Positions 1-64,000 of a stretch of 64,000 nucleotides of DNA are shown here, one piece after another. Made by a program: the position numbers and the translations under genes. Position 1 is the stretch's first letter. Every line of letters begins with the position of its first letter. The stretch comes from Dicyema japonicum (lineage: Eukaryota > Animalia > Dicyemida), in the NCBI GenBank assembly GCA_011109175.1, contig RDEW01000001.1:1316360-1380359 (forward strand). The letters are read 5' to 3'. Under the pieces are notes generated by a model. That model was not told the origin of the DNA, made no database searches, and saw nothing but the letters and a program-made list of their open reading frames with translations.

Positions 1-760
1 TTATGGAGAAACCGAAAACAATTTTGAGTAAATGGTCTTTCAAAGTCAATGAAGATAAAACTGAAGTAACCTCTATTGAAAGAACTCCAACCCATTTAAA
101 AAAAGTGGAGGAACACCCGAAAACTCGGATCGTTACTTGGCGATTCAGAAGATATCACACGACGAAAGACATTGGCGACAATAGCACTTAAAAATCACGA
201 TCTATTCTAATAAGAAAGAATAAAATTTATACGCTTATTTAATGATTTGTCTGACCAGTCTTCATGTACAACGCGGGTACTTGGGAAACATCGAAGAAAG
301 ATATGGACAACTCGACTCATTTCATAGAGGCCAACTAAAAATACTCATTGGATATTCTTGCCCAAAGAAAATCTCAAACAATAAATTATAAAGACTGAGT
401 GATCGTGGACCAATAAGTGTGAACGTACTTGAAGCCTGCTGGCGCCTTTTTCGACATATTTTACGGATGGATGAAGAAACACCACGCAATGCTGTCATGG
501 AAGAATTTTTCGCCCATACTGAATCTTCTACATTCAGAGGACGTCCAAGAAGTTGTCTTCCGACACTGCGGAGATTATCCTGTGCTTGGGGGTCGATTGA
601 TGGATGCAGACGATCTGGACAAAATCAGGAAACTAGCACCACGACGAAAGGGATGGAGAAGGCTAACGGCAAGAATAATCGAAAAATATGGGACAAGCGA
701 AACCATAAACAGTGTTTACTGGTAACGCTGATGTGCATTAACTAACAAACCATATTTACC
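1..760 (+). mobile_element. Decayed 3' part of an RTE-like LINE (end of RT and C-terminal region)
   Basis: KWSFKVNEDKTE (RT end), PVFMYNAGTW, WRLFRHILRM, FRGRPRSCLP. The same motifs recur in the other RTE copies (20845, 41640, 44655). Frameshifts and stops present. Confidence 0.8.
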
Positions 761-1140
761 TAAAGCGTCAGCGTAATGGCGGAACACTCGTAAAGAGTCC
801 AAGAGTTAATTATGCTTGGATCTTTTAATTATTTGACTTTGACACCTTAGTACTCTTAAGATTTCTTAAATGAAATAAATACAATTTAATCACAACTTAT
901 AAGAACTTAGGTGGTACTCAGTCGTGTCCTATTCTAATGGAAACTCTGGCCATTAAGTAAGGTTAGAGCTATAATACAAGATAAGAGGAACTAGAAAGTA
1001 GAGCAATCAAAGTCTTTTCTCCGTTACTGTGTAAATTGACCCATATGCCACGCACTATAGGCGTGGAGTGGAGTATTATAATAAGTATTATAACTCTAAA
1101 TATGAGTGTGGGGTGGATATGAAAAAATTGTTGATTTTTT

Positions 1141-1441
1141 TATTTATTAACCCCGGATACACCGAGAAAGAAGTTAAAGTAAACTACTAATTAAGTGTAT
1201 CCAGTTTCCACTTCTACAGAAGCAGAGTCCATCCGGAATCAGCATAAAAGGTAAGACGTCCACTACATGCAGTTGTGGAAACCCCTCCAGTGGAGTGGGG
1301 AAGAGCAAATGATCCTTTTTCGTGCCGGCCTGGCACTGGGCGTCACCTAGACAGGTGGATCATATGACGCCACTCTAATAGGAAGAGAAAAGAGGAACAG
1401 ACAAGCAAGCAGAAAACTTCAACCAAGCAGCACCACATGGC
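1141..1441 (-). mobile_element. Short non-autonomous retro-element, family A copy A1 (pseudoknot module 1309-1371)
   Basis: Reverse complement is highly similar to 3819-4099 and ends in ACTTAATTAG...TTAATAAATA. Confidence 0.85.
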
Positions 1442-2654
1442 GCTACGCGGATATAGGCCAATCTCAAATTCAAAATTTTGGACCTTTTTTGACTTTTTGG
1501 AAGTGTGACAGGTATTTACATAAATTTATAAATTATTAATTAATTAAAAATAAATTAAATAATTAAAAAACAAATAAAATTTTAAATCATTGATCGCTAT
1601 TCACACGGTTTGAATTAATTTGGTTTGCTATCAAACATAACATTTAGTGTTAACTAAAAGTCGTAAAAATCTGGAATGTTAAACACTTTGTGATTAAAAT
1701 AAATTTAAATACAAGTCACTGTCAAGAAATATACCAAGGAATGAAAATCCCCAAACATGGAAATAATAAAAGGAAGAAAAATTTAAAATCAAGGTAATAA
1801 TCCTTAAATTGACTAACAGCAAGGCAATTTCAACGTGATTGAAAATAATCGATGCATTAGTATTTAAAGCAACAAATTATATAAAACAGTATTGGACTGT
1901 ACTGCATAAATATTTATGTGGAAAATATCGGAAATTAAAAGGATCGATTCCATACAAATAAACTAATTTGTCGAATATCACTCATATACCTGAGGATAGA
2001 CGTTGTTAAACATTAATGCCGAGATTTGAGCTGAAATTAATAGTAATTTCCAGTTTTGATCGAATATATAATCAAATTCATCAATGTATTATTATGCATT
2101 GATTTTCTATGTGATGGTGTCCAACACGCCTCGTTGAACTATAATGCCGGGATGTTGAGTAGACCAGGCCTAATCCCATATAAATTAATAAGCATCATTC
2201 ACTCAGTTTAATATCACTCAAATATTAACATAGTTGTACTTCCAACATTGTTAATCTCGGTACAAGTCGCATTGTTACCCCCATTCATGTTTGCCTAACA
2301 TTTAATGTGTATAATTGCATAATTACCGCGAATACATCACTCAAATATTAGCATTCCGTATGTAATGTTGTTTGACATGTTTGTTGAACTATAATGTATG
2401 GATTATTTAATATGACGGATCCAATTTTAAATTTGGCACTCATCAGTTCAATATTACACATTGATTCTGTAATGTTGCTTAGATCCCTGTTAAATTGTAA
2501 TGTTGGGACAGCTGAGTAGGAGTTAATTTTTTTCAATTCCATATAAATTAATAGACATCATTCAATAAGTTTAATATCACTCCAATATTAAACAAATTTA
2601 CGTACATGTGATTTGACGCTTCGTTTACATTGCGTGTCAATTCCATGTTAGTTA

Positions 2655-2760
2655 AATAAGATTGGAATAGCCATACTCCGAGGGAACTCGCTCGCAATCC
2701 ACGCAGCAGGCTTCCTCAACTGACATTTGTTTAATTGTTAAAAAAATTATTTTATTAAAA
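2655..2760. repeat. Dispersed duplicate of 7585-7690
   Basis: Near-identical attggaat(a/g)gccatactccg...gcaggcttcctcaactgacatttgtttaattgttaaaaaaa in both places. The minus strand starts ATG TCA GTT GAG GAA GCC TGC (MSVEEAC). Confidence 0.8.
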
Positions 2761-3818
2761 AAATAAAAATATTGATTAAAAAATTCTAGAATATTCTTTC
2801 TTGTTTTTGTTGAACACGTAGACAGTCATAAACCAGCTACGTATAATTTGAAATATTCATCCAAATTCCCTACACAAATATCTCAATTTATTTCAACATC
2901 CGAAAACTTGGTAATACCCTTCTTCAGTTTTGTAATTCCTTTAAAATTCAAACTACTCCAGGCTCTGTTTTTAGCATAAATTTATTAATTTCACTTCTGC
3001 ATCCCATGAGATCGAATCCTGAATATTTTGATCCGTAAGAATTTCCCACATTGTTCTTGTCTAATTTTTACGTAAAAATTCCAATTTATATCCTCACGAT
3101 TTGACGCTTCACTAATATTCGTCCACATAAATGAGTCATATCATTCAACAAGTAAAAATAGCTTAAATTTGTATATTAATCTTTCACAATCTCCAATTTA
3201 TCCATTCTGAGAAAATTATACTTGGATCCTGTAATATAGACCAATGCTGTTCCATTAGTATGTCGATGCGGGTTTAGCCACTTATAATGGTTGGCTTGGA
3301 CCCCTGGGACCTCGTTGGACTACCATGTTCATCGGTTTGTTTACCAGCGGACCGCCCGTTTGGACCCCAACCACGACATGTGAAATGGCTGAAGAGAGGG
3401 ACTTGTGAAGTGTCCAGGCTATAGAGACTGTTAAATAACTCTAACATAGATAATTTTATTAACATAACAAACTCGTTACTAATTAAGAACTAATTAAAAA
3501 GGGAGAAGCCAACGAGTTTGTCTTGGTTGATGGGATCTGGTATAACGAGACACCATAATGTCTCTTCTTTGAATTATTGACCCCTTTCATCCAACAAGAA
3601 TTATTTTTTTCAAGTGGTGCAATATTTCCTCAATGGATCTTGCACGTCTCTTATCACTAGGCGGTAATTTAGACTTTAATCAAGTCCATATGCCAGTTTA
3701 ATAGTATTTCTCTTCGATTTATTGAGAAGCTCTACAAGAGTACTTCTCTCATCACTTTCAAACCATCCTTAAAAGCCATAAATCAAGAATGGTTCTATAC
3801 AAGGAATTGATATATTTT

Positions 3819-4099
3819 GCCACGTGTGCTGCGTTGTTAATTGGTTTAATTTTTCTGCTTGCTTGTCTGTTCCTCTCTCTTTCTAATAGAGTGGCGTCAT
3901 GTGATCCACCTGTCTAGGTGACGCCCAGTGCCAGGCCGGCATGAAAAAGGATCATTTGCTCCACTGGAGGGGTTTCCACAACTGCATGTAATGGACGTCT
4001 TACCTTTATGCTGATTCCGGATGGACTCTGTTTCTGTAGAAGTGGAAACTGGATGCACTTAATTAGTTGGTTATCGGTGTTAATAAATAATAATAATAA
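3819..4099 (+). mobile_element. Short non-autonomous retro-element, family A copy A2 (module 3893-3955)
   Basis: Starts GCCACGTG, contains GGCGTC...GACGCC and TGATCC...GGATCA, and ends CACTTAATTAG...(TAA)n. Confidence 0.85.
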
Positions 4100-4249
4100 G
4101 CTGTATACACATAAAGAAAAGTTTCCGGACTCAATTGAAAACTTAGAAGCGATTTCAATCGCCGTAGCTTTTTTCCTCTTTTTTTGATATAATTAATGAA
4201 GGAACCTTCGAGTTCACAACACCAAGATATTGTAACTGTTCCATGCATT

Positions 4250-5640
4250 TGATCGCTCCAGTATCAATACGAATCTTTGATTTATTCTTGTAATTCACAA
4301 TTCATGAAGCAGTACACTTTTCCAGAGATAAGGATGAACCCTTATCTCGGCACCAACATTTAATTTTATCAATGTGGGTTGAAATACGTTTCCAGGAAAT
4401 CGATATATTAATACTAAGATCGAGCAAAAGAATATCATCGGCATAAATTAGCATTTTCGAATTTAGGTGTTCAAACTTCGGGATGTCACATAATTGAATA
4501 AGAGGGGACTTAAGACAGACCCTTGTGGAACCCGTCTTTCTAACAAAATTTTCTCTACCAGAAAGAAAATCTTTCATCAACACTAGAGCCTTGCTCCCAA
4601 CATTAAAATTTGACAAAGTTTTCAACAACCCAGCATGCCAACGCTATCAAAAGCCTTTGATATGTCTATACATACGGCCGTAAGACATTCTCTATTCTTC
4701 TTAGCAACACATATAAAATTTGATAATATTGACAAACAATCTTCAGTCTCTCTAGTGGAGCTAAAACCCACTGTTCATCAAGAAGAAAATTGTTGTCTTA
4801 ACGTATTTTGATAATCTGTTGAAAATGATTTTTTCCATAATTTTCGAGATACTTTTCGATATAATTCTCGAATATTATCCAACTTCATAGAAATATAAGA
4901 ATTAAAATGAGCCCAATCTATTCTGTTGATATTATATCCAAGAAATATTTCTTCTTCAAAAACGGATCCAGTTCGCAACTCCAAAGTTTGAGGTAAGTGA
5001 TCACTCCCTATATCATTTTTGACATAGGGCAGACCGCTCAATAAAGCGAGGTTTTCTTGCATAACGAAAATTCCCAATCTATCAGCACTCGTTGTTGGAA
5101 GTGATTAAGTTTTTTAGACGTAAAATCTTCTAAATTTTCTGATTCCATTATTTCCAATAAACATTTGCCGTCAGAATTAGTTTTACACAACCATATGCAA
5201 TATTTTTTGCATTGCAATCTCCACAAGGATTGGGTTTGCATTATTAGCGAAAAAATCTTTTATAATCCTTGAATAATTCCTTAATCTTTTGGATTAAATT
5301 CCACCAATTGTTACCAACCAATGGAAGTGTACAAATAATACATAATTCTCTTATAATTCTTGGCAATCGCGTTTTAATACTCTTTTTGTACAAAATAGAG
5401 GTTCTGTACCAGCTATAGCACCGGGACGCCATGGAATATCAATCGAATTATAACCCGGGATATTAATAATTCCAGGTTTTTTCATCTTCGTTTCATTAAT
5501 AATTAATGCATCTATCTCAACAGCGCCGGTAAGGGCTACCAGCTCCACAGCCCGCTTCCTAAGAGAGCGGGCATTAACCAGGGTAATCCTTGTTATATCT
5601 GATTTATTTGGTGGCTGTCCTCTCTTCTTAGGAGCGCCAC
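4250..5640 (-). mobile_element. Decayed, internally deleted non-RTE LINE (AP endonuclease plus RT; I/CR1/L2-like)
   Basis: TLVNARSL...IINET (APE N-terminus), IGSDHLP (APE C-terminus), IDWAHF, DISKAFD, MKDFLSGR, IYADDILL. Confidence 0.85.
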
Positions 5641-5769
5641 CAGGCCAAGTAAAATCTTGGCACCCTTCTTCGTTCTTGTCATGTTTTTAATATTTTTAGA
5701 TAATTGTTCAACAATATTATAAAAACGTTCCTCTTTCTGAATATTTCTGTCTACTGTGGGCTCTTCCTG

Positions 5770-6550
5770 TCCCGTGACCAGGATCTCCTAAAAGCCTCAG
5801 AAAGAGTTCAAAAACAACTACACGTGATTCAAAATTGGTTAATCTCCAACAGACTTGATATATCTCCTGAGAAGTCCTCCACATCCTATTTACTCAGACA
5901 AACGTCTTGGAAGAATGACCGTTGATTTATTTATCTACCAAACTAAAATACCTTTTACGAAGAAATTGAAAATCTTAGGAGTCGCCTTTGACACGCACAT
6001 GACCTTCTCCCCTCATGTCGAATATATCTCCGGAACCTGCTCAAGAAAGCTTGGTTTGATCAAATCTATTTGTGGTGGCATCAGAACCCTTTCCCAACAT
6101 TGAAACTACTACACAAACAATTCATTGAGCCATCTATCAGCTACGCCTGTGCGTCTTGGGGAATCACCTATCCTGGACTAACAAACAGAAAATCAGTGAT
6201 GTTCAGTCCTATCAGCTACAATATCGGCAAGCTCGTGAGAGGTCAGTCTCACACCCACCTCTCTGGAAGACCTTATCGACAAAATGGGAAGGGATTCGCC
6301 GCTCTGTGCCGAAAAATCCAACTTCCACAATGCTCTAATGGATTGGGTCTTACCTAGAAGACTTTACATCACCCCTCTTGTATTTCTTTCAAAACCCTCC
6401 CGTCTTCAGAGAAGCTGTGTTGGATATCGGAAGGTCCACCGGAAAAAGATGAGAGACCTGATGGATGCGGCCGGGATCACCTAATTAGTTTAATACAATT
6501 AAATTAACTATTGGTGTTCTTGGGTTAAATAATAATAAATAATAATTCGG
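5770..6550 (+). mobile_element. 5'-truncated non-RTE LINE (RT C-terminus and 3' end)
   Basis: QNWLISNRLDISPEKS, LKILGVAFDTHMTFSPHV, FIEPSISYACASWG. The ORF ends AGIT* at TAATTAG, followed by an (A/TAA)-rich tail. Confidence 0.85.
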
Positions 6551-7266
6551 ATCTTTTGGATTCGCTGATTGACTAATCTAACTCCTGATTTCTCTTTAAT
6601 AAAGTTGTTGTTTAGTATTTCGATATTACCATTTATTCGATGGAATTTGATGCTTGTGAAATTTTATGTACTGCATGAGTAAACCATGCAGGTCCACTAT
6701 TTAATAGAATTTACAAAAATACTGAATTTCTAATTTTGTAAATTTATTTTTACAAGAAAATTCAGATTTATATTGTGGGGTTTCTATGCTCCACTGATAT
6801 TTATGTCTCCACAAATGAACCGTAACAGTCGAAAGGTTAAAATACTAGAAAATGCTTTGATTTTTCTGTTTTATATTTTTTTATAATCTTCTAATTCATC
6901 CCCACTAAGTAATTGAAGAAATCTATACTCTACAATCTGATCATCAAATATTGAGTAACATTGCTTCCCAAAGTATGTTAACCATTTTTATTCCAGATTT
7001 CAATCCTGTTTATAATATTCAAGTTCAACAAAAATTTTGAGATATAGAAGAAATGTTTTGTCATAAAAAACTCGGATAATGTCATTTAAAGTGATTTAAG
7101 AGCCTTTCTTGGTTGTAGTTTAACTTGGATGGCGAAATTCCTAATTATATAGGCGTGATTTGATGCTTCAGTGAAATTTTTTGTACTGCACGAATAAACC
7201 ATGCAGGTCCATTATTTAATTAACAAATATACTTAATTTTTAAGTTTTTAGCTAATCACATATTTT

Positions 7267-7465
7267 GGCCGGGTGGCGCAGTGTGAAAGTTGTCGGGCAA
7301 GAAGCCTGAAGGTCGCTATTTAGAATCCCGATTCTGCACATTTCGGTCGAAGGTTCCACGCATCAATATGCTTTGGCTTGACGAGTGACGTGAACTTCAC
7401 TGCGGAACCGGATCGTCTATTAAGGACCCAAGAAAAAGAAAAACAAAGAAGTGAAGAGCATTCTT
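7267..7465 (+). mobile_element. tRNA-derived SINE, family C copy C1
   Basis: Head GGCCGGGTGGCGCAGTG has an A-box-like and a decayed B-box-like motif. Body TTGACGAGTGAC...CACTGCGGAA...GTCT is shared with 8485, 27418, 29270 and 31212. Confidence 0.75.
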
Positions 7466-7584
7466 GATAGCAAAATCGAATGTTTGTGAAAATGGTTATC
7501 CAGTTTAACATTATTTTCAAGTTAATTTGCTGCTTGCCAGAAAAAAAGAGATCAATGAGAAGGGTTATGGCTAAGACAAAAAAT

Positions 7585-7690
7585 TGGAATGGCCATACTC
7601 CGATGGGACTCGTTTGCTATCCACGTAGCAGGCTTCCTCAACTGACATTTGTTTAATTGTTAAAAAAAATTATTTTGTTAAAAAAATTGT
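7585..7690. repeat. Dispersed duplicate of 2655-2760
   Basis: Direct sequence similarity, as described for 2655-2760. Confidence 0.8.
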
Positions 7691-8484
7691 TGTATTACTT
7701 GATTTTCAAAAATAAAAATATCTTCAACTTAGCCACGTGGTTGATTGGTCGAAGGTTGAGATGGGGACGTATCTGTTATCTTCATGATAAATAAAAGCCC
7801 TTGTCTTCTTTTGGGCATGATCAGGTGACGGACTCAAGAGACCAAAGTTCTGAATTAAGGAAGCGTCGGATCCTGGTTTGAATCGCGTTCAGAGGGAGCT
7901 TTGAGAATGACCTGTCAGTAGCTTCACGCATAAGGTGGTGGTTTAGAAAACTTAGACTAATTGATCGTTGATGAAGTGAACTATAGACATTGTCCCAAAA
8001 GGAAGATATATTCTATTTGAGCAGAATTCAATAATATTAGGAGTGATCGTCTATCCCTACTGTCGCTATTCCAGCATGTGAATAACGTTCTGTCTAACGA
8101 CCCACGGAGACAAAATATGTTTAAGATAACATTCACCTCCTGTCACAGGGATGCTAGGTTATCTTTTATTATCGAGTACATTTGTACCCTGTGGACTTTC
8201 GGCCATTCTACCTCCAACTGTGAAAAACACTAGCTCTTAAACATGATAGGTCGCATAACCGGACAACATACAGAGAGCTTCTCCCTAATCAAAAGAAGTG
8301 GAATTAGTTTCTTCAGACTATGCGGCGATCAACAAGATGCACCTTAACAAATCCAACTAAAAGTGGAACTGCGAGGGTACAACAGATACTTTATAGAAAC
8401 AGCAGAGACTCCTCGCAAATGTTTTGGGGACACCAAGATAACCTAATTGTTATTTGAGGCCCTGGGTGATCTTGTTTTCTCAAA

Positions 8485-8688
8485 AATAGCATCATAATAG
8501 CTTGGTTTGACGAGTGACGCCGTCATCAGTGAATACTCACTGCGGAACTGGATTGTCTAGAAAGGACACTCACACAAGAAAAAGAAAAAAAAAGAAGTGA
8601 AGATCATTCCTTGGTTCTACGATTAGTTAAAATTAACTGTTCTTTACTTAAATAAAGTGTGTGTCCTGCCTATGCGGAGCTATAAAAT
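8485..8688 (+). mobile_element. Family C SINE, headless copy C2
   Basis: Near-identical over ~180 nt to the reverse complement of 27418-27600. Confidence 0.8.
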
Positions 8689-8689
8689 A

Positions 8690-8960
8690 CTATGGCTCTC
8701 GTGAAAAGGCTTTATTATTATTAATAGCTTGGTGTACCTCTTGGGATCCTACGCACTTTTTGAATTTGTTACAGATGCTCGCGTGATACAAGCTGTGGGC
8801 GCGCTTTACTAAAAAGACCCTCGAAGGAAATGAATTCATTACGGAGTCGTAAAACCTTTGTAGAGTTTTGGTACCTGTGGGGTGGAAGTCTTCTATTTTC
8901 TTAAATTCGTTTAGTTCTTCATGCAGCATAGTCGTAGCTGATGTTGGGCACAATAAATCG
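8690..8960 (-). mobile_element. Probable hAT transposase C-terminal (dimerisation domain) relic
   Basis: FYDSVMNSFPSRVFLVKRAHSL resembles the hAT FW...FPxLxxLAxxxLS pattern. Weak match. Confidence 0.35.
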
Positions 8961-9425
8961 GTTGTATAAAAAACTTAGCTGTTTCTGAATGATCTCATGT
9001 TGTTTCAAAGGAATGCCCTATAGAAGTTCAGCTTTACTTGTGAAAAGATAACATTGTCTTTCAAAATTCAAAATAGGGTGATTTGTTATTGACCATAAAA
9101 TCAAAATTTGACCTAAAATTGATTTTATTAACTAAATTAAAAAAAAATTTTCTACGTGGGCGAATCCATTACAAGACTTTATTTACAAACTATCGTATTA
9201 TTCCCAAATTGATTAAAGTTTTCGAGGTCTCAGTGTATTAACAACTACCCAGATGGTCGGGATTACGTTTGGGTTTGTTGATATGTTATAAATGTGACAA
9301 GACAGCCATATGGACCCACTTTTTTAGTATAACACTTAGTATACCGTCGATGGGCTGATTAAATAAATTTCTACCAAGATTTTAAATTTAAATATTTAAT
9401 TAATTTTTTAATATTTTATTGCGAT

Positions 9426-11615
9426 ATGATACCATGTGAGACAGACTGCACTCATAAGGAGTGCAAGGACTTATACTTATCTTACCACTCCCAGTACGTC
9501 AAATCACAGTAATATTTAAAAATTAAATTCTAGCCCTAACACGGTTTATGGTAACAGAGGATATATCTGCGCAAATTGCTCTAACATGCGTGCCAGAAGA
9601 GACGAAAAATACATTTTTGGGCATTCTAAGGCTCATTTTTCCCTTAAAACCCTAATTATGTCGACCTTTGAGAAAAATATCGACTTTATTCCTGTTAGTG
9701 GGTTAAACCCTCTGAATAATGTAGAAATTGGAAAATATTTCGAAATTCTAAAATAGTATGCTTCAAATTATACTTTTAGTTTATATTCCTGCGACGCCGA
9801 CAAATATGTTATAATTTCCGACTTTTCCTTATTTATGAGCCACTGTGTCAGCAACGAAACAATCGAAGTGCAAACACGTCACATTGTGTGGAATATTTTA
9901 TCCGAAATTTCCCGCCAACCTACTGTTTGAATATAGGTTAACCACTCTATAATAGATTATCGACGTTCGTAAAATTTGTGAATTACTTACCCAAGGCTCT
10001 CAGGACACTACTACTGGGTATTTTCCTGATCCAGGAAACTCAAATCCAGGGACCTTTGTTGAATTGCTTATGGAAGGTAACCCAACGGTTGTCTGTCCGT
10101 AATTATTTCAGGAAGCCGTAAAGTCCGCCATTTCCATGAACCGATGGGATTTGGCTATGGGTCTGAGCATCTGTTTGGACCTGGAATCCGTGATTCCGCA
10201 GTTTTGCCAGAAAGTCGCTCTAGAAAATGAATTTTTTGCTCTATTTCTTAGCTACTTGTCCAACAATGTGGTTTCATCACCAGTATGCTTATCGCTAATA
10301 TCCAGGGGACGTCGGACTGGCAACTCCACGTGGCTGTCTTACTCACGATCCTCCCATTTAACCGAGATCTGTCTGTTCAGTCCATTATAAATATCCTCAC
10401 CATGCTTAGTAAGTCGTAAACTGCAACGTAGTCGATCGTAACCTGATCTATGGCTCACTTGTGTGTCTGTTGGTCTTGTTTGCCTGTGCACGTGTCCCCC
10501 TGGCTGATCTGATGTCGAATTTCATGCCATTTACTCGGTCTATCTTGTTTATTATTGAAGGACTGGATTAAGTGGGGAGATATTGATGCTACTTTTATTG
10601 GTGGACATTCTGAGTGGAGAAAACGTCCAAAATGTGGTGGTAGTTTTTTGATTAAATTGCAGGAGCTGAAGGCACAGTTTGTGTCCCTCTGGCCTCTTCT
10701 GGACTCTTTCAGGATGCGGTAGAGCTTGCTGAGTCTGTCCTGCTGGCTAGCCTTGATAAAAAGAACCCCCCGTTTGTCGTCTTTCAGTTATATGATGTAT
10801 GGGTTGTGGTAATATGCTGATTTATATGACCCTCGGAGAACTTGCTGAGAAAAGCAGCAGTTTTTACAGAATTTACGATTATATGCTCAAAGTCTTCACA
10901 TCACTTCGGTGTAAGGACAAAGGGCATAAAATTGATGAAAGTGAGTCGTTTGGGAAGACAGATTCCGCTTCTTTTGACGCAAACACGGAAAATGTCTCGA
11001 TTTTAACGGAACCTTATCAGAATGTGCGTGGTGATATTGGTAACCCAAATTTTGTACCCAAAATCCTACCAGATGGTGGTTGTTCGTTACCACGTGTCAC
11101 TTCACAAGAAGATCCCAACAGCTTTATGTCAATTATCTGCACACTATTCCACCGATTATCATCAAAACACAACCGTCAGTGGAAACAACGGAAATTTCTC
11201 CTCCAACTGCTGCCCTTCCTGTAAAATTATCTAATGAAAACTCTAACGGTGATCTCCCAGAGGAGACAAAATCAGTCACGAATAATCCCCCAAAACAGTC
11301 CTCAATTAAAACGGTGGAGAAGAAGGATACTTTTTTTAAGAGTGCGCTGAATATGATTAGCAGTGCGTTTAGGAAATCCAATAAGGTGGAGTTTGACTGA
11401 TTCTAGGGGTCCATGTATTGGGATGAATCTTCTCAGCGGTGGATAGACCCCAACGAGTCGGACGATGGGGGAAATGATATCCCACTACCGCCTACGTTAG
11501 GAATAAGGGACCCAAATGGAATGAGTCGACCTGTTGTTAGAAGGGATGATTGTAAATGTGGGCTGTTTGTGTCATTGTAGTGCATTATGATGTATTGGCT
11601 GATAAACACGTGTGA
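9426..11615 (+). CDS. SEC16: Compact SEC16 (COPII scaffold), multi-exon
   Basis: FVELLMEG..EAVKSAISMNRWDLAMGL, SDWQLHVAVLL, LASSGLFQDAVELAE (central conserved domain) and MYWDESSQRWIDPNE...PLPP (C-terminal motif), joined by short GT-AG introns. Confidence 0.75.
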
Positions 11616-11699
11616 TGGGTCTTACTATTAATTATCTATTATTTTTTAAATTGAATTCAACGATTGGTAGTAAGTGTGTTGGTGAAACATTTGTGTTTA

Positions 11700-14600
11700 T
11701 TTTGTAAGGTGAATATAAATCAGAGCTAATTATATGGCGAGAAGTCAACATAGTGTTCGAATCTCTAAGATGTAGAATAAAGGTCTCATTCAGCTTGGAT
11801 TGGGGTCAATGCAAGAAACACTTCCCTGTGGGATACTAATTTTAGTCTCCTTTAAAATATTTTTGTTGAGATGCTAATAACACTGTTTCTTGTATTGCAC
11901 ATGCTTTGGCATAACCATTATGGCAAGACGATGAGTGCTAATAATAAGCGCATTTATTATTTCCGCCAAACTGTAGGATCCAGTAAACGTACAAAATCAT
12001 GCAATCCATTTCAAGAGGCAGACAAACAGAAACTAATCCAAGGAAGCAAAAGGACTCCTCAAATATTTGTAGACCGCGAACTGCTTCAGTAAATAAGAAA
12101 CTAAAGAGACCCATTGAATAAAAGATCACAAGTATTATGAGGAAATATTAAAATCCTATAATAAAATAAAGAGCATACTTCTATTTTATACCCACATTCA
12201 ACCAATTTCTCCATGACCTGATGTGCCTTACCTCTCACAGACACGTGTCCACTTAGGTAGCATGCAACGATATTTGGAATGAGCATATCAGGCAACTTGG
12301 AATGAATATCCCCATCAAATATGGTGGTTAAACCTTCCAACGTCAATTCAACCACTGAATTTGACTTAGAAGTGAGACTCTAAAGTTGATAAAAATAATT
12401 CTCACAGCACGAACTACACTACCAATTGCTTCAATCTCTTCAGAACTCTCAAGATGTCTTATAAACACATTTATAATTTCAAAGAAAGACTAGGATACAT
12501 TCCTCAGAAAATTCAGCCACCAAACTACCTCATCTATGGAACTGACTGAAGTGACATAATCAACAATTTTCCCGACATGAGACTTGATTCTACAATAATT
12601 TGTCATCAAAACCCAAAAAAGAGCATGAAATGAAACTTTACATGACCAGACCCTAAGATGGTTATAAATCACAACTTAAGAGATATGTCTCAACGGCGGA
12701 ATCAAAGTCATCGTCTGATATGAATGAAAATAATAGTCCCAGGCATTTTGCTGCATGTAGACAATAGACATGGTTTGGATCCGATTCATACACAAGAAGA
12801 TTCTCAGTTATAAAGGACAAAGCATCAAATGAAAATGTTTGCCTTGAATGTTCAAAAACATTGCAGAGTCCCGCTATTATCGAAGCCCTGGAAGTGAGGA
12901 TGATTACTATACCTTATACTCGCATTCGTCTGATCGAGATATGCTCCCAAAAGTCGGTCAGCATAAGCTGAAGGAGTTGAATCGACGCAAACAACGAGAC
13001 CAATACATTCAGCCGCTAAATCCCTTATTTTGATATTCACATCGACGATAGCATTACAAAGGGTCACACGAAAAAGTGAAATAAATGGTTTAAGACTTTC
13101 CCGAGCACGTGATATAAACTCCTTTAGTAACGTTAAAATATTGATTTTGGCTGTTAAGGACTGATTGTGAATCATCGACCGCACCAAAACACCAACAAGA
13201 GTCATGGCCGATGTATTTAAGGCGCCTGGTGGACATTTCATTACAATCGACAGTAAAGCACCAATACAGTCTTCTTTATTTTCTACACCGTGGACTAAAC
13301 ATGCTATTTCGAAAAGAGGGACAAAACAAAGTATCCCCTAAAGATGACTTTATTAAAGAGATACCTTTTCAGGTAACCCAAATCCGGTATATTTTGGGAT
13401 GTGATCGACCCCAGCACTTTGTCGATTATTCCCCTAATCGTCTTAAAGGATTGGTTGAAGAGATCAGGATCCACGTTCTATGGTATAAACGAACAGTAAC
13501 CTTTATGAAGGTATCCATGGAATTCCAGGCTTCTTCATATACCACCATCTCCCCGTCGCATAAAAGCGTGAATATGAGTTGGAAGAACTCCATAGAAAAT
13601 TGTTCTGGATCGAATGCTTAGACAAAACCAATCTTGAAAGAAATCGGGCACCAGCAACGCGTTCGATAACCCCCGAGTTGAGCATTTCAGAAACAATGAA
13701 TCTAACCACGTGGAGACAACTTTGTTTGTCCTCAATAGCACTAATAAAATTGTCATACTTATAAATTTCCTAAAATTATTACTTTTTAAACCGTCAAAAA
13801 CGTGTCACTAGACTTCAAATCTCCCAAAATTGCCCCCATAATTTCCCTACTCTTGGAACTGATATTAATTGGGATATGCTCGGATAGTTCTAAGAGTCCG
13901 TTCAAGTCAACCCCCCTTTGACACAACTAGAATGACAATAATAATAGACCAGAGGAATGACAGATTGAGGGAAAATGTTGTGCTTGATTTGGCAGATAGA
14001 TGCAATAGCAGACATGAGAGGAGAATAGAAGTCACCCTCCTGTATGATAATAAAACAGTCAAACCGCTCGATTAACCAAAAACGGCAATAAAACGTCCAA
14101 GGCGTCATTTCCGACTGAGTTGTAAAGCTGTGTGAAGGCCTCAGTAGTTTTCTGTCGTACATCTACTTCCTCATCAACAAACCCATGCAATATAACATCA
14201 AGACTTCTACGTAAGGCACGAATAGCCTAAAAGACTGAATGACAAACCAAACCTGTTCTTTGCTTAAAGAAGAGAGAGCATATCCAACCGCGTATTGAAG
14301 TGCTGCTCTAAATCTGGTGTCTCCATCGAACATCAGATGGAAGATACTAGAACAAATATCCTCATCCTTCCGAAAAGTGTCCGTAAGGGCAGTCAAACAG
14401 GCCTTAATACCATATACTACATACATTCGTCATATGGAGCATATCATCGGAAGCAATGACTTCAAAAACAAAGCGACATAAATGAATATTAACAAATGTC
14501 GCAATGCTGCTATCAAAGATGAGTCTCCACACCCTCAAGGAAGCTTGAGCGACATGAGGACAAGAATCGAAACGATTAATGAAAATGATGGACATTACCC

Positions 14601-17600
14601 TAGGTAACATCTCATCCCCCAAAACTCTGAGAATCGTCTGTTTATGAATATAAATTTCAACCTTAAAATTAGTGTTGTTAGAGCGGACAACCTCCAAAGT
14701 CTCAATGTTACCAACCACTCCTGTAAAATTTATAGCAAAAAAGACCAATAATTTGACAGAAAAGCTGTCCAATCAAATGAACAGACCAACGTCGAATAAA
14801 TTTATCTCGATGTACCATTGAATCCTCAATATGAGGGACAATTAGATCAAACGACCGATCTCCGAACTTGCGAAGGATGCACATTAAAGTCTGTAGAGCA
14901 GTTTCTCTCAAATTATCATCATTGAATTTCTAAAATTACGCCAAATCAACCTTTACGATAGAATTAACCAATCGTGGAATATGTGGAGTAAATTCGTTAG
15001 GAAAATCAAAGGGAATATACATAGCAAGTCTCAGACAACCATCCAGCGTGTAGTAATCAGCGCTTTCAGAACCCACAGTCTGTACTATTTCTTCAAGTGC
15101 ACAGTTGATTTTATGCGTCCCCAATGCTTTAATGATTTCATAGTATCCTGCACAGTTAAAAATAGTACAACCTCTTGCTCCCCCTTGGCGATCACAAACA
15201 TTATCCTTGCTAGTCATAAGCGAGTAAAGCCAAGATAAAGTTTCGTTAATATTTTCCGTAGTTTTAGCGACGGTAGCAAAGGCCTTCGCAGTCATTCCCC
15301 TGACTTCGGAATCCAGACTTTTAAGACATATTTTCAAGTTTGGGAGCACATCAGTACTATACACCCGAATGTCCTAATATTAAAAAACCATGAGTACTTT
15401 TATATCAGCCAACGAAGAGAGACGTGAAAAAATAAGGGCCGACAGAAAATTACATTTGGAATTTAAATCACGGAATCCGTTTTGTATAACAGGAATTATA
15501 ATTGACAAAGAAGGGGAGTCAATGGCATGAACAAATTTAATCTGAGAGAGAGCAGTCAGCGACTTTAGGGTCAAATCTGGATTCACAAGAGAAGATATAA
15601 GGACATCAACAATTTCTATAGGTTAGTCTTCAAATTACTTGAAATTTCAGGATTTTTAATGACAGAACCAATTTTTTTGAGAGTAGATATAGCAGCTTCC
15701 TTGACTTGTGAGGTAATATCTTTAAGGCTTTTTATAAGTCTGGGCATTGCCTCGGGTAACGCTTGGGACATTATTTGAGTTGATCCATGAGCAATAGTCC
15801 CAATAATTTCAATTGATCCTACTCGCGTCCTCCACGAACGATCTCCCAAAGCCTCCAAAAGTCTGGAAGTATTTGTTTCATTCCATGCGTACTAAGGTTC
15901 GACATAACAATATTTGCACAATCTTCAGCTGCCTAAGACATTTATGTACTCCCCTTACTTCTCGCACGTGATTATTCGGATCACCAATAAGAATAAGTAA
16001 ATTTGGAATAAGGGTCACAGTGTAAGGCTCAAAAATTTTTCCCATAAGTTTGCATAAGGCGGATAGAACAAAAAGCGTCTAAATTAGTGAAGCATACAAC
16101 TTTCTTTGACTATGTAGTCCTTGGAGTTGAAATTATCGCCAAGAAAGGTAAGAATGTTGTATTTTTTGATGGAGGAAATTCCCATTCCTTTGCAAAATCC
16201 GGCCAATCCGTACGCGAAACCCCGTCTTTTCGAATAATTTTTTGACTCCATTAGTCCTGTCCTCATTCTGTCCACAAATTCCTGTTCTCTATTCTTGATA
16301 GATCTCACGAATGTTGGCAAACATCGAGCGATGTTTTCTTGAACCTATTAATGCTAAATTAATAATACCATCTGTGAGGGAGTAGACAGTGCCTCAATCA
16401 GATTCTCCAAAATTTCTAAAACCCTTGAGTCAGTCTCATCAAGATAATGTGCCAACGATCCAATAATTGTAATCATCACGTGTCTTTTTGTATAAGAGTC
16501 TTCACCACATCCAACATCAAATAAAAGTCCGTTCAAAAATGGCAATAATTGTTCCACGTGGTTCTATTTGTTATATACAGTAGTAACCCCTCCATACAAA
16601 TCAACCAAATTTATAGCAACGTCAAAGAACAACTTAACAATGTTGGGATTGGAGTCATCCACAGTCACAGTGAGAATAAAGCTTAAAACGTCAATGAGAA
16701 GATCGGGAGAATGTCCATAAAATTTGTTAAGTTCAAGCAAAGCCAACCCAGAACCGTGACGAGCCCACCATTTGTCGACAATGTTCACTTTAACACAATC
16801 TTTTTTACTTTCTTTGAACTAAAAATTCATTTAAATGGATAACAGGTAGGTTATGCTTATAAATGTCCTCAATTTTATTAATAAGGGGCTCAATTGGCTG
16901 CTCTAACAGTCCGAGTGTGTATCGAAGTCCATGTGAGGCAGCTTTTCTCAATTCGACCTTTTCGGAAACTACCATACCAAACAGTTTATCGAGGACATCA
17001 GAATCAACTTCAAAATCGGCCAATTCAAAAACACTAAGAGTAACATAAAATTCTACGAGGTGGCCATCTTTTTGATATTTTCACTGGCAGGCCAATGCAT
17101 TGAAACAACTAGTGTACTACAAAGACGACAACGGAGCTCAGAATTCGTTTCAGAAACAATGCTGAGTGAAAGGGGTGTCTTGAGTAATGTCTATATTACG
17201 TGTAAGTTAAACCTCAAATCCAATTTTCCGCAAAACATAGTTATCGCACATTAAAAGACGGCAGAGCTTATACATTTCGTCAGGGCAGTCTTCCTTCAAC
17301 TCACAGAAAAAAGCAAAGATATCGAATAGCCAAGTGACCTCATTGGTCATGTCGCAGTATTCATCCAATAAAATTTCAGCAATATCCAAGATTTCTAGGA
17401 TAGGTAGATTATTAACAATTCCCACAACATCCTTTTCTTCTACGATATGACAAAAATTGTCAATTTCCTATGAGAATTAGAATGAATAAAACAGGTTCTT
17501 TCAAACAGTATCGTTTGATTCCGTCAAGATACTCAAAAAGATGGGTAAGTGATTTTGTGAAAAAAGTCGAAATCGACAGAGAAGTCAAGATTGATAGTTC

Positions 17601-20600
17601 CTGAACTGAACAACAGATTTCATAAGGAAAATAAAAAACGAACTCTGGGGGATGATTAATCTGGTATCAAAGTCATAATATTTATTTCGAATAAGCTCCA
17701 CAGCTTTCATAACATGGTCTTCGAGTGATTCCTGAAACGACTTAGCCACGAGGCTACAGTCAACTCTTATTTTACAATCCCCCACAAAGTAACTAAAACT
17801 CAGAAAAATAAAAAACCTTCAGAACCGGTCAAATTTGGAAAAGAATAAGAAACAAAATTATAAATCATTTCAATCCCAATATTATAAATTAGCTTGTCCT
17901 TCAAACAACATTCGGAATGCCGCAGTAAGGCTGATCCGTTACTTGAATTCAGATAAACACCCTTCATTGTTTGAAGCAGTCTATGAATCCAAAAAGATGT
18001 CGAGGACAGCTAAAATAATTAAATCAGACTACATTATGCAAACGCTGAGCAAGAAGTGATTCCTCTTCCATTTTTTCCTGAATTTGCTTGAACTGCTTTT
18101 CATTCATTTTAACGCCACTAAAAGTACATTTAAGGTCATCCTGCAACGTAATAGCATACAATAACCTCCCCCGGTTTCAATTTGCTGTTCTTTATGTTAA
18201 CTTCTTTTATCCTGAATATACAATTATCATTACATTTCCAGCAGTCCAACATCGTGTAATCTCCCAGAATCGGCACACTCCATCACAGCACAGTCGCTGG
18301 TGGAAACACTAGCCTGGATGACTATTTTATTGGCTTCGATTAGTTTCGTTAAAAGTAAGTCCCGTAAACTAATTAGTTTTAAAAATGATTCAACGTGGTC
18401 CAGCATAACAAGCAGGCAAGATTAAGAGCAGCATCAGAATCAGTCGCTCTAATCAGCAACTCAGCATATTTCTCGGTAGATATGACTTCTAGTTTGTAGT
18501 TGGCTACCAAATATGTGTGATCATCTAAAATAGTTCATAGAGCATACAAATGAAGGGATCTGTCAACCTAAGAACATTTTCAAGCAAATATCCCTCCATA
18601 TTACTCTCATCAATGGATTGGGAAATGATTTTGAATACAGTACGAAATCTAGATGGGTTGAACAGACAAAACGAAGAAATCACGGATCCCTACCAACAAT
18701 TCAAATAAATCACGACAGTCAGATTTCTACGTTGTCGAAAAAATAACAAATCTGAGAAAGGAGATCAGGAATGTAAGAATCACAGACTTCCAATTTAAAG
18801 TTTCTCATGTTGAATAAACGGTGGAACATACCCAAAACAATGAAACGAGAAATAACTCTACGTCTGAAATTGCCTCAAAATGAAAACCTGTCGTCAGAAA
18901 TGCACCAATCAGTAATTTTCATGGCTAGAGGGATGGCAATCCCGAGTTCTGGCACATAAAAAATGGCATAACCTTCACATGTGTATGATCCCAAGGTTTT
19001 GTCTGAGAATAAGCAATTAATAATAAGATTCTTAACTTCATCAGAAGACCCAAAATTCCTAAAATACAAAAAATTGAGAGAACGCAAATAAATTAGCCAA
19101 AGGGAGTATTTTGGACTGAGAAGATTTTTCATTAAAACAGCTTTTAATATACTTTTCTAGAAAATCAACGCATTCAGACAAAAAATCCTCGTCTGATCGA
19201 CCAAATTATTAATAATAAAATACCGGTCTCCCTATTAAGAAAAGCTACCAAGGTCATGAGGACAACTGAGAAACCGGTAACGTTTAATAGCTTTTTATAT
19301 GTGGGGGAAATATAAGTTCTATAAATGATTTAAAAGTTCAACAATGACAGAATATAGAGAAGATTTCGAATTTGCGGATATTTTTTGGAGGGGACAAGTC
19401 CAGGAATTAAGAGCTTTGACCGATGCTTGAATGATTTTAGATAAATCTAAGGTAAAAACCATTTCTACTTGTGTTAATAAGAATAGAAAAAAGGGTCGTA
19501 AAAACGGTTTCACAAAGCTCACCCGTTGGATGTCTTGTTTTAGCAAATCCTGCGATCGAGAAAATGCCAGCCTCCTTGATGTTCACGTCAGTTGTTTTAA
19601 GCACTGAAATAAGTAAATGAACGAACATCCGATTAGCAGGGAAAGAATTTCCTTGGTTACTGGTTCGCTGAGGTTTGCCTTATAAAGTGAATTTAATGAC
19701 TGCAAAGCGTCTTTTCTGTGATCGGAGCTTTTCAGAAGTTCTACAAATTATAGAAGAAATCAACCAATGAGTTGATTGAATATACTCAGTAAAAGACCAT
19801 CACCACACCTCAAATGTCGAGCCATTGCATTGAACACTAGAATGATTATCACTAAGCCAAACGTTGGTGCAAGTAACGAAAATTACGCTTAAGCATCGTT
19901 ATTATAGCCGGGACTACTAAGGAAGTCGTCGTGGACTCATCTATGGGGAGCAAAATGTATTTTATTCCGTTCTAAGTAATGAAATAAGGAAACCAGAATA
20001 TTATTCGGATATTGATCATATAAATCAGTCGAATTTAATATTGTCGTGATCAGATCGCAAAATAATGCCCAAAATGTACTTAAATAGTACCTCATTTGGA
20101 GCAAGAAAATTGTTAGCGTTCATGGCTACAAAGGGGCATATTATGTAGAATAGGGATAAGTCTTGTTTGAAGCAAGCATACATTGAATTCAGGACATTTG
20201 TGCACAGCTCATGGGGGTTGTTACTCTAATATTTTGATATAACGATAACCAAATTTAATGCCATACTCCACAAATGTTCAAAATTTCTACAAAATGCAAC
20301 TTCGGATTTTGAAGAAGAGCATAACTTGGCTATATGAGAATGTAAAAGTAACTAAAATATCAATGAGTGGATACCAGTAATTTAGCCTCCTCTGAATTCC
20401 AATCGTAAATACCGCCAATTAGCTGACCAGTCGTATTGAGAACTACTAAGCCTCTTTTTGGTGAGACATTTTGCACCAATTTTTGATAATTTTAATAAAA
20501 TGCTTGTAAAGCTTTGTCATTTGCTTAGGATGAGCTTGAATAATGAAAATAATAGTCTGGTAGTTGACAAGGCTGTGCTTTGACATAAAAACATATGAGA

Positions 20601-20769
20601 AGTGGACTGAGTTTATAAGAATGTCCATCATTTTATGCTTGGAAAACTCTATTAAATTATATGTAGCACAACTCAATATTTTCTCTGTGAAAACTGAAGG
20701 ATGAAGGTATAACAGTTCGTTTATGTTGAAAGCTTCATGATCCATATTTGAAGCCTTACTTTCTGACAT
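11700..20769 (-). CDS. GCN1: GCN1 translational activator (HEAT repeats), many micro-introns; 3' end approximate
   Basis: RRGFAYGLAGFCKGMGI, SWRTRVGSIEIIG...IGSVIKNPEI, KFVHAIDSPSLSIIIP, VAQASLRVW, LKPFISLFRVTL. Two apparent -1 frameshifts near 13385 and 13617. Confidence 0.92.
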
Positions 20770-20844
20770 GCCAAAATCACGATTAATTATTTAAATATTT
20801 TATTAAAAATAAATAAAATTTATTTTCAAATAGTTAACAAGACC

Positions 20845-21340
20845 CATAAAGGTGCGTTCATACAATGCATTTGTTCTGCCTATTTTGCTATACAACTCAG
20901 GAACGTGGATTTGAATCTAACTTGCACTGAAACCCTGAATGCTTTTCACAGAAAACAACTGAAATCCCTATTGGGCATACGCTGTCCGAAGGTGATCAGC
21001 AACCAGAACCTATATACTATATGTAAATCTGAAAGCTTTGGGACCACTATAAGGAACACTCGAATGTTACTATTTGGACATATATTGAGAATGGATCCTG
21101 CTGCTCCAACAAATGACTTTATGGAATCGTATTTCCTAAGCACCAGTCCATTTCGTGTCAGACCACGGACAACCCTTCCACTGACCATAAACAATGACCC
21201 AAAAAATGTCATAATGCGACTTGAAAATACTGATAATTTAGACGACCTCCGAAAAATCGCAATCTCAAGAGGAGCGTGGAGGCGTCTGACTGCAAAGATT
21301 ATCCGGGGTGCGGCACAAGCGATGTCAATGGATTAACTTT
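20845..21340 (+). mobile_element. 5'-truncated RTE-like LINE fragment
   Basis: YNAFVLPILLYNSGTW, AFHRKQLKSLLGIRCPKVISN, LFGHILRM, RVRPRTTLP. Confidence 0.85.
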
Positions 21341-21559
21341 CTTGTTCCAGAGAGGCTATCCACACAAGTGCCGTCCCAAGCGAGGTATCTAACCTTGAAT
21401 TTATTGAAGACGGTTTTACTAAAACCACTGTCGCAACTCCAAATTATGGAATTCTATGACTTATTCAGATTATATCCACGATCTATGCATTCATGAATTT
21501 GATGTTAAATAAAAATGAATTTTTGAATAAAATTAAAAATTATGATCTACCTCTCCACT

Positions 21560-22627
21560 TCCTTACTTTGGGTTTAAAATTGGGGGAGACATATTTGTGA
21601 TCCGGTTTAATACAGCTAATGGTCTTGGTGTAGAGTAATTCATCCAAATCTGTGTTAGTCTTAATCAGAAGTAGTTGCACAAAGGTTCCCTCCAACCCAA
21701 GCATATTCTCTATGCAGGAGGTGCACGATCCTACTCGTCTAAATTACACGAAACCGATCATTGGGGTCACTTTTTCAAATCCCTCCTCAGTTTGAGAAAT
21801 TCTTGGAATAACTACCACAACTGAGATACTTTGAGATTTTGCTTGGGGGAATATTAGGATTGGGGACATTCTTTTCATTGTCCCCTCAAAGCTCTTGACT
21901 TCATTTCGAGAGATCAACTGCTCATGGCTTGGAGACTTTGACCCAATCGATTCCTGAATAGTCACTTCTGATTGAGTCTCAATAAAATCGGAAATGTAAG
22001 ACTCAGTCTGATCAAGGATCTCTTCGACTTCTTCAATCTGTTCGTGTTCGTTCAAATTCAATATAGAGATCCCCGTTTGTCCATTAGAAATCTCCGTTTT
22101 TATTGACTCCATGTCTTCCTCGCTTAATTTGATTGACTCCACTCTCTCCTTCGACTTCAAGGATGTCAATTCGTCAAAGTCCACAAAGCATTCGTCATTT
22201 TCTTCAGAAACTAAATCACATTCAGTTCATAAAATACTCTTTTCAGATACGACTTCCACTTTTTGGAGACTTTCGGCGTCACTGGTCCCCATTCGTTGCT
22301 CAGATGCCTCATTTGTTTTATTTTCCACTACAATATTGATTATTATCTACCATCAAGTAAAAAAGACTCCTCCAGCAAACGACTTCCACGCTTCAAAAAC
22401 CTTTTTGCTAAACCATCAATTCAATAGTAACCCCCCATATGAGGATTTTCGTCCTCCGCTTGCTTAGCCTTTGAGAAATCACCACTCTCAGACGAATCGG
22501 TGATAGAACTAATAATTTGTTATTATGATTACTCGTCTATGTTGAAAATCTTGTCTCTCACAGTATTTTTTGACTGTGGTTGAGATTGGCCAATTAGATT
22601 GTATGCTTTATTTAATGAATCAGACAT
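21560..22627 (-). CDS. Unidentified acidic/Ser-rich protein, multi-exon; 3' end uncertain
   Basis: ATG at 22627 downstream of an AT-rich tract. Exons joinable by 21-27 nt GT-AG introns into the 146-aa ORF at 21744-22184. No recognisable domain. Confidence 0.45.
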
Positions 22628-23384
22628 TCACCAAGGTAATAGCAATTAAGATATTTTTAAGTGAAATTGCAAGCTGAAAAAATAACATTTGTTAAAAATT
22701 TTATTTTAATTTTTTTAGCAACACAAATTTATTTTAAATAATTAACTAAAATAAAAGAGTCGGCTTTATTTAATTGTCTCTTCTTTGAGCTGTCCGATCT
22801 ATGGGAGAGACCGGCATTTTCTGGGTCCTATTTAATAGCCGCTGGTCTCCCCAAGTTAATGAGTCGGGGGTTACCTAACAAACTCTTCTTTTAGCTATTC
22901 CCACACTTGAAGGTGATTATCTGAGTTTTCTCTCCTCAATTCCTTCATTCAGCAAACAGCATCTTCCAATTGCATGTCCTTCCTCCAATATCGACATCAG
23001 TTTTTCGTGTGACCAACCGGTATTTATGTTCTACCAACATAGTCTCAATAGTTCATGTTGGTTTGAATATATGCCTGTGTAGTGGTATCCATTTGAGCGT
23101 GTTTTGATGTGTTTGTGTACTTAAATCGAAACTAAAGTCCAAACTTGTGATTTAAATTTTTTATCGTCAATGTCCGTTCGATAATTTGGGTGCATAACGA
23201 GCTGTTAACTTGGTAAGAGCTGTGGAAGTTGATATAATAATCTTGAATGAAATAAAGCTCAAGAAAAAAGAGATCCTGGACTATTATAGCTCTATCTCTT
23301 AACCTTGAAGGCTGGAGATATCGCTGGAACAGAATAATGAACTTTCTGAACAAAATAACTAAAATCCTCAATCAATTAACATAA

Positions 23385-23700
23385 TTAAGAGCAGTTTAAA
23401 AGCATACTAGGTTTTGGAGACTCTGCTATGGCTTGTAGGCTGTCAAGGTACTCCGCGTCCCTATGGCGGCTTCCGATTTCTTTAAGTTCTTCATCAAGGA
23501 CGGTCGGTAGGGATGTTTTTGGTCGACCACGGAAACATGGAGCGTTCAGAACAAAATAGTCTTCTATGAACACGTTCGAGGGGGTCCCCAGATTCAGACA
23601 AGTATTTGTTCAAACAGCCTCCATCTTACCTTCAGGAACCCCTGATATTGAACATCAAGAGGGAGAAGTCTATTTTTTCCAGACATAGTGTTCAGAGCCA
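23385..23700 (-). mobile_element. RTE-like LINE 3' fragment
   Basis: RWRLFEQIL, FRGRPKTSLPTVL. Confidence 0.75.
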
Positions 23701-23749
23701 CGTCACCAACTCAACCAAAAAACACGTTATTTTATAACATTGATTTTTT

Positions 23750-24900
23750 CAAGAACAATATCTGAAAGAATACTTGCTTTTTACATTCTGATTGTAAATG
23801 GGGGAATCAAGAGTGGCGAGTCCATGGGGATTGTAACTGATAGAAAACCAACGGTATATGGTATATATCAAAAATTGCGGTCCAATGATGTTAGTGGGAA
23901 ATAGGAACCAAACTAAAACCGTCGGAATGATTATTTCAGAATCACTAATACAGAAAAAAGGTCCTTCGAGCCATATTATGATGACTTCAGTTTCTATATT
24001 CAAAATTGAAAATTTGTGTGTCAGTGTGCTCATTTATGTGGATCCTAAATGAAAATGTTAGGGACCAAGAAAGACAGATCCCTTTGTTAGAAGTGGCAAA
24101 TTGACATTCATAAAATGAGAACTGTGTCGCTATTACGAGAATTTCTCAAATCCTCTCCCCCCTTTTATCAAAATTAAAAAAATTTCTTAAGACAAAGAAA
24201 TTGATTAACTTATCCAAACATTGATATCCCCCTTGATCAGTTTCCAGCTTTTGGGGAAAAGGATTCATTTCCGGGAGGAATTGATTCAATTCTTTACTTT
24301 TCAATATGAACATAATTATTTCACGTGTCATCATGGATTCGTCTCTGTTGTTACTGAGTGAATTATACTTCATAGTATTCTGATAAGGTAGATGCATTAC
24401 TGTTGTAGATACTTCTCGAATTGATAGTATCATAAGTTCTTCCCCAAATAGGGCGATGAGTATATTTTCTTTTGTTTCGGGTAGCTTTCATTTTAGGATA
24501 GCGGCAAAAACTATCATTTATCTTCCTCACTCTTGGAAGAGTTTTCACAACCAAAAAACTCGACGTTTTCATACATTTCCTTTGGTTCCGGATAAACTTA
24601 AGACCTGTCTTTGTGACCTCGACCGTTGGAGTACAATCAATAATAACCACCATAACCTTAATGATATTGAATAAGCAAGCCTCTGCTTCTAATTCACGTG
24701 GTATATTTCTCTGCATCTCCTCCATCAAAACACAGAACATCATCACTGCTAAGAAAACTTACATAAATGTCTTGGCAATCATAAGGAGCTCATAACAACC
24801 CCTTGTTTGTAGCCATTTGATAAATCAAAAGTTTGGGGGAACTTTTACAGGGACAGGATATTTTTTTCATTTCTACTAGTTTGGGCTGGACTTGTGTGTG
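23750..24900 (-). CDS. Possible unidentified multi-exon gene downstream of BRCA1
   Basis: Overlapping minus-strand ORFs (23749-24033, 24146-24433, 24363-24746) with candidate micro-introns. I could not build a consistent model. Confidence 0.25.
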
Positions 24901-25015
24901 ACATGAAAATCCCACACCTTCCACAACCATGAAAGTGGATAAAATGCTAACTACTACTCCCTTCTCGGTATATTCAAGGTTAACAAATTAATTTTATAAA
25001 CAAAATACAAAAAAG

Positions 25016-26863
25016 TTAATCAAGGATGATCGAATACTCAGAGAAGGGTTTCACTTCATGAAAGGACACAGTATCCAACAGCCATTCAAGGGCAACTACA
25101 TTAATGCCAAATTTATCCCTATAACCTTCAAAATTAAGAAAAAGAAAACGTTTGATTCGTTCTTTCTGCGCATTATCAAACACCTCAGTCACAACAACTC
25201 GAGTTTCTTACTCACTGACAAATCTTCTAGCTCAATCTCTTTCCCACCAGCCATTTTGATGAGGAGAGTCAGGTCCCCTGTGAAGATTAATTTTAAGCCA
25301 ACGAGTTGTGATGAGAGAAAAATCTCCAATAAAACAAATAGCGAATGAGTACAGTAGACAATCTCTGGATAGACGAGACTTTTTGGGTCCATAGTGAGGC
25401 TTCCCGAAGTCAGTGTCCCCAACGACTTCATAAACACTCTATAATCTCCTTACCAAAACAAAAAACTTCTGAAAGATGCTTCTTCAATCGGAGACCATCA
25501 GCAATCCAGGACACATCGACTATCCAGCATCCCTTAGCAACCCCAAATAAATACTTGAGAGTGCGGTTGCACAATCCAGAACTCCCTGATATTAACATAC
25601 TAGTAACCATCAACCACGACGTGAGTGGTAGCCTCTGCTATAAAGGAGGTAGAAAACTCAAAATTAAAGTAATCACAAAATTTCCAAATTTCATCCTTGT
25701 AAACATAAAAAAGCCTAATACCGTAATTTCCAAGCCAAGACCCGACGAAACCAACGAAGGCCGATTTACGGTATTCGGAGTTTGAGAAGAAGCATATTGA
25801 TCACTGTGCACGTGGTTTGAGTCGTTTTTTGGACAAAGACCGTCTCCAGAACATCATGATTAACCTCCCTAGAATTTATTTACACAAAGACAGTTTATTT
25901 TTTTGGGAGAAGAAAGTCTCATCGTCTTCTTCTGAATAAAAAAGATCGTCAGAAAGGTTATTGGCCAAGTAAGAACTCATTTCGTATTGATTTCCCCCAC
26001 TTTCAGTGTCTTCAATATTTCCCACTAAATCTCCCGCATGATCAGAGATCTCATAATTGCTCATCTCCACGCAAGATGCACCCAAATCACCAAAAACTGT
26101 TAATTCCATGTCATTCTCGGCAGGGGGTTGTTCTGATCGACGATGACTGGTTAAATCTGAAGATTCACCCATGTTCTCCCCATCTGATGAACCAAACTGT
26201 CGGGGATTAACTATTATAGTAGATTCATTGGCATTCCCACCAGAAGACGAATCAGACTGCCAAGGATTAGTCATTATGGTGGATTCATTGGCATTCCCCC
26301 CAGGAAAGGAATCAGACTGCCGAGGATTAGTCATTATGGTGGATTCATTGGCATTCCCCCAGGAGAGGAATCAGACTGTTGACTTGCCATTAAACTGGTA
26401 GATTTAGTAGAGTTTCTTTCCACATGACCAGATTGAGTGTTGTCCCAAAACTGTAGATTTGTCAATATTTTCAAAAGAGCTTGATTTACCTTGAGAAACA
26501 TCTTCAACTGAAGAGGTCAACTTGACGATCGGAGGAAATGATAAAGCCCCAGACTCGTTGGGTAATAGATCTTTTAGTTCCGACATTTTTTGGGAGAGAA
26601 TCGTAACAATGTGATCCTCCCAAATAGAACTACAATGGAAAATCAGAGTACTTTTCATTATATTTTTTGTGGCAAGTAGGACAAAAATAAATCAAGTTGT
26701 CTGGGGGTAAATCAAGGCAGTCCTTACAAAACAGATGTCCGCAATGAATTACGACCGCATTGGTGGTAGTATTTTTACTACATATTTAAGACACATAGTA
26801 CCACAAATTACAACTCAAACTTTCATAGATGTTTTTTATTACGCAATTTAGTCTATCGACCAT
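25016..26863 (-). CDS. BRCA1: Miniature BRCA1 (N-terminal C3HC4 RING plus tandem BRCT)
   Basis: After splicing: CNLC...CGHLFCKDC...CPTC (RING); SLVSSGL...TTHVV...CNRTLKYLFGVAKGCWIVDVSW (BRCT1, BRCA1-type RTLKY); VVALEWLLDTV (BRCT2). No ankyrin repeats seen, which argues against BARD1. Confidence 0.85.
26206..26384. repeat. Three tandem 60-bp coding repeats in the BRCA1 linker (STIMTNPRQSDSFPGGNANE-like)
   Basis: Units begin at 26206, 26266 and 26326. The last unit is one C short. Confidence 0.9.
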
Positions 26864-26959
26864 TAAGAAGATGTCGATTTAAATATATTTAATTATTTAT
26901 TTAAAAAAAATAAAAATAAAATTATTCCAAAGACCAAGGTGTTCAACTCTTGAATCTGA

Positions 26960-27380
26960 CAACGATGTTCAACTTTCCTATGCGGATGATATTGTGTTGG
27001 CTTCGCGAGATCAGGACATCCAGAAGGTTATAGAAAGAATACAAATTAACCTTGACAGGCTTAATGCTGGATAATGGAAAACCGGCTCATTGTGAATGCA
27101 GAGAAGTCGTCTACGTCACTGTTTACCTCTGACAAAAGATTGGGAAGGAAGACAGTGACCTTGAAGTTAAACAAGATCGGCATCCCTTTCAACAGATGTC
27201 AAAGGATCTTGGGTGTGACAATTGATATGCATCTCTGTTAGAAAACATTCTATCGAAATGCGAAAAGAAACTGAACGTATTTAAAAGTTTATCGGGAATA
27301 TAGAAGAGTGGTACTCACCCAGTCTTGATGAACGTGTACAAACAGTACATCGACCCATGTTTGCATGCGCCTCGTGGGGA
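26960..27380 (+). mobile_element. Non-RTE LINE RT fragment
   Basis: SYADDIVLASRD, NAEKSS, ILGVTIDMHL. Similar to 5770-6550. Confidence 0.8.
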
Positions 27381-27417
27381 CCGTTCATACTAATAATAAT
27401 AACGTCCTTTTCAATAT

Positions 27418-27600
27418 TTATAGCTCCGCATAGGCAGGACACACACTTTATTTAAGTAAATAACAGTTAATTTTAACTAATCGTAGAACCAAGGAATGAT
27501 TTTCACTTATTTTTTTTCTTTTTCTTGTGTGTGGGTCCTTTCTAGACAATCCAGTTCCGCAGTGAGTATCCACTGATGACGGCGTCACTCGTCAAACCCT
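27418..27600 (-). mobile_element. Family C SINE copy C3
   Basis: Reverse complement of the 8505-8688 sequence. Confidence 0.8.
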
Positions 27601-27689
27601 TTAACCGTCCATATCTTGGACAATATGAGGAAATGCAAAAGAGGGCTTACAGAGTAAAGGAGCGTTGAATTTGTGAAGATCACCGAAGT

Positions 27690-27845
27690 TGTCTCCAGGT
27701 AACAAAATTGTCTCCCGGTGGAAAGAATATTTGGATCCTTTTGATGCCGGGCAGGCATTGGGATGATCCTTTTTCGTGCCGGCTTGGCACTGGGCGTCAC
27801 CTAGACAGGTGGATCACATGACGCCACTCTATTAAGAAGAGAGGA
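27690..27845 (-). mobile_element. Chimeric family A module (A3, 27763-27825) fused to a family B 3' half-module
   Basis: 27763-27845 matches A1/A2, and 27690-27762 matches 49905-49960 and 52175-52225. Confidence 0.8.
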
Positions 27846-27849
27846 TCGC

Positions 27850-28460
27850 CTTTACAGAGGATTCAAATATGAATGGGAGGAAAAGTTCTTTATGATTAAA
27901 ATATAGGGCAATGTACATTGTTTAATATGTCACGCAACGATAAAATTGTTAAAAACCTACTCCGTCAAAAAACATCATCAACAGCACGAATCAATTTATG
28001 ATTTATCAGGCGATTCTAGAAAACAGAAAGTCGTTTTTTAAAATCTCATTAATTCCAAATAATCTTCATTTTTTAAATGTGGTGCCTCTTTTAGAGTTAA
28101 CAAATATAGCTTCAACAAGAATTAGTCATCTTATTTGCAAAAAAGCATTTGAAGCATTACTGATAGCGAAATTTTGAGGAGGACTAACTACTACTCTTGC
28201 CGAAGAATGTTGTTCTCAACGTATCTAAGGTGAAGTGAAGAAATAACACTTTTATAAGGCATCATGGTGTGATTCATCAGGAAACTAATCACAAGACAAC
28301 TAACATGAAATATATGTTTCACAAATTGTTGCATCCATCGTTAATTGGATACGGTCGAAAGCCCTCAATCATCGAAAATTTAAATATTTTTTAATAAAAT
28401 TGATGCCGATTATGGAGATGTGATTCTTTATACTGCAGTTAGATGTTAAGTCGCAAAATG
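27850..28460 (+). pseudogene. Internally deleted hAT (SPIN/Buster/GTF2IRD2-like) transposase relic
   Basis: FKYEWEEKFF...CLICH...YSVKKHH (N-terminal zinc finger); HGVIHQE; IVNWIRSKALNHRKF...DYGDVILYTAVR. Confidence 0.8.
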
Positions 28461-28889
28461 GTTCAAATAAAGAACAAATACCGATAAAAATAAACTGACA
28501 GATATGCATCTAAGTCAGTTGTTACGGACCTCGACATCTTCTATTGTAGTAGCTTTAAAGAGCTAATTGATTAATGGTTTATAAACGAGGCTACCATGTG
28601 ACCCTCGGATTGATTGTTTTTTGTTGAATTCTACACATTATTTAGCGAAATACTGATCCTTGTAAATATCAAGGATTATTCATATGGACGAATTTAAAAA
28701 TCTAAAAATAATTTCAAATAATAAAAAATCTCTGTGATTATTCCAATTGGTAAAGTATAATTCAAACACCCTTCCAAGTAAACGAAACTTTACTATGCTA
28801 GGAAAATTTGTCGCAAATGTCAAAATAACTTGCCCTAGTCATTCCCATAAAAATATAGGTGTAACTTATTTATTTATCAAGTTTTTTCC

Positions 28890-29130
28890 TGGCCTACTCC
28901 ACTGGTGAAAATTCCCATTATGAAGACTCTTGAAGTGATGTACTTGACGGTAGGACGTGTGATGGTAATGTAGTAGAGTGGATATACTTCTCCACTTTTC
29001 TTCGGAAGCCCACAATGGAATATTAAAGTATTTATTTGGTCTTTAAAAGCAGACGTTCTCCCTTGGGTTCCTTCCTCGGATTAATTAATTATGACTGTGT
29101 GCTGGGCTTAGCAAAAATTATAAGCCTGGG
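28890..29130 (+). mobile_element. LINE 3'-end fragment homologous to 30600-31030 (-) and 34940-35200 (+)
   Basis: Shared cattatgaa...gtaggacgtgtgatg...ctccact...aagcagacgttctccctt blocks. Confidence 0.65.
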
Positions 29131-29269
29131 ATTAATAAAAGGCTTTTATGTTTTACATGATATCTTGATCAATCAGAATTGTATTCAGGACATCAAAGAT
29201 CTTCTCAAATAGGTTCATCGAATTCATTCCCATTCGCATATAAATATTTTTAGTATTTTTAAAGCCCTA

Positions 29270-29444
29270 CACATTTTTTTGCGTGAGTCCTTTATAGACA
29301 ATCGGGTGAAATGTTCCCGGATGACGCCTTTACTCGTCAAGCCAAAGCATCGTGGATGCATGGAACCTTATGTACAGCAGCGAGATTTGAACCTGGGACC
29401 ATCAGGCCATTTCCCAGGCACTTGTTACACTACGCCACCCGTCC
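29270..29444 (-). mobile_element. tRNA-headed family C SINE copy C4
   Basis: Minus strand GGACGGGTGGCGTAGTG...GGTTCAAATC (A and B boxes), then the GCTTTGGCTTGACGAGT...GATTGTCT body. Confidence 0.8.
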
Positions 29445-29616
29445 AGCTGGGTGGAGTTACAGGTAATATGGCTCTACATTATAATTTGACCTTATTTCTC
29501 TATAACGGTGAACCTGCACCAGTTTTATTTAATTATCAAAATCTGCATAAAAAAGTTCGATTTTTGCCATAAGGCACAACTATGTGATATAATTACACAA
29601 ATAATATCTTTTGATA

Positions 29617-30554
29617 ATGTTTTTCACTTTATTTCTCATTTTCTTTCAACGGGGGATCTGTAAATTTTGTATTTAAGCATCTTAGGTTACTGGAGTTATG
29701 AAGAGCTCAAAAAAAGTATTAAAAGGATTTTATCTTAAGACCCACGTAGCTGGGATGACTTTCCGAGCTGCAGGGGAAACCAGCAAAGTCCGATGGACCT
29801 ATCGGGAGACTTGAGGACCACAGATAAATGTGAATTTGAGAATCTTTCGGGAGATCCCTACGGAAGTTTCAAAGTTGTAACTGTAGCGGGAGTGGGTTAG
29901 CGATTATTGGGCAATTATTAGTTTACTATGACCAAGTGGGGGAAAAGATGTTCAAAATTAAGTGCGGGAATGACGAGGAAGGAGTCTATCCATTTTTGAG
30001 AATAATGCTGAGGGACTCCACAGAACATTTGGTTAAAGGGAAGAAAAATCGAGCTGAGGTAAGGGATTCATTATCTTTAAGCTCCAACTAATATTTATGG
30101 GAAACTCGGGTCACAGAAAACTTTCTTGAAAGGGAAAGCCATGAGATTGGGATTTTCCGTTCTTTTTTTCGTCATGGTTGGGTCAAATTTTATTTTCATA
30201 GTCAAATGTTAAAAGATCGCCCTTGCAAAGTCCTATGCTGAATGTTTTACAGGATTCCGTGAAACTCCGTAAGAACTACAACATGACACATAAAATAAAT
30301 TTGGATAGACTACTGCATCGCATCAGGCCATTCTACAAATATAAGGGATCCTTCACAGTCCCCCCGTGCACAGAGGGAGTGACGTGGAGAATTGGTTACG
30401 AAGAACTAAATTTTAAACAAGTTTCATAACTGCATCAATTTAGTACAAAATGCTTAAGAAATTAAGAAAACCCTCGGAAAGGAAGATTAATAACAAGAGA
30501 CCAATCCAGAAGAGATCCAAGACTATTATTTCGTGGGATGATTTAGTACTATAA
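29617..30554 (+). CDS. Secreted alpha-carbonic-anhydrase-like protein lacking the three zinc-ligand histidines
   Basis: Hydrophobic N-terminus MFFTLFLIFF; YWSY; QQSPMDL; STEHLVKGKKNRAELQL; FYKYKGSFTVPPCTEGVTW; NNKRPIQ. Six 23-26 nt introns. Confidence 0.85.
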
Positions 30555-30599
30555 TTATTTACTAACTTAATTGGTCCCTTAATCCAATAATGACATTAA

Positions 30600-31030
30600 T
30601 CATTCTTAATAAATGCACTCGAGTTAAGTCCAGCACAAATATTCACAACTAATTAAGGGAGAACGTCTGCTTGTGCTGACCAAATCCAACCTCCAATAGT
30701 CCATTACAGGGTTCCACTTCCGAAGAGAGGTGGAGAAGTAGGTCTGCCCCTTCCATTTTTCATCACACGTACTACCGTCGCGGACATCATTTCATTCTTA
30801 GGTGGAAGAGTTTTCATAATGGTAACCTTCACCGTTTAGTTTGTCAGGAGAAGGTAGAAGAATCCATTTTAACAGCTGTGTCGAGCCAGAAGGACTCGTC
30901 GACTCACAGATGAGTTTCGGTTGACAAGATGTGACCTTCACTGAAAAGTCCATCCTATCGATTCGAACACGACATGTTATAACGTTATGTTCAGCCAAAA
31001 ATGGCAGAGTAATTACAAATAAAATATCGT
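30600..31030 (-). mobile_element. LINE 3'-end fragment with TAATTAG terminus
   Basis: Reverse complement matches 34940-35200 and 28890-29130, and ends CCTTAATTAG. Confidence 0.7.
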
Positions 31031-31034
31031 AAAG

Positions 31035-31150
31035 AACCCTTATATGATCCACCTGTCTCGAGTAAACCCCAGTCGAAAATAATAATTTACCATCTCTACT
31101 TCATTGAGGGGGATCACTTTCTATCCTTTCGATGGTTCTGGATGGAAATA
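31035..31150 (+). mobile_element. Degenerate family A copy A5 (P4 arm lost)
   Basis: atgatccacctgtctc...cca plus downstream ttctatcctttcgatggttctggatgga, matching A4 and A2. Confidence 0.55.
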
Positions 31151-31211
31151 TAAATAATTAAAAAAATCATTAGATAACTGGAACTTGAGGAACATTGAGA
31201 GTTAATATTCC

Positions 31212-31430
31212 TTGGTTGAGGTGGTGACGTGTCTGGGATTGACGAGTGACCCCATCATCAGTGATTCATCACTGAGGAAACGGATTGTCTCAGGGACTCC
31301 CAGGCAAGCAAAAAGAAAGTAAGACGTTAGGAACAACTTCGATGTCTTGGATTAATTAGGATAACAGTTCTTTACTTTGTAAGTTCTCCCTAAGCTGAGA
31401 TGAGTAATTATTATTATTAACCCAAGAACA
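31212..31430 (+). mobile_element. Family C body preceded by an RTE 5'-end sequence instead of a tRNA head (C5)
   Basis: TGAGGTGGTGACGTG (31217-31231) is identical to the 5' end of the RTE at 48573-48587 (-), and is followed by the TTGACGAGTGAC...GGATTGTCT body. Confidence 0.6.
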
Positions 31431-31556
31431 CTAGATGAGTAATGGAAACATTGATAGTCGTAGGCGGAATAAAAAATTAATTATTAAAATATAAATATTT
31501 GTAAATTAAATTTAAATAAAATAATAATTTAATAAAACTTATCTGTTGAGGTGTAG

Positions 31557-34500
31557 ATGGCACATACATATCTTGTGACTAAGCAAAAGAGGTTTTTTAT
31601 GCAGCAGACAGCCCCTCCTGGATATGTCCCAGGTATAGGACGTGGGTAAGGAAATAAATAACTGAAATAGTGCTGTTCCATTCACCACTCGATCAGACAT
31701 TGGACCAGCAAAGGCTGCGGGAGAAAAGTAACCCCAAATATAATTATTTAACAGTGAAGACTCAGTCTCAAAGATGGGAGAGGACGAAGACTTAAATGAT
31801 GCCAACTTTGATGAGGTTGTGCCTTTATTAACACCAGTTCAACGGCTATTCAGGGAATCTCTGTAGTAAGGACCCTTATGAGAAGGACGACGAGGAGGCT
31901 GATCATATCTACAACTTGATTGACAAGAAAATGGACGAAAGGCGCAAAAATAAGCGAGAAAAAAAGTTGAAAGAAGAAATTGAGGTCTACAGAATGGAAA
32001 GACCCAAAATACAACAGGAGTTTTCTGATTTGAAGGTACTTTTTTCACTGATTTTAGCGGAAATTATCTACTGTAACTAACGAGGAGTGGAGATCTATCC
32101 CAGAAGTGGGGGATGTGAGGAGTAAGCGGCAGAGGAACCCTCGTCCTGAACAGTATTGTTCTAATAAACTCCTAGATACACCCCTCTCCCAGACAACATA
32201 ATATTTGACTCTATAAATGCCAATAGAAGCACCACTGCTGTTGATTTCACGGAACAGGTACTTTATGGTTATGATTTTAGAAATATGGCGGAATCACCAC
32301 CCCCTTCATTAATGGGACTAGTACAGACATTGACATGTGCAGAATTGGACAGGCCCGGAACAACCTTCTTGGAATAAAACTTAATAAAGTAATCTTTGGA
32401 TAATTGTGAGATCTCTGACTCTGTGATCGGTCAAACCGTGGTAGACCCTCGTGGATATTTGACCAATATGGATTCTATGCTACCTGGACACCGAGGACTT
32501 GAGAATCAGGAGGACGAGAACAAGGCACGTTCTCTGCTGAAATGCATAAGGGACACAAATCCAAAGACGGCTTCAGGTAATGTTGCTTCTTTACTCTAGC
32601 CTGGATTGCTTCTGCTCACCTGGAGGAAGTTACGGGGAAGATCCAGCAAGCACGGAATCTTGTGAACCGGGGTTGTGAGGAGTGTCCCAACAGCGAGGAC
32701 ATCTGGTTGGAGGCATGCCGACTAATGGTTGTCCCCTTGTCTAATTGATAGCCTGCGGACGAGGCTAAGGTTATCGTAGCTCGTGCTGTGTCGAATATCC
32801 CACATTCCGTGAAGCTGTGGTTGAAGGCGGCCAACCTGGAGACGAACATTGGCGTGAAGAAGCTGGTTCTGAGACAAGCGCTGATTAATATGCCAAACTC
32901 TGTGATGCTGTGGAAAGTAGCCGTGGAGTTGGAAGAAGAGGATGACGCTAGAATGATGCTCAGTAGAGCCGTTGAGTGCTGTCCCGACAGTTCAGAGGTA
33001 TCTGTTTTGGTTATGTAGTTATGGTTGGCACTTGCTAAGTTGGAGAACTACGAGAATGCCAGGAAGGTTCTTAATAAAGCCAGAGAGAACATCCCCACTG
33101 ATAGACAAGTATGGATTACCGCTGCAAAACTGGAGGAAGCCCACGGAAACATCGCAAATGTGAGGAAGATCATAGAAAGGGGTAATTATGTGTTTTTAAA
33201 ACAGCCGTGACCTCCCTCAGAGCCAATATGGTGGAGATCAATCGGCACAATGGATGAAAGAAGCTGAAGAATGCGAAAAAGAAGCCAAGAGCGTTATCAC
33301 GGCGCAATCGATAATGTTTGGTAGTTAATAACCGTAGAAAATGCGTGATTGGGATCGACGTGGAGCCTGAATATCAGAAATCCTCTTGGATGGAGGACGC
33401 CGAGAACGTAATTGGTAATTTATATACATAGTTTGTGGAGAATTCAAGCTTTGAGTGTGCACGTGCTGTCTACGAGCATTCCTTGGAGCATTTCCCTTAT
33501 AAAAAGTCGGTGTGGCTAAACGCGGCGCTTTTTGAGAAGAAGCATGGGAGCTATGAATCAACTCGGTCCCTTTTGAAGAAGGCTGTGGTGAACTGTCCAC
33601 GTGTAGAGGTGTTATGGTTGATGTTGGCTAAGATTGAGTGGATGGAGGTTGTTTTACTGTTCTACTGAAGGGGAATGTTTCCGAGGCAAGGGATGTGCTG
33701 TCGAGGGCGTTTGAATCTAACCCAAACAGTGAGGACATTTGGCTTGCTGCTTTCAAGTTGGAAAGCAAGAACAGCGAGTTCGAGAAGGCCAGGACTCTAC
33801 TGGAGAAAGCGAGGGAGACATCTTCCACTCCCAAGGTTGATCATTTTTAAAATTATTAGATTTGGACAAAGTCTATCAGTTTGGAGTACTGTTTGGGGGA
33901 TCTGACTCGAGCACATGACCTTGGTAGTGCTGCTATGAAGAAATATGACAGTCATGCCAAGATCTACAACTTGATGGGACGAATTTGTGAAGAAATGAAC
34001 AGTTTGGATGAGGCTAGGAAATATTACCTGGTGGGAGTGAAGAAATGTCCCCAAAACCTGCAGTTGTGGATTCTCAGTGCCCGTTTGGAGCTACGAAATG
34101 CTGCGATGACCAAAGCTAGGAACATATTGGAAACTGCCAGACTGAAGAATCCGAAATCCCCTGAGTTGTGGCTTGAGTCTGTTCGTTTGGAGAGGTTTCA
34201 CGGAGAGCAGAAGACGGCAACATGGTTGATGTCGAAAGCACTTCAGGAGTGTCCCCAGTCGGGGATTTTGTGGGCGGACGCTATTTATATGGAGGACAGA
34301 CCTCAAAGGCGGGCAAAATCGGCTGATGCTCTGAATAGTTGCGAACATGATGCACATGTGCTTTTAGCTGCCGGTAGGACTTTGTGGAGTATGGGCTCTG
34401 CCACAAAACCCAGAATTTGGTTCCAGCGGGCCGTCAATGTTGACCCTAATCTTGGAGATGCTTGGGCGACCTACTATAAGTTTGAGCTGAAGTATGGGAC

Positions 34501-34657
34501 GACTGAACAACAGGAGAGTGTATTTAATAGATGTGTTCAAAGTGAACCCAGACACGGCGAATATTGGAGATCTGTTTCTAAGAAGGTCGAAAACTGGCAA
34601 CTTAAAACTGGGGATATTTTGCCTTTAGTGGCTCGATTAATACCTGAGATTATATGA
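31557..34657 (+). CDS. PRPF6: Pre-mRNA splicing factor PRP6 (TPR/HAT repeats), about 15 micro-introns
   Basis: [67 protein letters not shown]. One -1 frameshift at ~33245. Confidence 0.97.
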
Positions 34658-34939
34658 CCTGTTTCATTATTTCGATAATCTAATTTTTATTAACATTAAT
34701 TGTTATTATAATAATAGTTATAGAATTAAATTTGTTTAATCCTCAAAAGACTAGGAAATCTCATCTGAGAGCGCTCAAGAGACTTCCATACACGTTAACA
34801 AATAATCGACAAAATTTGATTCCAACAGACAAATTGTAATTCCATCCAGCCGTTTTTTCGTCTCCTCCAGCAAAATACGTCATATCACGGTGTAGACAAA
34901 GAGACTTTCTTTTTTACTTGTTAATGAGAATGTAACTTG

Positions 34940-35200
34940 AGCATCAATTTTTTTCAACGAAGGTCTTTCTGGCTCGACACAACTGTTAAAACAAATTCTC
35001 CTACCTTCTCCCTGACAAACTCAACGGTGAAGGTTACCATTATGAAAGCTCTCCCGCCTAAGAATGAAGTGATATCCGCAACAGTAGGACGTGTGATGAA
35101 AACAGAAGAGGGTAGACCTACTCTCCACTTCTCTTCATTAATGGAACCCTATATTGGACTATTGGAGGATGGATTAGGTCATGGCTATATAAAATAAAGC
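34940..35200 (+). mobile_element. LINE 3'-region fragment
   Basis: Homologous to 30600-31030 (-). Confidence 0.65.
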
Positions 35201-36451
35201 TTTTGGGTGAGAGAAAAGTGATCTACAGACAAAGAAACACAACAACACCGATTTTGGAGATCCAAATCTGATGGAATAACTGTGAAGACCTGATCCAACA
35301 TGACCAGGAAACCACTCGACCTCAACGAGCCAAATTCTGAGCGTAAATTAATCAGCCGGAATCACTTTATTTGTTTTTACGGTTTAATTAATTCAATAAC
35401 TCCCTGAGTCTCCTCGAGTATTCTACCGCTTTCCGAAAATGTCTCAGAGTACTTCAATCGGGATGTTTTTTTTCAAAACCGAACGGGTTCTTCTGCGCAG
35501 GCAACTTTTTTTCCAGATGAGTTTCCTGGTTTTTTTAAAAACGCAGAAAACATACAACAACGGCAAGCGAAAATTAAAAAAAACCGTTGTAAATAAAAAT
35601 GAATGAAATTAATTTAAATTAAAAAGTATATTATCACCAAGCAGTTTTTGATGGGTTTGACGAATAACTTAAATTTAAGTGAATAAAAATAAAGAGGATG
35701 TGATAGCAGCTTTAAAGTAAAATTCACTAGCATTTAAAGGTCTTCGGAGGCTGAATTGAGAGTTAAACTCTTCAGGCACCGTTGCCAGCAATCGATAGTT
35801 AATATTAATATAATCATAGAATTCTCAAATAAAGCATATGATTTCCTGTGTCCCTACAGCCCAAGAAGCAATCCATTTTGAAGCTATTTTATCCCAGCCT
35901 TCCCTTAAAAAGATGCCCAAAAGACATATAACGAAGACTGAGGTGTTATATGTTTGATTGCCAGAAAAATAGAATCGATAAATTAATGAGGGATATCAAA
36001 AACAGTGATATAATCCGTAGAATATAATTTCCTGATGATTTTTGATTAATTATGAACTAGCATTGGTAGATTAACTGAATAACATAGGAAAACAACTCGT
36101 TCTAATCAGCCCTGCTGTCAGTCGGTCTTCCATGTTTGAGCAATACCCTGCAGTCAGTCGGTCTCCATGTTTGAGTAATACCTTTCAGAATTAGTTAGTC
36201 GCCGTCACCTCAAGAATGATCTGCCTTCAAACGTCCAGATAAAAGTGCTGTGGGATCCCACGAATATCTTTATTATTGTTATTACCCCAAGGATCACTGG
36301 GTCAAAAGAGCTTTACATCATCTTTTTTAAGAATTAAATTAAAAATGTAAACAAGCCTCTGGAAGAATAAGAATATTATATTTAATTATTTTATTATAAC
36401 TAATGAAAATTAAATATTCAAAAAAATTAAATAAACGAGCGGTCTTTTTGT

Positions 36452-39400
36452 ATGGCAGGAGCTTTGTTAAATTTCGATATACCACTAAGGCGAGAAGATT
36501 TAATATCTCCACCATGTCCTCCTACGTTCTCTATAGATAAACTAATTCTGCCTCAAAATCTATCTCTTTTGCTCATTTGTAAGTTTGTCTTAATGATTTT
36601 TCTAGCCGTAGCTAAATCCTTTAAAAATGAAGGCTACATGGTAATCCAGGAAAATTTTAACTTTTTTTTCAGCACCATTATGTAAATTTACATCTAAACA
36701 TTTCAGGCAGTATAAAAATTTGAAGGAGAATTTTGTCATCGACGTCTTCATGCTTTTCAAAGAAAGTTATAGCTTGTTTTCACTCGCCAGCCACCAGAGT
36801 TTTCTCCATGGAGCTAAGTCAACTGTTGGAACAAAGGACCCGTACCAAAGAGGACTGTCAGTCAGATCTAATAATCTGCATCAAAATGTACTCATACTTG
36901 ATGTCCAACTTTGTTGAGATCTTCAACTCGTCTAATTCTGCTACGGAAAAAGTTGTCAAGAAGGTTTCAGTTTATTTAATTTCAGGGGAAGGTTAGCAAA
37001 ACTGTTGCCGAAAAGAGCAAACTTGCTCTATTCTGGGAAGAAAATTGTAGTGCTCCGATTACTTTCTTCTGGAAATTATTGCAATGTGAAATATCTAGTC
37101 TCTGGTCTCCTCCTTTGGTGGAATCTTCGCTTGTAAAGTTAACCTTGTGAATCTATGACAGATTGATCGGAAATTGTACATTAAAAGTTTTTTCCAACGG
37201 CAATGTTGACAAATCGACACTTAAGGACCTTAATGACCATCTATTCGATATCGTTGGGATTCTTTCTAGCAATCATAATTATTTCTCCTTGGTCGACTTT
37301 TGTACTCAGTTCTAGAGGCCGCTATTCAGATCGCAGACATCCTTCTACAGAAGGAAAATTTAGTTGGCATGCTAGCTGAGGGTATTTCTAATTTGATCAC
37401 AAAAATGAAAATCGGAATACTTTTAATTAACATTTTGGGGTTGTTTGCCTATTTCAACGTAATAGGGAGATTGCTAGACTGAATTTGGCTGACCCCCTGC
37501 AGGAATCAATTGGGTTAAAGAATGTGAGTTTGTTTTTGACTGTTTTGGGTGAAAATAACTCAGACCAAATGTTATTTAATCTCCATTTACTGGAACCCTA
37601 TTTGGAATATGAGGTTTTTATTCTTCAGTGATGTCGTAGCATGCTGTACTACGCTCTGCTATTTTGGGAATATTTGGAAATATTATAGTAAAGCATCTTA
37701 ATAGCGACAAACTCACACCAAGTCAGAGGAACGAACGTGATAATTTACTTGATCTTCTTGAGGTCTAACTTATCCTTTATTAAAGGCACATATGCACGAC
37801 GTGAATGCGTTTGTTCGAGTAAAAGACTTGCAGACGTGGAGTTATATTGTGTCGAATCAGGTTGTCTCTTTTTATCACCCAGGCTCTTCCTTTGACAAGG
37901 GCTGGGACTGTAATGTCACTTCTTATTGGGAGACTCTATGACAAATCTTTGCTTGTTAGAAAACGTAGCATTCAGTTGTTAATAGCATTCCTAAAGAATA
38001 ATCCGTTTGCTGTTGAGGTATAATATTATTTGCTATTTTAGATGCCCTTGCACGAGATTTGTGCTAGAAGAGACTTAGAGAAGGAAAAACTTGCTAATAT
38101 GGAAAATTCTGGGATCTCTAACGACCAGACATCTGTGAATGGCATAATTGTGGAAGAAGGAGAGCGGAGATTCACTGAAGAAGTAGCTAAACAGAAAATT
38201 CTGGTCAAATATTTGTCGGTTTTTCCTAATTTAACGAATATAGGACTGTGTTGACTTTACACAATACATGGATGCAGCAATTCCCTTAGTTGGGCGTCTT
38301 TTAACAATGCCCTCTGCATCAGACGTCTCAGAAGCAATTGAGTTTTATGTGACGGGAATGGAGTTTGGCGTTGAGTGCTGCAAAAAAGGATTGGTCGACA
38401 TTCTCAATTTGATGTTGTCGAAGGACCCGAACATCGTAAAAATAGCGGTAGATGCGTTTCGCAGAATTTATTTTTCAGCGAATGTCAGGTAAATGAACTC
38501 TTTAGTCCTCAGAGATAATTATTCCAAGGAATTTGAATATCTAACCGAATTAGCCAGGATTTGTGTCGTTCAAAGTGATCTCACTGCATTTGAATTACTC
38601 GTTTTTCCTATTTCATAATTTTGTAGGTTAAGGAGCTTTATCTCTCAAAGGATATCGGTCTGAATACCTTCAAATATATCTTCAAGCTATTTGTCGAAAA
38701 TGCTAGCTCTGACGAGTCCCACATTATGGTATTCCTCTTCCAAATAACTGCCTGGTTTATTTTCGTCTTAAAAGTAGCACAAACCCTCAACTGATTAGGG
38801 AGAACATTGACGTTTTCACTACATGTATCCTCAGTTCCGACAGAATTATCAGTGATATGCTATTTGCTAAGCACACAATGATTGGACTTTCTAAACTTAG
38901 TTTAATCAAACATAATGTCCATTTATGATTCCACATGTAGAATATATCCTTCAGATTACCGGCCTCACATTCTACGACCAGTGTTATCTTGACTTGTTCA
39001 CTAAAAGTTTATAATCTATTAATGCTAGTCTTTCCCAACACCAGATTGACTGGATGGCACGGTTTTTGTGCCGAATGCATATCGACTATTATCAAGATCT
39101 GTGAAAGACCGGATGAAATGCTAACAAGATTGTTTAACCACCTGAAGGAAATGACATTCACTTGTACTCTATTTTGATAAGTTAGCCCCATGCATGGAAT
39201 GTGCTCTATAAAGTCGACGCTTTTGATGAGATTCATACACACTTGTGGTGAATTTGCCTTGTTAGGACAAAATTACTTGGAAGTCTCTGTTTGCAATAAT
39301 CTGCGGGCAAGAAGACAGGCACGTGACACTCAAAAACACGAAAACAAAGTAATTGGGGGATATATTAGAAAAAACTGAACCAATCAAAGTTTGATCAATC

Positions 39401-41004
39401 TGAACTTAATATTTCCGACATTGACGGAGAGATCATTCACAGAATTTGTGACACTGAAATTGTGACGGGTTAAATGTCTGTTTAAGCTCAGGAAATGGTT
39501 TACTAGCACAAGTCGTTCCCCTCTTGTTGGAGATTTGTCGAAGTTCTGATTTTAGTGACGATTCATTGATGATTGCTGCTTGTACTACTCTGGGGAAGTT
39601 CATGTATTTGAGGTAAGCTGACTTTGTGATGTAAGCTCTCAATTATGTGCCACGAACATTCAGTTGTTGGTAACTTTGATGGATCGTTCTCCTGTGTATG
39701 TTGTCAGGTCCAACCTTGTCATAGTCGTCGGAGATTTGGCATCTCGACATCCCAATATAATTGAGCCATGGATTATTTACGTCTACAAGAGGTTGACTGT
39801 CTAATTATTAGTAGGTTGGAGGATAAGGAGGTCAAAGTGAGGCGAACTGCCGTGCTGGTTCTCTCTCGACTTGTCTTAAACGAGATTGTTAAGGCCAAGA
39901 TCAGTGAGTGCCATGTCCACGTCTGTTGTTGACTCTGACACAAGATTGTTAGAGACTCAAAGGCTTTCTTTTACGAATTGTCATTTAAGCGTCTATCAAT
40001 ATTTAAAATATTATTAAATTTTTTACTAATTTATTTTCTAATTTTTTTTTAATATTATGCGAGCATGTACCTAATATGATATAAACTGGCACTATAGGTC
40101 ACATGGAAAATTCTGTTGTGGACTTATGCGACATAACTGCGACCACTTCGACAAANGCCATGTCCACGTCTGTTGTTGACTCTGACAACAAGATTGTTAG
40201 AGACTCAAAGGCTTTCTTTTACGAATTGTCCTTAAAGGTTGTTTATATGCTTATGGTAGGGAAATATCTTATATAATGTATTGCCGGATATTATAAGCCG
40301 TCTAATGGATGACAAGCAAGTCAATGCAGCTGACTTTGACACAATTATGACGTTGTTTTATCCATTATGCTTAGTTTTCTCTTTTCCCTGATCACTAAGA
40401 ACGTACAAAACGAGAATTTGGTCGAAAAACTGTGCTATCGTTTTAGAACGGCGACGTTTGCTTAGTGTATAACCGTAGTGAGGCTGACCAGGTCAAAAAA
40501 CTGGCCATGTGTGTTTCCAAGTTAACTTTTACTGAGCGTTGTCTGTCCAAACTGCAGGATAATATTCACTGTTTTTTGCAATCACTTGAACGACGCTGAA
40601 ATCTACAATTATTTTTGTATTGTCCTTAATAAGGCTGCAAAGTCAATAAAAAGTGACTCTAAGGTAATCTGTGGTCTAAGTGAAGGAATTGGTGGATGAA
40701 CTTCAGCGACAATTTCTGACTTTCCACCAAAAGAATGTTGAAGAGAATATAAGTCGGGAACAAATCAAACTAGATACTCCTAAAAAGACTCCTCAAAAAT
40801 ATAAGAAGACTTATAATAACAGAAATGTCGTCTTTCAAAGTGATAATGACAGCGAGGACATTGAGAATTTTGTGGCCGACCCCCCTGTTGCTAGTCCAGC
40901 AGGTTTATGTACTTATAATAGTATTAGTCGTTAATTCTCCATTTTTGAACAGATCGAGGATTGGTCGATCCAACGTTGTTAACATTAGTTCAGATTCTGA
41001 TTAA
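36452..41004 (+). CDS. NCAPD2: Condensin I subunit CAP-D2/Cnd1; 3' end approximate
   Basis: FDIPLRREDL, LRSAILG, AHMHDVNAFVR, GRLYDKSLLVRKRSIQLL..FLKNNPF, HPNIIEPW, GNILYNVLPDIISRL. Interrupted by a duplication and an N at 39910-40230. Confidence 0.92.
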
Positions 41005-41639
41005 TTTTGTTTTCCTTACCCAGTTTTCTCTACTTTTTTTAGTTTTATTATTCTGTCACGATAAGATCCCTAGTCATGATGATCACTGATGAGATAAATT
41101 CAAGAATTAGGGGGTTGCTTCACTGTGCGACATCCATAAAGTTATATTTAAATAGTAATGAAAAGTGGCGCAAAAGTTAGTGTGGTGCTATGTGGGTACA
41201 TGAATTGAAAGATTATTTGTTTGATTCTTCCCTTTTGGTTCCAGGGAGCTTGTATTTGTTAGCGTACGTCATGAAGTTCACCATCTATGGTGACGACATA
41301 TATAATCCTAATTATATCCAAGAAGAACCATTAGTCAAACCATCCAAAATAGTTCCCCTGTACGGCATTTCCTTTAAGTCAGGACATGCGAAGACTGCTG
41401 ATTGAGGCAGGGATCATCTGAATTTTTTCATTCTGGATACGACGGTGTTTTATAGTTCAATAACTTTAAATAAAAATGATAAACTTGTTGAAATGCTTAA
41501 TAGACAAATGATGCAATAAAAGTTGTTTTTGCAATTACAAGTTTGTCTATACGTTGCACGGCTGATCTTTTTGAGATTTGATAGAAAATTCGCCATTGAT
41601 ATATTCTATATTTTTTGGTTGAGCTGTGACGTGGCTCTA

Positions 41640-44195
41640 TTGCACACATGTCTTTTTCGTGCTTTTCTTCTGGATCTTTCACTATTAGCCTGTTCAATGT
41701 AAGAGGATTAAAGTCGGATACTAAAAGAAGAAATTTATGCATGGATCTTGGATCGTACAAGGTAACCGTGGCGTGCTTATAGGAAACGAAAGTAAAAGGC
41801 GGACTAGATGAAATCAACAATTATTTCCGCCTGATTCTGCACCCTTCGAATTGCCCACAATACGGCATGGGATTTGCAATACAAAAAGAACAGAACAATC
41901 GAATCCACAAGACGTGGAGGGTGAGCGATAGAATATGTGTTTTACAATTAAAATACGGTGAAAGGAACAATTCCATAATCTCCATTATTAATGTATATGC
42001 ACCAACTTCGGTGAGAGTATCAATCAATGGAGACGAACTAGACGACTTCTATTCCTCCCTGTCGCAACTATGTGCATCTTTGGAAACATCGTTCATGACA
42101 TACATCGCCGGAGATTGGAACGCAAAGGCAGGACGTGGGAGTAGTCACGAAGAATTCACGGGAAGCCATGGAAGGGGGATCAGGAACCATTCAGGAGAAT
42201 CGCTTATCGAATTTTGCAATACATTCAAACTATTTCTATGCAATACTGCTTTCAGGCACTCAGCAAGACATAAGACGACATGGAGCTGCTACCGAAAGGA
42301 CAAATCTGGGACTATCAAGCCTATATATAACCAAATAGATTACATTATCTGCAAACAAGCCTACAAGGCACTGCTAACAGATTCTCGGAGCTACAGTGGG
42401 ACACTAGTAGATAGTGATCACAGATTGGTTGTGGCACGTTTCCTTTTCAAACGATATTTTGGGGTTTCCAAAGCGGCTGGCATGAGGATATCTGAGGGGA
42501 GGTTCGCAGTAGAGCAACTCTGCATGGTGGGACCGACTCGGGAAAGCTATCAAAATACATTGAGAGAAAAGATCAGACAGTGGAATAAAGAAAAAATGCC
42601 TGGGGAGCTGTGGCAAGACACCATCGATGCAATAAAGTGCGCGGCCCATTCAACAGTCGGAGTAAAACCGAAGCATTTCAACGGGCACTATGACCACGAG
42701 CTTGAAGAACTATCCAAATTGCAGAGGAACCTACGTTTACAGGTCGAAACCTGTCAGGACCAGGCAAAGGAACACACTCTATGAGTCATGCGGAACCAAA
42801 CCCTGTATAAAATAAAGAAAAGAACGAGGGAAATAAAGGAACATAAACTTGCTGGAATGGCTTAAAAAGTAGAAAAACTCAAAAACGGAGCGCAGATGTT
42901 CAAGGCTGTTCACCTACTACATAGAGACACACAGTCATCAAAAATCACAATACATGACCAGTTTGGAAAGATTATGTTAAACAAACATGAAATTTTATTG
43001 GCCATATCCAGCCATTATCAGCAGGCCTTCAATCAAAACCACGGGGAAAAATCAAACAATTCGATGGTGAGGCACGAGAACTAAATATTCCGATAACGAT
43101 TCTGGAAACAAAAAAAGCCCTGGACAAACTGAACAACAATAGAGCTGCTGGCCCTGACAACATAAATGCAGAACTTCTCAAATATACACCGACCGAGATC
43201 TCTGAACTATTAACTGAGATATACAACAAAACATTCAAATACAACTCACCACTGGATGTGGGTAATGGCACACTAATTGCACTACAAAAACCGGGCAAAG
43301 CTAAAGGCCCCTTAACGAATTTAAGACCCATCGTACTATTGACGACTCTACGCAAGACACTATCACTTATAGTGCTGAACAGGATTGGATCTGACATCGA
43401 GAACTTTCTCTCTCACGGTCAAAGCGGATTCAGGTCAGGGAGATCTACAGCTGATGTGGTCTGGGGACATCGATGGCTTTGTGCAACACATCAAAAGTAC
43501 AAGGGGCTATTGGCATCCTTGGCATGGACATGTCCAAAGCCTTTGACTCTATATACAGAGGGAGACTTTTCGATATCTTGGAGAAGTTGGTTGACGAGGA
43601 CAGTGTCAGAATGATCTGTCTATTACTTGGAACAACGCAGCTAAGTGTACGTTTTGGAAATTTGTAGTCTGTCCCATTCGAGACAACGTTTGGGGTACCG
43701 CAGGGAGATTCCTTGTCACCGGTATTTTTTGACATATCTGGAGGCGGCACTCAGAGACTTCAGACTATTAATTGGCGACTTACCTCAAACTGAAGTGATT
43801 TATGCAGATGATATCGACTATATATCTAGCGACGAGAAAACATTAAACTATATACGGACAAGGATGCCAGATGTCCTAGAAAAATGGTTCATCAAAATCA
43901 ATACGGAAAAGACGGAGACAACTACCATACGCCGTAAATTAACCCGAACTGATGAAAAATGGAGATACTGTAAAAAAATTGGGGTCGTTGCTCGAAGACG
44001 CTGAGGATATCACTAACAAAGATGTTAGCCGTCGCGGCCTTTAGAAAAATGGGAGTAGTCTGGAATCATCGTAAACAATTAGCACACAATTACATGTAAG
44101 ACTAATACAATGCCTTCGTGAAACCAGTCCTAATGTACAACGCTGCAACCTGGGGTGTCTCAGAAGCGGTAATGGACAAACTAGATTGCCTTCCA
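41640..44195 (+). mobile_element. Near-complete decayed RTE-like LINE ORF (APE plus RT), 3'-truncated
   Basis: FNVRGL, YAPTS, GDWNAKAG, NQIDYI, SDHRLV, AAGPDNI, NLRPIVLL, QSGFRSGRS, DMSKAFD, YADD, MYNAATW. Confidence 0.95.
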
Positions 44196-44654
44196 TCGTT
44201 TTCATTCATCCAATTATTAAAATGATTCTTAAATGCCTGTATTATCCCTCGGTCACATGGCTAAATTAGGAAGTTGTGTTTTTTGGAAAAAAATATTACG
44301 TCGACGTTTGAATATTGGGAAAAAACAGCATGACAAGTTGTATTGTCAATTAATAATGCTATTTTTTTCTTTCCTCCCTCCAATTCCTCGTTAAATCGAA
44401 GATAACCAATTTTCAAAAAATATTTTTTTGTCATCCAGGCTTTTTAAAATTAATTCTTTTTAAAGTTATTCCTTACCAGGTTAGTTTTAAAATTATTGAT
44501 AAATAAATTTGGTAAAACAGGTTAGAATAAATAAATAATAAATCAAAAATTATAGAAAAATATTAATGAATCGTTTATGATAGTTAGGGAGAACTAAGTT
44601 AAAAAAGTTAAAATTTAATAACAGTAAATAAATAATCATTAAAATGATTTTTAA

Positions 44655-47600
44655 CTTATTATTATTATTTAAGCACTTCACAAGAGCCATACTAATTATA
44701 GCCCCGCATGTGCAGCAAAAGAAACAAGGTTAGATGTCATCCTTTTCCATGCTCCCCTGTTCCTAGCCAAGGCTCTCATGCTGTCCAGGTCGTCGGCATT
44801 TGTTAGTTTTTTTTATACTGACCAGGTCTTTTTGTAAGACTATTGGCAGTGTTGTTCTTGGTCTTCCCGATAGCGGCCTTCTTGACTAACATAGTATGTT
44901 TCCATAGATATGTTCGGTGGGGAAGTTAATTCCATCCTCAGCACGTGTCCGAAGAGCCTCCATCGGGATTCCAGTACTTCTAAGCTGATAGGTCTAGTGC
45001 TGCATCTCTTATATAAAGCATTCCTAGATATTCTCGTAGGCCAAGTAGTTCCTGTTATTTTTCTCAGCTGACCTCTGTGGAACGAGTCTAGTTTTTCATA
45101 TCCGCTGATGAGGTCGCCCAAGTTCCAGCGTTATATAAAAGTACGGGTTTTATGAATGAGTCGTATAGTAGGATTCTCATTTTCGTGTCGATGCCTTTTT
45201 GATTGAGCCATAAATTCTTCAGTTTATATAACGCAGCATTGGCTAGAGTTTTCCTACGTAAAATATCTTCGCTATCTCCCATAAGTGAACCGAGTTTCTT
45301 TACTTGTCGCCACTTCTCTTCTAGGACGTTACTCATCCTTCTTATCTCTGTGAGTTCTGTTTTTCTCTGTTCACAGTAAGAAACCATTTCCCTAGTACAT
45401 CTGGTGCTTTTTCTAATAGGTTTTCCAGGACCTCTTTGTCTTCAGAAATTAGGTCTACATCGTCCGCGTAGATTACTTCTTCCGTCTTTCCTTGGTATGA
45501 CGGTCTAAGTTCCCTCATAGCGGCTTCCAAATAAATTGTGAATAGTAGAGGAGAAAGAGAGTCTCCTTGTGGAATGCCCGTATTTGTTTCAAATTTTCTT
45601 GAATAGGTTTTTCCGACTCTCACAAGGAGCTCAGTGTTAGAAAGTAGAATTCAGATCATCCTTAGACTCGATTCATCAAGAAATCCGCCAGTACCCCCAT
45701 TAATTTGTTCCTGTTAACCGTATCAAAAGCTCTTGATAGATCAATATTGGTGGCGTTACGGTATCTTTGATATGTTGCACACCTCCATCTGTGACTCCAG
45801 ACCGCATCAGCTGTGGATCTCCCTTCTCGAAAACCACTTTGACTATCTGGTAGGTATTTGTAAGCAGGTCCTTTTATTCGTTCAAGCACAATGTTTGCCA
45901 AGACTTTGCGTAATGAATTTAGTAGTATGATGGGTCGCAAATTTTCGAGCGGTCCTCTGTTTTTGTTAGTTTTTTGTATGGGGATTAGTAGTCCCGTACC
46001 CAGAGGTAGAGTTGAGTTAGTTGAAAACATTTCATTTAGTAATGCAGCGATTTTTTCAAAAAGGAGGTCAGGGCCGTATTTCAGTAGTTCTGGGTTTATC
46101 GCATCTGGTCCGGGGCTTCTGTTATTCTTGAGTTTTCGGCAGGCCGTTTTGATTTCCTCGGCCGTGATTGGTATCTTAAGGGGTCTTGGCCTTCCATCAA
46201 ATGGGTGGATTTCTATGGTTTTGATGTTGAAAAGCTTCTCAAAGTGAGCCGCGATGGCTTCAGTTTGTTCTTTGGTGTTCAGTATCAGCTTACCGTTCTC
46301 GTCTTTTATGGTTAGTCGACTTCGGTTTGTTCGCCGCAGCAAACGGGCAGCGACGTACACCTGTGCGTTGTCTTTCACTTTGTTTACTTCTTCTATACAG
46401 GAGGCTATTTCTTCTATGAAAAGCTTCTTGTTCAGACCCTTTATTTTTCTTCTGACACGTTGTCTTTCGCCTTGAAGGGCTTTTATCGCATTAGTGTCAG
46501 TGGCATTTGATTTTCTCATATTTATTTCTTTTAGACTTTTCGCAAGCTCAGGAACATCTGGATGAATAGCCTTCAGGTGCATTTTACTATTCTCCCTTTT
46601 GCCAAGACATGCTTCAGCAGCTTCGTTGATGGTGTCCTTTGTGCGTTTCCAGGCGTCTTCTAGCGTGGTATCCACCAATACGTCCTGCAAATTAGTCTGA
46701 ATGTATTGTTGATATCTCTCAGTAGTCTCCGGTTGAGAAATCAGCCTTTCAGTCGCGTAGTCGCCTCTGATTTTCTCAAATTCGTGATTTTTTCATTCTG
46801 TATTTAATGGCATGTTTTTTCAGGGTGAAGGTCGCAATAACCATCTTGTGGTCGCTGACAGTCGTCGAATCTTCATATGAACGTGCGTTTACTATACCAT
46901 TTCAGGTTTAAAGTGGGTCTTACCAAAAGCAAAGTGGTACTTACCAAAAGCAAAGTGGTACTTACCAAAAGCAAATTGGTACTTACCATAAGCAAAGTGG
47001 TACTTGTAGGATATAGACGCGTAATATTTTATCAGTGGCCCCTCTTATTGACTGGTCAGTGAAGTATGAACCCCATGAGTGACCACAATCTAATATTTTT
47101 GGAGTTCAAAACGAGGTCACGGATAAAAGGACAATACCCAACGATAACAAACTCAGCCTTGCGAATTGGAGAGGATTCAAAGAATACGTCGATAATTGTA
47201 TTGGACTATTAAATTTCCTCACTTTTCCCTCCATCGAACAATTAGTGAAATGGTTCAACTCCATTATAAACGCTGCGAAAAAGAAGTACATTCAACACAA
47301 CGACGAAACATCTGATCAGAGAACGAAATAATCTAAAGATGGTAAAATCGCCAACAGAAAAGAACATCAGGAAAATACGAGAGCAGAACACAGAGATCGA
47401 CAACAACATAAAGACAGAAAATGCAAATAGATGGACGAGACTATCGAAGGCTCTCTACAAAAACCCCCCAATGCAGAGAGTATGGATGTGGATCTAAAAC
47501 ACCAAAAGATCCACCCCAGAGAGAAAAGTCGACTCTACATAAAACCAGACACACTGATAAAATATTACGCGTCTATATCCTACAAGTACCACTTTGATTA

Positions 47601-48590
47601 TGGTAAGTACCAATTTGCTTTGGTAAGTTCCACTTTGCTTTTGGTAAGTACCACTTTGCTTTTGGTAAGTTCCACTTTGCTTTTGGTAAGTACCACTTTG
47701 CTTTTGGTAAGTTCCACTTTGCTTTTGGTAAGAACCACTTTGCTTTTGGTAAGACCCACTTTGCTTTTGGTAAGACCCACTTTAAACCTGAAATGGTATA
47801 GAAGGTGTTTGTCATTAGCCCGGCATATGACATAATCGATTTGGTTGTATATTGGGACCAGCTTTCCTTCTGAGTTCCTTCGCTTCCCCATCCACGTAGT
47901 TTTGTGGCAGGCAGGATGCGTAAATGCAGTATTGCATAGGAAAAGGTTGTTTGCCATACAAAAGTGACCAAGTATTGTCCAGGGTAAATTTCTTATTCCA
48001 CGTCCATGTTCTCCCAAGAAAACATCATCCGGGTTATTTTTCATCCCGACTTTTGCATTCAAATCACCAGCAATGAGTATTAGTGATGACGACTCATATT
48101 CGTTGTACGTCCGTAACAGTGTTGAATAGAATAGTTCTGTCGGATCTTTCGCTACTCTCCCGCAGTGTGGCGCATAAACATTTACAATTGTCAGAAAGCT
48201 CTTCGAAGGAGGTAAGTCGTTTAGCCGGATTTGTATAACACAGATCCTGTCATTCACACTCCATATACGGTGGACTGCACTTGTCAACTTTGAGTGGATG
48301 GCAAATCCAAGTTCATAATGTTTTGAGTCGCTCGGCTGACATATAATTCGATATTCGCCAAAGTTCTCATCAAGGCTACAAGTAACTTTCGTCTCTTGTA
48401 GGCACCCAATAGATACGTCGTATCTCTCCAGGTCATCACAGAGAATCTTCCTCGACCAGGTCGTAGATAAGCCTCTAGCATTGAACGTAAGGACTTTTAG
48501 ACGAGATGCATCGCTTTGTATCCATTGCCTTTTAGACATTTTTCTCAATTGCGATCCAATCAAGAAACGAGGCACGTCACCACCTCACCA
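44655..48590 (-). mobile_element. Near full-length RTE-like LINE interrupted by a foldback element
   Basis: LTFNARGL, CLQETK, YAPH, GDLNAKVG, NQIDYV, SPGPDAI, QSGFREGRS, DLSRAFD, GIPQGDSLSPLLF, YADD. 3' end TAATTAG...(TAA)n. Confidence 0.95.
46895..47798. mobile_element. 904-bp foldback/MITE-like TIR element with TA target duplication and 21-bp subterminal arrays
   Basis: TACCATTTCAGG.../...CCTGAAATGGTA termini flanked by TA (46893-46894 and 47799-47800). Arms 46895-47037 and 47552-47798 carry 4 and 9 copies of the cttaccaaaagcaaagtggta-type unit. Confidence 0.92.
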
Positions 48591-48724
48591 AAAAAAAAAC
48601 TATATTTTATTATAATGTATATTAAACAAAATTATTAGGTAAAAAAAGTTAAAATTTAATTTTAAATTTAATTTATTAATTTTTTAAATTAACTATGAAT
48701 AATAATATTTTGCCACTAAAATTT

Positions 48725-49570
48725 TTGGTTGATTTGCCTAAGATAGCAAAATCGTACCAAATTAAAGCCAAGACCATTATAAAGGATCATCCTAAAGAGT
48801 TTATGATTCTTGAGGATGGTGGCGCTATATTGTCGACTCTGTTTGTGTAATATAAAATGCGAGAAAAAACATTTGTGAATTCCTCACAAAAACATCAAAA
48901 TTGAGTTTTGTGAAACAACAATTATTTTTTGTAGATTATCTGACTGAATCGCACCAAACACACATTGACCAATATTCCAAAAATGATGATGGGCTCTACA
49001 AGTAACCAGAGTATTCATAAAATCTGATATTCCACTAAACAAACTATCTATGTCGTTGCTTAGAGAATTGTTTTACTGAGGCTCTGTACGACCATCAAAA
49101 GCTAGAAGCTATGTGGATCAAATCATAATGGATCAAAAAGTTTTGCTATTACGGATGAAACAAAAATCCGGGGCCAAAGATACGTTGCTGTGATGATTGG
49201 GTCGTTAAATTCTCCTGAAATAACATATTGATATCGTTTAAGGCGATATAATCTAACAAGAACATCATTACTCAGATAGTCGACGATGCTCTTGAAATAA
49301 TTTGGTTCAAAAAGAAAATTTCCTTTTGTTATTTCGGATGCTGCAAATTATATGAAATCAGGTAAAATTTTATGTTTTAGTTGGCAAAATATCTAAAAAT
49401 CTTTACCCCAAGTTATTCCATGTCACATGTGCCGTTCATCTATTTCACAATTGTTGTGAGAAAATAAGAGACTTATCTGGAAATTAAATTGATGATAGCT
49501 ACTGTACAAGCAGCAATTAACAAGAACAATAGAAGAAAACTAATATTCAAAGACAGAAACATGAAAAATA
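48725..49570 (+). pseudogene. CGGBP1-like (hAT-related) transposase relic containing a 19-nt intron
   Basis: PKIAKS...PKEFMILEDG...YCRLC, DET, SDAANYM, YPKLFHVTCAVHLFHNCCEKIR. Confidence 0.75.
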
Positions 49571-49865
49571 TAATGCACAGTACAAACTCAGACTGTTCTA
49601 CCGAATGAAAAAAGTCGGATAAATCTTCTGTGCTTGGGGATTGTTTCCGCTTCGTACCAATTGCATGTGAGACTTCGGTGTGGCCAGGACTGTCACCAGA
49701 GGTATTCTCCAAAAAATTAGAAACGCAATCTCGCCAAGAGTGAAGGATTTCTCAGGTGCGCCTTAGTTACTATACGCCTCGAATACCACCGTCTAGGACA
49801 AGACATCTAGACGTTTGTCAACTAGTGCCAAATAGATACTTGATTCAAGATTTCTCTTCCTTCCT

Positions 49866-50095
49866 TCTGGTGGCGTCATTGAATCCGCCTTACTCAGAAG
49901 ACGCCCAATGCCTGGCCGGCATTCAAAGAATCCATCTATTCATTCCACTGGGAGACAATTTCGCCCTGGCAACGAGTTCTGGAATAGACCTCAACTTTGC
50001 GACAACGCCGTCGGGATCACTGAGCTTGAGTGAAGGTTCTGCTGGAATGCGTCAGGATAAAGGAATTAGTTGATTTTACCGTCTCTAGAATAATT
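49866..50095 (+). mobile_element. Family B short element copy B1 (module 49872-49934)
   Basis: GGCGTC...GACGCC CA ATGCC-TGGCC-GGCAT TCAAA. Body shared with 52141-52350; ends GAATTAG. Confidence 0.75.
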
Positions 50096-50300
50096 TAATG
50101 CCGTGAGTATCCTCGAAATGAGGGTCCATTGAAGTATAACTACAAGCAGACGAGAACATTGATCTTATTTAAGCAAAGTTCTCCTACAACGAGAGTGAAG
50201 ACAAAAACGGAAATATTTAGCTGCCTAGAGGACCAAATCAAGCCATCTTTTAACAAAAAATCGGCCTAAAACACAAAAATAAAAAGAAACAACTAAAATA

Positions 50301-52022
50301 TTAAACAGATTTATCATTCTTGACTCTTTTATAGACCTTTACCTTCTTCTGTTTCTTAACCCTTTGCGCACGACTCTTCATAGATACGGGGACATCTAAA
50401 TATTACAGACAAATTAACTCAAATCAACAATCGGAGGATTCCTGAAACAAAATGTCTTAGCCACTTGTATCAGATCAAGCTTATGAATATCAAACACATT
50501 CCTTAGATTGTGGGCCGCATATGCACGCACACAGGACTTGAATGCTTTCCCTGGCGGACACATTCAGGTAGTAGTTAGTCTCAACCAGCTTCTCCAACTA
50601 CGGTAACCAACCCCTACAACCTGATCCTGCACCTTGATAAGTTTACCCTCTGCATATTCAAACTCCTCCACATTCACACGTGCTTCCTTTAAATATTCTA
50701 CAAACGCGAGCTCTTCCGGCCTTAGAATCAATAGAGCCTTTCCTTTCCCGCTATCTCCACGTGCTGTTCGTCCAGCTCTGTGGATGTACTCCTTAGGATC
50801 ATCTGGAGGGTCGAACTGTACAACCCAGTCGACTGCAGGAATGTCTAACCCACGTGCAGCAACGTCTGTACAAAGAAGACTCCCGGATGAAGAACTCCCA
50901 AATTCCGTGAAAGTCTTGGTCCTCCTCGTTTGTTTTTGTTTACCCTATAAATGACTCACAGACAGCCAACGTGAATTGACATAACAGGAAGATCAATGTA
51001 ATTAAACAATTCACTGTAAAATTTCACTGCCATACAAGAGGACATAAAAACCATGACCTTCTTCGACTTGTTTTTCTTCAGAAAAGTCAGCAAAAGTAAC
51101 AATTTCTTTTCGGAGGAGATCACCACATACCCCTGAAGTGACTAGATGATCCTACCTGCTGCAGAGAGGATACCGTTGCTTGGTCTTCGGTATCATCGAC
51201 CCCAACGTATTGCGAAGAGTCATTTAGGGAAATTTTTGCCAGACCTTCCGTTTTGGGGGTGATTGTGGCTGAAAATAGCATTGTTTGCCTTTTCCTAAAG
51301 TTGCAATAAATTTGAAAATATCAATAAATTTAAAAATAAAAATTTAATTGTGGTTACTTGGTAGTAGGGATATGATTTTGGTCATTTCCTGTTCGAACCC
51401 AATGTCGAGGATCCTGTCCGCCTCGTCAATAACCAGACATTTCAGGTTCTTGAAAACGAAATTGTCTGAGTGCTGAAACATTTGACATACGAAAAACACC
51501 TTCAAATGATCGAGAAGTCTCCCGGGAGTGGCCACGACTATATTGACACCACCAGAGAGCTTCTTTTTCTCATCCTTCCTGTTGGTCCCGCCGATAATGA
51601 GGGCATATGTTAACTGGCTGTCCTTTATTAAGTCATTGAGCACGTGGAAGGTTTGTATTGACAACTCTCTAGTGGGGGATATTACTATGCAGCCAGTCCC
51701 TACGGGTTACACAAAAAATTACCATTTTTTGGCTGAAAATGGAGTCTTGTTAGGATTTCGATGACTGGAAGTAAAAATGCCAATGTTTTTCCACTTCCTG
51801 TTTTTGCAGAAGCCATTATGTCGCTATGTTGGTGATAAATGAGGTACTTTCCATGAAGAAGATGAGGAATACACTCTGCCTGGATTTTGGACATTGTTTT
51901 GATGTTCATGTCCCCAACTGCGGTTAATAATTCATCAGATAAACGCCCTTTTAGTGAGTCGAATGTAATGTTGGTTAAGATAGAGTTGGTTGACTAAAAA
52001 TTAAGACCACAACAACAACCAT
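50301..52022 (-). CDS. DDX18: DEAD-box RNA helicase DDX18/Has1
   Basis: [80 protein letters not shown]. One +1 frameshift at ~50547. Confidence 0.96.
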
Positions 52023-52140
52023 GTGAATTATTTAAATATTTTGATATATTTATTTAAAAATAATTTAAATATAATTTTTTATTTTAATTACTTAGTTTTA
52101 TTATTCCTTAATATAATTGAATATATTTTGAACAGACATA

Positions 52141-52350
52141 CTGGTGTCATCGGACTCGCCTAATTCTGGAGACGCCCAATGCCTGACATTCAAAAGATCC
52201 ATCTTTTCATTCCACCAGGAGATCATTTCCTTCCATAGCCACGAGTTCTTGCTAGACCTCAGCTTTGCGGACAATGTCCTATATGATGGCTCTATGCGTC
52301 AGAATAACGGGATTAGTTAGTTTTGTTTTACCATTGGTCTTTGGAATAAT
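52141..52350 (+). mobile_element. Family B short element copy B2
   Basis: GGTGTC...GACGCC CA ATGCC...CAAAA GATCC. Similar to B1 along its length. Confidence 0.7.
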
Positions 52351-52949
52351 TTTATTTACTACCGTTTACAATCTAAATGCAGGTGTAAGTCAATAAGCCT
52401 GGAGATAATGATGTCTCGCTGGCAACTACTCTACTATATCCTGTGGATGGAGAACATTCCTATCGAACAGTGCTTTAATAATAGACTACTACCGGTACCT
52501 ACTTGTTCGAAAGGTTCCTTTCTGACCTTTGCTTCTTTAAAAGGTTTTATCTGAACTATCAAACTCGGGAGACGCTATTTACTGTCATGCCCAAAAACAC
52601 TAAATCAATATATAAAAAATCTAAGATGTATGCTCTACAATTCAAAACTGAATTCTAAATTCGGAATGATCTGGTGTTTTCCCTGTGCAATAAAATAGGC
52701 GATCTATCAAAGAAAATAACATTGACTTTCGTTCAAACATCAACGATGCATGAGTATTTTTATATTTTTGAAAGACCCTTTCAATCACAGGATCTCCTTT
52801 CATTCACTCATCAAGTGGACCTGGTAACCTTAAGGATCCAAAAGAAAATTGGAATTCTCAAGGCCTTACGCACTCCCTAACAGGAAGTGTTACAAAACCG
52901 ATGTCTCGGAATATAGTAGAGATCGTCGAAAAGACGCCCACATCGTTAC

Positions 52950-53650
52950 TACAGGGAACACTAAACGTCCCCCAATCATGGAATACCTCACGGAACGTCA
53001 CCAAGACTTCTCAAAATGGCAAACTATTCTAAACATCCCCTCGACTGGAAGTCAAACTATATCTTCTTGGATTCGATCAGTTGGTCGAAGAATCAAGCAT
53101 AAAAAACTAAATTACATAAAGCCAGTGGCATGCATGGCTCGGGAAGTCTGGAAGCGACTGAGTGTTGTATTCCCAAGAACGCTAATAAACAACGAGAATG
53201 GAACAAACTTTTATGCTCAAAGATCATAGACAAGATAAAAAATGAGCTTGATCAGCATCGTCTGGATTGTCTGGCTTCTGCATCGACGAACGAGAGTGGA
53301 GCCTGGTTCAGAGCATTTGCCATGCATCTCACTTGGGACACTATTAGATGGCAACGCGACGAGGATTGGGGTTTCCGTCCGCTTCGAAATAGATGTTCGC
53401 GCGATCCATCGCTAAAATGCCTCCCTCCAACCTTGTTATGACAGCAACTAACTAGGCTCTGCTTCGGAAAAGGCTGAGATCTAAAGATGTCTTGGTGGAC
53501 AGTTCATTTTTGAACCAGTCGCCGTGGAAACGTCAGGAATCATAGGAAGGAGGTCACTGGTCCTGCTAAACAGAATCGGATTGCTCACGCGAAGAAAAAA
53601 TGATAGAGAGAAAGAGGTGGCTCTTCAGCGCATTTCCTTGCAAATCGTGA
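52950..53650 (+). mobile_element. 3' fragment of a CRE-like non-LTR retrotransposon (restriction-like endonuclease type)
   Basis: ESGAWFRA, LDGNATRIGVSVRF, FIFEPVAVETSGIIG. Confidence 0.65.
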
Positions 53651-53824
53651 GACAAAAATGCAAAAAACTCTATGATTATGAGCTATAACAAATAACTGAT
53701 AATTTTTGTTTAAAAATTTTAACTGATTGCTCTGGTTTTTGCTGGTCTGGGACGGAACTATGGGATAACTCAATCTACTATTCTAAATAATAGAATTGTG
53801 TGAAATTAGGACATGAAAATTGAT

Positions 53825-54130
53825 GGCACGTGTGAGATTGGACATAGCCTTATTTTTGGTTGCAAAATCATGCATTTAATCAATTTTATTACCAATTATA
53901 CATTTTACTCCAATTCTCGTCCGAATGGAGAATCAATAATCCTCTCAGACGAGTCATGTGATCCGTCTGTCTCATGTGACATCCAACGCCAGGGTGGCAC
54001 GAAAGGGGGTCATATGCTCTTCCTCACTCTAACTGAAGGGTCCACACAACGTTCTATTCCCTTTCGTTGGTTCTGGGTGGACTTTTGTGATGTTTATGCA
54101 TCTGCTACCATGTGACCTGAACACATTTAG
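53825..54130 (+). mobile_element. Diverged family A copy A4 (module 53951-54013)
   Basis: GCACGTG..GATTGG at the 5' end; GAGTC ATG TGATCC...GACATC CA...GGCAC GAAAG GGGGTCAT; downstream body similar to A1/A2. Confidence 0.7.
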
Positions 54131-54486
54131 TTGTTAGCCATTCTTTCCCGGAATATTTGGGGTCAATAAATAAATCAACCACGGTGGACAACCGCTGCCA
54201 AAGATCCTCTAGGTTTCGTCCACAGCACAATTCCCGTAACTTATCCTTGGATCTTACTGAGCTTTTCCGTTGTCAAAGGGAAGCGGTGGTAATCTCCATC
54301 ATAAAGGATAGTCAAAAAACAAAGTCATGCTTTGATAAGGTATCAGTCATGAAACCCACGTGCATGATAGATGTGTTGTCCGTATTTAAAGCATACTTTA
54401 ACAAATTAATAGTAATTTTTTGAGAAAAACTAATTTCAAAAATTTAAAATTTGATTAAATAAAATTCAGGACATCAAAGTGACAGA

Positions 54487-55567
54487 TCAGTCAGTCATCT
54501 CCGGATTGTGTCCATCACAAATACTGTTCACCAAATCATTAAACTCAGAATCCGTATAAACATGGTGGTCGGACTCAGGAATGTCTACAATCGCCAAAAA
54601 AATTACATAAACTTTTATATCCAACTCACCAGAGCTCGCAATTTTATCTACTCTCTTCCGTGAAATCCCACTGTACTTTCCGTAGATAAACACTGCACGG
54701 AATCTGTGACTCAAGATCCTCTCAGCCAATGGGTTGAGTGCATAGGCGTAGAGGGTCGTTAATCGGTAAAACGCGGTCTCCCCGCTAGAATTCAAGAACC
54801 ATAAACCTGGATTTGAATGACTGTTGGAAAGGTAGATATATTTTTCCATTTGAGGTACCCGGCGGCCTCGAATCTCTGCATTAGACAAGGCCGGGAATAT
54901 TTCAACAAATGAGACCCTAAAATATCCCCCAAATCCCACCAAATCGTCCGAAGATCCTAATGATGCTCATTGGATTTAAATAGTAGTATTTGAACTTGGT
55001 TATTATGGTAGGTCTCGGGTTTATTTCGACGTCATCCGGTTTGGGATCATATCCCCAAGGGTCAGCTAATATCAACTCGGCTACCAAGGAAGGGTATTTC
55101 ATCCAAAATAAGGTCACCTACCTTCCCCAATAAAAATACCAAGTATCCACCAAAACTATGGCCGAGGAGGTGGAATTTCTTTAGATTTAAAAGGCTAGCC
55201 CATTCATAAATGGAAGAAATAAAAAAATCCTCGACCTTTTCAGGCTCCATTGGGAACTCTGGCCGCGAGCTCTGTCCAAACCCAATTAGGTCAAAGGCAT
55301 AAACGGATCGATCTTGTGACAGGCGATCGTAGTTGGTAGCCCACACTCCAATCGAGCCAACATAGCCATGGACTAACACGAGTGGGATGGATTGACTCTC
55401 TTCATTGAAAGAAACAGTCCAAATTTGTTCCCATCGCTTAGTTCTACGTAAAACCTCCGACCATTAGAATTTAGCCCTGTAAATGAGAGATTGTGATTAC
55501 TTTGAAATATATTATGAGTTTCAAACAAAAATAGGTCTTGCGAAACGTCGCAAATGCACTGTTCCAT
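54487..55567 (-). CDS. ABHD4: ABHD4/ABHD5-family alpha/beta hydrolase with intact GHSFG nucleophile (ABHD4-like)
   Basis: LVHGY, VYAFDLIGFGQSSRP, LLGHSFGGYL, LILADPWG, HHVY. Confidence 0.88.
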
Positions 55568-55699
55568 TATCAATAAATTTAATCTTATTTAAATTTGAAA
55601 TCAAATATTTTAAATTTTATTTAATTAAATTTAACAGTAAAATGATATTCAGGTCGATTTAATGTAAAATAATTTATTATTTCTATTAAGCCTAGGAAC

Positions 55700-56020
55700 T
55701 CCACATCCGCCCCCAGTCTGCTTTCAGAGGAGGCGACGTTGAAGAATGGCTAGGGTTTCCTACGTTTCTGCAAGGAACTGGGAAACCCACTCAAGGAAAA
55801 AGTGACCCATGCAGAGGAATTTCGGTCAATTATAAAAAAAAGTGCACGCCGATTGAATTCCTCTGCAGAAGGAAGAGAAGGCGTTTCTGGAATGCGGTTG
55901 GGTCATCAGAAGACTAGATGAAGAGAGTTCGGATGTTGTTGGAGGCTGGGATCACCTAATTAGTTAATTTTTACCTATCTTTCTTGGTGGTCTTGGAGTT
56001 AAATAAATAAATAATAAATA
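55700..56020 (+). mobile_element. LINE 3'-end fragment
   Basis: Ends LLEAGIT* then TAATTAG...ggtggtcttggagttaaataaataa, as at 6480-6550. Confidence 0.7.
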
Positions 56021-57521
56021 AGCCTAGAAACTCTATTAATTCTAGGAACTTCATTGTTTTTCCTCAACAATGCGCATCCATTTTGAAATGAGAACATTTT
56101 GTATAATATATACTTTAACCCTCTGGCTATTTTCTCTAATAAGGTGGTTTAACTAGATTTTTAATTATTGGCAATTAAATGCTCTAAGAAAATGATTATA
56201 GTGTTTAGGATAGTCGAGGACTGGAGAATATATTAATAGTATTAGGATAGTCGAGGGACTGGAAACGGCTTGGTTACCTATTTAGATGGAGCCTCTAGAC
56301 TGGCATCATTAAACAAAGGACCTGAAGGGACAACTGACTTTCTACGGGAAGGTGTTCAATTCACACAAGATCAGTCTCGGAAAGATCCAAGACCCTTAAA
56401 ATAAGAAAATCTCAATGGAGAGTTCATTTTTGAATCGATCAACGGGTGGAGTTATTGGAAGCAAATTAGTGTCCCTGCTAAACCATATTGAATCGCTTAT
56501 CGTGAGAAAGATGGAATAAGTGAGAAGTTTCTTATTGAGCGCATTCCTTACAAATCGTGTTTTACTATGGCAATATTATAATCTGGAGGTAATCAATATT
56601 ACTATTAGCACCTTTGCGGAAGCCATAATACTTATGCTTCCGTCTGCGGAGAGCAAGCACTTTATTTTAGACTAAAGAACAGTTATGCTATTTGCCGAAA
56701 TGGGGTAAAGGAATGTTATAAACTTTTTTGTCGCGTGTGAAAATTTGTAGCAGTGAGGTATCACTTTGTCGCGTGCGAGTTTCTGTCGTATTAAGGTATT
56801 CACGGATGACGATGTCATTCTTTGAACCAGGAAGGATCGTAGATGCGTCGAACCTTCAGTTGGAATTGATAATATGTGATTCGACCCCCAAGCAATCTGA
56901 ATGACACTGAGTCATGCTGGAGGTAAGGACATCTGCTGATAACTATAATGCAGTGAAATAATCGTATAGACGTAAATTTAAAATCGTAATTTTGCGATAA
57001 TCTCACAAATAGTAAATCATGGTATTCTGTCATATAAAATATTTCATCTAATCCTTTAAGCTCTGGGAAATCGGAAATTCAGAAACATGTAAATAAGCAA
57101 TAAATTCAAAACAATTCAAATTTTATTATAATTTAATGGAAATATTAACAATTAAAGACGTTACTATTTATTTAAAATGGTACCCTTTCTATAAAATACT
57201 GGAAATCCCACAATTATAAACTCATACAAATGGAAATTTAGAGTAGATCACAGTTAAAATTAGCATTCCATTCGAGGTTTATTTATGATTTTGATCAAGA
57301 GTAATTAGGTAAGGGGTACGGGGATACAAGAAAGGGTGGATAACTTAATTCGATTCAACTTTTTTAGACTAGGATGGCTTAATAATTAGTTGGATAAGAA
57401 TGTGATTTGATTGGGTGGACCCCAGGGATTTAATTAAGGGTAATTAATATAAACATCAGATAAACAAAACACAAACTGTAACTCAATTACGAAAACACAC
57501 TTTCGATACGATCAGCCTTCA

Positions 57522-60500
57522 CTATAATTCCATCCCCTACAATATCCAACAAATCCTACTCTCAAAATAGCCAATAATTTTCCTCCAAAGTGGCAGCACC
57601 CTCAATGCGGTGCAATCCCACACTACAATCATATTCTTATGTGCTCTAGTAAGAGCCACATTCACTCTCCTACAATAATTATATAACGACCTTTCATCAC
57701 ATAGAAAGGCCAACGACTTGCTTTTCACACACGACAGAATCATCACCTCTCTTTCTGCACCCTGAACGAGTCAGCAGTGGCCACGTGCAGATTCTTCATA
57801 CAAACTCCAATTCTATCACTTATTATCGCTACAACTTCTCAAGTTGTCTCCCAATCTCTGCTACCTGAGCCTTAAAGAAGGTCAACAGACCAACTGAAGA
57901 CGCCTCCCAAATCCCCGAATTGATCAGTCTTCTAGCCAAAGATGCACATAGCTTGGCTTCTCCTATATTTGAATAACTCCCGCCAAGTCTCTCAGACTCC
58001 TCACCCTTAACATCCACAAAAAGAAGTTGGGGCAATTTATTGGACACAATAGAACATCCGTCTGTGATAACCCCTCCATAAAACAGATCATTCGATATCT
58101 GTGAGATTGCTGGGGGACAGCGGTATTGGTAGGTAAGCCAAAAGATGGGATATCCCTTGGAAATATAACAAAACGACAACCAACTGCTGGAGTCGCACAA
58201 ATAAGGTGAGTTGGCCAGTTCCCCCAGCCAAGGCCGGCCCGAGTTGCTGAGGTAAGTCAAAGGACAACCTTGCTGTCCCCAAATGCGATTATAATCTTTG
58301 GCTCAAACTTGAGGATCGGAATAATAGCGGCAGATTCGAGCATTTGACTAGCTTCGTCAAGCAGCATTAGCTAGGATTACTCATAAACTGACTGTCGATT
58401 TGTATTTCTCCAAAGAGGGGTGGTCGCAGGAAGCACAGGTCACTCCAACAAGGAAGGAGTCAGAGGGGTACACCGAATTCCTGGCTGACTTCGGGCCATC
58501 TTTGTATCTTTCAGCGTGAATACTCCCATATTGGTAAATCTAACCTGTGGGGGATCAAAGTCTTGTCTATTCGTCTGTAACTCCCCACTCTAATAAAGTC
58601 GTCAAACTTGTTCTCATGCAATCTGAATAATAATAAAATAAACATTGAAAGAACTCTATCAACTGCCACGTTAGTCAAAGCACAGAGCACAGCACTCAAC
58701 TCAATAGAAGATCTACATGACAGTTCCTTCATGAGCACCACCAGTAAGGCGAGTAGGAAACTCTTCCCCGAACCAAATACGCCTAAATGATTTGAACCCC
58801 AACCTTCCACAATAATAATAGGAGACGCACACTGACCAGTAAGCACATCCACAATTTGTTCGACCACCTTCTTCTGATCTGGGTTAAGGTCAAACCGTTC
58901 GAATATGTCTCCTACAACCTCCTGCCATTACAACTAAATAACCTTGGCCACGTGGCTATGTATGTTTACAAAGGGAGTGAACTCTGTGGGAATACCGAGA
59001 ATATACGGGAGAACGGTGAGACTGGGAGGAGTTCTGAACTGTGATTTAAGCGAGATTAGGCGCGACACCTCATTGCTAAGGTCGTCTATAAGGAGCAGAT
59101 AACAGGAAGCTATATAAGTGATAATCTCTACAGTCTAGTATATCTCCGAGGGGAGACAACAATTCCATATCAATCAATCCGGAGGACGAGGGGCCGAAGG
59201 AACGAGATCGCATAATAGTAGCGTCCAAAAAAGTTACGTGTTTACAGATGACCCAAATGTCACCTAATAAGGAGTATTCCAGCATACCTTTATTAAACAA
59301 GCTAGATTTATCCAATTTCTGTAATATTCTCACAGTAAATAGATTCTTATCCTTCAGATTAGCTACATATACACCTTTCTAAGTACACTAGCTCCGACAT
59401 ACACAATCAATTCATGTTTTCTACATAGAGACATGAAAAGGCGGGTAGTCTGCTCTGTCTCGACAGTTCTAGAGGGGTTTAAGCTGTTAGCCCATTTGAA
59501 GAACTATAAATAATTAAATAGCCAACTGGGCATTGTAGAGTTATATTGGAGACGTCCTGTCGTCCTTTAGAGCTCCCACATAGGTAGTAAAAGCGACCCT
59601 GATTTTCATTGAGCTTGAGGACTTGCTTCACTTTCGCTTTTAAACCACAGTGGCAGTTTGGTGAACTCCTTCCTAGAAAAAGGGCTAGAATTGAAGACAT
59701 AGCTAATAACCACAGTGCTGTCCTAGCACGTGTCTATATGTCTTGGTGGCGTCCAATAAAATTGAATTAATACAATCTTATTTAGAGTACCATACTACAT
59801 TCTGTCATGGCAATATTGTACTCAATGTACTCCTCATATGAATCAAATGAAGTGGTAGTCACTAGTTTGCAAGGCAAAGAAATGCCGGGGGACGGAAAAC
59901 ATAATGTTAGGAGAATATCGGTATCGACAAGGAGAGTAGTGTTCTCAGATACAACTTCACTAGTGTCTGGTGTGATCTATTCGTTTTCATTGATAGACAC
60001 CAATTCGTTGGGGTTTGAGGAGAGACTTATGTCCCGATTAGTTAAAATTGATTCCGTATTAGAAGTAGTTGATACCCATCCGGAGGTAAATGTGAGGGAA
60101 TCGCTTTCGGGACAAAGAATAGCTCCCTCATTGAGAGCTGTCCTTTCGTCGTTTGCTGAAAATAAATCTTTCTTTGTTTCGACTGTCAATAATTGAGAAA
60201 GAATGTGGGCTATTTCTCTCGGGGTTCTATTCATGGAAGGACTAGTCAGTTTGTACTTCCTTTTCGTTGCATGGATTAGTGGGTTTACAGTGACTGGATC
60301 TTCCAAAGAGCTGAAAATTTGGGCATTTAAAATACGCAGAATTAATTTCTTCCACAGACAAAGAGTCGACATTAATCATTAGTTTGTCAGTTTCCAAAAT
60401 TTCTCCAATTTGTACTTTCGAGGAATGGAGGACATCAATCCTCTTGAAACGATCGTCGAATATTTCATACTATGATTTATATTGAATGTCATACTCTAGA

Positions 60501-60615
60501 GCAGCTAGGGTTGTATTTCATGACACCGTCATGCCATTTTTTAGATTTCTTTGATTTATCAGTTGTGTAAAGAATCTAAAGTCATCAAACACACCACTAC
60601 AAGAAATGAATCCAT
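57522..60615 (-). CDS. ZGRF1: Compact ZGRF1 (DUF2439, GRF zinc finger, Upf1-like SF1 helicase)
   Basis: ILYTTDKSKKSKKWHDG (DUF2439); CHCGLKAK...NQGRFYYLC (GRF); GVFGSGKS, TNVAVD, LDEASQ, QYRCPPAI, RRVNVALTRA. Confidence 0.92.
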
Positions 60616-62197
60616 TTTACCGCTCAAAATAATATATTTTATAATTATTTTAAAATAAAAATTAATTATTTATTAGTTCAAATTATAATCATAAAATTGT
60701 CAGTCTAATTGACCTCTCAATTTAATCCTTCTTTCCCATCCTCGACCAGTCTGCAATCTGAAATAGCGAGTTTTGGATCCTCAATCTGTGGGGGCAAATT
60801 TGATTTTTCTTTCGATCAGCGGTAGAGCCGCCGAATCATGTAAAAACAAAATAAACCCACATCTCTTCAAATTATGATAAAAGAGGACAAAAATATAGCA
60901 AAAACATCGTGGCCCGTTGTGTAATATCGACATCACTTAATAAATAAATTAACTTTTCCGCGATTATTTCTTCAGATGTGTTTATGTAAATACTTAGAAT
61001 AATTTTCTTGTGTGTCTGTTGTTCACAAAATTACTTGTTCGAGGTTTCGTTTAGGCTACGTCCACAAATTCTCCACGTTTTGAGTGCAGATTGAAAATAA
61101 AATTTAAAAATGATTTGAAATTAAAAGGAAGCGACTGACGCACTATGTTCTGGGTTTTTCTTAATTGGAGACCGGTATCTTGTCCTCTATATATTGTTAT
61201 TATATCTTATTTTTCAATTGGAGATCAATTTTTCGTATTTTTTGATTTCATGATAAAAAGATCACTTTGATAGGCTATTGAAATGAAATTCTAAACACAT
61301 ATGAACAGATCCATGTGATCTACAATGAATGGGAAATCTCCAAGACTTATTTTTTGAAAAAAACGAATTGTTAAGTTTTTCATTATTTTCAAAAAAGTGA
61401 TCAGAGATTTTTAAATTTTCCAAAAAAATGAAAATAGTAAACTCAAGTCATATTAGTCGAGTTAAAAAGCAATAGGCGGTTAATTTCCTATCAGATAAAG
61501 CAAGTTTGTCCAGCAGTTGCTAACTTTTCCTTTTTGGCTATGCAAAATAAGTAAAATAAATAGTCGGGAATGGATGAACTAAGACATAATTTTTGTTCAG
61601 GGTTATTCAATATTAGTCTGGTACTATGTGACTACTTGAATTGAAGTTTTTTTGTTTGTTTCTTCTGTCCCTTTTAGCTCCAGAGAGCTTGAATTGTTGA
61701 TTGCATCATGTAGTTCACCATCTCTGCCAGATATAATCCTAAATTGAAAAATTATTATATTCAAAAAGGACCATCCAGAGAAGTTCCCTATGGACGGCAT
61801 TTCCTTAAAGTCAGAGCATGTGAAGATTGCTGAGGGAGGCCGGGATTACCTGAATTTTTTCATTCTAGGTATGACGGTGGTTTTCTGGTTCAATCAATTT
61901 AATAATAAATATGTTGAATTTAATATATTCGTTTTGTTCACTAAAAAAATCAGACGTGATTTAAATATCAGAGTTAATGAATTTTTCCAAACTAAGTAAT
62001 CACATGTGCAACCAAATTAGTAAACAACTTTACAAAAAAGAGTAAAACAAAAGGGGGTCTCGATTTTAACTCCGAAATAAAATATGTAGATAATATAAAA
62101 AATCAATTTTAATCAAATTCACAAAAAAATTAAAATAAAATTTATTTTCTTTTACGTTTATTAGCAAGATTTTCAATTTTGTTGGAAATTAATTTTC

Positions 62198-64000
62198 TCA
62201 CCTTTTCTCTGCTTTCCAGGGTTTTCCGCGATGGCTGAGGTTTAATGGGGATCGGCGGAAGGGTGTGGGAGACACATCCGTGAACCTCTGGGAGTCTATG
62301 AGGGAAGCAGAAGACCGATCGACAGCGCTTGCAGCAGTTACTGATAACAGTCGTCTTCCTCTCACATCCAGCAAAGTTACAAGTCTCATTGATTTTAAAA
62401 ATATCCTCGCACGTGTCAATGCTTTTATTACTGGATTTCTTATTTTTACGTTTATTCGCGATTTTTCAACAACATAATCATCTTGTCCGTTTTCACAATT
62501 CGTGTTCTCCACTTCTATCGACTCTAATCTTAGATCCTCAAATCTCAGTGGTCGATTATCACCATAAGGGTGATCAGGAAAAGCACATGCGTTCTCTAAA
62601 GTAGGCTCTTTGGTTCTGTTACTTTGCTTTAACTCCGACTTCGTGAAAAGGGTGACATTTTTGTCCCCGCTCTTCGCAGGCTCAGACATTTGGTTTAGGA
62701 AGTCGTTCCCCAAAGTAGGATCTTGAGTTATGTTACTCTGCTTAAACTCAGGCTTCGTGAAAATGGTGACTTTTTTGTCTCCGCCCTTCGCAGGCTCAGA
62801 CACGTGGCTTAGGCAGTCGTAGTCGTCCAGAATCTGAAGTTAATAAGAGAGCAAACTTTATAAATGATCTTCCTCTTCCATTTAGTTAAAACACCTGGGA
62901 ACTCGTATTCGGCCCCCTTTTCGGCGACGGATGATATGATTCGTTCTATACTTTGACGGAAATTTTGGTTGTGGCTCGTTTTCCGTGGTTTTTCTGGAAG
63001 TAAAGGAACGCAGTAATTTTCTAAAATAACTGGAATCAAACGATCGAGGTCAAAATCGTCAGGATAAAAGCAGATGTCCGCGTTTTTACGAATATATTTC
63101 ACCAAGTTTTCGAGAAACGAAATAGATTGTTTACTTAGTGTATAAGAATCCATCACAAGGATTAACAGTCTCCGAGCACGTGTTAATGCCACATTTACCC
63201 TCCTGAAATCCCCCAGGAAGCCCACAGAATCTAGAATGAAGACTGACAATACCGTCTTTGCTAGATCTGACAAATGAAATGATGATCACTTCCTTCTCTC
63301 GCCCCTGAAAGGAGTCCACGGAGCTTATTTCAATCTCTTTCAACGAGATCAGAGTCTTTCTGATCATATCGACCTGTCCCCGGTAGAATGAGATCACTCC
63401 AACGAGGCTCTGATCCACCCCTGAGGATATCAGCCTCGTGACACACTTCGCCACGAGATCAGCCTCCCCAGTGTTACACTTTGATGTCTCCCCTAGGTCA
63501 TCCTCATAGAGCCCATTATTGGAGGTATCAACGACCACAAGTGCTGAAGAGGTAAGATCGGTCTCTTCAACTTGGGGTAAGTCACTAATCATGAGAACAA
63601 GATAACACCATAAAAGATGAGACATCACGGAATCGTCCGCGATCATTTCGCTACCGTAAAACTCGTTCGACGAAAATCCCATGATTTTCTGGTGCATTCT
63701 GTACTGAGTGGTTAGCTTTTGGTAAGTTCGGGATACATTTTACTCAGCCTATCCATCAGAGAAATCCTCAGCTCCTCAGCTCTTACAAATTCCTCAAAAA
63801 ACTACTCTTCTGAAAAAACCGTCGGCGGTAGTTGATTGCAATCACCAGCGAGGATGAATTTCTTGGCCAGAGGCAGGGCAACCCAGGAAAGCGCCTCCAT
63901 AGCCTGCAATCAGTCCCCAGGAAACCTGACTGCTCTCATCTACTACTGCAAGATCAAAGAACTCGTTCCCAAACCCAGAGATCGAAGCCACGCTAGCTAA
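62198..64000 (-). CDS. IGHMBP2: IGHMBP2/SMUBP-2 helicase, 3' part (5' end outside the window)
   Basis: LAGDCNQLPP, QYRMHQKIM, NTGEADLV, SVDSFQGREKEVIIISFVRS, GFLGDFRRVNVALTRARR, then an R3H-like domain (YEFPGVL..KRKIIY). Confidence 0.9.
62598..62822. repeat. Two tandem 114-bp (38-aa) coding repeats in the IGHMBP2 C-terminus
   Basis: aaagtagg occurs at 62598 and 62712. SEPAKGGDKKVTIFTK versus SEPAKSGDKNVTLFTK. Confidence 0.9.

Follow-up and report, generated by a model that had tools for sequence, protein, structure and literature searches.

The module and the elements that carry it

The window, a 64,000 nt stretch of contig RDEW01000001.1 of Dicyema japonicum, carries repeated copies of a compact module (63–68 bases across families) with the helix order of HDV-type ribozymes. 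Six copies proposed by a first-pass annotation all lie exactly where it placed them, with the helix strands correctly quoted, and a relic that it put near 31045 spans 31040–31086. Two additions were made to that list, a half-module and a diverged seventh copy (E1), the latter found by CM search (E = 0.055). The copies and their elements are as follows.

1141–1447 (−): A1, full-length family-A element; head 1372–1447, module 1309–1371, LINE-like 3′ part 1141–1260
1309–1371 (−): A-type module of A1; P1 6 bp, P2 7 bp, P3 3 bp, P1.1 2 bp (UG with CA), P4 5 bp, joiner (C)GAAAAA
3820–4099 (+): A2, family-A element, 5′-truncated inside the head; module 3893–3955, C50 changed to T at a CpG
27388–27850 (−): composite element; about 22 nt of head, complete A-type module A3 (27763–27825), C-type half-module (P4-J4/2-P2′, 27731–27762), C-like body
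31040–31377 (+): relic; module remnant 31040–31086 lacking the P1 5′ strand, tail common to 8501–8649
41165–41474 (+): E1, new diverged family; head 41165–41263 (starting GTGGCGC), module 41264–41331, LINE-like tail
49755–50099 (+): C1, element with head; module 49872–49934, P1 and P4 intact, P2 5/7, P3 decayed
52142–52356 (+): C2, headless copy with homology to C1 from G1−1; module 52143–52201, 4 nt lost in P4
53951–54013 (+): B1 module, element to about 54175; P2 intact (two wobbles), P4 shifted to 4 bp
61613–61921 (+): E2, decayed paralog of E1; P1 3′ strand deleted, P2 6/7 and P4 stem kept

Both ends of A1, which aligns to A2 at 90%, are fixed by the contig depth profile, by 3′ loose-end piles at 1139/1142 and by a head-to-tail joint (1447>1143). 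A possible 8 bp target duplication, ATATCC(G/A)C, is found at 1447–1454 and 1113–1120, and AATGA(A/T)AA stands on both sides of E1. The module of B1 has a P1 of 5 bp with a bulge and a weak P3, and the flank upstream of it does not resemble the heads. The composite element has the tail of a different LINE type, common to 8504–8726. Retroposons with TAATTAG tails at 28884–29064, 30655–30895, 34963–35181 and 3420–3500 belong to other families and carry no module.

Conservation of the fold

The helix order claimed earlier is present, and all copies can be drawn as P1-P2-P3-P1′-P1.1-P4-P2′. This is a nested double pseudoknot, with all five helices drawable in A, B and E, and P1, P4 and a partial P2 in C. 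In this register 85.9% of cells are paired, against 28–47% when the partners are slid, and a strict HDV-type descriptor matches the A copies while giving 0.15 matches per shuffled window. The nested part of the A1 module (P1+P3+P4) has an energy of −18.5 kcal/mol.

Covariation among the six copies first described is not significant, as only two pairs show changes in both partners, a number reached in 200 of 500 shuffles. Between E1 and family A, nine pairs (P1 pair 2, P2 pairs 12–60 and 14–58, both P1.1 pairs and four P4 pairs) have changed on both sides and all are still paired; none of them was used by the CM that found E1, and the diverged families are known from one or two copies each. The chance of a P2 as good as that of E1 is 0.003. 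In E2, an insertion is located in the P4 loop and the stem is spared. The compensatory changes argue firmly that the fold was selected in the master copies of several families.

P1.1 is formed by the first two bases of L3 with two bases of J1/4, UG/CA in A and B and AU/AU in E1. The CA found in place of GG does not abolish this helix: its partner is the UG at the start of L3, and both pairs are exchanged in E. The unpaired AU of J1/2 and CU of L3 are invariant in all seven copies. An alternative P1.1, in which the L3 CU pairs with AG and G36 is freed, was rejected because E1 offers no partner for it. A long-range pairing of the head with P4 and J4/2, seen in the minimum-energy fold, was not significant (z = −0.76).

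Comparison of the core with HDV-type ribozymes

The deviations from the canonical core listed in the first-pass annotation are accurate. The HDV-like descriptor calls for a pyrimidine opposite G1, at the base of P1 (PMC6326823). Families A, C and E have G1–C, and all five families place a U or C at −1. L3 and P1.1 depart from the descriptor. L3 reads UGUCUA, UGUCUCA or AUCUAU, beginning with U (or A), conserving CU and containing no G, so that the U...C-G arrangement (reverse-wobble U·G) is missing. P1.1 is not the pairing of CC (L3) with GG (J1/4), being a covarying 2 bp helix made from different bases. Relative to the descriptor (PMC6326823), the CC and G are missing from L3, CA replaces GG in J1/4, and five of the eight fixed core bases differ. 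In the antigenomic HDV ribozyme, changing the L3 U·G pair caused a 232–528-fold loss of activity or abolished it (PMC3386971), while L1Tc ribozymes are active with a P1.1 of 1 bp (PMC3185411).

Active ribozymes have a C-R-R-A joiner that includes the catalytic C (PMC6326823). J4/2 is CGAA in A and B if the G36–C50 pair is open, CAAA in C and CAAG in E1. G36–C50 is the closing pair of P4 and covaries to A–U in family C, which argues that C50 is paired rather than a free catalytic C.

Searching the whole window with Rfam gave nothing at the gathering score, and the comparison with Rfam HDV-like models proposed earlier gave no HDV-type match at E ≤ 10 around A1, B1 and E1. On its sequence, the verdict on the module is a conserved domain of HDV-ribozyme type; self-cleavage is putative and is regarded as possible rather than probable.

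Position of the module within the element

In R2, RTE and L1Tc-type elements and their short derivatives, HDV-like ribozymes lie at the 5′ end, and a similar role had been implied here, with the module setting the 5′ end. This is not borne out by the full-length A, E and C elements, which carry a conserved head of about 80–115 nt before G1 (76 nt in A1, 99 nt in E1, about 115 nt in C1). The A, E and C1 heads are homologous (C1 against the A1 head, z = 4.8; against the E heads, z = 3). Homology had been described as starting only about 5 nt upstream of G1; this holds for the pair at 49872 and 52143, because the latter is headless, but A1 and A2 have about 75 nt of upstream sequence in common and the heads of A, E and C1 are homologous.

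Most copies keep sequence upstream of G1. Contig depth there, in successive 17 nt bins, is 69, 43, 23, 7 and 3% of module depth in contig set X1, and the first bin holds 56–63% in the other sets, giving an overall range of 56–69%. The largest single depth step (31–44%) falls at G1. No pile of loose ends at G1 is found among the best supported, in contrast to the 3′ end, where piles do occur. The putative cleavage site is not the element 5′ end in A, E or C1, and C2 alone starts at G1−1. With the module placed behind the head, cleavage at G1 would not be what makes the 5′ ends of A, E and C, while the start of C2 leaves room for partial cleavage.

The LINE-derived tail and abundance of the family

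The proposal of a short, LINE-dependent retroposon family is supported. The elements are about 310 nt long and end in 80–90 nt copied from the 3′ end of a LINE, two fragments of which lie in the window:

5704–6545 (+): 3′ fragment of the partner-type LINE; ORF pieces of the RT C-terminus ending ..AAGIT, then 3′ UTR and a (TAA/TAAA)n tail
55870–56030 (+): second, short 3′ fragment of the same LINE type; aligns to the tails

The retroposon tails align to the LINE ends at 6400–6545 and 55870–56030, ORF2 stop codon included, and are evidently LINE-derived. The motif TAATTAG, previously taken for the element end, contains that stop codon (TAA at 6482–6484), and the elements run 30–50 nt further, to ..TTAATAAATA and an A/T-rich tail.

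The family is very abundant. Summed depth in contigs of unrecorded kind exceeds flank depth about 10^4-fold (28,153 contigs in X1), an uncalibrated measure of copy number. Numerous copies, variably truncated at their 5′ ends, are as found in non-autonomous retroposons that depend on a LINE. A classical SINE head (tRNA, 5S or 7SL, with a Pol III promoter) was not detected, as ARAGORN reported none and Rfam gave nothing over the head at E ≤ 10; the head contains runs of T4–T5. No LINE 5′ end bearing the head or module occurs in the window.

The best named relatives of the LINE RT are proteins of Octopus sinensis (56–61% identity), yet 86 kb of loci from that species lack the module. Of two weak matches there, one (L102:18246–18292) is antisense in a long ORF, with no Pfam domain of its own, that lies downstream of the RT ORF and overlaps it, and the other (L104:20303–20372) is a GC hairpin. 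A degenerate P1-to-P4 pattern found 101 loci in metagenome contigs; none fits the module profile, and these are chance matches.

Discussion

The module is best explained as a nested double pseudoknot of HDV-ribozyme descent, forming an internal part of a non-autonomous retroposon superfamily (about 310 nt) in a dicyemid with tiny introns. The element consists of an 80–115 nt head, the 63–68 nt module, a variable body and an 80–90 nt copy of a LINE 3′ end with its A/T-rich tail. The LINE enzyme would recognise the tail and copy the RNA by target-primed reverse transcription, and the RNA copied would be mostly uncleaved, in which case the module does not serve 5′-end formation. It would act as a compact domain, structural or protein-binding, that came from the 5′ region of a LINE, with self-cleavage weak, partial or lost because the L3/P1.1 signature of catalysis has been altered. 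A mostly structural domain of this kind is the reading we favour, as somewhat probable. The choice posed in the first-pass annotation, between a variant ribozyme and a non-catalytic pseudoknot derived from one, still brackets the answer.

Several features count against a mostly structural domain and at the same time favour an active HDV-like ribozyme of variant core, in which L3 has no guanine and gives its first two bases to a P1.1 of U–A/G–C or A–U/U–A, and which would cut 5′ of G1 in some transcripts. Cleaved RNAs would then give headless, dead-on-arrival copies, and uncleaved RNAs the head-bearing ones. With the G36–C50 pair open, the C-G-A-A joiner after P4 in A and B would be exactly the C-R-R-A of active ribozymes; the pairing of G1 with a pyrimidine, and the pyrimidine that precedes G1 in all five families, also agree with the descriptor (PMC6326823). 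The 2 bp P1.1 kept by covariation fits selection for a complete active-site architecture, and the invariant AU and CU likewise speak for an active ribozyme. The start of C2 at G1−1 and the depth step at G1 are both as expected of partial cleavage, and active relatives with an odd P1.1 are known (PMC3185411, PMC4035085). Against catalysis are the five divergent core bases, the A–U exchange that argues for a paired C50, the retention of the head in most copies, the lack of a loose-end pile at G1 among the best supported and the lack of an Rfam match. An active ribozyme is accordingly a tentative reading, and its stronger form, a working ribozyme with an undescribed core, internal in some 10^4 retroposon copies, whose partial cleavage separates the head from the LINE-recognised body, is rather unlikely.

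Were the true cleavage site the element 5′ terminus, a second P1 5′ strand in the head (GGCGCC) would pair with the internal P1 3′ strand over a long J1/2, an arrangement common among R2 ribozymes; the cut would define the 5′ end and still retain the head. At the start of the head, 14 of 17 bases match the start of the module (a level reached by 3 of 5000 shuffles), and depth together with the 1447>1143 joint puts the element start within a few nt of this pseudo-G1. With G29, a common variant making up 45% of depth, the P1 3′ strand is perfectly complementary to GGCGCC, and J1/2 regions of 216–498 nt are known in R2 (PMC3774820). The arrangement is not conserved in E1, though, where GGCGCA pairs with GACGAC at only three of six positions and the internal P1 shows a compensatory pair of its own; competition for the 3′ strand should also favour the nearby internal strand over the distant one, and A and E have 2–4 templated bases ahead of pseudo-G1, making terminal cleavage the least probable account. 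Only slightly less improbable is a fold without present function, whether a decaying relic, a chance resemblance or a product of DNA-level conservation (such as a promoter element). Within family A, module, head and body are equally dense in variable sites, P3 and part of P2 are gone from the C copies, and the six-copy covariation test was not significant, but the nine double changes between A and E1 all preserve pairing, the E2 insertion leaves its stem intact, and shuffled windows so rarely match the descriptor.

The unusual features are that the fold has been kept by compensatory change across several retroposon families, that a conserved head separates it from the 5′ end, and that its L3/P1.1 core breaks the search descriptor with an apparently intact CGAA joiner. 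If the module cuts, the descriptor used for finding the HDV-like class is too narrow; if it does not, it plainly shows a ribozyme fold put to new use as a structural domain. With a working ribozyme of undescribed core, the sequence definition of the class would have to be broadened, and there would be a natural example of a ribozyme that restrains the spread of its carrier instead of enabling it. This would be the first retroposon family characterised in a dicyemid genome; 49% of that genome is repeats, and the genome paper names no SINE or ribozyme (PMC6736024).

Comparison with known systems

The Pr77 ribozymes of the trypanosomatid L1Tc/ingi clade (L1Tc, NARTc, SIDER1/2) likewise place an HDV-type fold with a non-canonical P1.1 in a LINE lineage and its short non-autonomous derivatives; some of their copies fold well yet are inactive, and SIDER2 has a second, internal signature (PMC3185411, PMC4035085). 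The trypanosomatid ribozyme is, however, the first 77 nt and cuts at +1, whereas the Dicyema module, with its putative activity, follows an 80–115 nt head; host, LINE type and sequence all differ. R2, a non-LTR element, and its SIDEs, short derivatives with the 3′ end of the LINE, also have an HDV-like fold, and long J1/2 regions and upstream cleavage sites are known there (PMC3414825, PMC3774820). In R2, the P1.1/P3/L3 sequence is almost invariant and the site is the 28S junction; in Dicyema the core is altered, insertions are dispersed and copy number is orders of magnitude higher. The canonical HDV, CPEB3 and drz ribozymes (Webb–Luptak descriptor) share the helix order, G1-Y, the 3 bp P3 and, with the G36–C50 pair open, the C-R-R-A joiner (PMC6326823), and are set apart by a P1 of 7 bp against 6 in the module, the module's L3 (UGUCUA, without CC and G), its J1/4 (CA against GG) and its failure to match Rfam. 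Twister-variant ribozymes in non-LTR elements of Schistosoma are similarly small motifs spread by LINE/SINE amplification in a parasitic spiralian (PMC8501958), but they belong to a different ribozyme class and their cleavage has been demonstrated.

Module copies and fold

The six copies of an HDV-ribozyme-like module (order P1-P2-P3-P1′-P1.1-P4-P2′, first base G1) reported in the first-pass annotation lie exactly at the coordinates claimed for them, and the helix strands quoted there are present in the sequence. A profile search of the window returned these six, a half-module and a relic. A covariance model, trained on the six copies with P1, P3 and P4 only and run unfiltered, added a single weak match (41267–41331 (+), E = 0.055), which lies in E1.

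Modules and the elements that carry them
1309–1371 (−), module of A1 (element 1141–1447)
3893–3955 (+), module of A2 (element 3820–4099)
27763–27825 (−), A-type module
27731–27762 (−), half-module
31040–31086 (+), relic
41264–41331 (+), module of E1 (element 41165–41474), diverged family E
49872–49934 (+), module of C1 (element 49755–50099)
52143–52201 (+), module of C2 (element 52142–52356)
53951–54013 (+), module of B1
61613–61921 (+), E2, decayed paralog of E1

At 27731–27825 (−), a complete A-type module has a further half-module (P4-J4/2-P2′, C type) immediately after it, an arrangement that suggests interfamily recombination or template switching.

Among the six copies, 85.9% of cells are paired, compared with 28–47% when the partners are slid, and a strict descriptor matches the A copies, against 0.15 matches per shuffled window. 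The earlier description of the pairings as covarying is not supported by these copies: two pairs are double-changed, a number reached by 200 of 500 shuffles, and covariation is not established because three of the copies are near-identical. In the model-fitted alignment, to which E1 contributes neither P4 nor P1.1 nor its first two pairs of P1, four pairs are double-changed (44 of 500 shuffles do as well), and 22 of 500 reach its covariation score.

The module of E1 has a P1 of 6 bp with one bulged A, J1/2 AU, and a P2 of 4 bp, a 2-nt bulge and 3 bp; after these come P3 (ACC/GGU), L3 (AUCUAU), J1/4 (AU), a P4 of seven A-U pairs and the joiner CCAAGAA. Nine pairs differ from family A on both sides, and all nine are still paired: P1 pair 2 (G-C to U-A), P2 pairs 12-60 and 14-58, both P1.1 pairs (U-A to A-U, G-C to U-A) and four P4 pairs. 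None of the nine was aligned by the model that detected E1, and the chance of an equally good P2 is 0.003. E2 retains 6/7 of P2 and the P4 stem, with an insertion placed in the P4 loop. The fold is rated as real, each diverged family being known from one or two copies only.

Within family A, the module has only three common variants, at positions 9 (consensus G, giving G.U), 29 (A/G, 45%, giving U.G) and 50 (C/U, 22%, at a CpG, giving G.U), and pairing is kept in all three. Variant density is equal in module, head (the 80–115-nt stretch 5′ of G1) and body, which is what neutral decay of the copies would produce.

Putative catalytic core

A published descriptor for active designs fixes G1-Y, P1.1 CC/GG, L3 U..CG and J4/2 C-R-R-A (PMC6326823). 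At position −1, HDV prefers U, with C second (PMC1874588).

Core features of the module
G1-Y: G1-C; fits
Base at −1: U or C in all five families; fits
J4/2 C-R-R-A: CGAA in A and B; would fit only if the G36-C50 pair opens
L3: UGUCUA, without CC and without G; does not fit
J1/4: CA; does not fit
P4 closing pair: G36-C50; A-U in family C by covariation

The covariation of G36-C50 to A-U argues for C50 being a paired base. When the L3 U.G of the antigenomic HDV ribozyme was replaced, most variants were inactive and the best were 232–528-fold slower (PMC3386971). L1Tc ribozymes deviate from the descriptor and function with a 1-bp P1.1 (PMC3185411, PMC4035085). No Rfam family was matched, even at E ≤ 10. 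Self-cleavage of the module is possible, but we consider it rather doubtful.

Position of the module and 5′ ends

The module is internal to the element. A1 carries a 76-nt head 5′ of G1, and the loose-end consensus at 1426 shows the same head in many copies. Head homology extends across A and E and is weaker for C1 (A1-E2, z = 5.1; C1-A1, z = 4.8; C1-E, z ~3). In X1, one of the four runs used for contig depth, successive 17-nt bins upstream of G1 hold 69, 43, 23, 7 and 3% of module depth, and the first bin holds 56–63% in the other three runs. The head-bearing families (A, E and C1) thus do not owe their 5′ ends to cleavage at G1.

Partial cleavage at G1 may nevertheless occur. C2 has no head and begins at G1-1 (52142), no head is visible in the upstream flank of B1, and the largest single step in depth is at G1. 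No loose-end pile at G1 was found among the best-supported piles (four runs, 1050–1550), where the display threshold would conceal one made up of as many as ~30% of copies. A different version, with a long J1/2 and cleavage at the element's 5′ terminus, is known from R2 (PMC3774820). In family A, the start of the head (1430–1446 (−)) repeats the start of the module (1357–1373 (−)), including the two bases preceding G1, with 14/17 matches (reached by 3 of 5000 shuffles), and the G29 variant makes the P1 3′ strand fully complementary to GGCGCC of the head. These two features make an R2-like, long-J1/2 version conceivable for family A, but E1 lends it no support.

In families A, E and C1, the module is closely preceded by a pyrimidine-rich tract with AG at its end (1372–1400 (−), 3860–3892 (+), 41225–41250 (+) and 49850–49871 (+)); the tract resembles a 3′ splice-site signal.

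Element architecture and abundance

The alignment of A1 with A2 (90%) begins ~75 nt 5′ of G1 and extends through ..TTAATAAATA and an A/T-rich tail, so TAATTAG, previously taken as the end of the element, is not its end. The LINE 3′ fragment at 5704–6545 has the TAA of this motif as its ORF stop codon (..AAGIT*). In families A, B, C and E, the final 80–90 nt can be aligned with the LINE ends at 5704–6545 and 55870–56030; judged by these tails, the elements are LINE-dependent retroposons ~310 nt long. The 64-kb window contains no LINE 5′ end that carries a module.

Full-length A and E elements start with GT(G/A)GCGC, and this start is immediately preceded by a putative 8-bp target duplication, AATGA(A/T)AA on both flanks of E1 and ATATCC(G/A)C for A1. 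Contigs from four runs of one sample were placed on 1050–1550 (28,153 in X1). Loose-end piles at 1139 and 1142 mark the 3′ end of A1; at its 5′ end, flank depth is reached between bins 1441–1457 and 1458–1474, and a head-to-tail joint runs 1447>1143. Summed contig depth is ~4×10^6 in the element versus ~340 in the flank, a roughly 10^4-fold excess that should not be read as a copy number.

LINE-type tails without the module occur in further families of short retroposons (28884–29064, 30655–30895 and 34963–35181; 8504–8726 and 27388–27598).

Other features of the region

A LINE at 44650–48700 (−) carries EN and RT ORFs and is interrupted by a foldback element (46892–47801) with inverted ends of ~114 bp and internal repeats in 21-bp phase. 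Its tail (44698) has the same layout, TAATTAG...TTAAATAA(TAA)n. The best named relatives of the LINE RT at 45662–46690 (−) are Octopus sinensis proteins (56–61% identity), with Elysia at 47–49%. The genus Octopus includes dicyemid hosts, and the likeness offers a lead for possible host-parasite transfer, nothing more. In 86 kb of O. sinensis loci searched, the module was absent and there was no CACGTG excess. Histone genes adjoin LINE RT ORFs in O. sinensis contig VCDQ01011424.1 (1–7409 and 10001–18600).

No 6-bp palindrome of the window is more over-represented than CACGTG (32 observed, 8 expected), one copy of which lies inside the A2 head (3821). CpG observed/expected is 0.79 for the whole window. 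Self-comparison showed short tandem or nearby direct repeats (84–96% identity) at 26186–26378, 39910–40237 and 62590–62820.

A gene for an AAA_12 (UPF1-like) helicase, present as three adjacent ORFs at 62198–63697, reads through only without a 22-nt GT..AG intron (63231–63252 (−)), the removal of which restores the ..GFLGDFRRVNVALTRAR.. motif. Myxobolids and Dicyema japonicum are the only animals from which introns this short have been reported (PMC13644364).

Comparison with known systems

According to the Dicyema genome paper, repeats make up 49% of the genome; neither a SINE nor a ribozyme is named there (PMC6736024). Two systems come closest to the module: L1Tc/NARTc/SIDER with their Pr77 ribozymes, and R2 with its ribozyme and SIDEs. 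In both, an HDV-type fold is common to the LINE and its short derivatives, some of which are inactive. The Dicyema module differs from them in being internal, behind a conserved head, and in its altered L3 and P1.1, the latter with a covarying substitute; host and scale are also different.
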